Shown here: piece after piece, positions 1 through 64,000 of the stretch | Layout of the letters: the number at the start of each line of letters is the position of its first letter | Position numbering within the stretch: position 1 is the first letter of the stretch | Position numbers and translations under genes: made by a program | Notes under the pieces: generated by a model | Told to the model about the DNA's origin: nothing | The model's input: the letters and a program-made list of their open reading frames with translations, nothing else | The model's database searches: none | Assembly (NCBI GenBank): GCA_951406725.2 | Contig: OX597814.1 | Span: 84,444,001 to 84,508,000, forward strand | From: Octopus vulgaris | Taxonomy: Eukaryota | DNA length: 64,000 nucleotides | Direction of reading: 5' to 3'

Positions 1-255
1 TGCATTTCGGCAATTTTAACCAATCAATGACCGTCTATTGAGGTGAAAGCATTCTTTGCCGTATGAATATGTCCCTCCTTTAAGAAACAGATTGGGTTTA
101 TTTACATTTGTGAAGAAAAAAATATACCTTTCCCCCACCCCCACCCCTAACCCTAAAACAGATTGAAATGCAATAGATCGATACTAGGATCATAATTATG
201 GGTGACAATTTCATATGACACCGCTAGAAAACTGCCGTTCAAACCGAAAAGATCC
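1..255. mobile_element. Right end of a Merlin-like non-autonomous DNA transposon
   Basis: Ends GAAAAGATCC like the element at 11914-13670, and shares its subterminal motif CGG(C/T)AATTT(T/C)AACCAATCAATGAC. The left end is outside the window. Confidence 0.6.
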
Positions 256-1510
256 AAAATTTCAATTTTCCCCCATCCCACGTCCGCCGTTTGCTTTTTA
301 TATTATAGGCTGCATTGCACAATCTATCATTCTGTATTTAAGGCTGTCATTTGAAGGAGTTTTGGCTACTGTTTTTACCAAAGTCGATCGGCCACTTAGT
401 TTGGTTTCTCAGTAATAATTGTTCTTGTAGAATGAAATATTTGGGAATCATCTGAACGGCTAAAAGCGTAAACAATCACAGAAATCAGATACATTTCTCA
501 ATTAAGAAATATGAACCAATCAATGATCCTTATGCAGTCGCTCATATTTCATATGAGGGACCCTTATGCAAACGGTAGCCAAATCGCCTACAAACTACAC
601 TGTTTTGAGAGATGACTGTTCATTTGAAATCTCCCGTGAATGGTTTTCGATCTTAGTCTTAAACAGCACGTGCTTTTGACTACAACATTCATTATAAACA
701 ATAACACTATCACAATAATAACAAAAAGAAAAATGTAAAAGAAAAACTTATTAACAAGTGATCGTAATATTGGATTAGTTTCTGTAATAATTCTTACCAG
801 TTCGTTACCGTATCTGTTAATATTATATTTTGTTGTGTAATACAGTAGAACACATGCCCATGTTTAATTTGAGTTGCCTAAAAATTTAATCCGGCAAACT
901 GAAGTAAGAGCCAACATAGTGTCGTTTTCTTTCTTTCTTTCTTTTTTTCTGAGTAGTTGTAATTAATTTTAATTTTGCGAAAAATAGTATATTTTTTAAA
1001 CTTTAAATGTACGACAAATATTTTTTTAGATATTCTAAATATTTCTCATTAAGAAAGTTTCGTTTCGCAGATTAAAAGAGTCTACCGCTTTCCATAATAC
1101 AGTTTGTAAATGAGTTAATATCACGAATTGGTTATTTTGTTATAATATAACAAGTACTTTAGAGAAAGTAATAGGCATCTATGACAGTTAGATCTGCGGA
1201 TGAGTTTAGGCGCTCATTATTTTCCCCTCAACATATAGCAATTTCCTTTTCCATCTAACAAATTTCGCTTTTTACTTTTACTCCTTAACATTAATTTTTG
1301 ACAGAAGTTGGGACCAGATGTTATTTTATCGAAGACGATGTTACCGAATGTATGCAGGTTCAGCGATTTAGTGACGAAACCTTTTTTTTTTTTTTTGCAA
1401 TTTTTGGAACCAAGTTATTAAAGTTTAACAGTGTTAAAGTTCAACTTTTTTTTTTAATAAATTCCATTGCATTTTTTAGTTACCTTACCTTTGCTCTTAT
1501 ATCTAGTTGA

Positions 1511-1541
1511 TTTGCTTCTCAGTTTTATGGCTAAGATCAAG
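1511..1541 (+). pseudogene. U2 snRNA 5'-end-like fragment (nt 1-31)
   Basis: TTTGCTTCTCAGTTTTATGGCTAAGATCAAG versus the U2 5' end as I recall it (ATCGCTTCTCGGCCTT(A/T)TGGCTAAGATCAAG), about 25-26/31 identical and ungapped. Similarity stops at 1541. Confidence 0.5.
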
Positions 1542-1654
1542 GTCTAATATGTAGCTGATTTGCAGATTGTTTAATCCGAGATCAGAACTGATTTAGAAGT
1601 AATTCCAGACTGAATCTGAGTTTCAGATCATGCAACCTCTCCCTAAACTTTCGG

Positions 1655-1656
1655 CT

Positions 1657-1698
<42 letters not shown>
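1655..1698 (+). repeat. (TC)n microsatellite abutting the Tx1 element
   Basis: About 20 TC units visible directly. Confidence 0.95.
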
Positions 1699-1700
<2 letters not shown>

Positions 1701-4030
1701 TATTCGCGGCCTGCGGTCGTATTGGAAGCAAGGCTACCTCCTTAACAACCTTAGGTCGCATCGTTTGGATGTAGTGGTAATTACCGAATCCAGACTGAGT
1801 GGGCTGCAGGCTTTTTCGCCCCTTCTAAACGGCTACGAGAAATACGTTTCTCCCTGTCGACCTTGAGGGGGCGGAGGAGTGGCAGTGCTGGTCAGGAAAA
1901 ACCAGGATTTAGAGATTAGAACTGTCTTTATAGATCCGGAAGGCAGGTTGGTCGTTTTGGATGTGACGCACAGCAGTGGTAAAGTGTTCAGGCTGGTTGC
2001 TGTCTATGCTCCCTGCGAAGGAAAAGCTGGGCAGAAAGATTACTTCAAAAGCCTAGAGAATTTTCTTGGCACGCCGAACACATTAGTATTGCTAGGTGAC
2101 TTCAACAATAATTTGCGATGCACGCGTAGATTATGTCGGCTCGAGAAAGAATAGGAGGGGATTACCTCACCTCAACGATCTGCTAAGTCGTTTCGAGTTG
2201 GCAGATCGATTCAGACTGGACCACCCAGACACTCCAGCGTGGACCTGGGCAAGAAACGACGGGTCGTCCAGATCTTATATAGATAGAATCATAACTAGAA
2301 GGAAAGATAAGAAAATACTTAGTTGTCCACAACACCATATCGTCAGCTACAGCGATCACAAATTAGTGACCTGTACGCTTGACATAGATAGCATGTGTAG
2401 ACGAGGTACCGGTTACTGGAAGCTAAACAATATTATATTGGATTGTGAAGCCTAGAAGCAGATTAGACAATTAGTAATGTGGGCATTAACCGGATCCATT
2501 ATCAACAACAAATGGTGGTACGCCCTGAAAAGAGCCATCAAATTTGAGTCAATTAGGTTTAGCAAAGAATTAGCTAGTGCTAGAAACAAAGTAGAAAAGG
2601 AACTAGTTAAGGCAGAAGATGAGGCAATGAGGTCAGGCAGTGCATCGAAAGTGTTAGCGGCGAGGTTGGCACTCGACCAACACCGCAAAGCTAAACACAA
2701 AGGGTGCATTGTCAGGGCTAAGATCCGTGCAATGAGACAGGAAGGAATCAACACAGCCGGATGGGCCCGGGTGGTAGAGGGCCAGCATGGCAACAACTCA
2801 ACTATTCGATCTTTGACGGACCCAAATGGTTGATCAGTAAATGAACCCGTGGAGATGTGCAAAGTGTTTCATGATCATTTTGCCCAGCTATTCGGGAGGA
2901 GCGGAAGACTGGAGCACGGAGATAAGCTCGCAGACTTCCTAGCCAGTTCGCCGTGTCTATCGAGGCCGGATGCGGAATCTTGTGAGGTGCCGATCACAGC
3001 CAAGGAAGTCGGGGATGTGTTGGCAGACTGTGGCGGGGACAAATCACTGGGACTCATTGTTTGAGCACCTATTTGCATGCGTGTACACCAACTGGCAGCA
3101 GAACGGGAGAATTCTCAAGTCTGTGAGCCAAGGGGTGGTAGCGCTGTTAAGAAAGGACCCAAACAAGGGGAATTTAATTGATAATTTTCGGCCCATCACT
3201 CTGCTTAATGCAGAGTTGAAGATTTTGGCCAAGGTCTTAGCAAAAAGGTTGGCGTGGGTTGTGGGTGAACTTGTTGGCGAGGCGCAAACTTGCACCGTCC
3301 CTGGAAGGACCATCCATGACAATCTCCACTTTCTACGCTATGCCTTAGAAAGGGTAAATAGGATTCCTGGCAACGGTGGGGCTATGGTCCATTTGGACCA
3401 ATCAAAAGTGTTTGATAGAGTAGACCATCAGTATCTGGCGGCAGTCCTTACAGCGGCTGGCTTCGGCTTGACCTTCCACGGATGATTCAACGCTTTATAC
3501 AGCAACATCGAATCGGTAGTTTGAGTAAACAGTTTCTTTTTGGAGCTGTTCTGCATTGAACATTCGGTACGTCAAGGGTGCCCTCTCTCCCCGCTTCTCT
3601 ACGTTTTGGCCCTTGAGCCATTGCTGAGGAAGTTGGAAACTATGAGGGGCACTCCGCAAGATCTAGGGTGCAGAAAGTCAGCTTCAGCATATGCGAACGA
3701 CATGACCGTCATCGTATCCCGGGTTGAGCACCTACAGTGGGTAGGTGAGGCCTTAAGGGATTACAGAGCGGTGGCAGGAACAAAAGTCAACCGGGATAAA
3801 TCAGTCAGCTTGCAACTCGGCACCTGGAGGGGCAAGTCGATGCCTTCCGACAGCATCGTAGGGCATTGGACGGAAGGGCCAGTGAAAATGCTTGGAATCT
3901 GGTTAGGTCCAGATCTCCAGATAGAGAAGAATTGGAGCGAGGTGGTGAGAAAGGTAGCTCTCTTAACTCAGACCTGGTCTGAGTGGAAGCTGTCCTTGAA
4001 ATGGAGGGCGGAGGCTGCAGAGGTGTTTAT
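1699..4030 (+). mobile_element. Tx1/L1-clade non-LTR retrotransposon ORF2 (APE endonuclease + RT), decayed and truncated
   Basis: Broken ORFs give IRGL...DVVVITE, VAVYAP, LLGDFN, SYIDR, SDHK, GYWKLN (endonuclease) and NFRPITLLNAELKILAK, DQSKVFDRVDH, SVRQGCPLSPLLY, AYAND (RT). Several stops and frameshifts; GC-richer than the flanks. Confidence 0.93.
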
Positions 4031-4367
4031 GAATAAATAGATGAGAAATTGATTTTCGGACCATGGGCAGCTGTGCATACAATAAGTTTGGCAGTATCTG
4101 GCAATGAAGGCCTCTCTTAAATCCAGGCATCCACTGTCTGCCACTGTCTCTCACTCAGTCACTTTCAATCATCAGTTGCATTTGAAGGAAAATAGTGTGG
4201 GAAAGTATAAATCCAACATACGACGAAATTGACTAATGACCTGTCAGTCGGAACGGAACTCAGTCGTCAAAGAAAAAGTGTAATCACAATCTACACCAAA
4301 GTAAACCCATGTGAATTATCTGAAACTCCTTTCCTTCCCTATCTGAAAAATTTCACAAATTTCAATA

Positions 4368-4514
4368 TGTGGTAAGAAGCTTGCTTCCCAATCACACGAT
4401 TCCAGGTTCAGTCCCAATATGTGACACCTTGGGCAATTGTCTTCTACTATGTCCTCAGGCTGACCAAAGCCTTGCGAGTGGATTTGGTAGACGGAAACTG
4501 AAAGAAGCCCATCG

Positions 4515-4551
<37 letters not shown>

Positions 4552-4773
4552 GTGTGTGTTTGTGTTTGTCCTCTCACCATCACTTGACAACTGATGCTGG
4601 TGTGTTTATGTCCCCATAACTTAGCGGTTCAGCAAAAGAGATCAATAGAATAAGTACTAGGCTCCCAAAGAATAAGTCCTGGAGTCAATTTCTTCAACTA
4701 AAACCCTTTAAGGTGGTGCTCCAATATGGCCACAGTCAAATGACTGAAACAAGTAAAAGAATAAAAGAATAAT
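4368..4773 (+). mobile_element. tRNA-derived CORE-type SINE with AAGAATAA tail
   Basis: A-box-like TGTGGTAAG, B-box-like GGTTCAGTCCC, CCTTGGGCAA core, internal (TA)n/(TG)n, tail GACTGAAACAAGTAAAAGAATAAAAGAATAA. Near-identical copies at 4825 and 50591. Confidence 0.85.
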
Positions 4774-4824
4774 CCAAATCAAACACATCTGAAACATATT
4801 TGTAAAAGATTTCACAAATTTCCT

Positions 4825-5253
4825 GTGTGGAAAGAAGCTTGCTTCCCAACCACACGGTTCCAAGTTCAGTTCCACTGCGTAGCACCTTGGGCAAGTTTCT
4901 TCTACTATAGCCTTGGGCTGAGCAAAGCCTTGTGAGTGGATTTGGTAGGTGGAAACTGAAAGAAACTCATCATATATCTGTGTATGTGTTTGTGTGTGTG
5001 TGTGCATGTGAGTATGTGTCTATGTATATATTTGTGCGTGTGTGTTTGTATTTGTCCCCCACCATCGTTTGACAACAGTTGGTGTGTTTACATCCCCGTA
5101 ACTTAGTAGTTCAACTAAAGAGACCAATAGAATAAGTACTAGGCTTACAAAGAATACGTCCTGAGGTTTATTTCTTTGACTAAAAAAGCCATAAAGGCAG
5201 TGCTCCAGCATGGCTACAGTCAGATGACTGAAACAAGTAAAAGAATAAAATAA
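4825..5253 (+). mobile_element. Second copy of the same SINE, in tandem
   Basis: Same head, core and tail as 4368-4773. Confidence 0.85.
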
Positions 5254-6059
5254 TACTTCTGAAAGTTATGAGGAACAAAGTTGAGTGGGAGTGGGTGGGC
5301 ACTTGTGTAGGTATGGCAGTGGATTTTCAGATTAACTGTCTCGCATAAATTGGTATTTCTCCATATAGATCAAGATTTTACAATTTTTTTGTTATCATAC
5401 ATTTCAAAACAATAGTGGAGGGAAGCCTTTCTAAAAAGAAGTTTTAATTCATAATTTTTAAATGTCTTCCCCTATTCCCCACCTCCTTGTACCATCATGA
5501 CAACCATGTTCTCTTCTAAAAAAATTCCCTCCCCACTTCAAGTTATAGTTTTTCATATTCTGAAATACATGTATTTCACATTTCTAGAGCAAACAAATTT
5601 AAATCAATGTATTTTGACTATTTGGGACAACAACCACCCCTAATTCTTTTTCTTTTTGGTTATTTTTCCTCATTTTGTTGCATTTCACATTCAGAAGCAT
5701 TTAGAATTCACATTTTAAATAAATAAAATCTTATTCCTCCCCTTTCATCATAAAATGAGTTTTATTTTTTTCTTTTTGTTTCAGTTTCATTGTTTTTCAT
5801 TTTCTTTTTTCTTGCATATCTTTGCCATATTGTAAAAATTTTTTTCTGCACAACATAAAAATTAAATTGAAAGAAAAAAATGTATATATATATATCAACT
5901 CTTACCAGATTCATATTGACATAATTCCCATGAAATTTAATTTTACATATCACTTTTTTTTTTTTTCATCTTCCACAAAAACAATAATAGAAATATATTG
6001 TTTTACTTGAGAAAAGATGCTGCAATCACCTGTCCGATTGATACATTCTTTACTGCTCT

Positions 6060-6237
6060 GCAATCAGTATGCCATGGCACACTGATGTGCCATGAGACAA
6101 TGCTAGGTGTGCTGCAGTGTAACCTGAATATAATTTTTTTCCCTATACTTTTAGTTATATTTTTAGCTCAGGTGTGCCACCAAATTTGGAAAAAAATATA
6201 AATGTACCGCAAGTGAAAAAAGGTTGCAGAACACTAT
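6060..6237. mobile_element. hAT-like MITE remnant
   Basis: Internal GTGTGCC/GGCACAC repeats and terminal AAAAGGTTGCAGAACACTA resembling a CAGTGTTCTxCAACC-type TIR. Confidence 0.45.
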
Positions 6238-6251
6238 TTTAAATGACTGAA

Positions 6252-6715
6252 ATCATCATCATCATCATTTAACGTCCATTTTCCATGCTGCCATGGGTCG
6301 GACTGTTTGACAAGAGCTGTCAGGGTTCCATGTCTGTTTTGGCATGTTTCTATGGTTAGATGCCTTTCCTAATGCCAACCACTGTAGAGTATACTGGGTG
6401 TTTTTACACAGTACCAGCATAGACACTTTTATGTGACACTGGCATAGGTGCTTTTTATGTGACACCAGCACTGACAAGCCTGCAAGATTAGGATTGCTCA
6501 GCTGAAAAGGGATGTAGGGGACATGCCTGTATGCAAAGACAACCATGATTTTACTTAGCTTGCCATGTCTTCTTAAGCACAGCAAACTGCTAAAAATCTC
6601 CAGTTCCTTGTCATTCCCTCTGTGAGACCCAATGTCTGAAGATCCTTTCTCACCACTTCATCCCACATCTTTCTGGGTCTAACTCTTCCACACATTCTTT
6701 CACAATTAGATACTT
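6252..6715 (-). mobile_element. 5'-truncated RTE LINE 3' end with (ATG)n tail
   Basis: Matches the 3' end of the RTE at 23614-25850, including the ORF-end peptide RPRKMWDEVV on minus. Confidence 0.8.
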
Positions 6716-7188
6716 CTTTCAAATTTCCATTAATTGAGAAAGGTAAATGTAGGAAGAAGGGGGTAAGAATTAAAAAAATTCTTATTACATATATTTCAGA
6801 ATGTATCCTGCCTTGCTTAACACAGTACTGTGTAAGTTGAGGAATATTTGATTACTATTTCTAGCAGATAAAGCAGCCATACTGAGCTCCTCTCATTGGT
6901 TCATATAAACTAGAATTTGATTTTCAGTGATATTGTTCCACTTTAACTGGTAAGACAAATCAAAATGAAAACAGAAAATTAATCAAAATAAACTCTACCT
7001 TTTGTAGCCATGAGTAAACATTAATACACCAGCCTATAGTTTTGATGTAGATGTTCTTTAACTCCAGGTGAGCTTTGATCAAAAGTACTTTAACCATCTA
7101 GACTTTTTGGATTATTCCATTAGAATTCACATTACTCTGTTAAATGTAATGCTTCTTTGTTTTGAATTAATTATGCATTATTTAGTAG

Positions 7189-7707
7189 TATGGCAGATTT
7201 GAAACCAAATTACTGGATAGCTGAGTAGACATCACAGCCAAGCCACAGTTATTTCACATGATTGGCCAATTAACCAGCCAGTCAGCATTGAGCCATCATG
7301 ATTCAACTTTCTAGCACTTTCTCATTGAACTATCTCCTATATAAGTGTTTTTTTTACTGTAACTCCAGAATGTTGAGACAACCACTTGACGTCTCCATTC
7401 TCATGTCAATTTAGAAGGCACAGGTTTTGTGAACATGAATATTACATGATTATTTTCCAGTTGTGATGGGCTAGCCACAGATTGATATATACCAGTTAGA
7501 ATGTCGTAGATCCCAGTAGTATGTCTGTCCTGGTAATTTAATGTCATTGCTATTTTTCATCCAGAGACCAACACAGAAAACACTATGTGCAATAGATAAA
7601 ACTTCTGTTGTTTGTGACTGTTGGTTATCATTTTTATATGCAACACTAGAAAGATATTTTTGCTTTCCACCAACATCAAGTTGGTACACAGATGACACCT
7701 CATGACA
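7189..7707 (+). mobile_element. Insertion (possible solo LTR) splitting a piggyBac-like MITE
   Basis: The MITE consensus stops at 7188 and resumes at 7708. Flanks GTAG/GTAA resemble a 4-bp TSD; the insert ends in CA and has an internal TATATAAG. Confidence 0.4.
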
Positions 7708-7881
7708 GTAATTTTGAGGTTTCAATGATATGATTGTTTATTTTTAGAATGATATTGTAGCATAGTGTGAGAAGTAGGATCTGGTCAGCTTGAACATAAA
7801 ATAATTAGAATATTTGAGCTAGATATGGGGAGTTTCAATGCTAAAGGGGTATATAAATATGTGTGTGTGTGCATACACACT

Positions 7882-8136
7882 TAGTAATGAAGTCAAACCA
7901 AATAGCGATATTTCGAAGTTGTTTAATACATACATTTCAGGTTTGTGTAATATATGATAGGAAATGCATTCATTATGTAAACCTTTCTAAGTTAAAGCAC
8001 TTCAAAATATTTTGAACTGCTTTAACTGAGGAAGATTTACATAATGGATGCATTTCCTATTATATATTATACGTAACCTGAAATGTATGTATTAAGCAAC
8101 TTCAAAATATCACTATTTGGTTTGACTTCATTATTA
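7882..8136. repeat. ~255-bp loopless palindrome made of two inverted hammerhead-like motifs
   Basis: Arms of ~125 bp pair around the centre TTCAAAAT|ATTTTGAA (8001-8016); mismatches are mostly transitions. Confidence 0.93.
8018..8098 (+). ncRNA. Minimal type I hammerhead ribozyme-like motif (Penelope-type)
   Basis: Stem I TGCTT(T)AA/TTAAGCA; core CTGAGGA 8026-8032; stem II AGATTTACATAAT...ATTATACGTAACCT; GAAA 8080-8083; minimal stem III with loop TGTAT; cleavage triplet GTA 8089-8091. A more degenerate mirror copy lies on minus at ~7920-8000. Confidence 0.7.
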
Positions 8137-8640
8137 CAACTCATAAGACTCAATACCATTACAAATTCATCAGTCTAGGCTCTACTTATGTGGATACTCT
8201 AACAACAATTTAGAGTAGTTTGTTATATTTGACTCAAGTTGAAAATTTTGGTACCATGCACTGCTTCTTAGTATAACATGAAATATATATATATATATAT
8301 TATATATATATACATATATATATTACTAATATATAATTATATTAAAGGGTGCGGATAAACCCCACCAACATGCTAGAAATAGACACCAAATGGTTCTAAA
8401 ACCAACACCTACTCTTTGTTACCTGTATGGTTTTATCCTTAATTTTGTATAAATATATATTTTACTCCTGATCAAATTGTATTTGCTGCGATATTATTTT
8501 GATTGTAAAAGCATGTGTTTGAGATGAAAAAATTAGATTTAAATAGTGTACATGTAAATGTATGTATATAATCATGCAGATATATGTTGTTCATATGGGT
8601 ATGTATAAATATTTGCATTTATATACTATGGGTATATTGT

Positions 8641-9428
8641 ACTGATGATTAGGAAAGGTCAATTTGTCCAAAAAGGCAAAAGAAAATCACTACATCAGAT
8701 ATAAAAGGCTCTTAATCAAACTGAAAAATCCAGCAGATTTGATTTGGTTTTTCTCAAACGAGAAAAACTTCAACCAAGATCAAAAAGTTAACAAAAAAAA
8801 TTACAGATGGTTATGTGCACACCCTTCTGAAGTTCCAAGTGTTATACATACAAAATTTCCTGCAACTGTCATGGTTTTAGGGGTTGTCAGCAATGAAAGA
8901 CATGTGACCTCTCCTTACTTCTTTCCACAAGGCCTTAGAGTTAACTCTGCTGCCTACATAGAGGTCCTGGGAATAATTGTTAACCCCTAGATAGATAGTG
9001 TATGCAATGGAAGACCATATGTGTTTCAGTAAGACTCTGCACTATTACACATGGGAATGAGTGGCTGAAAATTTTCATGATCACATAACCCCTAACATTT
9101 GGACTCCTAATTCCCCAGATCTCAATCCATTGGACAATTTACATGTGGAGCATTGTTGAGAGATCAATGAACACACCCATAACACCAAAGATTCTATGAA
9201 AGCTGCCATAGTAAGAGTAATGTCCAAAATGAACCAGGACCACTTGATCCAAGCATATAAATGATTTAGATCTTACAGAGAAGCAGTTGTTGAAGCTGAA
9301 GGTAGCTTTATTAAATAACATTATAGAAAAGGTGGTTTATTTTTATCCTCATAGCATTTTTTGATAAATAAAGTTATACGTTTTTTTATAAATATAAATC
9401 TGTCCTCAAATATCTTACACACCCTATA
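8641..9428 (+). mobile_element. Tc1/mariner superfamily (maT/DD37D-like) transposase remnant with right end
   Basis: WFFSNEKNF...KFPATVMVLGVVS, then VFQ*DSA and WTPNSPDLNPLD (third catalytic residue D) in broken frames; ends CACACCCTATA. Confidence 0.8.
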
Positions 9429-10794
9429 TATATATACTGCCAGTGTAAGAACAGTCTGAAAAAAATTCAGGAAGTTACTATAGTTGAGAGACATGGCTTT
9501 AATGTCTAGCAAAGGTTCTTAATCTGGGCAGTAGTGTCCCCTTTCAGGGGTGCACAGGCTATAAGGAGGGGTTCTGGGTATTTAGAGGGGTTGTAATTTT
9601 CCTAAGAAATAAAATATTTAAAACATGTCCAATAGTGTATATAAAGGCTTATAGTCCAAGTAGTGTCCTTGAAAAGCACATCTGCATGTCCACAATAATC
9701 AAACATTTTATTTTTGAATCTTTGTCTGAAGAATTACAGTATATGTAACCTTCGTAACTCTTATCCTGTATCAAGACACATACGACATGGATACCAAATT
9801 TTTCCATTATTTTGTTTTGATATAAGACATGTACAACATTTATATATTAACACTTTAGCATTCAGGTTACTCCATCAAATGTAATGTTTATTTATTCACA
9901 TTGCTTTAAATTAATCATGTATTATCTTGTAGCCTTGAGATTTCTAAATTTCAGGCTTTGTGTCTATAGTAGAAAGGATTATAAATCATTAACTTTCTAT
10001 AATTAAATGCAAAATAGTTCACCTTTGACTTTTATATTTTTTCTGTTACTATCATTTTCAATCTTTGAAAATGAATAATCACAAAATAAGTGTTAGCATT
10101 ATTTAAATGAGAGAGCATTTGTAAAATAGCATTCAGTAAAAGAGATCACTGAACAACAAAAGATTAAAATCTTCTGATCTTGTGTTCTAGCCATAAACAT
10201 TCCATCTTTTTAGGATCAATATAAATATCATCATCGTTGTTTAACATCCGTCTTCCATGCAGGCATGGATTGACTAGTTTGACAGGAGCTGGCCAGGAAG
10301 GAGCATGCAGCAGACTTGTGTGTGTTTTAGCAGGGTTTTTACAGCTGGGTGCCCTTCCTAACACCAACAATTCCGATCTTTCAATTTTTAAAGATTTTTA
10401 GGGCTAGCAGGTAGAGTTTTAGCTATTTCAGGGAGTAACAACCCTACCTATCATGAGTTCTGGGTTCAGCTGACAGCTTTGTACAGGCCTCAAAACTAGG
10501 TTTAAAGATCAAACTTTTAGTAGTAGAAAGGTGAGTGAGGCAACAATGATTAATGACAGACTCTTAATTTGATGGTGCCATCATATATTACTGCAAACTT
10601 ATGAACCAAAATAATGGTATCTACAGCTGCAGAAGTGGGTACCAGGGAACCATACAACTTTAAATAATATGGACATGAATTGGGACACAAGATGCCATGT
10701 AGAAGCTTCCTCATTGGTTCAAGGCTTTCGTGTTACCATGTCTGGTTAAAGAAATGTTTTACATGATTACAATTATGGCTGTTTAGTTAGTCAT

Positions 10795-10962
10795 ATCATC
10801 ATCATCATTTAATGTCCGCTTTCCATGCTAGCATGGGTTGGATGATTTAACTGAGCACTGGCGAACCAGATGGCTGCGCCAGGCTCCAATCTGATCTAGC
10901 AGAGTTTCTACAGCTGGATGCCCTTCCTAACGCCAACCACTCCGAGAATGTAGTGGGTGCTT
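10795..10962 (-). mobile_element. Short RTE-tail retroposon with (ATG)n tail
   Basis: catcatcatcatttaatgtccgctttccatgctagcatgggttgga...ggatgcccttcctaacgccaaccac. The same family occurs at ~10227, 11455-11725(+), 33273, 51170, 53000-53360(+), 53975-54165(+), 54500-55005(+) and 57570-57925(+). Confidence 0.8.
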
Positions 10963-12391
10963 ATATATATATATATGACACATACATACATGCACACACA
11001 CATTATCCTGGGGGAGCCTTTATATAATCACTCAACTTGTTAGACATGGCACACAACAGTTGTTCCCTGAAATGAAACCCATTTTTAATGTGTCAAAAAA
11101 GAAAACATTGGGTAATATAATCCAAGAACAGCTGACCTGAAGGCTAAACAACTTATAACAATGGTTACTTTCACGTGCCAACAAATCATAGTGCATTCCA
11201 CACTATTACTTTATTTTGTTTTATTAATAGATGAAAAGTAATTTGCTTAATTTTTAAACTGTGAGTTACAGTACTAGGTCAGGATTAAGGTTAATATTCA
11301 AACCATATCATATATAAAAATTATAAATCAATGAAATAAGATTAGTATAAAATAAACAATTGCAGCATGGAAGATGCATATTAGCCATTCAGTAACACAC
11401 AAAGACTGTTGACTTTATTTAAACATTTATTATTTGTAATATGATCAATGTAATATAGTCGTGGCTAATACTGGTGTCACAAAACAGTCACCCATGCCAA
11501 TGATACGTAAAAGGCACCCTTTAAATATTGGGCTTCATGGAGGTGATAAGTGACCAAGACCTTTGATGATATGCCGTACTTGGGAAGACTCATGACAAAT
11601 GAAATTGTAGCTGTGGTCAATGTCAGTGTCACCTAACTGGCATGTAAAAACCATGCCAAATTAGATTGGAACCTAATACAATTCTCCAGCTTACCATGGA
11701 AAGCAGATGCTAAATGATGATGATGGTGTCAAAATTTCCATCACCTGGTCACTAACAACATAGTCACACTGTGTTTCTAAATGGCTAAAATGTGATCCAC
11801 ACTGCAATCATTTTAATTTTGACATATGATCTCAGATCAAAACACTTCCCATGCAAGTGCATCTCCATTTTAGTATAAAATAGAATTATGTAAATTTGTT
11901 GGGAACACTACAGGGATCTTTTCCCTTTCAATAGCAGATAGAAAGATTAATTTTTTGTAACTAAACACTTTCAAACTTCAGACACTGGTAGAATGTGTCA
12001 TATAAAACATCTTTTACTCTTAGCGTTTTTGAGAAAAGTTTATATTTTCAAAGTTATTTCGTGTTAAAGTTGTCGGATTTCGGTAATTTCAACCAATCAA
12101 TGACGTGTATTCAGCTGAATAAAATTACTGCCGTTGTTTGTCAACAACAACTATCGGTGGTGTATGTTTCATTTGTCAGTTATTTATGACATCATGTGTT
12201 TGTACTGGTTTTAGCTTTAGTGGGTTAGGGTTAGAGTTATGGAAAAAAGTGAAAAATGAAGAAATTGGAGGTGGGGGGTTCAAGATTCTGATTTTTGGCA
12301 ATTTTCCGGAATATCCATATCTGAAAAGCTGGGTTTTTCGCAAAAAAATGTTTAAAAAAACAATAATTTGAGAAAATGGTGGGGAGGAAGT

Positions 12392-13250
12392 CATCATCAT
12401 CATCATCATTTAGCGTCCGTTCTCCATGCTAGCATGGGTTGGACGGTTCAACTTGGGTCTGTGAAGCTGGAAGGCTTCATCAGGCCCAGTCAGATCTGGC
12501 AGTGTTTCTACGGCTGGATGCCCTTCCTAACGCCAACCACTCCGTGAGTGTAGTGGGTGCTTTTTACGTGCCACCTGCACAGGTGCCAGACAGAGCTGGC
12601 AAACGGCCACGAACGGATGGTGCTTTTACGTGTCACCGGCACGGGGCCAGGCGAGGCTGGCAACGGACACGAACGGATGGTGCTTTTACGTGCCACCAAC
12701 ACGGGGGCCAGACAGAGCTGGCAAACGGCCACGAAACGGATGGTGCTTTTACGTGTCACCGGCACGGGGGCTAGGCGAGGCTGGCAACGGGCACAAACGG
12801 ATGGTGCTTTTACATGCCACCGACACGGGGGCCAGACAGGGCTGGCAAACGGTCACGAACGGATGGTGCTTTTACATGTCACCGACATGGGGGCCAGACA
12901 GGGCTGGCAAACGGACACGAACGGATGGTGCTTTTACATGTCACCGACATGGGGGCCAGACAGGGCTGGCAAACGGCCACGAACGGATGGTGCTTTTACG
13001 TGTCACCGGCACGGGGGCCAGACAGAGCTGGCAAACGGCCACAAACGGTTGGTGCTTTTACGTGTCACCGGCACGGGGGCCAGGCCAGGCTGGCAACGAA
13101 CACGAACGGATGGTGCTTTTACATGTCACCGACATGGGGGCCAGACAGGGCTGGCAAATGGCCACGAACGGATGGTGCTTTTACGTGCCACCGACACGGG
13201 GGCCAGACAGGGCTGGCAAACGGCTACGAACGGATGGTACTTTTACGTGT
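12392..13250 (-). mobile_element. RTE-tail retroposon nested in the Merlin-like element
   Basis: (CAT)6 tail at 12392, then the RTE 3' end, continuing into the 61-bp tandem array. Confidence 0.8.
12555..13250. repeat. GC-rich minisatellite, ~12 units of ~60-63 bp
   Basis: Unit GGATGGTGCTTTTAC(G/A)TG(T/C)CACCG(G/A)CA(C/T)GGGGGCCAGACAG(A/G)GCTGGCAAACGGCCACGAAC repeated head to tail without unique spacers. Confidence 0.95.
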
Positions 13251-16200
13251 CCTTTCCGAAAATAGAAGCTGAAAAACAGGAAAGAAATCCTAAAAGCAGG
13301 AGAAATGCACGAACAATTATGGTGGTGCCATGAAGTAAACATACTTCAGATACACTCGTTTATTCACACGAACGTAACTGAGATGAAATATGTCATAAAT
13401 AACAGTGACAAACGAAATATACACCGCCGGAAGTTGTTGTTGACAAACAACAGCAGTAATTTTATTCAGCTGAATACACGTCATTGATTGGTTGAAATTA
13501 CCTAAATACAACAACTTTAACACGAAATAACTTTGAAAATATAAACTTTTCTCAAAAACGCTAAGAGTAAAAGATGTTTTATATGACACATTCTACCAGT
13601 GTCCAAAGTTTGAAAGTGTTTAGTTACAAAAAATTAATTTTTTGATCTGCCGTTGAAAGGGAAAAGATCCCACTACAGTAACCAATCTGATAAACAGGCA
13701 TGTAAAACATACATCTGCATAAAAAACAAAAAAGAAATAATCAACACAATGGTGACAACTTCAATACATCATCTTTAATTTGACAGCTTAACACTGGAGC
13801 AAGAATTAACAGACTTGATTATATATATATATGTCGGAAACAAGTTTTTTCTGGTATCTAATTCGACTAGAGGTTTTTTTTTTTCTTTTTCCTCAGAATA
13901 CTGTAGGAAATAGACAGAAGAATACAAATGAAACAATGGATTAAATGTTATTAAGCAATTTGTTCAATATGCTGTTTCTTTAATAAGTAATATTGTTTTG
14001 TTTTGTTTTTACTTCCAGAATTGGCACAAAAATTTTGTGCAATATTGACTACCATGATATAGCATTGACCTGTTCAGATGATGGAATCATCTTTTAGACA
14101 GTAATGCCTGCAGTCAAGATATATACACAATGGAATGGAGCTGGCAAAAAGAAAATAGCTTGGTCAGCTGTGAACTTCCAACAACTCCTATCACAGGCGC
14201 AATACACCAGTTGATATTTGGTGAAATGGGAAGATCTACAAGTTAAACCTTTTCATTTTCCTCATCATTCCCGCCTCAAAGTATGCACTAGAGAAAGATG
14301 TGGCAAAGTGATATGTAAAAACATGAGGCGGTGGTGATGATGATGAAACAGAGTGCATTGTTCGGCTAAGAAGTAACGATCACAGCTGAATTTCATGGAG
14401 ACTGTCTCCAACTTCCTGAATACTCCTACAACTGAAAAGTTATGTTCCATAACCTTTAAGCAGTGTAAGACGAGAGAGAGAAAAACAGAGGAGGTGGGGA
14501 GAGAAAGGAGGAGACATTCAAGATAGAACTCATTGTTATTGTCACACATATACATAATTTTTTTGTTGATTTCTTTGCTAGCAAAATCTTTAGCTTAATT
14601 GAGCGATTGTCTCATTTACTGGAGATCTTCAGAGCGAATGATTGGTCAGAAAAAGGGTAGAGTTGAATGATTAATGAAGTGGTCAGCAATGAAGAAACAT
14701 TCATTGGTTTTGAACGGAACCAGACAGCAGGGTTTGGCCAGCAATATTTCCATAGTAGAAAATTGTTTGTACTCTATGTACTCAGTCTTTCAAAATCTAA
14801 GACTTAAAATTCAAAGCAGACGCACATTTTACAAATACTATTGATACATAAATACATACCCTTTTTTTTTTTTTTTTTTTACTTAAGTATAAAACCCCAG
14901 ATTTATAGCATTAGTGATTATTATAAAGTGAAGCAGTTTCAGTAAGATAATCAAAACCAAGTTTGGATTAGATTAGCTGGGAAGTTATTACTGCATCACA
15001 ATCCCCTCTTCAACCCTTCCTTCCAAAAAATAAAATCACAAAATATGTATATTAAATAATTTAATGTGCAAATGGAATTTTCACCCAGCCAGGAGGATTT
15101 AAGTTTCTATTTTGTTAATTCACTTCAGCAAATTAGATTCTGTAATTAAAAGTCCTTACTGTGGTAGCAAGAGAGAGAAGAGAGAGATGGAATACTAGAG
15201 TATTTAACAAACAAAACTTTCCAGCAGCTGGAGAGTAAAGAGTGCTATATATATACACACACACACACACAGACACACACATAAATTAACACATACACAT
15301 GCGCATGCACACACCATGTTTCTAACATGGGATTGCAAGACTTGAGAAGTACCCGATTTTTCATGCTAGCATTGATTGGATAAGTCTTCAAATCTAGACT
15401 TTTGACTGATTTGTTTAAGCAGATATTTCAAGTATATTTTTCGGCTATGCAATTAAAGTAATGTTTTATGTATGGGTGAATTATATCCTTAACAAGTATT
15501 GAATACTGCCTTCAAAATAACACTGTACAGAGAAACTAGTCATGATGAACATTCTCACAAACACACACACAATTCATCATAATTATTATCTTCACCATTA
15601 CCAACAACAACAGAAAATTATTTTTCCCAATGATTTTTCAAACAGTTTACTTCATAAGATATTGCTGTGTACCTACTGTGTGCCATTTCAGTTACAGTAG
15701 ACAGTGTTTATATGTTACTCCTCAAAAAAGTAAAGGAGTGCTGTAAGATCATGCTATACAAGCATTCATCATCAATTAGAAATAATACTCTCACTAACAC
15801 TTACACATGTTAGTAATTTCAGCTAGCAAATTTTGCAATTTGTGTTTTTTTTCACATCTACTTTCCTATACTAGAAAATGAAAGAGAGGAAAATACTGTT
15901 TTGTTTGTTTGGCAAACTTGGATATTTGTATAAGAATCATGGATGCCTTTTGTGGTTACTAATTAGCCAACAATGAAGCTAGGTTGATATTTAGTTTTTC
16001 ACAAAGGCAAACTCAGACAGGAAAGAGCAGAATATAGTTGCTGTTAGCAGAATACAGCAGGCTGTCAGCAGCAACTTATCTTTACAGTTACAACTTATGA
16101 TTGATACATTTATACATCTAAAAAACAAAAAAATTACTCTACCAATGAATAGCATGATTTTCATTGTTGTTTGAGTTTAATAATCATATCACAGTGACAT

Positions 16201-18882
16201 ATTTCAACTAGCTCTTTACCTGGTCATTTTCTGACTCTTTGTATTAATATTGATAACAAAATATCTTACTTTTTATTAGTATTGGTGAAAAAGTACAGCA
16301 ACTGGACTTAGTGGCTAATACCAGCTGATAGGCAGCATCAGAGTACACAATTTAGACAAATGACACCAAAACAGTACATACATATATATATAGTGCAAAG
16401 GATTATGAAGAAATATGACCGACCTACTGCTACAAAGAATTCTGGTGCTATTTTGATCATAATAGACAACCCAGTTTTGCTTTAAATATATATAAAAAAA
16501 ATTAATGCTGACATTTAAACCACTTTAAACTCTTATTTGATCTGTTAATATATTTTGAAATTGTATATTATGCTAAACCTACTACTACTATCAATTACAG
16601 AGTGACAATTCATTGATCAACATCCTCAATAATCTAGTGAGCCAACAAGCAAAATCTCTCTAATAATCTCTCACAGTGAAGAATCCTCAACATTCACATT
16701 ACATTGTCCCATTTTATTTTTATTAAAGTGGAATAAAGAAGAGACATGAAATTAAATACTGAAATATATGCCAGATTATCACTAACTTAGAGAATAGTAT
16801 GCTTGATATAAAGGTAAAAGAAGATGGAGATGAATTATGTAGCACAGCAACTTAACATAAGCAAAGGATGTTGACAGACTGAAGGGTAAGCCAAATAGCT
16901 TCATGATCTTATATTATGATGGAATGTTAGTGCAAAGACATTTATGTTTTGAGCAAAATATTTTAACATTGTTTAGAAACAGAATGAAATTTTCCAGCAG
17001 ATCTTTTACAGGTGGACAAAATGAAAATGAAACAAAAATCAAACAAAACAACACATAAGATTGACAGGGACTAAAGATATTAGTTTACAAAATGGAATAT
17101 AGATGTTAGTTTTCAAAATGGAATAAAGATATCAGTTTTCAGAAAGCCTTTGTTATTAAATTAATAAATTTGTAAAGAAAAAAATTTGCTCAAGCTGTAA
17201 TTTAGACAAACTACACAGCTGCATTTTTATATTTTCTATTGTTAATTATAATTTGTCAGTAGAGAAAATGACAAGTAGGCTAGCAAACTATGAGGTAGAG
17301 TTACGTAATAAAAGCCTACTGAATCAATATAATCTCCAATTTCTCAGTTCCTCAACAAACTGCAAAAGGTTAACTCATGGAAGAAATAGTTCTAATACAT
17401 AGAAAAGATGAAAATAAGAAAAGAGTGAAGTCAAATCTATCCTGCAAATAATTTTTAGTGATGCTGCCAGAAATGATGAAACATCAAACATTCCCTCTCT
17501 TAGCTGCTTGTGAACCAAAATCTCAAACATACAGGTTACAATTTAGTTTAATGGCAGTGCACACAAAGGTCAGTGTCTTAAATTGTACCTGCAAACATAT
17601 TGCAACAGATAAAAATATACAAGACCTGCATAATTTATATCTATATATTAATAATCTAGCTGTAGGCAAGTTAGAGCAGGAGGCTAATAAAAACTGCTTG
17701 AAAGACATTAGTGGAGCTAAGAGAAATAGCTCAAGACAATGGCATGGTTTTTAACTAAGTATGACTGGATGCACTGAATTTATATAATAGTGGAAGGGAT
17801 TTTAAAGTTTTCTCCTCTAGATTAGAGAGCATATTACTTCCAAAAACCACAAAAGTATAAACATGAGTAGTTCATTTCAGATGGTTTTAGACACCATAGG
17901 ACTGACAGAAAGACATACGATGTTGTGCAGATTTGTGCCATACAGGATGTTAAGAGTTAAATCTTAATTCATTGAAATACACTCTTCTGTTTTTTGTGAA
18001 TTGCTAACAAATGCCACTAGACTTTTGTGTTCTTTATCTAGTTTAGAGGAAATTTTCAGTTCATTAAGAATATATTTTCATACATCATTCAGTACAGTCA
18101 CACTTACATAAGTAAAAGCCTCTATTTATTAAGTAGGTTCATATTGTCTATTCTTCAGAGACTGTCACTGTCTTTAAGAATGATCAGATTTTCCTCTTAA
18201 GCATGACAATCAAATTAATTTAATGAAATTATCTCACCTCTTCTAACAAAACAAGCAGGTTTTTGTTTCCTTTCTTCAACTAAATGTAAAATTGCATTTT
18301 ACTAAAAATGTTTGAGTGTATTTCATTCAGCAAATTCATTCAAATCCCATATTTCCATAAAAGAAGCAGATCAATGGTGCTAATTAAGTAAAATCAGTGA
18401 ATTGATTATGTAGTTGTACTTGTTTAGCAAATCACTTGATCTGATATCAGATGTTTAAACAAAAACTAACTGTGGAACAATCATACTACCCATTTAAAAC
18501 TATTTATGGTTATATTCCTTTTTGGTCTTTTTTTGTGATAATCTTTGGTATATTTTGTTATCATAATGTACTATAAAGCGTCATAAATTAGTCGCTAAAG
18601 CAATTCCATTGCATGTTTTATTGTATTAAATCATTATAACAATAGATATGCTACTGGTAAACTTCTTACAAGAGAGTGTTACATTTGATAAAGTAATTAT
18701 CTAGAAAAGATAAACAACAGACTATGGCTATGTAGTTAAGTTCAATTAGAAACCACATGGTTCCAGATTTGATCCTACTGAGCAGCACTTTGGGGAGGTT
18801 AAGCAGTCTTGAGAATTATATTTTAGTAGAAGAGTAACTGTGCAGAATGCATATACAAAAATCATCAGATGTACATACACAC

Positions 18883-18888
18883 TTTATT
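18883..18888 (-). terminator. Candidate polyadenylation signal AATAAA at the base of a long hairpin
   Basis: Plus-strand tttatt at 18883-18888, followed on minus by GTGTGTATGT and TTTTTGT tracts. Confidence 0.35.
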
Positions 18889-19084
18889 TTTGAATCAACA
18901 AAGCTACCAATGGTTTCATGTGGAAAGGGTATCAACAATTCTTCAAGCTGTCCTTTAAAAACACTGATAATTGTCTCCATTCAAAAATGGAGACGATTAC
19001 CAGTATTTTTAAATAGATTGCTTGAAGAAATGTGGATACCTTTTCCACATGAAACTATTGGTAGCTTTGTTAATTCACAAATAA
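18884..19084. repeat. ~200-nt hairpin (arms ~98 nt, 4-nt loop) made of two inverted hammerhead-like motifs
   Basis: TTATTTTTGAATCAACAAAGCTACCAATGGTTTCATGTGGAAA...GTCTCCATT-CAAA-AATGGAGAC...TTTCCACATGAAACTATTGGTAGCTTTGTTAATTCACAAATAA. Confidence 0.93.
18897..18953 (-). ncRNA. Hammerhead-like motif, sense to DGCR8 (core position 3 is U instead of C)
   Basis: Minus strand: ACAGC-TTGAAGA-ATTGTTGATACCCTTTCCACAT-GAAAC-CATTG-GTA-GCTTTGT. The plus-strand mirror has TTGAAGA 19022-19028, a perfect ATGTGGA/TCCACAT stem II, GAAAC 19051-19055 and GTA 19061-19063. Confidence 0.5.
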
Positions 19085-22000
19085 CGAATGCACCAAATGC
19101 AGTGTTGAATACTGATTATTATTGTTCAATAACATTGCGTGTTTGAGTGAGTATGTGTGTCTGTACACACACTGGCATGGGATGGTCAATCAAAATCAGC
19201 ATGTGGCATTTAGTCACATTATGCCAAGGTTGATTTTACCTTTCATCTCTTACATCATCAATAAAATAAGTGTCAAATAAAGTACTAGGTTTAATACAAG
19301 CAGTTAAAACTCTAGGAGGTGAAACCAGAGCATGAATCAATAAAAGAAAAAGTTGATATTTACAATAGCAACGAGATATAAATGAAATTAGAAAACTGAT
19401 AAAAGATGGCATAAATTCTTGTAAAAGAGAGACTAAATAAAAAGCCTTTGACAAAGAAATTATAGCTTCACAAAAGAATGTGCTATGAATGGGAATATTA
19501 TAATGTAGAGAAGTTCTTGTTTTGCAGCTACTGATAATTCAAATAATTCTTTCACATTAATATTCACAAAAACCTTTTAGTGTCAGCTGTTGCAGATATG
19601 TTACTGTCAGGTTTGCAGAGAGATCTCATTTGATGATAGACTGCTATCATTATCACAGAAACACTATTTGATGACACTGGCAATCCACTAGGAACATTGC
19701 ACAGCCTAAAGCCATTGAATTTGAGCTTGAATTATAGTTCAAATTCTTGTCATACCTGGATACCTGGCTACTGTCTTTCATCTTCAGTAAGGAGAGGGAG
19801 AGATTGTAGCAAAAAATATACCTGATCAGTTGTCAGCAGAATTACAACAGCTTTTAAGGTATTGCAAGGAAAGAGAAATATATGGAAGATTTGTAGCGCC
19901 TGAGTGTCTTGAAGATGAAAAATATTGATTTCTGACATAGGTACAAAATATAACTTTGATGTATAGAGATTTTCAGTGACAGCTGTGTACTTCCTCTAAA
20001 TCTGAGTTTTAAGATAATGTCCCTTTACAGTAAGCTAAATATATTGTAATGAGGTATAAGAACACTGAAAGGAACAATAAGAGAAGAATTTAAATTCATA
20101 TTCAGCATGTGAAATAGCAGCTGTAGACAATATTAAGACAATATAATGTATTAGATGCCAAGGAATAATGGAAGGAGAGACAATATGATGGTAATTGTGA
20201 ATTAAAAATTGACTAGTTCACACATCTATTACCTTCATTTTTCTGGGTTTAAACTTGACTTAAAAAATAGCCACTTAATTGATAATAATGATGATAATAA
20301 TAATGATCATGATGATATCAGTGTTTATTCACTGCATTAATTACCTTCAGCTGCCAGTGAAAATAAGTGACTAAGAGAAACAAGAGTAGTAAATGCATAA
20401 TTGAGCCAATGTCCTTGCAACTTGAAAAAGCATTTTGATTTTTGATGACTGACTCCAAAATCAAGTTCATATGAAGTGAAAATAGTTATAAAATAAATGG
20501 TTTCTAATGTAACTTCACTAAACTAATCCCAGCATAAATGATTTCAGATTCCCTTCAAGGAAAGACACATAAATGCTAGGGCCTTTTACATTTTTAACAG
20601 TTATATATAGTAAAAACAACCAATGAAGGAAAAAAATTGGATCAGAACAGAGATATTTCTGGTAGTGAGAAATGAAATAATCTACTAAAAACAAAGAAAA
20701 GTGGTTTCATGACATTCAAGATGTGAATAATTCAATTTAAGGAGACAAAACTTTTACTTAAATCCTGATTCCTGACAAATATATATGTATGAAAAGAAGC
20801 TAAAATACGAAGAAAATAAAAAAAAAAAACCTATGCAGAAAAAAAAAAAACTCTGGTCAGATTACATTTCAAATAGAGAGGAATAACTGAACCATATCCA
20901 CACCAATTTTTAGAGCAAGAGACACTACTTAAAATCTAACAAAATGACTACCTGCTATAAAGTATCTTACATGATACTGTTTTGAACAATGCAAACTTTT
21001 TTCTTCAAATATCTGAGTCACAATTTATATTGTGCTTGGGGGCTATAAGAATAAAATCAAATGTATCTATTAAAGAGATTACACACACACACACACACAC
21101 TATGTATGCTTGCATATGAAGGAGTTAGCCCACCATAAACCATAAAATATATCTGCTTTGAAAATTCAACCATAAACTTGGATTTCCTCTTTAGTTGAGA
21201 ATTTTAAATTAACAAGAATTACATATGAATCTGAAAATATTGATCAGTGTGTGTATGTGTGCGTGCGCACGCACAATACACAACAACTGATATATGAGAA
21301 ATAAATTATTAAAAGGCTATCATCACTTTACTCCAATTTTAGCTAATTTCACTTTAACCATGATAGCTTAGGAATGGGAAACTAACCATGTGTGTATATG
21401 TAATGTCAACATCCAAATATTTAAATGAGGCAGTAATAGAAGAATATGGAATGGGCAAGGAGTACTTGCCTCCCTTGGTTATCACAATTTTTCACCCACT
21501 TATTCTGTATATATATAAATGAGAGCACACAGAATTAGATGAGCTAGGAGGAAGTGGTGGCTGGATTAACAATTGTGCTTCATCCTCCGACTGCAAATGC
21601 TTTCATTTTAAGTTCCATGTAAAAGTCCAGAGTTATAATGAAGTTTATCAAAAACAAACATCTGTCCCTCTTCAGTCAGCGGAAGGCTAGCTACACAACA
21701 TCAACACATTTCTAATTGAAGTGATGCAGTGTAAATGTAAATGCAATAAAAAAATAACATATAAGATACAGTGTAATTAGTTGCTGGATTTTGAGATAAC
21801 AAACAGTTCTATGCAAACAATTGACAACTATAGTGCAAGATACTGGAAAGTGTAAAGAGATTTTTTTTAAAGATGACATGTAGGAAGTTCCTCAAAAGTA
21901 GACCCCCCCCACCCACAAAAATAAGAAAAACATTGAGGACGCCATATAGTTCAATCACACTTCAAACAACTATGGCTAAGACAGACAGAAATGGGTAGTG

Positions 22001-22255
22001 TTTTTGTGGAAGATCAGATTGATAGTTGAGTGCAGTAATGGAAAAATGACCAAGTCATTGACTCAATATTACTTTTCTTCAAATGACATTCAAGTTAAAG
22101 TTGGTGGTGGGTGAAAGAAAGAGAATGTGTGTGGGTGTGAAAGAGAGAGGGAGAGAGAAACAATTGGCTACAAGCATTAAAATTGAAAACAACAGAGTAA
22201 TCTTAAGTGCATTGATAGCATAAATTAACAAACATCTGTAAACAAAGGACTAGTA

Positions 22256-22333
22256 TCAGAGGTCTAATCCTGACACATTTCCTACAGGGACAGCTGATTC
22301 AAGCCTCAACTTTCCTCTTGATTTGATGGATTC
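22256..22333 (-). CDS. DGCR8: DGCR8 terminal coding exon
   Basis: tttgcAG acceptor, phase 0; [25 protein letters not shown] then TGA at 22258-22256. Confidence 0.85.
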   Translation of the reverse strand, partial: ESIKSRGKLRLESAVPVGNVSGLDL

Positions 22334-25300
22334 CTGCAAAAAGTAAAAATATAATTAAATTTCATTACACAAAATTATGCAAATTCTTTTATTTTTAGAA
22401 TTAACGAAATCATTTTTAGTAATGTATGTAATGTATTCAGGTTTTTAAACAACAAAAAGTTGTTCTGAATGGTTTAGACAACTATCGATTGTTACATCAT
22501 ATTTGCAGACGTCTGCGACACAGATTTTCTGCTCAAATAACAAAACACTCATCTTGCATGTTTTTGCTATTGAATTTTAACAGGCCCACATAAAGTTTCA
22601 TTTAACATTTCATATAACTACAACTTACAGTTATAGTATATAACAGAAAAGTTATTATACAACTGGAATGATACTCTTAAATATTATACAAGATAGTTAC
22701 AATATATTTCATGCCAACGGCTCCAAACAGATCCAAAAGTAGCCACTCATATAACTAGAAGAATTCTATTAAATAGCTATTAGTTACCAATAAAGGTCAA
22801 GCATAATTAACCATATAATATATGGATGTCAATGAGTCTTTTGTAGTTGTAGTAAGTTAACAGCAATATAATAAACATCTATGCACCAATTAAACATAAA
22901 TCCACAGCAGTTGCCAACTATCAATGTACCAACCAAAATCAAAACTGTACTACAAAACTGCCTCACAAACAAAATTCATTTTAATACAGATATATACAGA
23001 CATGTAGATACACAAATGTATGTAGATCCATGTGTGTGCACGTATACACACACACTAAAAGTTGGTAGATCCAACAGTATTGTGGCTGAGATATATTAGT
23101 GAAGTCTATGATATGGGAATGTCGTGGGGGAGTGGTGATATCGGAATGTTGTGGGGGAGTGGTGATATCGGAATGTTGTGGGGAAGTGAAAAAGCTGAAT
23201 AAGTTGCAGAGATCAACATTTTGAACATACAATACAAATGGTAATAATGGTAACAATACAAAGAAACTAAGTATTAGTGATAGTGGTGGGAGTAGAAAAT
23301 TGTTACTTTGTAAGGAATATAAACAAAAATTAGGAATAATATAGATTATCTTCAAAAAGGAACATGCCCCACTCTTCTTAAGTCCACAGGTTCCTTCCAC
23401 TATTAGAGATCAGCACTTCTTTATGCAGCTGTTTTTGTCCATATGCATCATAAGACAATACCAACGCAGTCTTCTCTCCTGCACACTATATCTGATGTCT
23501 CTTGCACATCCAGCAGAGAATGCTAACTTCATTTCTTTTAAGCATTTGCATATCCTCTGCGGCCACAGGCATCAATCTGCCCTTACTCTGAAGAAGAGAC
23601 CCTTTGTTACCAACATCATCATCATCATTAACAACATCATCGTTTAATGTCTGCTTTCTAAGCTGGCATGGGTTGGACGGTTTGACTGAGGACTGGCAAG
23701 CCAGAAAGTTGTACCAGACTCCAATCTGATCTGGCAAGGTTTCTACAGCTGGATGCCCTTCCTAATGTCAACCATTCTGAAAGTGTAGTGGGTGCTTTTT
23801 ACATGCTACCGGCATGACAGCCAGTCAGGTGGTACTGGCACTGACCATGCTTGAATGGTGCTTTTTACATGCCACCAGCACAGGAGCCAGTCAAGCAGCA
23901 CTGGCAATGACCGCACTCAAATGATGCTTTTTATGTGCCAGTTAGGCGGTACTGGCATCGGCCATGACAATGACTCAACAGGTCTTTGCAAGCACAGTTT
24001 ATTGCCCAATGATTGAAGTGTACTTTTAAATGGCTGGTTATGCTACACTGGCATAGGCCACAGTTATCTCCAAAGGTCTCATTCACTCGTCATCGCCTCC
24101 ATGAGGCCCAATATTTGAAAGTCGTGCTTCACCACCTCATCCCAGGTATTCCTCTTCCAGAGGTTCCCACTACTGCTAGGATTTGACACTTTTTCACACA
24201 GCTGTCCTCATCCATACACAACATATGACCATACCAGCACAGTCGTCTCTCTAGCACACCTCATCTGATGCTTCTTATGTCCAACTTTTCTCTCAGGGTA
24301 CTTACACTCTGTCATGTATGCACACTGACATTAATCATCCAGCAGAACATACTAGCTTCATTTCTTGCAAGCTTACACATGTCCTCAGCAGACACAGCCC
24401 ATGTTTCACTGCCATGTAGCTAAGCTGTTCACATACATGCATTATACAGTCTACCTTTGTCACCAGCAGAGAGGCCCTTTATCACCAGCAAAGGTAGGAG
24501 CTCTCTGAACTTTGCCCAGGCTATTCTTATTCTAGCAGCTACACTCTCAGAGCATCTACCCCCACTACTGACTTAGTCACCTAGGTAACAGAAGCTATCA
24601 ACTACTTCTAGTTTTTCCCCGACATGTGATGGAAGCTGGGAAGCTGTTTTCTGCACATTTTCAGTGATTATTGCCTCTGAGCATTTGCCACACAAACTAT
24701 CTTCCCAGTTAGCCTTCCTTTGAAATTGCTGCACCTTTTATGTGTCCATAGTTTACACCAGGTACATCTTATGGAGTTTCTACTGACACCTTTTCTACAG
24801 ATTGAGCAGGGCCATCTATCTGAAGGGATTTGTGATTTTTATGCCTTCCTACTTTTTAAGACTTTGGTTTTTGCAAGATTGACTCTAGACCTTGCTTCCA
24901 CACCTGAAACTTTTCCTCAAGTTCTGATAGTGACTCAGCTATTAGAGCAAGGTCATCAGCATACAGAAGCTCCCCAGAGGCATCCTGTTTTGAATTCCTC
25001 CATTATTGCCTGGAGGACTATGATGAATAAGAGGGGACTGAGGATCCTTGTTGGACCCCTACCCGAAATTCTTCACTATACTCATTGCCAACCCTCACTT
25101 TCCTGACAGCATCCCTGTACATGGCTTGTACAGCTCTCACTAACCACTCATTTATCCCTAGTTTCCACATTGACCACCTGATAAGGAATCAGGGGAGACC
25201 CTTTCAAAGGCTTTCTCCATGTCAACCAGCACCAGGTACAGAGGTTTATCTTTGGCTAGATATTTCTCCTGCAGCTGTCTTACCAGAAATATAGCATCAG

Positions 25301-28300
25301 TGGTACTTCTCCCTGGCACAAACCCACACTGCCTCTCATCTAAACTAACTCTCTCCCTAATTAGTTGGGCTATGACCCTCTCCATGACTTTCTTTACCTG
25401 ATCCAACAATTTGATACCTTTGTAATTATTCGTATCTAATGCATCACCTTTACTTTTTTAGTAGTTGACTATGGTGCTGCTACACCAGTCATTGGGTATG
25501 ACTCCTTCATGTATCATCTGATTGACTATACAGGTGACTAGACTATAGCTGACACTGCCAGATATTTTAAGCATCTCTGCAGTGATTCCTGATGGGCCGG
25601 GGGATTTCCCTGTCTTCATATCCTTAATTACTTTATCTACCAAGGTACTGTCAATTCGGATAGCTGGGCCCTCAGTTGGGTCAACATTCGGCACACTCTC
25701 TTTCTCTTCATTTAGCAACCTTTCATAGTGGTGTCTCCAAGTCTCTCTCTTTGCAGTCTTATTAAATGCAAGTGAGCCATCATCCATGCAGACATTTCTC
25801 TCCTATGACATCATGATTCTCTCTCACACACTGTCTTGCAACATGAAACATTGACAAGTTTTAGTGCACCTGAGCACTATACACAATAATTTCATTATTA
25901 TAACTGGGACATATTTCATTAACCCTGAAAGGATGAAAGGCAAAGTTGACCTCAGCAGAATTTGAACTCAGACATAAAGATAGACAAAATGTCACTAAGC
26001 ATTTTGTCCTGCGGACTAACAATTCCGCCAGCTCACTGCCTTATCAATGTATGTAATAATAAAAATGTCATTAGACTATATATAGTAATGAGTCTAAAAT
26101 TTAAAAAATCAATTACATCAAAGAACCAGATATTTCCAGAATTGCAAAATACTGACCCTCTGTAATTTAATCTTGCGCATTTCTTCTCTGAGTTTCTCTA
26201 ACACTGCTGTATTGGGTTTGTTGGACTTGGCCTGAGACTGTAATTCAGTAATGCTCTGCTCTTCTTCCTGAAAGAGAATAATGCAGAAAAAAATCCTTTA
26301 GTAAACTAAAGTGCTGACAGAAATGAAATAATAAATACAAGACAACTCAAACTTCTGACAGTTTATTATCCCAGGGAGGAATCCTAAATGGGAGTCTATA
26401 CAATATCAAAACAAGACATCTATGGAAATTCTTTATAATTTTCTTATAATTCATTTTGCCAAGTCTGATTTTTTAAAAATGAAATTATAGATATAATTTG
26501 AAAAATATAATTTTCATAAGTAACAAGAGTCTGATAATGAAATAAATACTTTGTATATGTTGTCTCTGTAATTTCTTTTACTAATAAATCTGAAAGAATT
26601 TTATTAATTAGAATATGTAATAAAATCGATTATAGTAAATGGCATACAGCTGAATGTTGTTTCCAACATCAATCGTTTAAGTTTGATATGAGAAGAGTGA
26701 AAATATTATCATAAATGTAAGATGGGATAAGTGATCATGAAATACCATTGGAATGGTTGGGACTAAGACATATTATTGAGTCAATCAAAACCATGTGAGT
26801 GAATCTGATAAACATAAATTGAAAGAAGTGGTGTGTGTGTGAGAGAGAGAGAGAGAGATTTCCAGTCTTCCATGAAAACATGCCCAAAAGACAAGGGGAG
26901 TTATTACCTTACTTGGAAACATTTGAAGGTTGATGACAGGAAGGGCATCTAGCCATAGAAAATCTATCTCAACAAATTATGCTTGACCCAAGCAAACACA
27001 GAAAAATGGATGTTAAATGAACGGGGATGATGACATTCCAATTTAGATCCTTTTAATTTACTAGCTCAGCCAAAGGTAACTTGTTCCAGAGATCAATTTG
27101 ATAACTAACAATGTACTCATGCTAAAACATAAACATTATATACCATCCAATTTTAGATATATGCAGTTGCTTATAAAAAAAATAAAATTTGCATGGCAAG
27201 CTTTTTTTTATTTAAAGTTTCTTTTTTTCTTCTAATCCTCAATACTTGTTTATTTATTAGTCCTGCTGATAAATGAATGAGTGTTTACAATAAGGAATAA
27301 AAGTGGTAGAAAAAATAGCACTGGTTCAGACTACCTAGTTGTCTAATTTTCTAAATAATTATAGTAAAAAGTTTTTTCTAGTTACTGATATCTTAATTTA
27401 TTTTATATTCTTAACTTATTAATTATTGCCATTGAATAATTATTATATAAAAATAGATGTTCAAGTTAACTCTTCCTCTATTATTTGAAGTAGTCTATAT
27501 TCAGTAACAGAAATGTTTAATTATTTATGGTAAGATCTAATAATGCTAGTAACATCTAATAATGCTAATGACCTATTTATAACATGCTATTTGTTGAGGG
27601 CAAACGGATGTAAATAGTTCAACTGACAGGAATTATGAGGCTGTTGGAGTTGATGCCAACAAAGTATGGCTTGTCTAGAAATGATTTCTTTCGTATGACA
27701 AAAAAATATAAGACAATGAAGAAAATGTATTTAATGGAATAATACATAAAACTTGAAACATCAAGAAGGAAAAATATCTTACTTTCTTTTCACGGATTAT
27801 TTTGAATGAAATTCGACCATACAGCCGTAATAAAGAACCCCAACTGGTAATATGTGGATGGAGACGCTGGAAAAATATTTTAAAAATTTAGTATTCTTCT
27901 TTGTGATTAAATAAGCATAAAATAACAAGTACATAGTACAAATAATTGTATTATAGTTTCCAAAGTCAACTGAATATATGAGGACTTGAGTTTTACTATA
28001 CACATAAAGCTACTTGCTCAAAAAACACTAAAATATTAACCCATTAGCATTTAAACTGGCCATATCCGGCCAAAATATTCTGTCTGTTTATGTTCAAACT
28101 GGCTTTTCACACCAACCCAACAATATCATTCTAAAAATTAATAGTTCCCTTATCAAAATCTGATAGCTACAAGATAATTCATAATTCAAAACAATGTGAA
28201 TAAAAAAGCATTACTTTTGATAAGATAATGTGAATGCTGAAGGGTTAATCCTTTTTTAAGAGGTATAAGTAAGAGTTGAAAATGTATTATAGAGATGTAG

Positions 28301-31300
28301 AAGTATTTATTTTGTATTGGAAATTTATACAATGAACATGTTCATAAAAAAGTTTATGAATTATCTTATATATAAAGTTGTATCAAATTTCCTTAATGAA
28401 ATAAACACAAACAATTTTTATCCTTCAGAAAAAGGAAAATTAAGTCTAATTTCTAAATAAATTGTCAACACCGTAAAACGTACCTGCAATATAGCCTGTG
28501 CAGCTTGTTGTTTTCCTTCTCTTTTATTTTTACACACAACCTGAAAGTAAAAATATACCAGGTAGTTAAATTACTGGGAAATTTAAAGAGTTAAACAAAA
28601 CAAAAATAAAATAAACACAATGCTACCACTAAGCCTAAATTATATTCCTTTACTGGTTTCATTTAGAGCAGTGGTTCTCAACCAGGGTCTATATGGCACG
28701 AGGAGACCCAATAAGATTTTATGTACAATGAATCGATCATATTTCTACCATGTGCAAAATATTTTAATTTTTTATACAGTTCCTAATAATATTTAGTTAT
28801 AAAAATACAATAGGATTTTTTTTATATACAACAAATGGCTATGGAGGTCCAGTAGAGTGAAAAAAGTATCAAAGGGGTCCATAAGTACAAAATGGTTGAG
28901 AACGATTGATTTAGAGCATTTACCAAAAATAACCTTTAATTATAGAAGACAAAAATTGAAATTGTATGTGGAAAAGTTAGAGGGACAATAAATTGTACTA
29001 GAGAACAACTTTAAGCAAAACTGATAAATAGTAACATGAGGAAAGTCAAGATTATATTTCAATTATTATAAAAATTTCATCAAAGGTTCCTAATAATTTT
29101 TATCATTTATCCGTTACTTGTTTCAGTCACTGGAATGCAGGCATGCTGGGGCACCATTTTAAAGGATTTAGTTGAACAGATCAACCCCAGTACTTATTTT
29201 TAAGTTTGGTACTTATTCTATCAGTCTCTTTTGTCAAACCACTAAATTACAGGGATGTAAACAAACCAACACCAGTTGACAAGTGGTGATGAGGGGATAA
29301 AAGAACTTACTGATGCTTTATGCTTCCCAACAGTCATAGTAAATTCACTCTTTTGGTGCTTGAGAGTCTTCATTTCCATTTGACACTGAGTGTCTCCCAT
29401 ACCATAATTCCTACAAAAAAAATTCAAAAAATTATATTTAAATCAAAGAGTTTAATCACCCAAAGTTTGGGAGTAAATTTTGTGTTTAAAAGCTATCTTA
29501 CTTTTTACTCATAATCTTTGGTGCAATCAATCTCAAAAACAGGGAAAGGATTATTGTTGTGGATCTGTTCAATTTGGATCACAGATTTTTTTATTAATTT
29601 TTTTTAACTAAACAGTTTTAAACTTTGAATACTGGTGGAATTTCTTGCCCAGAACAAGGTTTACTTTGCACATTTTTGACAAAATTTCATATTTTAGAAG
29701 TTATTTCATGTTAAAGTTGTCATATTTGGGTAATTTTAGCCAATCAATGATGTGTATTCAGTTGAAGAAAGCTACTGTTGTTTGCAATAGTAATCAAAGA
29801 GGAACAGCTTCCAGGTCATCTCTACTAAATGTCACTACTCTGTTCTATTTGTATGTCAAGTGAAGAAGGTGCCACCTTTATCCTTTCTAGTCAGGACCCT
29901 GCATTCCTTACTCTTTCCCTCCCTACAGGTAGACAGCCACATCTACACTATCAACTAGCAACCAAACTGTCACTGCCACTACAATTACCATATTTTCCTG
30001 TGTATAAACTGCTATTTTTTACTTGGGAAATTTAGTGAGGCTTATAGAAAAGTGCGCTTAATATGTGTACTTTTTTTATAAGTTTCAGGAGGAAAATAAT
30101 TTGTGTATGGAGATTGACCGATTCCACTGATTTTTTTCAGAGGAAAGATCGGTTGGTGAACAATGTGAAAGACTATAGCAACAGTACATTGGTGCCTGGA
30201 AGAAAACAAAGCATACTTGTTTTACCTTCATATTTTGATAATGTTATTTTTAATCTAATAAAGACTTTTATAATGACAAAATGTGTTTGTTGTTGATTAT
30301 AGTAAGATAAAATTATAACAATAACAATACATCTCATAGTTAAAAAAGCATGTAATATGCAACCCAGGCAGTAAACAAAAAATAAAATAGAACAGAGTGG
30401 TGACATTTAGTTGAGATGACCAGGAAGCTTTTCCTCTTCGATTACTATCACAAACAGCAGTAGCTTTCTTCAACTGAATAAACATCATTGATTGGCTAAA
30501 ATTACCCAAATACAACAACTTCAACACGAAATAACTTCTAAAATACGAAATTTTGTCAAAAATGTTCAAAGTAAACTGTGTTCTGGGTGAGAAATTCCAA
30601 AGTTTCAAATTGTTTAGTTAAAAAAAAATTAATTAAAAAATCTGTGTGCCAAACTGAACAGATCCATTGTTGTAGTCATTTAGCCCCAAGTTGACCCTGA
30701 TTAAGCAGACATATGAGCAAAAGCATCCCAGCATTAATCATCCCATCTTTAAGACACCATGTATCTAATACTACAATATCCAACATAGTCTTAAATATCA
30801 TCTTAGACAGCAGTCTGTGATCGAAGGGAAATTTGTGTTATTCCTGGCAGGTCAATTAGATATGTAGAGGCTCTTTTTTTGGCTCAGGAAAGAGTACATT
30901 GTATATGTGCATGGTGACTGAATGGCAATGTGGAGTGGCACAAAATTTTGGTGAGTGAATAAATCACTAAAACTTGAAGAGTTATACACAGAGAATTAAT
31001 TTACTCATGCTCAAACAAATCAGAGTATGAGTTACATTAAAAAACAAACAAAATATCGCTTACAGAAACTTATAGAAAAATTAGATTTAAAATTACATAT
31101 TCCAAAGAGGCAAGGAGATCTGAGTAAGATCTAATAATGCTAATGACCTATATTCTTTTACTATCTTAAAAGCCACATTCCATGCAGACTTTTAAGCTAG
31201 CTCCTGTTACAGTAGGAAAATTTATTGGATAAAAAATAAGAAAAAGCAAAACACAATGATGCCATTCATAAAATCCAATTTGTACACAATTGCCCTAAAT

Positions 31301-34300
31301 GTTATCATTCTTACTTTATATCAATCCAGGCAACTTGCATATATATCAGATTTATAGAAAAGCACTGGAAACTGTTGAATTTATATGCAATATAATTAGG
31401 GAGATTGAGAATTGTTCCTTCTAAAACTATAACAACTAATCATTTCCACTATTTACTAATTTCCCAACAACTTCAATGAAATATTATCCTTAATGAAGGA
31501 AATATCTCTCATCCTCAGAAGAATAACCTCACATAAAAACAAAAAAATGAGAAAGCTTTCCTTGTTGAAACCCAATGCTTACCTGCGGAGACATTCTAAT
31601 AAGATCTGATAGGGTGTTGGCTGTCCAGCTTTATTACAAAGTTCATAGACACGGGGGTCTTCTATTTTAATTTCATCAAAAAACTGAAACAAATGAGCAT
31701 TATTCTGTTAAATGATTTCAGAAAATTTAACATTAGGACAAACTGCATAAACTGATTCTAGGATAACACAAGCTGAAGAAAAAGAATATGCTTTAATGAA
31801 AACAAACTTAGGTTTACAATAGATACAACACTAACTTCAATACATTTCAAACAGACTTAAATTTAGATTTGACAAATCAATAATTTGATTTAGGAAAAAA
31901 AAAAACCATTCCTTTAGGCACTTCTGAAATTACAATTCTATAATATTCAATTACCATTTTTTCCAGAACACACTTATTTTCCTCCCATCTCCATTTCAAC
32001 ACAGTTGTTTTGTTCACATGCACCAACAGTACTACTAAAATCCCAGCAACATTCACAGATTATTCATCACATGTACTTAACTTGTCTATATTAATAGATC
32101 ATCTGTACTTTACTAGTATTAAAGAGTGACTGACTGAGTCGTTAATAACAACAACAGTCCACTAAATTTCTTATACATTCGTTTTAGTTATTCTCAGTTA
32201 AGTATATATAGTATTGTATTAAGCCATTATAATAACATGATAAAATTTACTTACAGACAGATCTTCAGATTCATAACTCTTGTTGTCTTCTGTCATCTTA
32301 TTCATTTCAGGAATTAACACTTTAAGTGTTGCTTTCGCTAAAATGAGAAATAAAAAAGCCAAAAATAATGAGCTTTCATGTAAACAATAGAGAGATTGAA
32401 ACAATGTTTCACAGTTTGGTTCAACTCAAACCAATATATATATATATAAAAAAAAGAAACATTTAACTGAACATTGTTTCATGATGTAATAAAGCTGAAA
32501 TCTTCATACACAAATATCAATTACAAGTCAATGGAGAATCTTTAACCTGTTAGCTTTCAGATTATTCTGCCAAATGTGATGCTTATTTATTCACATTACT
32601 TCAAATTCATCATAAATTATCTCATAGCTTTGAAATGTTGATGGTATGATCTGACCAGCTTAAATTCTAAAGGGTTAATAAAATTTACTTAATAAGCCAA
32701 TATAAACTAATAAACTAAATATAATTTCTAAGTGTTCAGGCCATAATCTATACAATAAGATACACCTTAAAGACTAGATAGCAAAGTTCAGTAAGCTACT
32801 TGAATAATATATTTTGAACACACTCAACACTGCTTGAGAATGCAAGATGGCTCAATCACTAGGGTACTGGATAACTAGCTGAGAGGATTGCACTGTATAT
32901 CCAGTCGCCAGTATTGTGTTGTATCTGTGTTTAAGACAAATTGTAATGGTTAAGTTCACCTAACAGTAAACAGGTATCATAAATGTTAATAATTCTTTGT
33001 TGTAAACAGATTCAGCACTGTGTAAGTGAAGAGAGCAGAGTTCAGTTGCACTTTTCAAGAAAAGCTGTGACAAACATTCTTTACAAGGGAATATTTTTTT
33101 CTCTCAACTCGACACTCCAGGAACCAGAGAGAGAGGCACCACCTCTATATATCTTTGTGATTCAGAAAGAAGAATTAGCATTACAGCTTAATGATAGTTA
33201 AATGTACTCTGCAACAAAAAGTCTAAGGATGACTCAAGCAGAAATAAGCTTGTTTTTAATATTTGTCACAATCATCATCATCTAACATCCATTTTCCATG
33301 CTGGTATGGGCTGGACAGTTGGCAGGAGCAGGCCAGCTGAAAAGCTGCCCAGGCTCCCAATATTAAATACATTTTAAAGCAAAATCTAAATGAACGGTAA
33401 ATGAATAAATGTAAATTAATTCACCTGCTTCCATCTTAGCAGCTTTTTTGCTTCCAGCAAATCCCGTACCATATTCCACATCATTTATCACAATAGTTGC
33501 ACTGTAAGGAGTTTGAGCATTTTCTACAAAATTAAAGAAAATAGTTTTATGGATTTTCAAAATTAAAACAACAGTAGAAAATCACAAAAATTAAGCAATG
33601 TTTTTTTTTTCACAGCTTTAAAAATTGCAAAGAAAAATAGGAACGAAAAAAAAAACAAAAAAAAAAAACTTACCGACTTCTCTAAAAATATATCGTGGTT
33701 GTACCCGCATTGTATGCTGGACGTATTCATGTAGTATACACACATAAGACTTGCCACTAGGGTTTAGAACAAATTCTGAAATAAAAAGTTGTACATCAAC
33801 TCTCAAGCTAATCTATATGAGTAGAACTGACAGTATCATACCTATGAGTTTTATTTGGGGAATAAACCACCTTAATGCTACATTTATGAAGCAGCCAAAA
33901 GAGTGTAGTTAATGAGAGGACAGTAAATCTCACCCAATCACACTATTTCTTGCAAATTCATGCAATTTTATATGATATGTTGGAACAAGTAATTCAGAGA
34001 TAAACTTTGAACTGCTAACCACTTACCTATAAAGTAGGAGTGTGGGACTAATTTCACCTTCTGATTACCCATTATCTGATCTATCTACAAGTTTATTCTA
34101 CTGCCATTCTCCATACTTCTGGTATTGCCACTTATCACCTCTTCTGAACTAGACCCATTTCTTTCACCTTCCCTCTCATACTATTATTTACCATCAACTA
34201 CACTTACGCCTTGTTCTAGTTCCTAGAGTCACCTCTGAACCTGCCCATGACTACCTGTCACTCTAATGAACTTATCCATTCACCCTTCCCAATTTTATAT

Positions 34301-37300
34301 CCATATTCTCAAATACACTCACCTTCTTGTATCTTGAGAGGACTCTTTAACACCTTGTCACCATCAATATTGTCTTCTTTCCAGCTCTTCCTATCAACTC
34401 TTATATAATGTAGGGCAGCCTTGTATCTCCTCTTTAGTAAGACATCTGTGCAAATTTCTGTCATACTTTAGCCTCTAAACATCTGGCATACAGTCACCTC
34501 CCACACTAAGTGTAGGGGTTTCTTTTTCTTTGTCTTGCAAGTTACTTGGCAATCTCACTAATGCCAGTATCATGTAAAAAAGCCCCCAGTACACTCACAA
34601 AAGTGATTAACACTAGGAAGGGCATCCAACCTTAGAAATCATGCCAAAACAGTTCTCCAGCTCATTGGACCCTGTCAAACTGTCCAATCCAACCCAGTAT
34701 GGCAGAAGAAGATTCAATGATGATGATGAAACCAAAGAAAACCTTTGTGGCAGTACTTCCTCAAAAATACCATTCACATAAAAAACAATAGATGAGCTTG
34801 CGTTAGCATTTAATATAATTAACTTTAAAAAGTCTAATTAGAAATATGCCTGGAGTGAAGACAATATTAGTCAATGACAGAAGACCGCAATCTGTGGCAA
34901 GGGTGACAGCTGTGTTCAAGACTCACAACTTCCAGCCGTGAGGATGGCCCTGTTCATTCATTCAACATTATTTTAATTATTCTGGCATGTATGGGAGATG
35001 ACTTCTGACATGTTTCACTCTTCCTAGATCTCAGAGTTAATCAAAACTTCACTATACATGCACAACAAAATAGTGATGAGATAGTTACTAACTAAAAACA
35101 AATGGCGGTGCCTCAGCATGGCCACAGCTCATGAGCTGAAACTAGAATCAATCAATCATTACACACTAATTGGCATATTTTAGAGAATAAATGACTCAGG
35201 GGTCACACTAGAAGAAATATTGTAAGGTTTAACCTTTTAACCTCATGAATTTGTGGTGTGTAATCAATCCATCATTGGAACAATCCTAATGTTTTAATAT
35301 TTAGTAATTACCTCGCCGTCGATTCACTTTATCATCACCCTTGCTTGAAGGAACAGGGCAAGTTATTAGTTTGGTATTTGAGGGCTGTAAGTAAAAAAAA
35401 AAAATATACCAAAACAGTATTCATCAGAGCTTTGTGTTACAAACTTGTAGATATAAACACTGAAACTTTATTTCGCCATAATTGTGCCACAGAATTCTAT
35501 ACCAAATCATTTCATAGCTTTAAAAAGAAACAACAAATACTCAAAATTTTGATAAAAAGACTGTTTTTCCCCTCAAAAAGACTCATATGAATTAATCTAT
35601 GTATGGTTGTGTAGTGATGAAGTTTTCTTTGCAACCATGTAGGCTCAGGTTCAATCCCACTGCACAGCACCATAACCTCAGATCAACTAAAGCAAGGGTT
35701 CTCGACCATTTTGATTACTATTTTATTCTGGTGAACTCCCATAGCCATTCAATATTTAAAAACTAGTCTTATAGAAATTTCTTTCAAAATTCTATTTTGT
35801 TTTTCACATTAACTTGTGTAGGTTGAACTATGTAAAACGTTAAAGAAAGAAATCTAGGTGTTTCTTCCAATACATATTGATACATACATCTAAAGTAAAA
35901 AATTTTTCAGGGGCTCTTGAAATACTATTGTGGATCCCCAATTTACAATTTGGTTGCGTGGACCCCAAAAATCTTATATGGTAGATGGAAATGGTATGGA
36001 AGACCACTTGAAACAGAATTCACTACATTGCAAGAATTCAGATAACTTCCTCCTACCACCACCACCACCCTCAAAGATTTTGAAAAGGACCATGGCCAAT
36101 ACCCTTCTCTGACAAACCAATTAAAAAGGACAGCATGAAATAGGAATGAAAATGTCAAATTTTCATCTACTTTTACTTGACCTTCTTTCTGTTGACTCTC
36201 AAGCTGTTTCAAATTTTTTCATTATTAATTCAAAAGGACTTTAATTCATATAAATTGTGATTGGGGAAATACTTTTAACAGAAAAATAAACTTAGGTATG
36301 TATGTGTGTGTATACGCATATATATAAACACACTGATGAAAAATGCACTTGTATTTAAAAAGAATATCCTCTAACCAAAAAAACTCATTTTAAGTGCATG
36401 TGTGTGTACACAAATAAAGATAAATTGACTTTTTTTGGTTAAAGGATATTCCTTTTAAATATAACTGCATTTTTCATCAAGTGTGTTATTTTTCAACATT
36501 TTAGAAATAGCGAAGTATTTATGTTGCAAATTTGCTGCAAGCTTTTAAAATTTGCAGAATTATCTCAAACAATTTTGATATGCTATATGAGAGGATGAAG
36601 AAAATTTTGTATTAATGCATGACAATATAAATTGCATGTTATTCAGTAGATCATTATCTACTTGAATTATTTAAAATCACGCAATTGCCCCACTTGAGTT
36701 ATTTTCATAGGTAACTTTTTGTAATTAATGAAAAGAATGTTACTCAAATGTGAAAATTGATATAGAGAAATATCAAATACATCAAATTCAATCCATGGAA
36801 AAACAGATGTATAATGATGGTAATGCTGATGATGAAGTTTGCCACAAACAAACTTCCATGACAAAAGGCATAATATAAATTTACTTACTAAAGCTGGCCG
36901 TGATTGCTTTTTCATTAAACTCATGTGACGTCTTCTTTCCTTCCATGTTCTGCAAGAGATAATCATGATTACACAAAGGAGTGGCAATAATGAAATAAAT
37001 TTAAAAGAATCAAGAGTTTTCAACCTACATCCTATGATGTTCCCAGTTTTTAATTATTCTACTTAGGTAGCAAAAAATTAGTGGCTTGGAAAAATACTGA
37101 TTCAATTGACTGACAATAAACCCCTTGAATCCTGCCAAGATACTCAATAGATGGATAAGGTATGAAATGACAAGTGAAGTGTCAGTTCTGTCTTTTATGT
37201 GGTCACTGTTTATGTATAAAAGATATTCTGCATAAATCACTAACAAATGGGCACAGAGAAATGATTGTTGTTGTTTAGCCTCAAGTAAACCATAATCAAA

Positions 37301-40300
37301 CCAACTTACCATAAAAGGCGTCCTACATATGACTATTATACCATTTTGTATATCTAAGACTGTTATCCAATGTTTTTATTTTTTAAGATGATAGGATGCA
37401 ATTTAAAGAAGGTTGCTATTTGTAGCAGGTACAGCAACAACATAGAGACTCCTGAAACACCAACAGGCGATTCTCAGTCAAACATAGATACAAGACAAGT
37501 TAAGTACCATCTTTTATGTAGACAAGTCAACCAATTCCTTAAATGTTTTGTTTACAAATCCATATTGGTTGTTTGCAGAAGAATGTATTTCTCTTTGATA
37601 AAAACACAAAGCAACACAAGTTTTAAAACATAATGCTGGGAACCAAACTCAAACAAACACAAAGGACTAGCACAACACTATTACTTGAATTTCAATAGTT
37701 CAGAAGCTGACCGTTGTGTATTGAAATCTTAATCAGTATCAAACAAAATGCTATACATTTGTTTAAATAATTAAAAACTGCCAGTCACATGGCATGCATG
37801 AGTTTTATATGAACTTATCTACTTTTTTTTGTATACATTACAATCAAAATAAACAGGGACATATAGTTGATTCCATTTCTACAGGATTATGGTTGATATT
37901 GCTACTCCTTTTCATATGTTCTGTTGGTTGTTCTTCCACTACGGCAAGATAGGAATTCACAAACAACAAAACTTGGCAATGTCATCGCTGATAGAGCAAG
38001 GAAAATCTCTTGATGACATAAACTTACAGTCAATCAAAGACATCTCAACCTGGTTCATGGCATTCAAAGCAAAAGTTTATGCAGACGAATTAAAGGATAA
38101 CCTACAAAGTAATGACCAAAGTCCTATGGCTATGAAATTCATTTCTTTGGTAGAAATTCCGTAATTAAAAATTATCCAAGATATTAATATCTTGAAGAAT
38201 ATTATAAAAATGACTTACAATGATCTAAAAAATTCAATTCTATATCACATTATTCATTCAAAGAAACTGATACTAGCCAAAAGAACAAAATTCTTCTCCA
38301 CTATTCAACAACCCAATGAATCAATTTCTCAATTTCTTTCAAATCTGTGACATGCCAGTGAATACTGCGATTTTGAAAGTCTGAAAACATCTAAAATGCC
38401 AGTGAGTGAAAAACTTACACTGTCTTGGCTGTCAGTCAAAGCAGCACCAAGGAAAGAGAGAAAGTTCTTCAAGCTAATGATGTTAACAAACTCAGTTTAG
38501 AAGCTACAGTACAATTTTTACAACATGCTTTGCAAATATCTGAATTTTGCAACAACACTTCAAAAGGAGAAATCAATGCCTATTCCAAAACAAATGTGCA
38601 AAATAAAAGAAAAAATTTGAGAGACCAATCCTGTTACTGCTGTGGAAAACTTTAGTTTCCACACCATAAATGCCCTGCAATAAAAGCTATCTGCAAAAAC
38701 TGTGGCAAGAAAGGCCACTATACAAAAGTTTGCTAAAGCGCCAAGAATGATCGCAGGATGAGTCATCAGGATGAAATCATGACTTTTATCAGTCACGCAT
38801 TGGAAAAGCCCAAGTTTGAATCTGCCTCATTTAATGGGCACATGATAGACATGATGTATGATAAAGGTGCTCCCTGCAGCATTACCTCATCTGTAATAGC
38901 AAAGGATAATAGCATGACAATTACATGGCAACATACTTCAAACTAATCGTATGATGTACACCACATGGAATGCATTGGGGACGCTTGCCTTACAGTGAAA
39001 CAAGGAGGTTGGTAATTCCTCCATACTTTTAAAATAATTAAAGGTAACCACAGATATGGTCTACTAGGTTGTGACCTGCTCAATGTTGAAAAAATTTGCA
39101 GTATTGTGTCATTTCTGCCAATGATAAAAGGAGAGCAAGCTTCTGTCAAATTAATACTTAATGCCTCCGATAGATACTGTGCTGCTAGAAGCATATCTAT
39201 TACTCTCAAGGAAGATGTAGCAAAGAAAATAGATGCACTGGAAGCCAAAGGTGTAATTAAAAACTGTGCGCTGGGTGGTATACTCAAAACTTCTCCAGTC
39301 ATGTGGATTAGAAAGAAAAATGGACTGCACATGTGTCCCAATTAAATGAAAAAATATGCACGGAAGCTTATCCTTTGTCACAAATAGAAACCATGTCCAG
39401 CAAGCTTAGTGGTGCAAGATTCTTCACTAAGATTAACTTAATCAATGCATACTAGCAGATCGAACTCAATGAAAAGAGTCAAAAACTCTGCACCATCAAT
39501 ACTACAAGAGGAGTATACTTGGTTATGTGAATACAGATGGGGATGAAAAATAGTTCTGCAATTTTTCAGCATGCTATAGAGAATGTAATGCTCAAGCGAC
39601 TAAAAAATTTCATTGCCTACCAAGAATATAATTGTCTTTGTTAAGACAGAAGAGAGCCTGAATAAACTTTTAAATGCCATCCTCGGAAGACTACATGAGA
39701 AACAAGGCTGTGTCAACAAAAGAAAAATGTGTTCAAAATACTATAAGCATCACATTTTTAGGCCGCGGGATATTGGCAGAAGGAATTAAACCTGCAAAGG
39801 AACTCACTCACAGAATCATAGCATTAAATCAGCCAAAAACACTGAGGAACTGCAATCTTTTCTTGGGTTAATCGGATACTTTCGGCAATTCATTTCAAAT
39901 ATCAATGAGAAAACAATTAGCATGCAGAAACTAGCTACTGCCAATTGTTTTCAGTGGACAAACAAGTGTTAATTTAGATTCAAGAATATTAAAGATGAGC
40001 TATGCAAAGAACCAGTGTTGAAGCCATTTGATCTATACCAAGCTCATGATGGATGCATCAATGAACAACATTGCTGCAATACTTTCACAAAATGGTCACC
40101 ATGTGTGTTAAGAAAATTGACACCTGCTGAATCTAATTGGTCAAATATCAAATGTGAATTTGCCATCGTATGGGCCATTACCCATCTCAAACAATTTCTG
40201 CTAGGTAAAAGGTTCAAACTCAATATGGATCATAGACCCTTAAAATATATCTTCCACCCAAAAAAGCTGATCCCAATGAATGTTTCTGCTAAAATCAGAC

Positions 40301-43300
40301 AATGAGCTATTCAATTAATGGCATTTGCTTTTGATATATCCCATATCTCTGGCTCTAAAATTCCTCATGTTGATGCAATGTTGAGATTGAAAGTAGAGGA
40401 CGAGGGAATTGTCTTTGCAGTTGAGCCATGTACATTGATCATGTGAAAAATATCACTGAATGCAACAGACACATTCAGCAAATCAATCGCATGCTCAAAT
40501 CCAGAAAATGAACTTCGCAAAACAACTGCAACCTCCCTTTGAAATGTGTGTGTGATCAACTAACAATAGAAGACAGAATTCTATATTTGCAAACGCGAAT
40601 GTTTGTTCCCTACCAACTATGTGACAGTGTGCTTCGCGACAGTCATGATACACATTTGGCTGTTCAGCAAATGCTCAATAAAATTTCTCTTGAGCTCTGG
40701 TGGCCAAATATGTCTCAAGATGCGACTACCTTCATTTCCAATTGCACTACTTGGCAGCAGAATCAAAGTATGAAAGACAATTTGATAGTGACATGGAACA
40801 AAGACGGTCCTTGGGAACATATTTACATGGATTGGGCTTTCATGAACTGAATTGGCAATTTACTTATTGTCGTCGATTCATATTCCAACGACACTGATGC
40901 TATCCTTTGCACCTCATGCAAAAAGTAAAACATAAAAAAGTGCTTGACGTGTCTCTTCACTCTGTTTGGACTGCCAAAAGTTACTGTATCAGACTGTATG
41001 TACTGAATTTACAACATTGAAATTTTGGCTATCATCTCTTGGCATAAAGAGCATATATACACCTCCTTATCATCCACATTCAAATGAGCAAGCCAAGCAA
41101 GTTGTCCAAACCATTGAATGCCCCTTATCTGCATGGAATCCTGTCATCGATTGGTATCCCTATTTACAGCAAGTTCTACTCAATCGCCAATCTTCACCAG
41201 GTGGGAAAGCTGCTTCTCCTGGGGAAAGGTTATTCGGAAGATCATTACATACCAGCTGCAACCCACTGAATCAACTTTCTTATTGTGGTGGCATGTATTG
41301 TGTACTGGACTCTTAATCAATATATAACAAATGCTGTGCATTTGTTTAAATAATTAAAAACTGCCAGTCACATGCACAAATTTTATGTGAACTTGGTTTT
41401 TTTTCTATATATTGCAATCAAAATAAACAGGGACACATAGTTGATTCCATCCCTACAAGATTACGGTTGATGTTGTTACTCCTTCTCATATGTTCTGCTG
41501 TTGGTTGTTCTTCTGCTAGGGCAAGACAGAAATTCGCAGTTTATGGCTATTTGATCCTTGTTTCTATACTTGTGCTTATGAAATAAGCAAATAACAAAAC
41601 TTGAGACTGTCTATAGACTCACTGAACTTGTATCAATCATTACCATTTGAACATGATTGTACAAGGTAGTATAGGTTGGACAAGTTTACATTGTTACACA
41701 TTTTGCTGCACTCTTAATACCAAGGTTTTTAGGTTGAAACCAATACTTCACATGTAGTTTGGTGATCCCTGCTCTAGGCTAACAGATGTGTTTTCCCTTC
41801 ATTCTTCTTTACAACCATTACTACTTGAAACTAGCTGGATCTGTGTCACTTTTACTGAGGTCCTCCCAACTCATTCATCTCTCCTGTCTTCATCACCCAT
41901 ATTGTGTCCATTTTTTCCCCTCAGGTCCCATGCTAAACAGTTTGTCCAGACATTTTCTCCCAGAATATCATTCCTCTGGAATTCACTCCCAACCATATCT
42001 TTCTGTACCCAGTGGTTAATGTTCAAAAACATTAACCCCATCAATTCTCTGGACATTAGCACAGCTCCTTCAACCTGTCAAACTAGGCGTTAACCCTTTC
42101 GTTACTATATTTCTGACCAAAATACACCCCTCATGAGTTTCAATTAAATTCTAAAATAATCATGAATCTAGGCTTGTTTCATTAAATAACTGTAACTTTT
42201 TTACTTTAACATATTAATGTGATATTTGGAACATAATTAAAGAAAGGGTTCTTAATCAATTCTATTGCATAACTTTTGTCTCAAAGTAACTTTAATTACA
42301 GGTAAATCCAGGTAAATTGAGTAAAAGGTAAAAAATATTAAAATTTTGTTTAAACATCACCATAGAAAATGAATCATCAGCTAATATTCAAACGAATATG
42401 CAACAAAATTTTGATAAAGAAGAATTGTGCACATCACTGGATCATCAGTTGAATTTAATGCACAACAGGTGTACCATAAAGGTGGAATAAACTGAAATAC
42501 TGGAATCCACCGCAAGTTTGACCGAACTAAAGAAATCGGTCAAAAAATAATATACGGCCCTGGTTATGGTATGGAAGTGATAAATTCCAGACCACATCGT
42601 TTCCTTGGCCATGCTGACTAACATTAATTTCTCTGTATAAAAACTAAATCCACGCAGTACCCAGTATTTGCTTCACAAATTTTCCAAAATTTGATCCCCC
42701 ATTTTGTGTTTGTTTACAATCTGCGTAAATTTGTTTCCGCATTGATCGCTTCAAACAATAATTTCCAGACCACATCATACCCTAAGCCATGCTGACTAAC
42801 ATTATTTTCCCTGTATAAAAACTAAATCCACGCAGTACCCAGTATTTGCTTCACAAATTTTCCAAACTTTGATCCCCCATTTTGTGTTTGTTTACAATCT
42901 GCGTAAATTTGTTTCCGCATTGATCGCTTCAAACAATAATTTCCAGACCACATCATACCCTAAGCCATGCTGACTAACATTAGTTTCCCTGTATAAAAAA
43001 CTAAATCCACAACAGTACCCAGTATTTGCTTCACAAATTTTCCAAACTTTGATCCCCCATTTTGTGTTTGTTTACAATCTGCGTAATTTTGTTTCCGCGT
43101 TGATCGCTTCAAACTAGCATACTGAAAAAAATAAAAGTCTAATGGTTTTGCTTCCTAAGAAAGATTATAGATAAACTATCTCCTCAGAAAAATTGCTAAT
43201 AAAAACATTTTTAAAGTTTTTTACTACATTCCGATGTAAAATCGTCTTTGCTGTCGCCATCGCCGCTTTCGGTTTCGGATAAAAAAATATCCTATTCATT

Positions 43301-46300
43301 ATTTTGTACATCACGTGCTTTTGTACCTATTTCATTCTTTTTCTCGATATCTCCCTATTTTCCGTTGAAAAAGCTTTAAATTTGGAATCAATGCTTGATA
43401 ACATGAAACTCCTATCCATTTTCAAAGTTGAAGAAAAATCGATGCCGAAAAAAATGTGGAAAAAAATATCCCAAAATTCACTGAGTTGAGATATTACTTG
43501 AAGCAATGTCAGATACTATAACTCAACTATTTAGAAAGTGAAATCACATGTTTTAATGAATGTACCAATGAGATTTGGGTTCAAATTTACATTTAAATAA
43601 CAATAGGTTCTCTCGGCCGGGTTGGTATTATGAACCAAAAATTTTTTGGCCGGGTTAGTAACAAAAGAGTTAAAGCAGTTTTGAACTAGACCCTCTGAGT
43701 AATTGCTTTCAAAATACTAATATTATACACACTTCTGCTTCCAACACTCACTGAGATTTTAAAGAGTTTGTAATACTTACTTAAATTTTTTAACTGTAAT
43801 TTTTTTGAATTCAAATCTCTTTTCACAATACTTCCTCAATTCTAATGGATCTGAAAACAAAAATATTTAATCATTTTAAATTATAACATACCAAAGTACA
43901 AAATTATGATCCCTTAATCCTTTAGCATTCAGATTACTCTATCAAATACAAAGCTTATCTTTTTCACATTGTTTTGAATTAATTATATATTACCTTGTAG
44001 CTTTGAAATTTCAGTGTGATCATTTTTAGAATGACATTGTAAGGTAGTTGTGAGAGGCCAGCTTTGGCTTGTTTGAACACAACATGTGCAATATTTGAGC
44101 CAGATGTGGCTGGTTTAAATACTAAAGCGTTAATTTTAGTTAGATCACAAGATACCTAAATATTCAAGTTAGGAAAATAAATTATTAACCAAAGTTTGAA
44201 AGAAAAACAGAATTCATTGAACAAGAACCCTGAATTCATTGAAACAGAGTAATAACAGGAAGTTTATTAAACAAGCAAGAGTTTTAATTGACAGAGTTTA
44301 TTAATCAAGTACTAGACTACTAAGAATCACTTGACTAGTTTTCGCTTAACACTGATACTTGTTGCAATAGTTCAGATCTAACTGAGAGTAAAAACTTGGT
44401 ACCTCATGCAGTTTTCTCTGCAGCTAATTCTTCTAAAAGTTGTCAGAGTCTACATTTATAGTATTTTGTGACATCAGACTTTTTTTTTTGTCTTCTTTAT
44501 GAGCCACTGTATGAGCTAGTTAAGCTGAAAATTATCACAATTTCCAGCACATCATATAACTGAAAAACAACTTTCACTGGTTGCTAATAATTATGTTTTC
44601 TATCTTCATTTTTTTAACATACACTTTTCAACGTGTTACTGGAATTCATTGAGGCAGACTTTCTATGGCCAGACACCCTTTCTAGTGCCAATTCTCATGT
44701 TTCTAAAGTAAATTTCCCCCATGGCTGGACATGTTTTCATGGAAGACAGTGATGCTCATAACTATCACATGATGTCCAGACAAGGAAACACAAACACACA
44801 CACAGGATGGGCTTCTTCAGTTTCCATCAGCAAGGCTTTGTTAACCCAAGGTTAAAGTAGAAGACTTTCCAACCACATAGTTGGAAAGCAAATTTTCTTA
44901 ATCACACAGCCATGTCTACACACACACACCACCACCTTCTTCTTCTTCTTCTTCTGTATATCCACTTTATCCATACTAACATGATTTGAACAAGACATAT
45001 TTAGACAGTTTTTTTATGAATGCATACCCTTCCTATCACCATTCTGTATTTGTAGCTCAAGTGAGGTATTTGGATTCGACTTGTCTTTGCATATCTAAAA
45101 CAAAAGCACCAAACTGTGGGACATAGCTACAGGTGACATAAACAAGCATCACTATTTTTACTTAAATGATGACAATATGAAAATACATGGATGTGTATGT
45201 ATATATATATGTACGTGAGTCATCTAAGAGACCACAAGTGAGGGAGAAGATGCACTCATATAACTGTTAGTAGAGTGGGTATATTATCTGAATTTTGTAG
45301 CATTAAGTATCCATCATGGCTGGTCTTACCAATCGGTTTCGGGCATAATACAATGGAGTGTTAGGTAACAATCCAATTATATAATTACATTCATTAGAAG
45401 TAGCCAATATGGAAGGGAATATGGTGTCTGCTCTCTATTGTCAGAGATGGATTAGCACAAGCAGTCAGTGGCTGCTGCGAAAAAAGTGCTGGAACAGAAA
45501 AAATGGGTCAGGGGATTTGGCTAAAGTTTGACTTAGACACACACCAATGCACCTATGTACACATACGCACACCCCTATAAGGCAGGCATCCTGCATATAA
45601 CTATCCCCCACTACCCCCACATGCAGATTGTACCCCCACACACACCATTATACATTACACACCGCACGCTAATATAAGAACCCCACAACTTTACCCATTA
45701 CAGAAAAAACAGACTAACAAACACAGCACTATACATACCTACACCCACAAAAAAATTATACATATGACACTGCTACACATACCCCATCCACGCAGGGACA
45801 CCACGTTAATAAACACTTCAAGATAACTCTTGCTGGCTTCACACCATATTTAACCAAGGGACATAACTCTTAGCTAAATCTCCTGGCTCATTTTTGTTCC
45901 ACATTTTTTGCAGCAGCCACTGACCGGTTGAGTAGTCACCATATTCCCTTCCATATCAACTATCTCTGATGAGCGTAATTATTTAATTGGATTGTTACCT
46001 AACACTCCACTGTATTTTGTGTGAAACCGATTGGCTTGGAAAAACCAGAAAAATGGAAGCAGTAAAGAACTATATCAGTTAGGCAACAGGTTTATTTAGC
46101 AAGGGCAGAAGGAAGGAAGCTTGCCAATGTTACGTCATGAGGATCGAGGTGCTCCAGATGGCAAGACAGTATATCAAAGGGAGTCAAGATGTATGGATAG
46201 ACAGCAGCATGCTTGCACTTAGTGATTCTGAAAAGAAATAGACATGAAACTGCTACTATGAAAGGTTATTAAAATGCGGAAAATGCATAGAAGGAGAGCC

Positions 46301-47973
46301 TTCCAAACATGAACCGCACAGAGGGACTAACTATCCCAGTTGACAGCAGTATGATAGATAAAGCAATTAAGGATATGAAGACAAGGAAATCCCCTGATCC
46401 ATCAGGAATTACTACTGAGATGCTTAAAATATCTGGCAGACAAGGATACAGCCTACTCATATAATCAGGTTATATAGGAAGGTGTCATACCAATTGACTG
46501 GTGTAGCAGCATCACAATCAACTGTTACAAGGGTAAAGGAGAAGCAAGAAAGGAGTAATTACATAGGTATTAAACTGCTGATTTAGGTCACAAAAGTTAG
46601 AGAGAGAGAGAGAGTTATAGCCCAATTGATTAGGAACAGAATTTGATTAAAATAAGCTGCAACTTGGCACATCTTAGAAAGACAATGGCAGAAGTATTTA
46701 GCTGAAAGTAAAGCATTGTACTTGGCATTCATTGACCTGGAGATAGCTGTCAACAGAGTTCCTCGCTCTGTGATCTGATGGTCTCTGAGGAAGATAGGGG
46801 TAAATGAACAGCAAAAACGAGGTCCTAAAAAATGCTATTTATGCTTGTGTATGCCAGGTTCTACCCTTATGCCCATGCTGACCTGTTAAGCATTCCCCAC
46901 ATCTCATGCCCTTCTAACTTCCATCCTTCTATTATTTCTCTACCTATGGCACTATTCAGCAGAAGTCACTCTCCACTCACATTGTTATGAAACTATCCAC
47001 CCTAACCGCCCTCACTGATCCACTGTTCATATCTTCTTATGCTCACCTTATTACAGATCTTGAAGGCTTGCTCTGGCACCCCATCACTACCATTTTGTCT
47101 TCCTAGCAACGCTCACCCTTATTTAATGCAGAGCTGTCATGTAACTTCTCTATAGCAACATATGTGGACATGTCCTCTTCAATGCCTAGCATTAAGCCTC
47201 TCTCAAATACTGAACCCCACTTGGTTGGGGGAGTTTTTTCTTTTTCCATTCATGCAATTACTTGGCAACATCATAGATAGAGGTGGCATGAAACAAGCAC
47301 CCAATACACAGTGTAGAGTGGTTTGTGTTAGGAGGGGCATCCAGCCATAGAAACCAAGCCAAAGCTGCCATTGGAGCTCAATGCAGCCCTGCAGCAGCTT
47401 GATCCTGTCAAACTGTCCAACACATGCTAGCATAGAAAACGGACATTTAATGATGATGATGATGATGATGGTGTGTGTACATGTAGTAGGTGCAGGTGTT
47501 GTAAGAAGTTTGCTTCCCAACAAATGGTCTCCGGTTTAGTCCCACTCTGTGACAACTTGAGTATATATGTATGTGCTATTTGTCTTCTTGCTTTGACTTC
47601 ATATGACCTGTAAACCATCATACTAATGGTTGACCTTTGTTTCCAGTCTAACATGCAAATATGTTCATGGAGAAATTATTAACCTTACCATCTGACCCAT
47701 GCAAGCATAAAAAAGTTAATGTGAAATGATATATTAGATACAGATATGTGTGTGTACACATGCACACATTCACACACATATATGCATGGATGTGATTGCA
47801 TATGTGTGCATGTGCAGGTATGGCTGTGAGGTTAAGAAGCTGGTTTTCCATGTAGTTTTGGGTTCAGTTCGAGTGTGGCACTGTGTGCAAGCGTCATCTA
47901 CTACAGCTCTTAGCCAACCAATGCCTCAATGAGTGGATTTGGTAAACAGAAACTGTGTGGAACCCTGTATGCA

Positions 47974-48031
<58 letters not shown>

Positions 48032-50117
48032 ATGTGTATGTGTGCGTATGTCAGTACTTGTCCCCCTACAACCACTTAAAAATCAGTGTCCGTTTGATTA
48101 TATATACTGTGAGAACATGTCTGGCTATGGTGAACTATTATTTTGCTTGGAAAGAGAAGTGAATTGGCAACAGGAAGGGCATCTGGCCATAGAAAATCTG
48201 CCTCAATAAATTCCATCCAATCCTTGCTAGTATAGAAAAGTGGACATGCAAAATGATATGTGTGTGTGTGTGTGTGATTATGTACGAATGTATGTATGTA
48301 TAGTATGATGGTCACTCCCATTGATTTTCATGTATGTGTTTGAAGGAAAGAATTAAAAAATAATAACAAAAGGGGGATTAGAAAAAAAAGAAGCTGCAAT
48401 CATTTAGATGCATTATGACACATTTTATGCCAGAGATTAACCTAAACAATAACTTTCCTAAGATGTTAAATTAAGCTGTAGGGATTTTAGTAGTCGTTTC
48501 AACTTATCTTTATACTATATCTGTGTGTATGTATGCATACACATACATACATATATTTCTTTTATTCTTCTGTGTTTCAGCCTAAAGGCTGTGGCCATGC
48601 TAGGGCACCACCAGTATCATCAGCTTTTCAATAACCATTCCTATCTGGTTGGCTTCTGGTGAATGAGCAAGTTGATAATAATGCTGCCCTTGCTTGAATT
48701 TTTTGCTGTGATACAGGTTCATCTGGGAATTTGGATAGCAGGTCAAGGTGCCCCTAAAAAACATCTACTCTCACTCCATGTAGATCTTTCAAGTTTTTTG
48801 GCAAAATATTAAATAGCTGTGGGCCTTTGAATCTCATGTTTTTGGCAGTACCTGGCTCTAACTCTAGATGGGATGGGTGGGACCTTGGGAACAGAACAGT
48901 TGCATCCTGTTCAAAGAATGGTATAATTCTCAGTACCAGCCCCTCTAGGATCTTCTATATCACCACATATCTCTCTCACCTTCACTCAAGAGAGAAGAGT
49001 CTCAATTCTTTCAGTCTCCCCTAATAGCTCAAGAGTTTCATTGATGCAATTCTCGAGGTAGCACTGCAAAATTGCCCTGAGTATTGAATTGACACTGTGT
49101 ATTGACCATTATGGAGAACAATAGTCCAGACAGCTGAAGATAAATGCCCTCCATAGAACCAGCATAGTTTCCTAGTCCCTTATCCTGCAGTTCTCAGAAT
49201 GCATCCAGCTGTTTGCCTGCACACTGTCATCATCTTGATGATATGTACATTAAACAATGCATTGTTGGTCATATCAATTCACAGTCTCACACTATGTTTA
49301 TCTCTGAGATTTACCTCTCCTTTTGGACTAAAGCATTTTTGATGCAGTATGTTAGCACAAGTTGGCTGATAGCAGAGGGTTTGGAATTTTCCTACATTAA
49401 ATTGCATGTTGTTTTCTTCAACCTATTTGTACATGGCATATAACTCCTTCTGTAGAAGATCTAGATGCCAGGTACAAGCATCAAGATGACCCTTAACTGT
49501 TTGTGCTACTTTTGTGTCATCAGCATTGCTAGTAAGAGTGGCTACCTGTATAACTGATGGCATTTCTGAGAGGGCTACTACAAACAACAGCAACCCCAAA
49601 GACAGTTCCCCGAGGCATTCTATTTGCTATTAATGTCTCTTGGAGAGAACTCCATTGGCTGCTACAGCCTGGCTTCTGGCTTTTAAGAATTCATGTAAAC
49701 TACTCTCCCAGTTTTCTAACTGCGCTGAATCTTTGCAGCCAAGACCAACCTTATCAAAGGCCTTTCCAAAATTAAGATATCTATATTTGAGTGATAAGTT
49801 ATCCATGTTTGAGTAATAAGTTGTTTCAACACCCAGTCATAATGCTGCAGAAAATTTGTAAGACTGCTTTTTCCTGAGCAGAAGCCATGCTGGGTTTAGA
49901 GAGCAAGTTATTATCTTTAAGGAATGTGATCAGCTTTCTCCTGACAATTTGTTCCATTATTTTTGTGTATACACATGTGTATATCTTTATATGTGTGTAT
50001 TCATATGTCTGTGTGCCAATATATGTCTATTTCCCTGCATGTATATAACCATTGGTGCATGGTATGCATGTGTATGTATATGTGTGGGTGTATATGGATA
50101 TATGCATCTATCTACAT

Positions 50118-50150
<33 letters not shown>

Positions 50151-50195
50151 CGTACACACATACACAAACACAAAGTGAGTATTTGAGTACATGCA

Positions 50196-50245
<50 letters not shown>

Positions 50246-53200
50246 TAGATAGATAGATAGATAATACATGTTTCTCAATATATATACATATATATCTATG
50301 CATGTGAATGTGTGTGTGAATTTACAAGGATGCTGCAGAAGGAGGGAGCTGTCAACAATTTTATAACCTCCATCACATCTCAACATATCTCATGGCATAG
50401 GCTGTTTTGTTTTTTCCTAATTTCCTTAATTTTTTCCTTACCTGCATATAAAGCCATCACATCAAAAGTAGAAAATAACATTTTCATGAGAATTAGATAC
50501 TTTGACTCTGTATTCTAAATGTGTCTGTTAGTTTATCTGCCTCTATAGGCTTATATTTTGTCTGGATTTTTATCATTGCACAGATGTCCAGGTGCAGGTG
50601 TGGCTGTGTGGTAAGAAGCTTGCTTTCCAACCACATGGTTCTGGATTCAGTCTCACTGCATGGCACCCTGGGCAAGTGTCTTCTACTATAGCCTCAGGCT
50701 GACCAAAGCATTGTGAGTGGATTTGATAGATGGAAACTGAAAGAAGCCTATTGTGTGTGTGTGTTTTGTTTATCTTCCATCACCACTTGACAACTGGTGT
50801 TGGTGCATTTACATCCCCATAACTTAGCAGTTCAGCAAAAGTAACAGATAGAATAAGTACTAGGCTTAATAACAAAAAGTTTTGAGGTTGATTTATTCTA
50901 CTAAAACCATTCAAGGCGGTGACCTAACATGGCTGCAGTCAAATGACTGAAACAAGTAAAAAAAAAAAGTCCAGTTATCTAACTCATATTTTTTGTCTAC
51001 TCATGTGTACCTATGTACCTGTTTAAATGTTTAACATATATTTGTATGTGTATGAATAGTTATATGTAAGTTCACAATGCATTTATGTGAATACATATAT
51101 TTATCTAAATTTTGCATATTTCTGAGAGTGGTTTCCCCATCTTCAAACCATATTGCATTATTTATGTACATATCATCATCATCATTTAACATCGGTTTTC
51201 AATGCTGGCATGAGTTGGATGGTTTGACCACAGCTAGCAAGCTGGAGAATTGTATCAGGTTCTAGCCCAATTTGACCCTGATTTCTATGGCTGGATGCCC
51301 TTCCTAATACCAACCACTTTACAAAGTGTGCTGGGTGCTTTTTATGTAGATCAGCACACAAGTATAACAAGATAAAAATAAGTGAACTTTATGAAGGCTT
51401 TGAAGGACACCTATAAACTCAGATTTTGTTATTAGCAACTATGAAAGTGTTATATTTGTGGCACCCATTAAGTGCCTTACAGTATGGCACTGAAATGAAA
51501 TCTAATTTGTCAATTCAAATTTGTTTATACACATTACTAATAATAATTACCAAGTGAATTTTCCTTTTTTCTTTCTTCAGCACACTCAATCTTAACTGCT
51601 GGAGTTTTTGAACTGCCATCAACATCTACCATAGGGCAAGTATTACATTCCAGGTTGTTGTTCAATTGATCAGTGTCATTCTCACTAATGGCTGGGAATT
51701 CTGAAAAAAAAAAATTTTTTTAAATTCAATGATAAATACTGCTTGGGTACCAGAAACAGTAACAATAGCAATAATAAGAAAACCTACATTAAAAGAGCTA
51801 AACAAAATCATTCAAACTATTTCTTAAGAAATTTCGTAACTCATGTTAGTGTGGCACAATATACTAAGCATGTTTAGTTTGTGGGTCATTATTAACTCTT
51901 TAGCTTTCAGATTATTCTGTCAAATGTTATGCTTATTGACATTGTTTTGAACTAATCATCCATTATCTTGTAGCTTTAAGATTTAAATGATGATTGTTTA
52001 TTTTTTTAATGACATTGTAGGACAGGTGAGAGGGAGCAAATCCGGCCAATTTGAACATAAAATGGGTAGAATATTTGGGCTGGATTAAGTGCTAAAGGGT
52101 TACTCAAGTGGTTAACTAATCCTGTGGAACACATTTATTACTCCACATTATTATATAAAATTTTAAAAAAACAACTCAATATAAGTATTATACAGAATGA
52201 GAGAAGAATGTAACCGTTTTATAAGCTATCTGCCACAGACTTTCCTTAGTCACATGTTATCAAATTTCCCAAAACTAACTGTTTAATGTTGTCTTGTTTA
52301 AACATCAAAAATCATGCTATCACATTACTGTTAACATGAGATTTTAATAGATAAACATTTATTGTATAAAATTTACCAATATTACACTGTATACTTTTTG
52401 TTCTTTAATATGCTTTGTTCACTATTTCTCCACATCTATATTCCACTTAGCTAATGCAAAAAAAGCCTCAACATGGTCACCCAACCTGCTGGAAATAGCA
52501 ACCAAATCTACCTTTAATTACACCCTTTGTCTTTACATACTACATAATGTAATCCTAGATATACAAGACAGGATGGTCATGAGTGGAATGCTTTTGATCA
52601 TAGGCTTCCATATTCAATTGATCCAGTGCTAATCAAAGTGTTTTGACAATATTCCACTCACCTAAGACAGATAGTAGCTTTAATTTTGGTAGCTATGACT
52701 CTTAGTTTGAAAAAATTTCAAGAGAATAATTTGTTGCAACAAATGAAAAACTTATCCTTGTGGTTGATTTTGATAGTAATAGTGATTGTATAGCAGTACC
52801 AATTTTAATAATAGAACAGGACATTTTACAAAAAATGCTTTCACCGTGTGTGTGTGTGTGTGTGTGTGTGTGTTCATGTGTTTACACATCTACTTACACA
52901 CACATATAGCCCATCTATGTTATGTGTGTGTGTCATCAGTCTATAATGCAAATGGCAGTGGAATATGAAAACAGCTACATAATAATAATAAACAAGAAGA
53001 CACGTCAAGCTAAGTGAAATCATGGCCATTAATGCATACAGGCTTGTTCTCTATGTCTCTCTCTCAGCTGAGAGATCCTAGTTTTGCAGACTCATGGGTG
53101 CTGGTGCAATGTAAAATCACCTGTGCTAGTGCTGTGTAAAAGTACCTGTGCCAGTTCCACTTAAAAGGACCATGGCTGGTGTCAGGTTAAAAGCATCCAG

Positions 53201-56200
53201 TACACTCTGTAAAGTGGCCAATGCTAGGAAGGGCATCCATCCACAGAAACCAATCAAAAACAAACACATAGAACCTGGGCAGCTCTTCAGCTGGCCAACT
53301 ATTGTCAAACCATCCAACCCTTGCCAGTATAGAGAACAGACATTAAATAATGATGATGGCGGTAGTGGTGGTGGTTGCTGTCATTGTCATTGTTATGGCA
53401 TCACAGCACAGTGCTACGTTGACCAGATCCTAAGACCTCACATCATGCCCTTCTCTGCATGTCACTAAAGCCACGTGTTTCAGCAGGACAATGCTCTTTC
53501 CCACACGGCCAGGGTCACCATGGACTTCCTACATCAGCACATCAGAACCATGCTGTGGCCAGCTCTCAGCCTGCCAATTGAACACCTGTGGGATGAAATT
53601 CAGAGATAGCTGAACCAGGTGGTCCCAAGGCTGACAACTCGTGTGGAAATGGAGGCAGCTTTCCTCAGGGTGTGGGCATAGGTAGCAATGGCTTTTATGA
53701 ACCAACCCATGCACTCCATGTACCAATGGTGTATGGCCGTTTTGAACACCCAGGGAAGGCATACACAGTATTAAACATGTCATGCCCTACAATCTTAATG
53801 TGCTGGATCCGCCCACTACCAGAACACATGACAACAACCTATAGACTGTGGTCAAAGTGCATCCAAGAAATTGACTTTATCAGATTTATCAAAATTTATC
53901 TCTGACCTAATGAAATTAAAACATATTTCACAGTCACACACATCTCGCATTTCTTTTACAGTTCAGTGTACATATGGTGCTGGTGCCACATAAAACACAC
54001 CCAATACATTCTGTGAAGTGGCTGGCATTAGGAAGGGCATTCAACTGTAGAAACCATACCAAATCAGACAGTAGAGCTTGGCAAACTCCTCAAGTTTGTC
54101 AGCTCCTGTGAAACTGTCCAACCCATACCAGTATGGAAGACAGATGTTAAATGATTCTGATGATATATGATAAGCTTCTGCACAGTTCCCATCTACCAAA
54201 CTGCATTCACAAAGTATTGGTCAGCCCAAGGTTGTGCAGAGGATAAAATCCAGAACCACAGATTGTGAAGTGAATTCCTTAACTATATAGCCATGACTAA
54301 CCTTTAATATGAGAATCCTATTTTTCTACCAGCATCATGTCAAAAAATGTTGATTTGTTATACATATCACCTATCTGTGTGTTGTTAGTTTAGATTTTGG
54401 GTTTTCAAATAAATTTTCTTTTTTTTTTCTGCTTGGCTCTTTCCATTGTTGTGTGTCTGAAAAGTGGTAAAATTTATTCAAATTTCAAAAACGATAAATA
54501 TATGCTGATAAATATATGCCATGCTTGAGAAGACCAGTCAACCCAAGAGAAATCGTGGTTGTGGCAGTTGTTGGCGTCATGTAACTGGCACCCATGCCAG
54601 TGGAACGTAAAAAGCACCTTTTGGGCATTGGGCCTCACACAAGCAACATGGTTGATGCTGGTGCCATGTAACTAGCATCTGTGCTGGAGGCACATAAAAA
54701 ACACCTTCCAAGCATTGGGCCTCACAGAGGCTATGACAAATAACAGAGACTTTTGGCAATATACTGTGCTTGAGAAGAAGCTCCATCAAGCCAAGAGAAA
54801 TTGTAGTCGTGGCAGATACTGGTGTCATGTAATTGGTACCCATGTTGGTGGCAGACAAAAGCACCCATTACACTCTCAGAGTTGTTGGCATGTAGAAACC
54901 ATGTCAGATCAGACTGGGGCCTGGTGCAGCCCCTCAACTTACCAGCCCTGGTCAAACTATCCAACCCAAGCCAGCATGGACAATGGATGTTAAATGATGA
55001 TGACGATATGAAACAAGCATGTGGTATTGTGGATTAAGCTGAGAGCAAAGAACAAATCAAACTCAGCCAATTATTTCTTTTTTGAATCATACATTTTGTG
55101 AATGAAGTTCACTCTGTTGGAATCCTTCATCCCAGCAGGAATTATCATTACTTCATGAGACACCAATAGCCTTTTCAATTCTCTAGATGTCAGAGATAAA
55201 AATGAACTCTCAAGACATTTCACCTTAACATCTGTAGATACTAAGCCAACATAGATCCACATATCACCTCTTACCACCATGCAAACTACACATCATACTC
55301 CTCTTCAAGACACAAATACCTCAACCTTTCTCTATATCTCTGGATCATGGATGCGTTCAGTCTATAATTGGTGCTACTTTAACATGCAATCTATCTGGTA
55401 ATTTACACTTTAGCATGCAGTCTAACCCTAACCTAGCTTGGATCATTTCACAGCACAGACTACAGATACTGCAATAGACCACATGTTAAAGTAACACCCT
55501 ATAATCTGTATTCAGACTTCACTCTGAAAGGTGGTGTTTGCACATATGTAATCTGGATATCAGTAACAAAACCTTCCATGAACTCTGGTTCAAAGTGTCT
55601 CCCTCCACCACATCTCCAAATACATTTGCTTCCTCTAGTGCTCTCTAAACTCCTTCAGCTACCAATTTCTTGACTATATTTTCTTGTATCAAGGACATCT
55701 ATCTAACCTCACCCTCTCTCTCAAGTCATCATCTTTAACATTCACAATTCTTGACTCTCCTCCCACACTAATGCTGCCAGGGCAGAAACTCAATTCACTT
55801 ATATTAACTTGTAGCATTCTCAACTCACATTTTCCACTGAAGAAACTGACATATCAAACACTCTTGATCTCTTTCTCATCTCCAAAATAACTTCTATCAA
55901 CTCATCATCATTTCTGCATTTACTAAGTTGTCCGAGTAATGCTATATTGTGATTACCAACCACACACACACACAACATACACCCTGCCCTAACAAACTTT
56001 ATGGTATTTCATGTCAGCTGATTGGTTAATGCTCTGCCAGTTCTATACTAACTAGCCTTGATAGCCCACATGCTTTACCCATGATTCATCAAAAACAGCT
56101 AGGTAAGTGACTGAAACCAACCTCTCAGGAATGCCCCACACACAATCAAAATCAAAATTCACAACCTCAAATACTACACCAAGTAGTTCACTCAATGCAG

Positions 56201-59200
56201 TGCTATATAGTTCAGATTAAGAATGTAACCAACAATACTTAAACTACCCACCACTATGAACTAGACAACTTATACCCTCCAGCAACACCATCACCCAAAC
56301 TGCAAAGGAAGTCTCTATGCAGTATACAACCAGCAATCTCTCCCATCTACCCAACTACAATAATTATTTTAGGTCCCTTACCAAGAGATCTTTAATGATT
56401 TTGTAGAATCTGTTCTTCTACTTTTCAGTCATGATAGTTCTATAAACAGTATTCCAGTGGAGAAAGCCTCAACATTTACTGTCTACAATACATGTAACTC
56501 CAGATTGCACACACGAGGTAAATCTTTTTGAAAACTACCCCTTTCCACTTTTACAGACTCACTACCACATAGACGTACACTAAATATGAAAGCATTTGTG
56601 GTTGCACAAACTAAGGTTATAAATATTGGTCCTAACAATGTCTTTTCCACTCCAATCAAACGATGCTAGCCTTTGTCACCAAACCCTTCCTTCAGATCTC
56701 CTAATATGAAACATACAACAGCGTTATGTTCTCAAGATAATAACTCCTCTGACCCTGCCAACTGTTGTCCTATCACAGTTACTTCCAATATTTCAATGGT
56801 GATAAAGAAAACCATAAACAATAACATTCACCCCCACTTGGAATCTTTTCCCTCCTTAATCACCACCAGTATAGCTTTCATAAAGCCAGCTCTACTAAAA
56901 GAAATTTGATAAAAACAGCATTGCTACCCTTGGCATCAAATCTTTTGACAGTGTCTAGCATACAAATCTCCAAATAAAACTGTCCATCTGTAACTCATTC
57001 TTCAATCAGTAGCTTCCTGCCAGTTCACACTATGTGCTGATGGAACTCTCTGATCCACACATTAACAATTCTGCTGTGCTCCAGGGTTCAGTTTTGTCTC
57101 CCTCACTCTTCTTCCTATATATCAATGCCTGAATGTTGTCAACAATGATGATACCACCCTTCATTCTTCCCAAACTTCTTGCATTCAAGCATTGCCTACA
57201 TGCAACTTCATACCAAATCTGCACTAATTCCCTAAATAGACCTCAAAAACGGCCTCTTATGAGAGTCATGTATCCTTCAACAACACAAATAATCAAGAAA
57301 TTATTACTATCTATAACCTGAGAGTGACAGGTGTGAAGAGAATTCATTGAATGAAATACCATGACTGAAGGCATGCAGATTGATATTCTAAGAGAGATGT
57401 GGAATGTTGTAGAGGATAAGGCTTAACATGAAACTCGTTGGAAGTTACAGACAGATCAAGCTGTTGGTGATGTGTATATAGATGGACAAGAGGAACACCA
57501 AGACACTTGGAAATAGGGGGATTGAAGAAGGAAATTGAAAAGAGGAGTGGTGAATGAGACAAAGTAGTGAGAAAGGATCATTGGACACTAGGCCTCACTG
57601 AGGAAATGACAGGTGTAGCGATTTGCTGTACTTGATAAGACATGTCAAGTTAAGATCACTGTCTTCCACACATAAAGGCTTGTCCTTTCAGGTGCCGGTG
57701 CAACACAAAAAGCACCTGTGCCAGTGCTGCCTAAACGCACCCATGCTGGTGACATGTAATAAGCACCCAGCACACACTGTTCAGTGGTTGGCATTAGGAA
57801 GGTCATCCAGTACAGAGACCATGCCGAAACGAACAACTGGAGTTTGGACAGCTGGCTGGCTCCATGTCAACCTATCCAACCTATTCCAGCATGGAAAGCA
57901 GACTTCAAACGATGATGATGATGAAAAAAATTACAGAGGGTAAGGAGTATGATAGCAAAAGAGGCAGCAATGGAAGTTCCAAGCCAGCCTATATGGTTGT
58001 AAACAAAGTGGGGAGCAAGCGCACAGACAGAATGTACACAGGAGAATGTTCAGAAACTATATAGATTCAGAGGAGAATCAATAAGAGATGTTTAAGATTG
58101 CAAAGCAATTAACAAAGGAGATGTGATATGAAAGAAGTGAGTTGCTTAAAGGATGAACTTCAAATAAATTGTTGTGGATCCAAACTGAATTAAAGGAAGA
58201 TGGTAGAGATATAGAGAAGTTGTTAAATGTAGAGAATAAATGAGATAGTAACATAGAGAGCAGTCTGGTTCTAAGGGCCAGCAAAGGTGATAACTGAGAA
58301 AGATGAAGAAGCAATAAAAAAATGTAGGTTTGTAAAGCAAGAGAGCCAACAAAAGTTGAAGAGATATATATATATATTAACCTTTTAGCATTCAGATTAT
58401 TCTGCCAAATGTGATGGTTATTTATTCACATTGTTTTGAATTAATCACAAATTATCTCATAGCTTTGAAATTTTGAAGATGTGATTGTATATTTTTAGTA
58501 TGACATTGTAAAGTAGATGTGAGAGGCCAAATCTGGCCAGTTTGAGCATAAACATGTAGAATATTTGGGCTGGATATAGCCAGTTTAAATGCTAGAGGGT
58601 TAAAAGTAATAGAAAGGAAAGGTGTCAAGAAAATAACAGGGAGCTTTAGGCTGGTGGTGAATGAACACAGTATTGCAGTGTATTGGGAGTTAAGTATTTT
58701 CATTCCACTGCACAAGGGGGGAAATGATTCTCTGGACTGTGGTTTGTAGAGAATAATTATATTACTGAAGCATGGAATGAAGGAATTCTAAAGTGTGTTT
58801 GAGAAGAGGACATGGAAGAAGTTAAGATGCAGCTTGGATTTATGACATAAAGACGAACAACTATAATTTTCTACTGTAAGACAGTTGCAGGAGAAGTACG
58901 AGAGAAACAGGAAAAAATTGTTTATTGAGTTTGTTGATAAAGAGAAAACTCTCAATAAGATTTCTCATGAAGTGACAAGATGGACTCTGAGAAAGAGTGG
59001 AAGAATAGTTAGAGTATTGGTGATGATGTATTAGAGAGCTTGTACAACTGTAAAGATGGTGGACAGCAGTATTAAGCCCACTACTATTTATAATTGCAAT
59101 GTAAGTTCTGGCAAGAAATGTAAAGGAAAGTTTTTCATGGAGGTTGCTGTACACTGATGATTTGATGTTAACAAAGGAGAGTGTGGGTAGACTGAAGAAG

Positions 59201-62200
59201 TAAGTGAATAGATAAAGGCAAATGAAAGATGAAGCTGATAGAGAAAGGCAAAGCATATGGTTGGGTGAAAATAACAGGAAAGGTGCCATGTACAAGAAGC
59301 ATATCAGAGTAAGCTGTTTTAAATGTACAACATGCACTAGCTGGGTTCATAAAAAATGTGGTGTGAAAGTGTTATTTACTTATGTGGCAGTTACATAAGT
59401 TGGTACATTAAGGAATGTATGCAAGCAGCTGCAAATGGAGAGCATGTTGAACTAGGTCTTAGAAACAGCATGAAGATGAAAGGTAGGATACCATTTAGTT
59501 ACCTAGGAGACACTGAATGGAGAAAGTAGACTGAACTTAGCAATGGTAGCTAGAGTTGAGTAGCATACTAATGAGGGGAGTATTGCTGAAACTGATGGGA
59601 GAGATATACACTGCCTGAGTGAAAAATGCTTTAATTTATAGGAGTGAGAGATGGGTGTTGTGAAGTGAAACAGGATAAAATGGCTGGGTTACGTACTGAG
59701 GAAGGATGAAGGTGACTTAGCGAGAAGAGTGATGGAAATACATGTGGAAAGAAGTAAAGGAAAGAAATGACCAAGAAAAATATAGCTAATGATAGCAGAG
59801 GAAATTAGGGTAAGGTGTTTGGTGGTGGGAGGATGTAGAAGATATAGCAAAATAAAGAAGAACATCATGGGATTCACAAAGCTAACATATTTTAGTAGAA
59901 AAAAGTGGTCTTAAAATAATGCTTGTTGTATTGGGTTATCCCATAAATAATGTGTTTTTTATCAATTGCATGAACTAAAAGTCAGAGGGAGATGGGGTAA
60001 ACTACCTGCATCAACTTGCTATAAAAGCAGGTAGTAATTTTACCTTGTACTTTTTCTTAGTGCAAGTTTTGAAGAGTGCAGTTCGATTTTAACAGTTATT
60101 TTTTCAAAGCTAAAATGGAAGTGACAAAGGAGCATATTCAGCATATTTTGCTCATAAGAATTCAATAAAGGTAACAACAAAATGGAAAGTGCAAGGAATA
60201 TTAATGTAACATATGGAGATTGGACAATAAGCATAAGCCAGTGTCAATGGTGGTTCCAGAAATTCCGAGCCGGACTACAGCCTAGAAGATGAACCTTGTC
60301 CTGGAAGATCTCTAGAACTCAGAAAGGACATCCTGCAAATACGGTGGCACAAAATTCAATCGTAACTATTGAGGAACTAGCAGAGATGCTTGGATCTGGT
60401 CATTCAACCATTCATTGACACCTGTGTACTATTGGAAAAGTCACCAAATAGGGTCAACAGGTTCCTCACAAACTTTACAAGTCTAATCGCATGCAGAGAG
60501 TGAATGTATGCTCTTTTTGCTGTCACATCTCACGAATGAACCTTTTTTGGACCAAATAGTGACTGGTGATGAGAAATGGGTTCTCTATAAAAATGTCAAG
60601 CACCAAAGACAGTGGGTAGAGAAAGAAACACTGACACTCCATGCTAAAGAAAGTCTTCACCCATGTAAAGTATTGTTATCTATTTGGTGGGATATGAAAG
60701 GTTTAGTTCATGTTGAACTTTAAACCCAAACCAAACATCAACAAGGGAGATCTACTTTGTTTATCTTAATTTTCAATAATAAAAGAAGTATAAAAAAACC
60801 GCATTATTTATGGGATGACCCAAAACTTCACCCACCCTACCCTTCATATAGGCGGTATCAAACTAGAAAACTGATGATAACAAATGCTATACCCCTCTAT
60901 CATTGAGGCTTGTTTTCTTTTTGACAAATGCACTTATTAACTTCCTACTCATTCATATCCACCTCTCATTAACCATATTGTGAAACACCAAACTGAACAG
61001 TACACCTAGTCTTTCCACCTCAGAAAGTCATACTTTTAGAATTTTATGGGACAGGTTTCCTCTTTTGCCATGAAGATTTTTTATTTTATTTTTTATTTGT
61101 TTGCATAACATTTTACTAAAAATGTCATTAAAAAATTAATATATTCAAGAAAAAATTTCACATTATTTTTAAAAGTTTTCATTAGGTGTATGAAGGTGTT
61201 ATAGGTGAATGCCCTAATTTGCTTTGGACAGAGAAGTTGAAGATTGCTTGTTCTGTTATCTGGGTTTGTGGAACTGGAAAGAAAAATGTGGTAGGAGCTA
61301 AAAGAGTAAAAAAAAAAAAACGTCAGATATGTAAGATACACAGCTGAGCCAGTGTTCTGAATTGAAGAGAAAAGCTCACCTGATTCATCATTATTTTCAG
61401 CTGGTTCAGAATTTTGGTTATCTGTACATTCAAGTTCTTCAGTGATAGTTAAGGGTTCAAGATCTTTAAGATTACCTCGCTGACATTCTTTCTCCAATTC
61501 ACGGGAATAATGAAGACAAGGAATTGCACTTACAGGAATGTCATGTTTCTAGCAAAATAGAAACAAAATACAAAAGTAAAGAAATTTTGATCTTGTGATT
61601 GTTTATTTTTAGAATAACACTGGCAGGTTTGAACATAAAACAGGTAGAATATTTGAGTCAGTTATGGATGGTTTAAATGCTAAAGGGTTAAACAATCAAC
61701 TGAAATGATTGCCAGTAACTATTCTAGGATTATTACACTGTTTTCTTTTAAAGATTCATTTTCCACAGGTTATCAAGGCTTTTTGATGTTGCAGTATACA
61801 ACAATATATCTGGTATATTATTGCATACTGTAACAGCATAAGCTTTTATAATTTAATGTGTTTCTAAACACTTGAATAGCAATATAACCTTTTTTTCAGT
61901 TCCAGGGGCTGAAACAAGTAGATATATGTTTTGCTAAGTTAGGCTAAAGGATTAAATAGGAGCCATTCAGATATGTGACCAAAATGACTGAACCCTTTTC
62001 ACAATAACATCATTTGTAAATACTAACCCACTGACAAGGTGGAAACATTGAAACAAGTAGTACCATCTACTCTGACCAAGAACAAAGCCCAAGTCCTGCA
62101 GTATGTTTTCAAATATACAATTAGTCTTTTTTAATGTGTAATTATCACAAAAAATGTAAAGATAGATACATGGCAGTAAGTGCATGAGTTCAAACTCTTT

Positions 62201-64000
62201 GTGCTCTAAACAAAATTATTTGCTGAAAGTTGCTCATGAATAGCTACAACACTAACACCTATTTTGAAAGCCTTATGATTTTAGCACTGTCAAAACAGTT
62301 CTGTGTTGTCTCCACGACCTTTTGTCATTATACTAGCCAATATTATTCCATTCCTATCATACAGCATAACATCTTTTTAGCATCAAATTTTTAAAGATTT
62401 CTTTTTATCCATAGTACCTCATCCATATAAATAACATAAAAACATTTTACAATTCCTCTACACCTTTTCTTTCCAAGAGAACCCCAAAAGTAAACAGTAA
62501 TTGCCTTATGTCTTAGACAACTTGTTACATAAAAAGTCAAAACCAGTGTACTAACCATACTTAGAAGAGTACAGTATTGGTTTCAAATTTTGGCACAAGG
62601 CTAGCAACTGCAGGGCAGGGAGTAAGCCAACTGCATCGAATCCAGTACTCAACTGGTACTATTTTACTGACCTCAAGAGGAATTTGAACTCGGAATGTAT
62701 AGACAGACGAAATGCAACTTAAACATTTTGCTTGGCATGCTTACAATTCTGCCAGTTCAGCACCTTTTAAAGAGTATAATATTAATAAATTGAAATTTAT
62801 ATAAAAGTAATGCTATTTGCCTCTTACAAGAAAGTTTTGTTTTTATAAAAAAAAAAAAAAAACACAAAATTGTATGAAGCCAAATTAAGTAATAAGCCAT
62901 AAAAGGCTGCAAAAATAAAATGTATATATGTATGTATATATACTTACTCTGGCACTACCAGGTCCCAAGAAGTATGGTTTGGAGAGAGTACATACTCTTG
63001 ATTCTTTATGCAAATAAACTGGCATGCCACTATTATGAGTTACTATTATCCAGCCTTCTGGTAGAATGTCAAATGGATCATGGCCCCTCTCTGAAACAAT
63101 ATATTTTATTTATATAAAAGAAAAAGCATTGTTAAATAATATTGACATAAATCTGTTCAGTTTGATACAGGTATAAACTGAATAGATTCTAAAATTCAGT
63201 ATAAAATCATTAACCAAATTTTGTTCTAAATACAATATAATATTAATGTTAATTTCACATGATATTTGTAATTAAAATAATTAACTATAGTTGTAGCTAG
63301 TAAATTCTGATTGTATTAATCAGAAGAAATTTTACACAACTTTTTTTTTAATCAGAGCAGGTTCTTTAAAAAGTAAATAGGTTTATACATATAAAAAGCA
63401 ACCTTTTTAGTTCAATGATCTCATAATTAGGAATAATGATGAATAAAATTGTCAAAGTTTTTCATGTATCTGATATCATAGCAGATGTTGAAAGAAAGTT
63501 GTGTAATTCAAAAGGAAATGCAGTTATAAGATAATAGATAAGAAATAATAAAAATTATAAAATTTTCTTATGGGGATGAAAGACACTTCAAAGTAAAAAA
63601 AAAGAAAAAGAAAAAAAAAGAATAATAATAGTTTACCTTTTAAAACAATCTTTTGTACTTCAATTGGCCCCTGCGATCCGTCATCTTTTGTTTCTCCATC
63701 TGATCCAGACTTGCGGGAGTCAACCCCCTCTTCCAGCCATGCATAGACCTCATTATCATCCAAGTATTCTTCATCATCATCGTCACTAGAAAGATCAAGT
63801 GATTCCCGGCCGTTTGAAATATAACTCCGAGCACTCAGATCAGTACCCAGTCCATCATCATCCAGTTCAATATCATCTATGATTTCAAACACATGAGAAG
63901 TTTGTGCAGAATGTTCTCCACTAGGAAGTCTAGATTCTCGATCACAGTCTAAATAGGATTCAACACAGGTAATAACACTAGAAACAGGGGCCATAATTAG
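22256..64000 (-). CDS. DGCR8: DGCR8/Pasha, Microprocessor complex subunit (spliced, 16 coding exons in window, 5'-incomplete)
   Basis: Hand-assembled exons 64000-63637, 63090-62948, 61548-61380, 51700-51551, 43850-43781, 36949-36889, 35384-35312, 33775-33674, 33523-33425, 32337-32255, 31683-31583, 29410-29311, 28540-28484, 27866-27783, 26267-26157, 22333-22256. All introns are GT-AG with compatible phases; total 1845 nt = 614 aa + TGA. Motifs [59 protein letters not shown] and [16 protein letters not shown] match DGCR8 as I recall it. Confidence 0.97.
23110..23190 (+). repeat. 27-bp tandem repeat x3
   Basis: GATATCGGAATGTTGTGGGGGAGTGGT repeated three times with few changes. Confidence 0.9.
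23614..25850 (-). mobile_element. RTE-clade LINE, 5'-truncated and decayed (a further RTE fragment adjoins at ~23380-23610)
   Basis: [53 protein letters not shown]...VDMEKAFER; 3'UTR with 60-bp repeats and an (ATG)n tail. Confidence 0.92.
25905..26042 (-). mobile_element. tRNA-derived SINE of a second family (also at ~62575-62765)
   Basis: Minus-strand head GGCAGTGAGCTGGCGGAATTGTTAG...GAGTTCAAATTC (A/B-box-like) and GCCTTTCATCCTTTCAGGG core. Confidence 0.65.
26157..26267 (-). CDS. DGCR8: DGCR8 exon, C-terminal tail (Drosha-binding helix)
   Basis: ttcAG / GTCAGT; [37 protein letters not shown]. Confidence 0.96.
27783..27866 (-). CDS. DGCR8: DGCR8 exon, end of dsRBD2
   Basis: tccAG / GTAAGA; [28 protein letters not shown]. 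Confidence 0.97.
28037..28248. mobile_element. piggyBac-like MITE (~220-bp family)
   Basis: TTAA-CCCxTTAGCATT...AATGCTxAAGGG-TTAA. Other copies at ~32543-32678, 43914-44133, 51892-52102 and 58378-58603; partial copies at ~9847, 61590-61691 and the split copy ~7125-7851. Confidence 0.8.
28484..28540 (-). CDS. DGCR8: DGCR8 exon, dsRBD2
   Basis: ttcAG / GTACGT; [19 protein letters not shown]. Confidence 0.96.
28669..28908. mobile_element. hAT (Charlie-like) MITE
   Basis: TIR CAGTGGTTCTCAACC / GGTTGAGAACGATTG with perfect 8-bp TSD ATTTAGAG (28661-28668, 28909-28916). A related element lies at ~35692-36010. Confidence 0.85.
29311..29410 (-). CDS. DGCR8: DGCR8 exon, dsRBD2
   Basis: tgtAG / GTAAGT; [33 protein letters not shown]. 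Confidence 0.96.
29561..30665. mobile_element. Merlin-like non-autonomous DNA transposon, second subfamily, ~280-bp TIRs
   Basis: Termini GGATCTGTTCA / TGAACAGATCC; perfect 8-bp TSD ATTGTTGT (29553-29560, 30666-30673). The inner TIR sequence is homologous to 11914-13670. Confidence 0.8.
31583..31683 (-). CDS. DGCR8: DGCR8 exon, linker and start of dsRBD2
   Basis: ttcAG / GTAAGC; [33 protein letters not shown](R). Confidence 0.97.
32255..32337 (-). CDS. DGCR8: DGCR8 exon, end of dsRBD1 and linker
   Basis: tttAG / GTAAGT; (A)[27 protein letters not shown]. Confidence 0.95.
33425..33523 (-). CDS. DGCR8: DGCR8 exon, dsRBD1
   Basis: tgtAG / GTGAAT; [32 protein letters not shown] (KKxAK dsRBD motif). 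Confidence 0.97.
33674..33775 (-). CDS. DGCR8: DGCR8 exon, start of dsRBD1
   Basis: ttcAG / GTAAGT; [33 protein letters not shown]. Confidence 0.97.
34790..35158 (+). mobile_element. CR1-like LINE 3' end with (AATC)n tail
   Basis: Ends GGCGGTGCCTCAGCATGGCCACAGCTCATGAGCTGAAACTAGAATCAATCAATC, homologous to the tail at 48556-48612. Confidence 0.6.
35312..35384 (-). CDS. DGCR8: DGCR8 exon
   Basis: tacAG / GTAATT; [24 protein letters not shown]. Confidence 0.93.
36327..36487. repeat. Inverted repeat, ~60-bp arms with ~35-nt spacer
   Basis: AACACACTGATGAAAAATGCACTTGTATTTAAAAAGAATATCCTCTAACCAAAAAAACTCA pairs with TGACTTTTTTTGGTTAAAGGATATTCCTTTTAAATATAACTGCATTTTTCATCAAGTGTGTT. Confidence 0.88.
36889..36949 (-). 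CDS. DGCR8: DGCR8 exon
   Basis: tgcAG / GTAAGT; [20 protein letters not shown], completing KFKTWKERR. Confidence 0.94.
37712..41596 (+). mobile_element. Ty3/gypsy LTR retrotransposon, near full-length and decayed, antisense in a DGCR8 intron
   Basis: Direct LTRs ~37712-37968 and ~41296-41596 (TGTTG...CAACA-type ends, diverged). Gag zinc knuckle [14 protein letters not shown], protease DKGA, RT, RNase H ([15 protein letters not shown]) and integrase ([19 protein letters not shown]) in RT-RH-IN order, with many stops. Confidence 0.9.
42094..43669. mobile_element. piggyBac-like non-autonomous element
   Basis: TTAA at 42090-42093 and 43670-43673; TIR CCCTTTCGTTACTA / TAGTAACAAAAGAG; CpG-richer than the flanks. 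Confidence 0.82.
42582..43113. repeat. ~178-bp tandem repeat x3 inside the piggyBac-like element
   Basis: TTCCAGACCACATC recurs at ~42584, 42762 and 42941; units are nearly identical. Confidence 0.95.
43781..43850 (-). CDS. DGCR8: DGCR8 exon, Rhed C-terminal part
   Basis: tttcAG / GTAAGT; (D)[22 protein letters not shown](K). Confidence 0.95.
45317..46035. mobile_element. Penelope-like remnant: inverted ~170-200-bp arms, each with a hammerhead-like motif, around an AC-rich spacer
   Basis: Arms ~45329-45528 and ~45865-46034. Plus copy: CTGATGA 45966-45972 ... GAAAC 46023-46027 CGATTGG. Minus copy: CTAATGA ... GAAACCGATTGGTA with stem I TGGCT/AGCCA. Confidence 0.65.
46230..46810 (+). mobile_element. 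RTE LINE internal fragment
   Basis: Homologous to 25150-25760 ([23 protein letters not shown]), in the opposite orientation. Confidence 0.8.
48556..49945 (-). mobile_element. CR1/Jockey-group LINE 3' portion, decayed
   Basis: Minus-strand remnants GMPRGTV (for GVPQGTV) and NADDTK; 3' tail GGTGGTGCCCTAGCATGGCCACAGCC...CTGAAAC followed by AGAAGAATAAAAGAA. Confidence 0.75.
49950..50320. repeat. Compound microsatellite/low-complexity block (TG, CA, AT, AGAT)
   Basis: Visible directly; source of several spurious ORFs. Confidence 0.9.
50591..50968 (+). mobile_element. Full-length tRNA/CORE-type SINE
   Basis: Same family as 4368-4773, with an intact GGTGCAGGTGTGGCTGTGTGGTAAGAAG head. Confidence 0.85.
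51551..51700 (-). CDS. DGCR8: DGCR8 exon, Rhed linker
   Basis: poly-T cAG acceptor, GTAATT donor, 150 nt phase 1-1; FPAISEND...[17 protein letters not shown]. Confidence 0.88.
53395..53968 (+). mobile_element. Tc1-like (DD34E) transposase 3' remnant with right TIR
   Basis: [18 protein letters not shown]...[13 protein letters not shown]; ends CAGTG followed by TA. Confidence 0.75.
55200..57320 (+). mobile_element. Old, highly decayed CR1/L2/Jockey-group LINE
   Basis: Remnants [36 protein letters not shown]; boundaries approximate. Confidence 0.55.
57930..59890 (+). mobile_element. Old decayed RTE LINE interrupted by a piggyBac-like MITE at 58378-58603
   Basis: Purine-rich plus strand with remnants [15 protein letters not shown] and YLGD; boundaries approximate. 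Confidence 0.55.
59931..60823 (+). mobile_element. mariner element, internally deleted
   Basis: TIR TTGGGTTATCCCATAAATAATG / CATTATTTATGGGATGACCCAA with TA on the left. Transposase remnants: HTH region, QVPHKL, and [19 protein letters not shown]...KVLLSIWWD. Confidence 0.9.
61380..61548 (-). CDS. DGCR8: DGCR8 exon with heme-ligand IPCL motif
   Basis: gctAG acceptor, GTGAGC donor; [20 protein letters not shown]...ENNDES. Confidence 0.95.
62948..63090 (-). CDS. DGCR8: DGCR8 exon, WW-motif part of the Rhed domain
   Basis: tttcAG acceptor, GTAAGT donor; [47 protein letters not shown]. Confidence 0.97.
63637..64000 (-). CDS. DGCR8: DGCR8 exon, acidic N-terminal region (runs off window edge)
   Basis: Open frame ...[22 protein letters not shown]...EVQKIVLK, then donor G/GTAAAC; phase 1 joins the next exon (G+AG=E). 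Confidence 0.92.

Follow-up and report, generated by a model that had tools for sequence, protein, structure and literature searches.

Hammerhead-bearing palindromes in an Octopus vulgaris contig as probable remnants of truncated Penelope-like insertions

The hammerhead ribozymes of Penelope-like retroelements (PLEs) reportedly cleave as dimers. PLE insertions contain an inverted, 5′-truncated copy, carry a one-sided tail of 30-40 bp and are biased towards microsatellites (PMC8557442), and the palindromes at their head-to-head junctions have been ascribed to self-priming (PMC3846280). A purified PLE protein can cut as well as extend both strands in vitro, with two internal start sites (PMC11167929). 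Two of these papers leave open both the mechanism of the inverted copy and the role of the hammerhead (PMC8557442, PMC11167929). PLE hammerheads have a long helix II with an unpaired base before it, and in Schistosoma mansoni minimal hammerheads on opposite strands, 100-700 bp apart, were attributed to truncated PLEs (PMC4209133). Among cephalopods, Penelope-like families have been annotated in Octopus vulgaris (PMC13282606), and 235 hammerhead matches were reported for the giant squid (PMC6962438). We found no paper on palindromic hammerhead stubs in cephalopods, or on such stubs as a class, in a literature mostly outside the subscription journals.

The DNA analysed here is a window of 64,000 nucleotides from O. 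vulgaris (contig OX597814.1), for which the earlier note had described three inverted repeats unrelated to each other. All three are present, R1 at 7882-8136, R2 at 18884-19084 and R3 at approximately 45317-46046, and the best blastn match between arms of different elements has E = 0.098. No second copy of R1, R2 or R3 occurs within the 64-kb window. Their parts, in window positions, are the following.

7882..8008, minus strand: R1 inverted (left) arm, with the short 3′ end; core at 7991-7985 (CUUAGAA), GUA ending at 7927
8009..8136, plus strand: R1 direct (right) arm with a type I hammerhead; core at 8026-8032, stem II at 8033-8079
Same arm, plus strand: rest of the R1 hammerhead, GAAAU at 8080-8084 and GUA at 8089-8091
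8137..8278 (right end approximate), plus strand: R1 one-sided extension, absent from the left side, with (TA)n after it
18884..18983, minus strand: R2 inverted arm; core at 18946-18940 (UUGAAGA), GUA ending at 18905
18985..19084, plus strand: R2 direct arm; core at 19022-19028, one unpaired A and a 7-bp stem II
Same arm, plus strand: rest of the R2 hammerhead, GAAAC at 19051-19055 and GUA at 19061-19063
19085..19140, plus strand: possible one-sided tail of R2, by analogy with R1, with a GT-rich tract after it
45317..45530, minus strand: R3 inverted arm; core at 45397-45391 (CUAAUGA), GUA ending at 45327
45531..45864, plus strand: R3 spacer, strongly C/A-rich, GC skew -0.56
45865..46046, plus strand: R3 direct arm; core at 45966-45972 (CUGAUGA), GAAAC at 46023-46027, triplet GCU at 46034-46036

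The R1 palindrome has no spacer, its centre lies at 8008/8009 and its arms are identical in 115 of 128 columns. R2 has next to no spacer (86 of 100 columns identical), and in R3 the arms, at about 45329-45528 and 45865-46034, differ by a 25-nt indel and are separated by a spacer of 334 nt, which would be a longer 5′ part of the direct copy. The arms of all three elements are head-to-head, and the hammerhead-like motif in every arm reads from the centre outward, the cores of paired arms being 35, 76 and 569 nt apart. A contig covering 7923-8065 or 7923-8067, with one letter different, spans the R1 centre in each of three presumed DNA runs (two studies), so this palindrome is real and not an assembly artefact. 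We propose that R1, R2 and R3 are, with good probability, dead and heavily 5′-truncated insertions of three different hammerhead-bearing PLEs.

The motifs agree with their description in the earlier note and read CUGAGGA..GAAAU-GUAU-GUA in the R1 right arm, UUGAAGA..GAAAC-(C/U)AUUG-GUA in both R2 arms, CUGAUGA..GAAAC-CGAUUG-GCU in the R3 right arm and CUAAUGA..GUA in the R3 left arm. The same note saw a core deviation in all copies. This holds for the R1 left arm (CUUAGAA) and for R3 (CUAAUGA on the left, GCU on the right), but not for the R1 right arm, where the invariant core is intact and the defects are a U15.2-G16.2 wobble and one stem II mismatch. In R2, core position 3 (19022-19028 and 18946-18940) is U instead of C in both arms, with G8 kept; since it is common to both arms, this change was probably already in the source element.

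The motifs were weighed against chance with an ad hoc tolerant hammerhead score, written after they had been seen. Of the best 40 sites listed for the window, the R1 right arm has the highest score (23.8) and the R2 right arm the next (23.5), and the maxima in eight shuffled windows were 20.3-22.5. Of 1000 shuffles per arm, the observed score was reached by 0 and 2 for R1, by 0 and 4 for R2 and by 0 and 48 for R3, where paired arms are not independent and the triplet used to score the R3 right arm was one base off. Five of the six arms beat at least 996 of 1000 shuffles, and the R3 left arm, whose score 48 shuffles reach, is marginal on its own. A strict hammerhead descriptor had no matches in the 64-kb window, and no hammerhead family was returned by an Rfam search of the window and the three sites, which indicates that the copies in the window are decayed. 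When folded without constraint, none of the six arms adopted a hammerhead structure (z from -2.39 to +1.17). The R1 motif pattern was found at no locus in metagenome and viral contigs, and the R3 pattern at none in metagenome contigs. Rfam output on the stubs consisted mostly of sub-threshold matches to miRNA precursors.

With MITEs and other TIR DNA transposons, R1-R3 share a short, non-coding sequence with inverted ends (PMC8969392). They could be MITEs or foldback DNA transposons whose hammerhead motif was picked up as a passenger or is fortuitous, as their long terminal inverted repeats and the outcome of the Rfam and strict descriptor searches would allow. This origin is extremely improbable, and for R1 it is already largely refuted. 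No target duplication of at least 5 bp abuts R1, R2 or R3 within 6 nt of their ends, in contrast to the 8-bp duplications of both TIR elements of the window, which served as controls, and the earlier view that the elements are not TIR MITEs is thereby supported. The hammerhead score separates the two groups as well, since the observed value was reached by 46-672 of 1000 shuffles of the TIR arms. In addition, the R1 family is one-sided, its ribozyme is restored by family letters, and the symmetric, fixed ends of a TIR MITE family are absent from it. The control elements (11914-13670 and 29561-30665) are related to each other, with GGAT...ATCC ends and arms of about 280-290 nt. A SINE-like repeat lies within the first, as does an array of roughly eleven units of 62 bp, and a fragment of the same family lies at positions 1-47 of the window.

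The family-level comparison was made for R1 only, with public contigs aligned to R1 at 80% likeness in 4 of the 24 listed runs. The three presumed DNA runs gave 1294, 1038 and 1332 family contigs, and R1 is a dispersed family with hundreds of copies. Run X12, which is RNA by guess, gave 45 family contigs, none of them 99% alike, and has no bearing on expression. Among the 40 of 256 variant rows listed, the family majority has the core and stem II repaired, together with a long stem I and a palindromic stem III; for R1 the earlier assignment to PLE-type hammerheads thereby gains support. The left-arm core becomes CUGAGGA by the majority letters at 7989 (415 of 520 depth, run X2) and 7986 (346 of 520), the stem II mismatch is mended at 8035 (6865 of 7932 depth, X2), and GAAAC-GUAC-GUA results from 8084 (1394/2197) and 8088 (1230/2226). 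Stem I of the family consists of 5 bp, a 2x2 loop and 12 bp, and its outer end falls at the palindrome centre. One compensatory pair in this stem, 8017:8100, is A-U in the R1 majority and G-C in the left arm, as read from single positions. The consensus of the loose ends at 8101 reads GUA in runs X1 and X2 and AUA in X3. Six letters (8041, 8084, 8088, 8097, 8098 and 8100) are shared by both R1 arms and differ from the family majority; the arms therefore came from one template or were later converted.

A type I hammerhead with a short palindromic stem III is thus present in R1 at the family level, and in R2 and R3 as read from single copies. The Schistosoma PLE hammerheads are likewise of type I, with a long helix II and a short palindromic helix III; the unpaired base before helix II recurs in R2, and the opposite-strand pairs are in the same size range (PMC4209133). 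On the other hand, stem I of R1 is long and composed of two parts, stem II of R1 is closed by A-U and not by G-C, and R2 combines U3 with G8, against the reported U3-A8. The main text of that paper does not call the Schistosoma pairs palindromes.

The R1 palindrome is not a symmetric unit, as is evident from its one-sided extension, from a pile of 3′ ends at its short end and from its varying junctions. The palindrome itself has the extent first given for it (7882-8136), but the element is longer: family sequence continues on the right to about 8278, some 140 nt beyond the end of the palindrome and unmatched on the left side, and contigs run from the hammerhead into the extension (8043-8276, 8079-8253 and 8101-8280). 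The family ends in two ways on the 3′ side. At 8141, 36, 34 and 39 contigs of the three runs have loose 3′ ends whose TA-rich flanks are unlike each other, and this pile sits 4-5 nt from where the R1 left arm stops. The joints seen are the 15 listed of 76, beside 811 unlisted loose ends, and their orientation is ambiguous, the reference being palindromic. Each is represented by one contig per run, and all lie at different places. Two are asymmetric arm junctions (7969-8037 and 7982-8032), the joint 7959-8058 is a mere switch between mirror positions, and no empty-site joint is among the 15. Depth, in approximate contig-equivalents that are not copy numbers, decreases from 331-351 at 8038-8054 and 214-233 at 8021-8037 to 90-93 at 8004-8020 and 19-22 at 7987-8003; the few centre-spanning contigs prove little, since contigs may break at hairpins. 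Family depth over 8106-8139 is roughly double the depth across the hammerhead, and immediately to the left of 8101 the sequences of 57-72 contigs per run part from R1. Copies that begin directly after stem I may account for this, or else a subfamily at a greater distance.

These asymmetries bear on the class of tiny fold-back elements suggested in the earlier note, in which fixed units of 200-250 nt would spread via a rod-shaped RNA that has a ribozyme on each strand. The occurrence of two near-perfect palindromes of similar size in unrelated families would agree with such units, as would the placing of the R1 centre at the outer end of stem I, a defined point of the structure, and the roughly 20 contig-equivalents just left of this centre. 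The R1 family is nevertheless asymmetric, its junctions vary and R3 has a spacer. Moreover, both strands of a palindrome yield the same RNA, an antisense arm followed by one ribozyme, so no unit-length viroid-like monomer or circle could be released: there is a single cut per strand, and each ribozyme lies downstream of its own complement. The hairpin is also favoured: relative to separately folded arms with an open core, it gains 127 kcal/mol of stability in R1 and 83 kcal/mol in R2. A transcript would fold as a rod and have hammerhead sequence on both strands, as in the hammerhead viroids; in the palindromes, unlike in viroids, one and the same RNA comes from either strand, a second cut site is lacking and nothing indicates RNA-to-RNA replication. 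Spread as a fixed unit is thus very unlikely, and neither the element class nor the viroid-like RNA of both polarities is supported by the analysis.

The elements could also be non-autonomous hammerhead retroelements, similar to retrozymes or SINEs and free of ORFs, which a PLE protein moves in trans and inserts head-to-head, the palindrome being a by-product. In this case no linked ORF is expected, and none was found; R1 depth drops towards the centre, the rows listed show no accumulation of 5′ loose ends at 8009, and a preprint derives the retrozymes of animals from PLE pLTRs (10.64898/2026.07.22.740005). The decrease in depth towards the 5′ end is equally predicted by 5′ truncation. Non-LTR retrozymes are, like R1-R3, short and non-coding, with a type I hammerhead and a probable PLE origin (PMC7229834; 10.64898/2026.07.22.740005). 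Retrozymes, however, are head-to-tail tandems that release circular RNAs, and R1-R3 are head-to-head, with one ribozyme per strand. The retrozyme layout of head-to-tail units, each with a hammerhead, is absent from R1, R2 and R3, none of which has a further copy in the window. We regard a non-autonomous origin as unlikely.

Truncated PLE insertion is the reading we prefer, and R1-R3 look like a known kind of sequence, ordinary truncated head-to-head PLE leftovers, from new families. Insertions of endonuclease-positive (EN+) PLEs have a head-to-head inverted copy, variable truncation, a one-sided 3′ extension, a hammerhead in the repeated end and microsatellite-like flanks (PMC3846280, PMC8557442), all of which have counterparts here, the one-sided extension in R1. 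Unlike those insertions, R1-R3 have no ORF left or linked and no target duplication was found, and the R1 extension of about 140 nt exceeds the published 30-40 nt. Head-to-head arms and the absence of an abutting target duplication are common to the three loci; the multicopy family, the restored hammerhead, the two kinds of 3′ end and the varied junctions are observations on R1, which R2 and R3 would presumably share.

An origin during Penelope-type retrotransposition, possibly self-primed, had been suggested before and is the likeliest one; such a mechanism was proposed in PMC3846280. Reverse transcription would start near the pLTR end, primed at a nick in microsatellite-like DNA, and would halt early, at the hammerhead or just upstream of it. 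The same end would then be synthesised a second time, in the opposite direction, and joined to the first copy head-to-head, so that equal truncation would give a perfect palindrome (R1, R2) and unequal truncation a spacer (R3). For the inverted copy, the cDNA might fold back and prime itself, or synthesis might be primed at nicks in both strands, a second route that the two-strand cutting by the PLE protein would permit. The hammerheads would act in the tandem transcript of the parent, and not in the palindrome.

The stop and the fold-back point of reverse transcription might be set by the long stem I of the hammerhead, from which recurrent palindromic stubs of defined size would result. At the R1 locus the centre coincides with the outer end of this stem, and a few contigs have joints (8021-8101 and 8001-8102) that link both strands of stem I; we consider this possible but doubtful. 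That a subset of such stubs, R2 or an R1 subfamily, was in addition re-mobilised in trans as a fixed fold-back passenger of PLEs is quite unlikely.

The earlier note had called for a search for linked Penelope RT/GIY-YIG ORFs. None was found around the sites or in the R1 extension, and truncated copies need none. Within about 1.5 kb of the three sites, 0 of 74 stop-free peptides match a relevant Pfam family. In the R1 extension, 7 of 18 variant rows are synonymous and 3 are stop-removing in the sense frame from 8096, a result that is not significant (P=0.086 over six frames, with the best frame antisense). Protein searches with this frame revealed no PLE protein, and the four matches were to repetitive, unrelated proteins. 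Because no link to a PLE ORF was found, we infer PLE membership from the ribozyme type and the architecture.

The insertion sites resemble each other on the left. An identical CA-rich 11-mer lies at the left junctions of R1 (7872-7882) and R2 (18874-18884) and has just these two occurrences in the window, both strands counted. Since the R1 family lacks the 11-mer at that point, it is read as target sequence, probably so in both elements, on the basis of the two sites. About 60 nt to the right of R2, at 19146-19155, there is a reverse complement of the 11-mer with one mismatch; 14 one-mismatch sites exist in the window. Copies of the 11-mer flanking R2 would be in keeping with synthesis primed at similar sites on the two strands. 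Two loose direct-repeat candidates, one near R1 (9 bp) and one near R2 (11 bp, some 77 nt beyond the arm), each with 1 mismatch, were not accepted as target duplications.

A fourth palindrome, at 36327-36487 (161 nt, 84%), carries ACACACT at either outer end, a motif that R1 and R2 have at their left junctions. It has no outward hammerhead and no target duplication, and its weak inward hammerhead-like motif has a score that 34 of 1000 shuffles reach. It may be a PLE stub that ends short of the ribozyme.

PLE content is probably undercounted, because stubs of this kind resemble MITEs or miRNA hairpins and evade the Rfam hammerhead models. Hundreds of stubs in one family allow the fold-back points and the 3′ ends to be mapped against the stems of the ribozyme, and the R1 family is therefore a dataset able to test how PLEs build the inverted copy.

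Other features of the window were also recorded. An ORF piece at 8649-8990 resembles a Tc1/mariner transposase by eye, with no Pfam match at E 0.01. Three tandem units of about 178 nt occupy 42580-43115, where no hammerhead site is present among the best 40 listed. Broken ORF pieces at 2096-4040, with endonuclease- and reverse-transcriptase-like sequence, we take to be LINE-like, and those at 38943-41316 presumably derive from an LTR-retrotransposon pol.

Follow-up and report, generated by a model that had tools for sequence, protein, structure and literature searches.

A long hairpin in the likely DGCR8 3' UTR of Octopus vulgaris, very probably a truncated Hydra-type Penelope-like retroelement

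The long hairpin that lies behind the DGCR8 coding sequence of Octopus vulgaris is almost certainly the remnant of a truncated Hydra-type Penelope-like retroelement (PLE), and it is probably a neutral passenger in a long DGCR8 3' UTR. Judged by its sequence, the insertion would be a new, decayed member of the Hydra-type Penelope-like kind. Those features that give it the look of a regulatory switch (the AAUAAA at the stem base, the A:C mismatches, the hammerhead-like motif and its U at core position 3) are, by comparison with other family copies, family traits or neutral decay. All positions below are those of the window, the whole stretch of 64,000 nucleotides that was analysed.

Position and structure of the hairpin

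Two open frames on the minus strand match human DGCR8 at residues 595-630 (E 3.6e-8) and 710-746 (E 2e-4), and the gene is identified by these two exon matches, while the last coding exon and its stop (22258-22256) are inferred. The preliminary description had placed the hairpin 3.2 kb behind the DGCR8 stop on this strand, in agreement with the 3172 nt that separate it from the inferred stop. The first long coding exon of DGCR8, with the acidic N-terminal region, lies at 63527-64201 and runs past the end of the window, and the likely start codon is ~200 nt beyond that end. The coordinates of the individual features are collected in Table 1.

Read along the minus strand, positions 19084-18986 pair with 18884-18981 to give a stem of ~98 bp closed by the 4-nt loop UUUG. 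The predicted energy is -126 kcal/mol compared with -43.6 +/- 3.8 kcal/mol in 200 shuffles (z = -21.7), so that the stem and loop first described are borne out by folding. The outermost stem pairs include 18888-18884 of the AAUAAA at 18888-18883, as had been noted, with base-pairing probabilities of 0.97-0.99 in four of its bases and about 0.7 in the last two. Also as described, the stem holds three 1x1 A:C mismatches (19056/18912, 19041/18927 and 18995/18972) and G:U pairs, of which there are four; a fourth A:C lies within a 2x2 loop, and the largest internal loop of the stem is a 2x2 one at ~65 bp from the base. The arms differ at 14 of 97 positions, or 0.08 per arm, and ten of the private changes fall in the 3' arm, which bears the motif and the AAUAAA, against four in the other arm. 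The sense strand of the element is the plus strand, antisense to DGCR8, and the element reaches ~50 nt past the coordinates of the preliminary description, its tail extending to ~19133. A contig from a DNA run that may derive from the source sample covers 18899-19550 with no difference.

Table 1. Features of the hairpin and of the putative DGCR8 gene in the window
Feature	Positions	Strand	Basis
Inverted tail-less copy of the element 3' end, the hairpin 3' arm in DGCR8 RNA	18883..18981	-	56-arm alignment; profile match E 2e-31
AAUAAA where the inverted arm naturally ends	18883..18888	-	28/56 arms
Type I hammerhead-like motif, degenerate, in the sense of DGCR8 RNA; predicted cut after 18905	18902..18949	-	
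Apical loop, 4 nt, the inversion junction	18982..18985	-	
Direct pLTR-like copy of the element 3' end; DGCR8 RNA carries its complement as the 5' arm	18986..19084	+	Alignment; profile E 2e-39
Hammerhead-like motif mirrored in the direct arm, antisense to DGCR8	19019..19066	+	
One-sided ~50-nt tail, followed by TG/CA-rich sequence	19085..19133	+	80% identity to family majority
Likely 3' UTR upstream of the hairpin	19063..22333	-	Probable RNA run X1, 5415-nt contig
Last coding exon and stop of DGCR8 (inferred)	22256..22333	-	Splice acceptor, sequence and frame
Open frame with DGCR8 exon, C-terminal tail region	26121..26297	-	Matches human DGCR8 710-746
Open frame with DGCR8 exon	31582..31707	-	Matches human DGCR8 595-630

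The fold-back family and its parent element

A search of the 2.8-Gb genome with the hairpin returned at least 79 matches at 68-94% identity among the 40 of 198 candidates that were scored. Other loci, 14 distinct ones from this search followed by 2, 20 and 14 more, were extracted as 3 kb pieces, and a BLAST search with the arm and its tail retained 56 arms spread over 37 loci, partial arms being left out. The same head-to-head palindrome was present in 15 of the 37 loci, the DGCR8 locus included, folding at -61 to -135 kcal/mol, and in every one of the 15 a tail of ~50 nt was attached on one side only. Accounts in PMC8557442 and PMC3846280 describe PLE insertions as an inverted 5'-truncated copy together with a one-sided tail. 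The octopus copies share both characters and differ in that their ~50-nt tail is longer than the 30-40 nt given for PLEs in these accounts. A run of TA/CA/TG type adjoins 31 of the 56 arm ends, a count that carries no background control, and the flanks of the DGCR8 locus are only decayed TG/CA-rich sequence. Target-site duplications were looked for and none was found.

A palindromic MITE of a DNA transposon was our first guess, dropped when symmetric ends proved absent in 15 of 15 palindromes and no duplication was seen. That reading, or an assembly artefact in its place, would fit a short, dispersed palindrome next to TA-rich DNA. The one-sided tail and the attached RT/endonuclease-type ORF speak against it, as do the unbroken DNA-run contig and the 14 differences between the arms, and we give it next to no weight. 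Many short pieces of other family copies in the DNA runs also fall on the hairpin arms.

The arm is also linked to an ORF. Single-arm copies run on into a common upstream sequence, and at two loci selected by their arms (L016 and L042) remnants of a decayed ORF precede the arm in the same sense (tblastn E 2e-10 and 8e-30). Conversely, the ORF protein gave 9092 first-look candidates in the genome, of which 150 were scored, and a profile search found the arm at 9 of 14 loci picked by the ORF protein alone, or at 8 of 13 once L053, which had helped to build the arm profile, is set aside. The arm lay downstream in sense in six of these ORF-picked loci, about 300-1100 nt on, and an inverted arm lay on the 5' side in 5 of the 14. 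This link, together with family membership and architecture, upholds the earlier proposal of a retroelement-derived fold-back.

Longer relatives of the ORF, of which 85 were found, reach ~700 aa, and the linked ORF remnants align along such ~700-aa relatives with their YxDD and a C-terminal YIG-type region. Among the 34 relatives of at least 660 aa, YxDD is present in 32, an RWK-type motif in 29, CxCx5C in 24, CxxCxxEK in 33 and, with a loose pattern, DK[TS] in all 34; CxCx5C was also read directly in octopus locus L054. These can be set beside the RWK, DKT, CxCx5C linker, CxxC and CxH motifs listed as marks of the Hydra clade in the relevant part of PMC8557442. The Atlas clusters of the ORF carry GIY-YIG/HTH_animal, with GIY-YIG on 15-27% of members, and Pfam named no RT or GIY-YIG in the family's own fragments (7 + 7) or in six full-length relatives. 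The Hydra-type assignment is drawn from motifs, precomputed PF26215 and Atlas clusters. A second, different Penelope-like element, with Pfam RVT_1 and GIY-YIG, lies at L050:2191-3298, directly behind a Hydra-type remnant.

The closest described element is Hydra-1_Obim of O. bimaculoides (Craig et al. 2021), which according to the supplement of PMC8557442 inserts in (TA)n and has a 3' hammerhead. The octopus family resembles it in the CxCx5C linker, the CxxC..EK/CxH motifs and the TA-type flanks, and probably in the endonuclease-type C-terminal ORF. Compared by eye, it also shares a hammerhead-like motif near the 3' end in the same layout, with an extra base after A9, an AU-closed helix II and an ACCA-N-UGGU helix III. 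In contrast to the CUGAAGA of Hydra-1_Obim, the core starts with U and position 8 has drifted, which marks a different, decayed family, and the DGCR8 copy keeps only ~250 nt. On a divergence scale of 0.09 for 25 My, as given in a portion of PMC13282606, the per-arm divergence at the DGCR8 locus would put the insertion at roughly 20-25 My, a rough estimate.

Membership in this family accounts for most of what had seemed switch-like. AAUAAA ends 28 of the 56 arms and 8 of the 15 tail-less arms; since it marks where the inverted copy stops, it stands at the stem base by construction. On the minus strand of 15000-22250 there are seven AAUAAA, the hairpin's own included, and five AUUAAA. A:C and G:U make up 4 and 4 of the 14 mismatches here, compared with 99 and 106 of 341 family-wide (binomial p = 1.0 for the DGCR8 locus); a transition in one arm appears as G:U when one strand is read and as A:C when the opposite strand is, so that an even A:C/G:U ratio is what neutral decay yields. 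Non-majority positions common to both arms number six, in the middle of the family range of 2-13.

Other repeats were seen in the window. A longer, near-perfect fold-back of ~125 bp (7882-8136, -172 kcal/mol) lies downstream of DGCR8 and has no match to the Hydra arm profile, and one of ~70 bp (36330-36485, -72/-80 kcal/mol) lies within a DGCR8 intron; because the same window holds these two as well, long fold-backs are not rare here. Positions 11899-13685 and 29561-30599 are related elements with terminal inverted repeats of 280 nt (92%) and 215 nt (91%), the former enclosing an array of about eleven 62-nt units, and decayed LINE-like and LTR-retrotransposon-like frames were recognized by eye from translations at 1867-4040, 24000-25800 and 38900-41300.

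The hammerhead-like motif

The motif first described on the 3' arm, with its cut after 18905 and its U at core position 3, stands as reported, and the U proved to be family-wide (53 of 56 arms). On the sense strand UUGAAGA starts at 18946 and GAAA at 18917, the predicted cut lies 16 nt before the AAUAAA, position 8 is G, a helix II pair is broken by a G-to-U change at 18934, and helix III is near-palindromic. Across the family position 8 is G in 18 arms, A in 16, U in 12 and C in 7; this position also differs between subfamilies of the family, which occurs genome-wide, for example at L003, L005, L011 and L043. The CUGANGA core occurs in 0 of 56 arms. GAAAC is present in 45 of 56 and helix III is well kept, and helix I has two kept pairs. 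A tight family hammerhead pattern gave 26 exact matches compared with none for a reversed control. Core-column conservation was 0.92 compared with 0.79-0.81, a comparison biased by leaving out the variable position-8 column. Despite G-C/A-U swaps, helix II showed no covariation above background (ranks 67 and 126 of 1378), and covariation as proof of a hammerhead fold was dropped. Rfam reported nothing at gathering score in the window, and its 26 matches to E 10 were to generic hairpin models far below their cut-offs, with no hammerhead family among them. From the family alignment, the motif is inherited from the element and its register is right by homology; we read the non-canonical core as decay in the family.

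In architecture the motif is like the hammerheads of Cervera and De la Pena 2014 (PMC4209133): type I, with a short helix I, a long helix II and a small palindromic helix III. The paper also reports metazoan PLE hammerheads that occur in twos, one on each strand and separated by 100-700 bp, and a U3 variant of minimal hammerheads that carries A8. Unlike that compensated U3-A8, the DGCR8 copy has U3-G8, a departure from the C3-U4-G5-A6-N7-G8-A9 / G12-A13-A14 core of active hammerheads, in which 3 and 8 are paired, and the hairpin keeps it bound to its complementary arm. In another PLE, breaking 3-8 abolished cleavage and did not stop insertion in vitro, according to a section of PMC11167929. 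A natural U3/G8 variant from a halophile is mentioned in PMC7151607, and U3-G8 alone therefore does not prove a dead ribozyme.

Energies weigh further on the fold. In the lone arm the hammerhead fold comes to +0.8 kcal/mol compared with -4.3 kcal/mol, and forcing it in the hairpin costs 63 kcal/mol; by these values the DGCR8 copy is not able to form the three helices. That the 3' arm self-cleaves as a hammerhead and cuts DGCR8 mRNA after 18905 is, in our estimation, extremely improbable, even with a layout homologous to that of the listed Hydra hammerhead, kept GAAAC and helix III and known U3 variants. Set against these are U3 with G8, the absence of CUGANGA, the weak helix I and the broken helix II. 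Only one sense motif is present per transcript, single PLE copies stayed uncleaved in vitro and need a dimer partner in the experiments given in PMC4209133, and the complement of the motif is transcribed first. Modelling thus predicts that the hammerhead cannot form inside the hairpin and that self-cleavage is nil.

Transcription and possible consequences

Fourteen runs from four studies (61-199 million letters of contigs), guessed to be RNA, hold 0.80-0.93 of the 559 words of 17500-22500. Since 0.72 of that interval lies upstream of the AAUAAA, the runs reach past it if the words are even and the runs are RNA. In run X1, a contig of 5415 nt begins at 19063, where it takes in 22 nt of the 5' arm, and runs past 19550; the one change listed for it, C>T at 19372, is G>A on the gene strand and not of A-to-I type, and it has two further differences that are unlisted. 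On 18350-18882 no contig of the locus was seen in any of four runs, DNA runs among them, and the runs labelled organisms B and C gave none for the locus. Its length would fit the UTR plus spliced exons. The ~2150 nt left over are presumably about the size to be expected of the upstream exons, estimated with human numbering. These sequences make it likely that the hairpin is present in the DGCR8 transcript. Probable RNA runs X1 and X13 also contain fragments from other copies of the family, whose loose ends differ from the DGCR8 locus, and other copies are likely to be transcribed as well.

The insertion is best pictured as a single 5'-truncated integration of the element, antisense to DGCR8, into TA/CA-rich DNA. 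Once transcribed, the ~98 bp duplex would hide the hammerhead within the stem, along with five bases of the AAUAAA. Unspecific editing by ADAR would probably act on this duplex; cropping by Microprocessor would be poor, and the mRNA would likely end at poly(A) signals further on. The nearest likeness is to 3' UTR duplexes of inverted-Alu type, which are likewise retroelement dsRNA in a long 3' UTR, likely edited, and may be kept in the mRNA or left out of it according to the poly(A) site used; the DGCR8 hairpin differs from them in being one insertion with abutting arms and not two separate insertions.

A real but unselected side effect, in which the duplex is hyper-edited, diced or masks the AAUAAA and DGCR8 mRNA changes modestly in its length, its stability or its export, is a possibility that we regard as unlikely. 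It is favoured by the great stability of the duplex and by probable read-through past the AAUAAA, and octopus editing lies mostly in introns and 3' UTRs, where the relevant part of PMC9699675 ascribes it to hairpins. Against it, nothing observed here points to an effect, and because the insertion brought signal and mask together, masking would only cancel its own effect.

Co-option would go further. The fly pasha mRNA hairpin is a case of Microprocessor feedback. Mammalian DGCR8 mRNA, one of the few known mRNA targets, is a Microprocessor substrate through conserved hairpins in its 5' UTR and coding sequence, as described in part of PMC2736397. The preliminary description had proposed that the octopus fold-back may have been recruited as a 3' UTR switch working through Drosha/DGCR8 cleavage, ADAR editing or self-cleavage. 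Such a switch could act by Microprocessor feedback, or by editing that loosens the stem and exposes the AAUAAA. This finds no positive support: the features are inherited or neutral, the hammerhead cannot form and the stem has no bulge. We consider such co-option quite improbable. The likeness to the mammalian case is that the same gene has a hairpin in its mRNA; unlike the hairpins of PMC2736397, the octopus one lies in the 3' UTR, is three times longer with a 4-nt loop, and is repeat-derived and, by inference, young, whereas known feedback hairpins are conserved and at the 5' end. Some invertebrate Microprocessors handle long stems (PMC12553114), which would favour cropping, and the octopus stem is without the internal bulge that such long substrates need. 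Also in favour of co-option, a scan of 63400-72000 (the first coding exon plus 8 kb upstream, with 5' UTR exons unmapped) found no convincing canonical pri-miRNA-like 5' hairpin, and a GU/U-rich stretch lies downstream of the AAUAAA.

Arm-to-arm identity at the DGCR8 locus is 0.86, above that of all the other 14 palindromes (the next two have 0.85 and 0.84, and the median is 0.75), which would also fit selection, but this hairpin had been picked for being a fine hairpin. Neither A:C mismatches nor shared changes are in excess, the AAUAAA is inherited, and the arm with motif and signal is the more decayed of the two. Our literature search found no report of a cephalopod DGCR8 3' UTR hairpin in the portions of the sources that it covered. 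The searched supplements of PMC9699675 (24,410 characters) make no mention of DGCR8, pasha or Drosha, and the paper's tables of isoforms and of editing may be relevant here. Should an octopod lineage nevertheless have recruited a PLE fold-back, which we hold to be improbable, cropping opposed by ADAR might set DGCR8 level or poly(A) choice. The hairpin would then be a retroelement-derived counterpart, reached by convergence, of the 5' feedback hairpins of vertebrates, and RNA editing would be linked to miRNA biogenesis in a cephalopod.

As a neutral passenger, by contrast, the insertion most likely matters little for DGCR8, and its meaning lies with the family. A long hairpin, the AAUAAA at its base and a hammerhead-like motif all arrive with one truncated PLE insertion, and with this ready-made supply switch-like arrangements would recur wherever the family lands in a transcript. 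The Hydra-type lineage continued to spread even as the core of its hammerhead was drifting, which agrees with the in vitro insertion results in PMC11167929, and the family is a likely genome-wide source of ADAR substrates in octopus.
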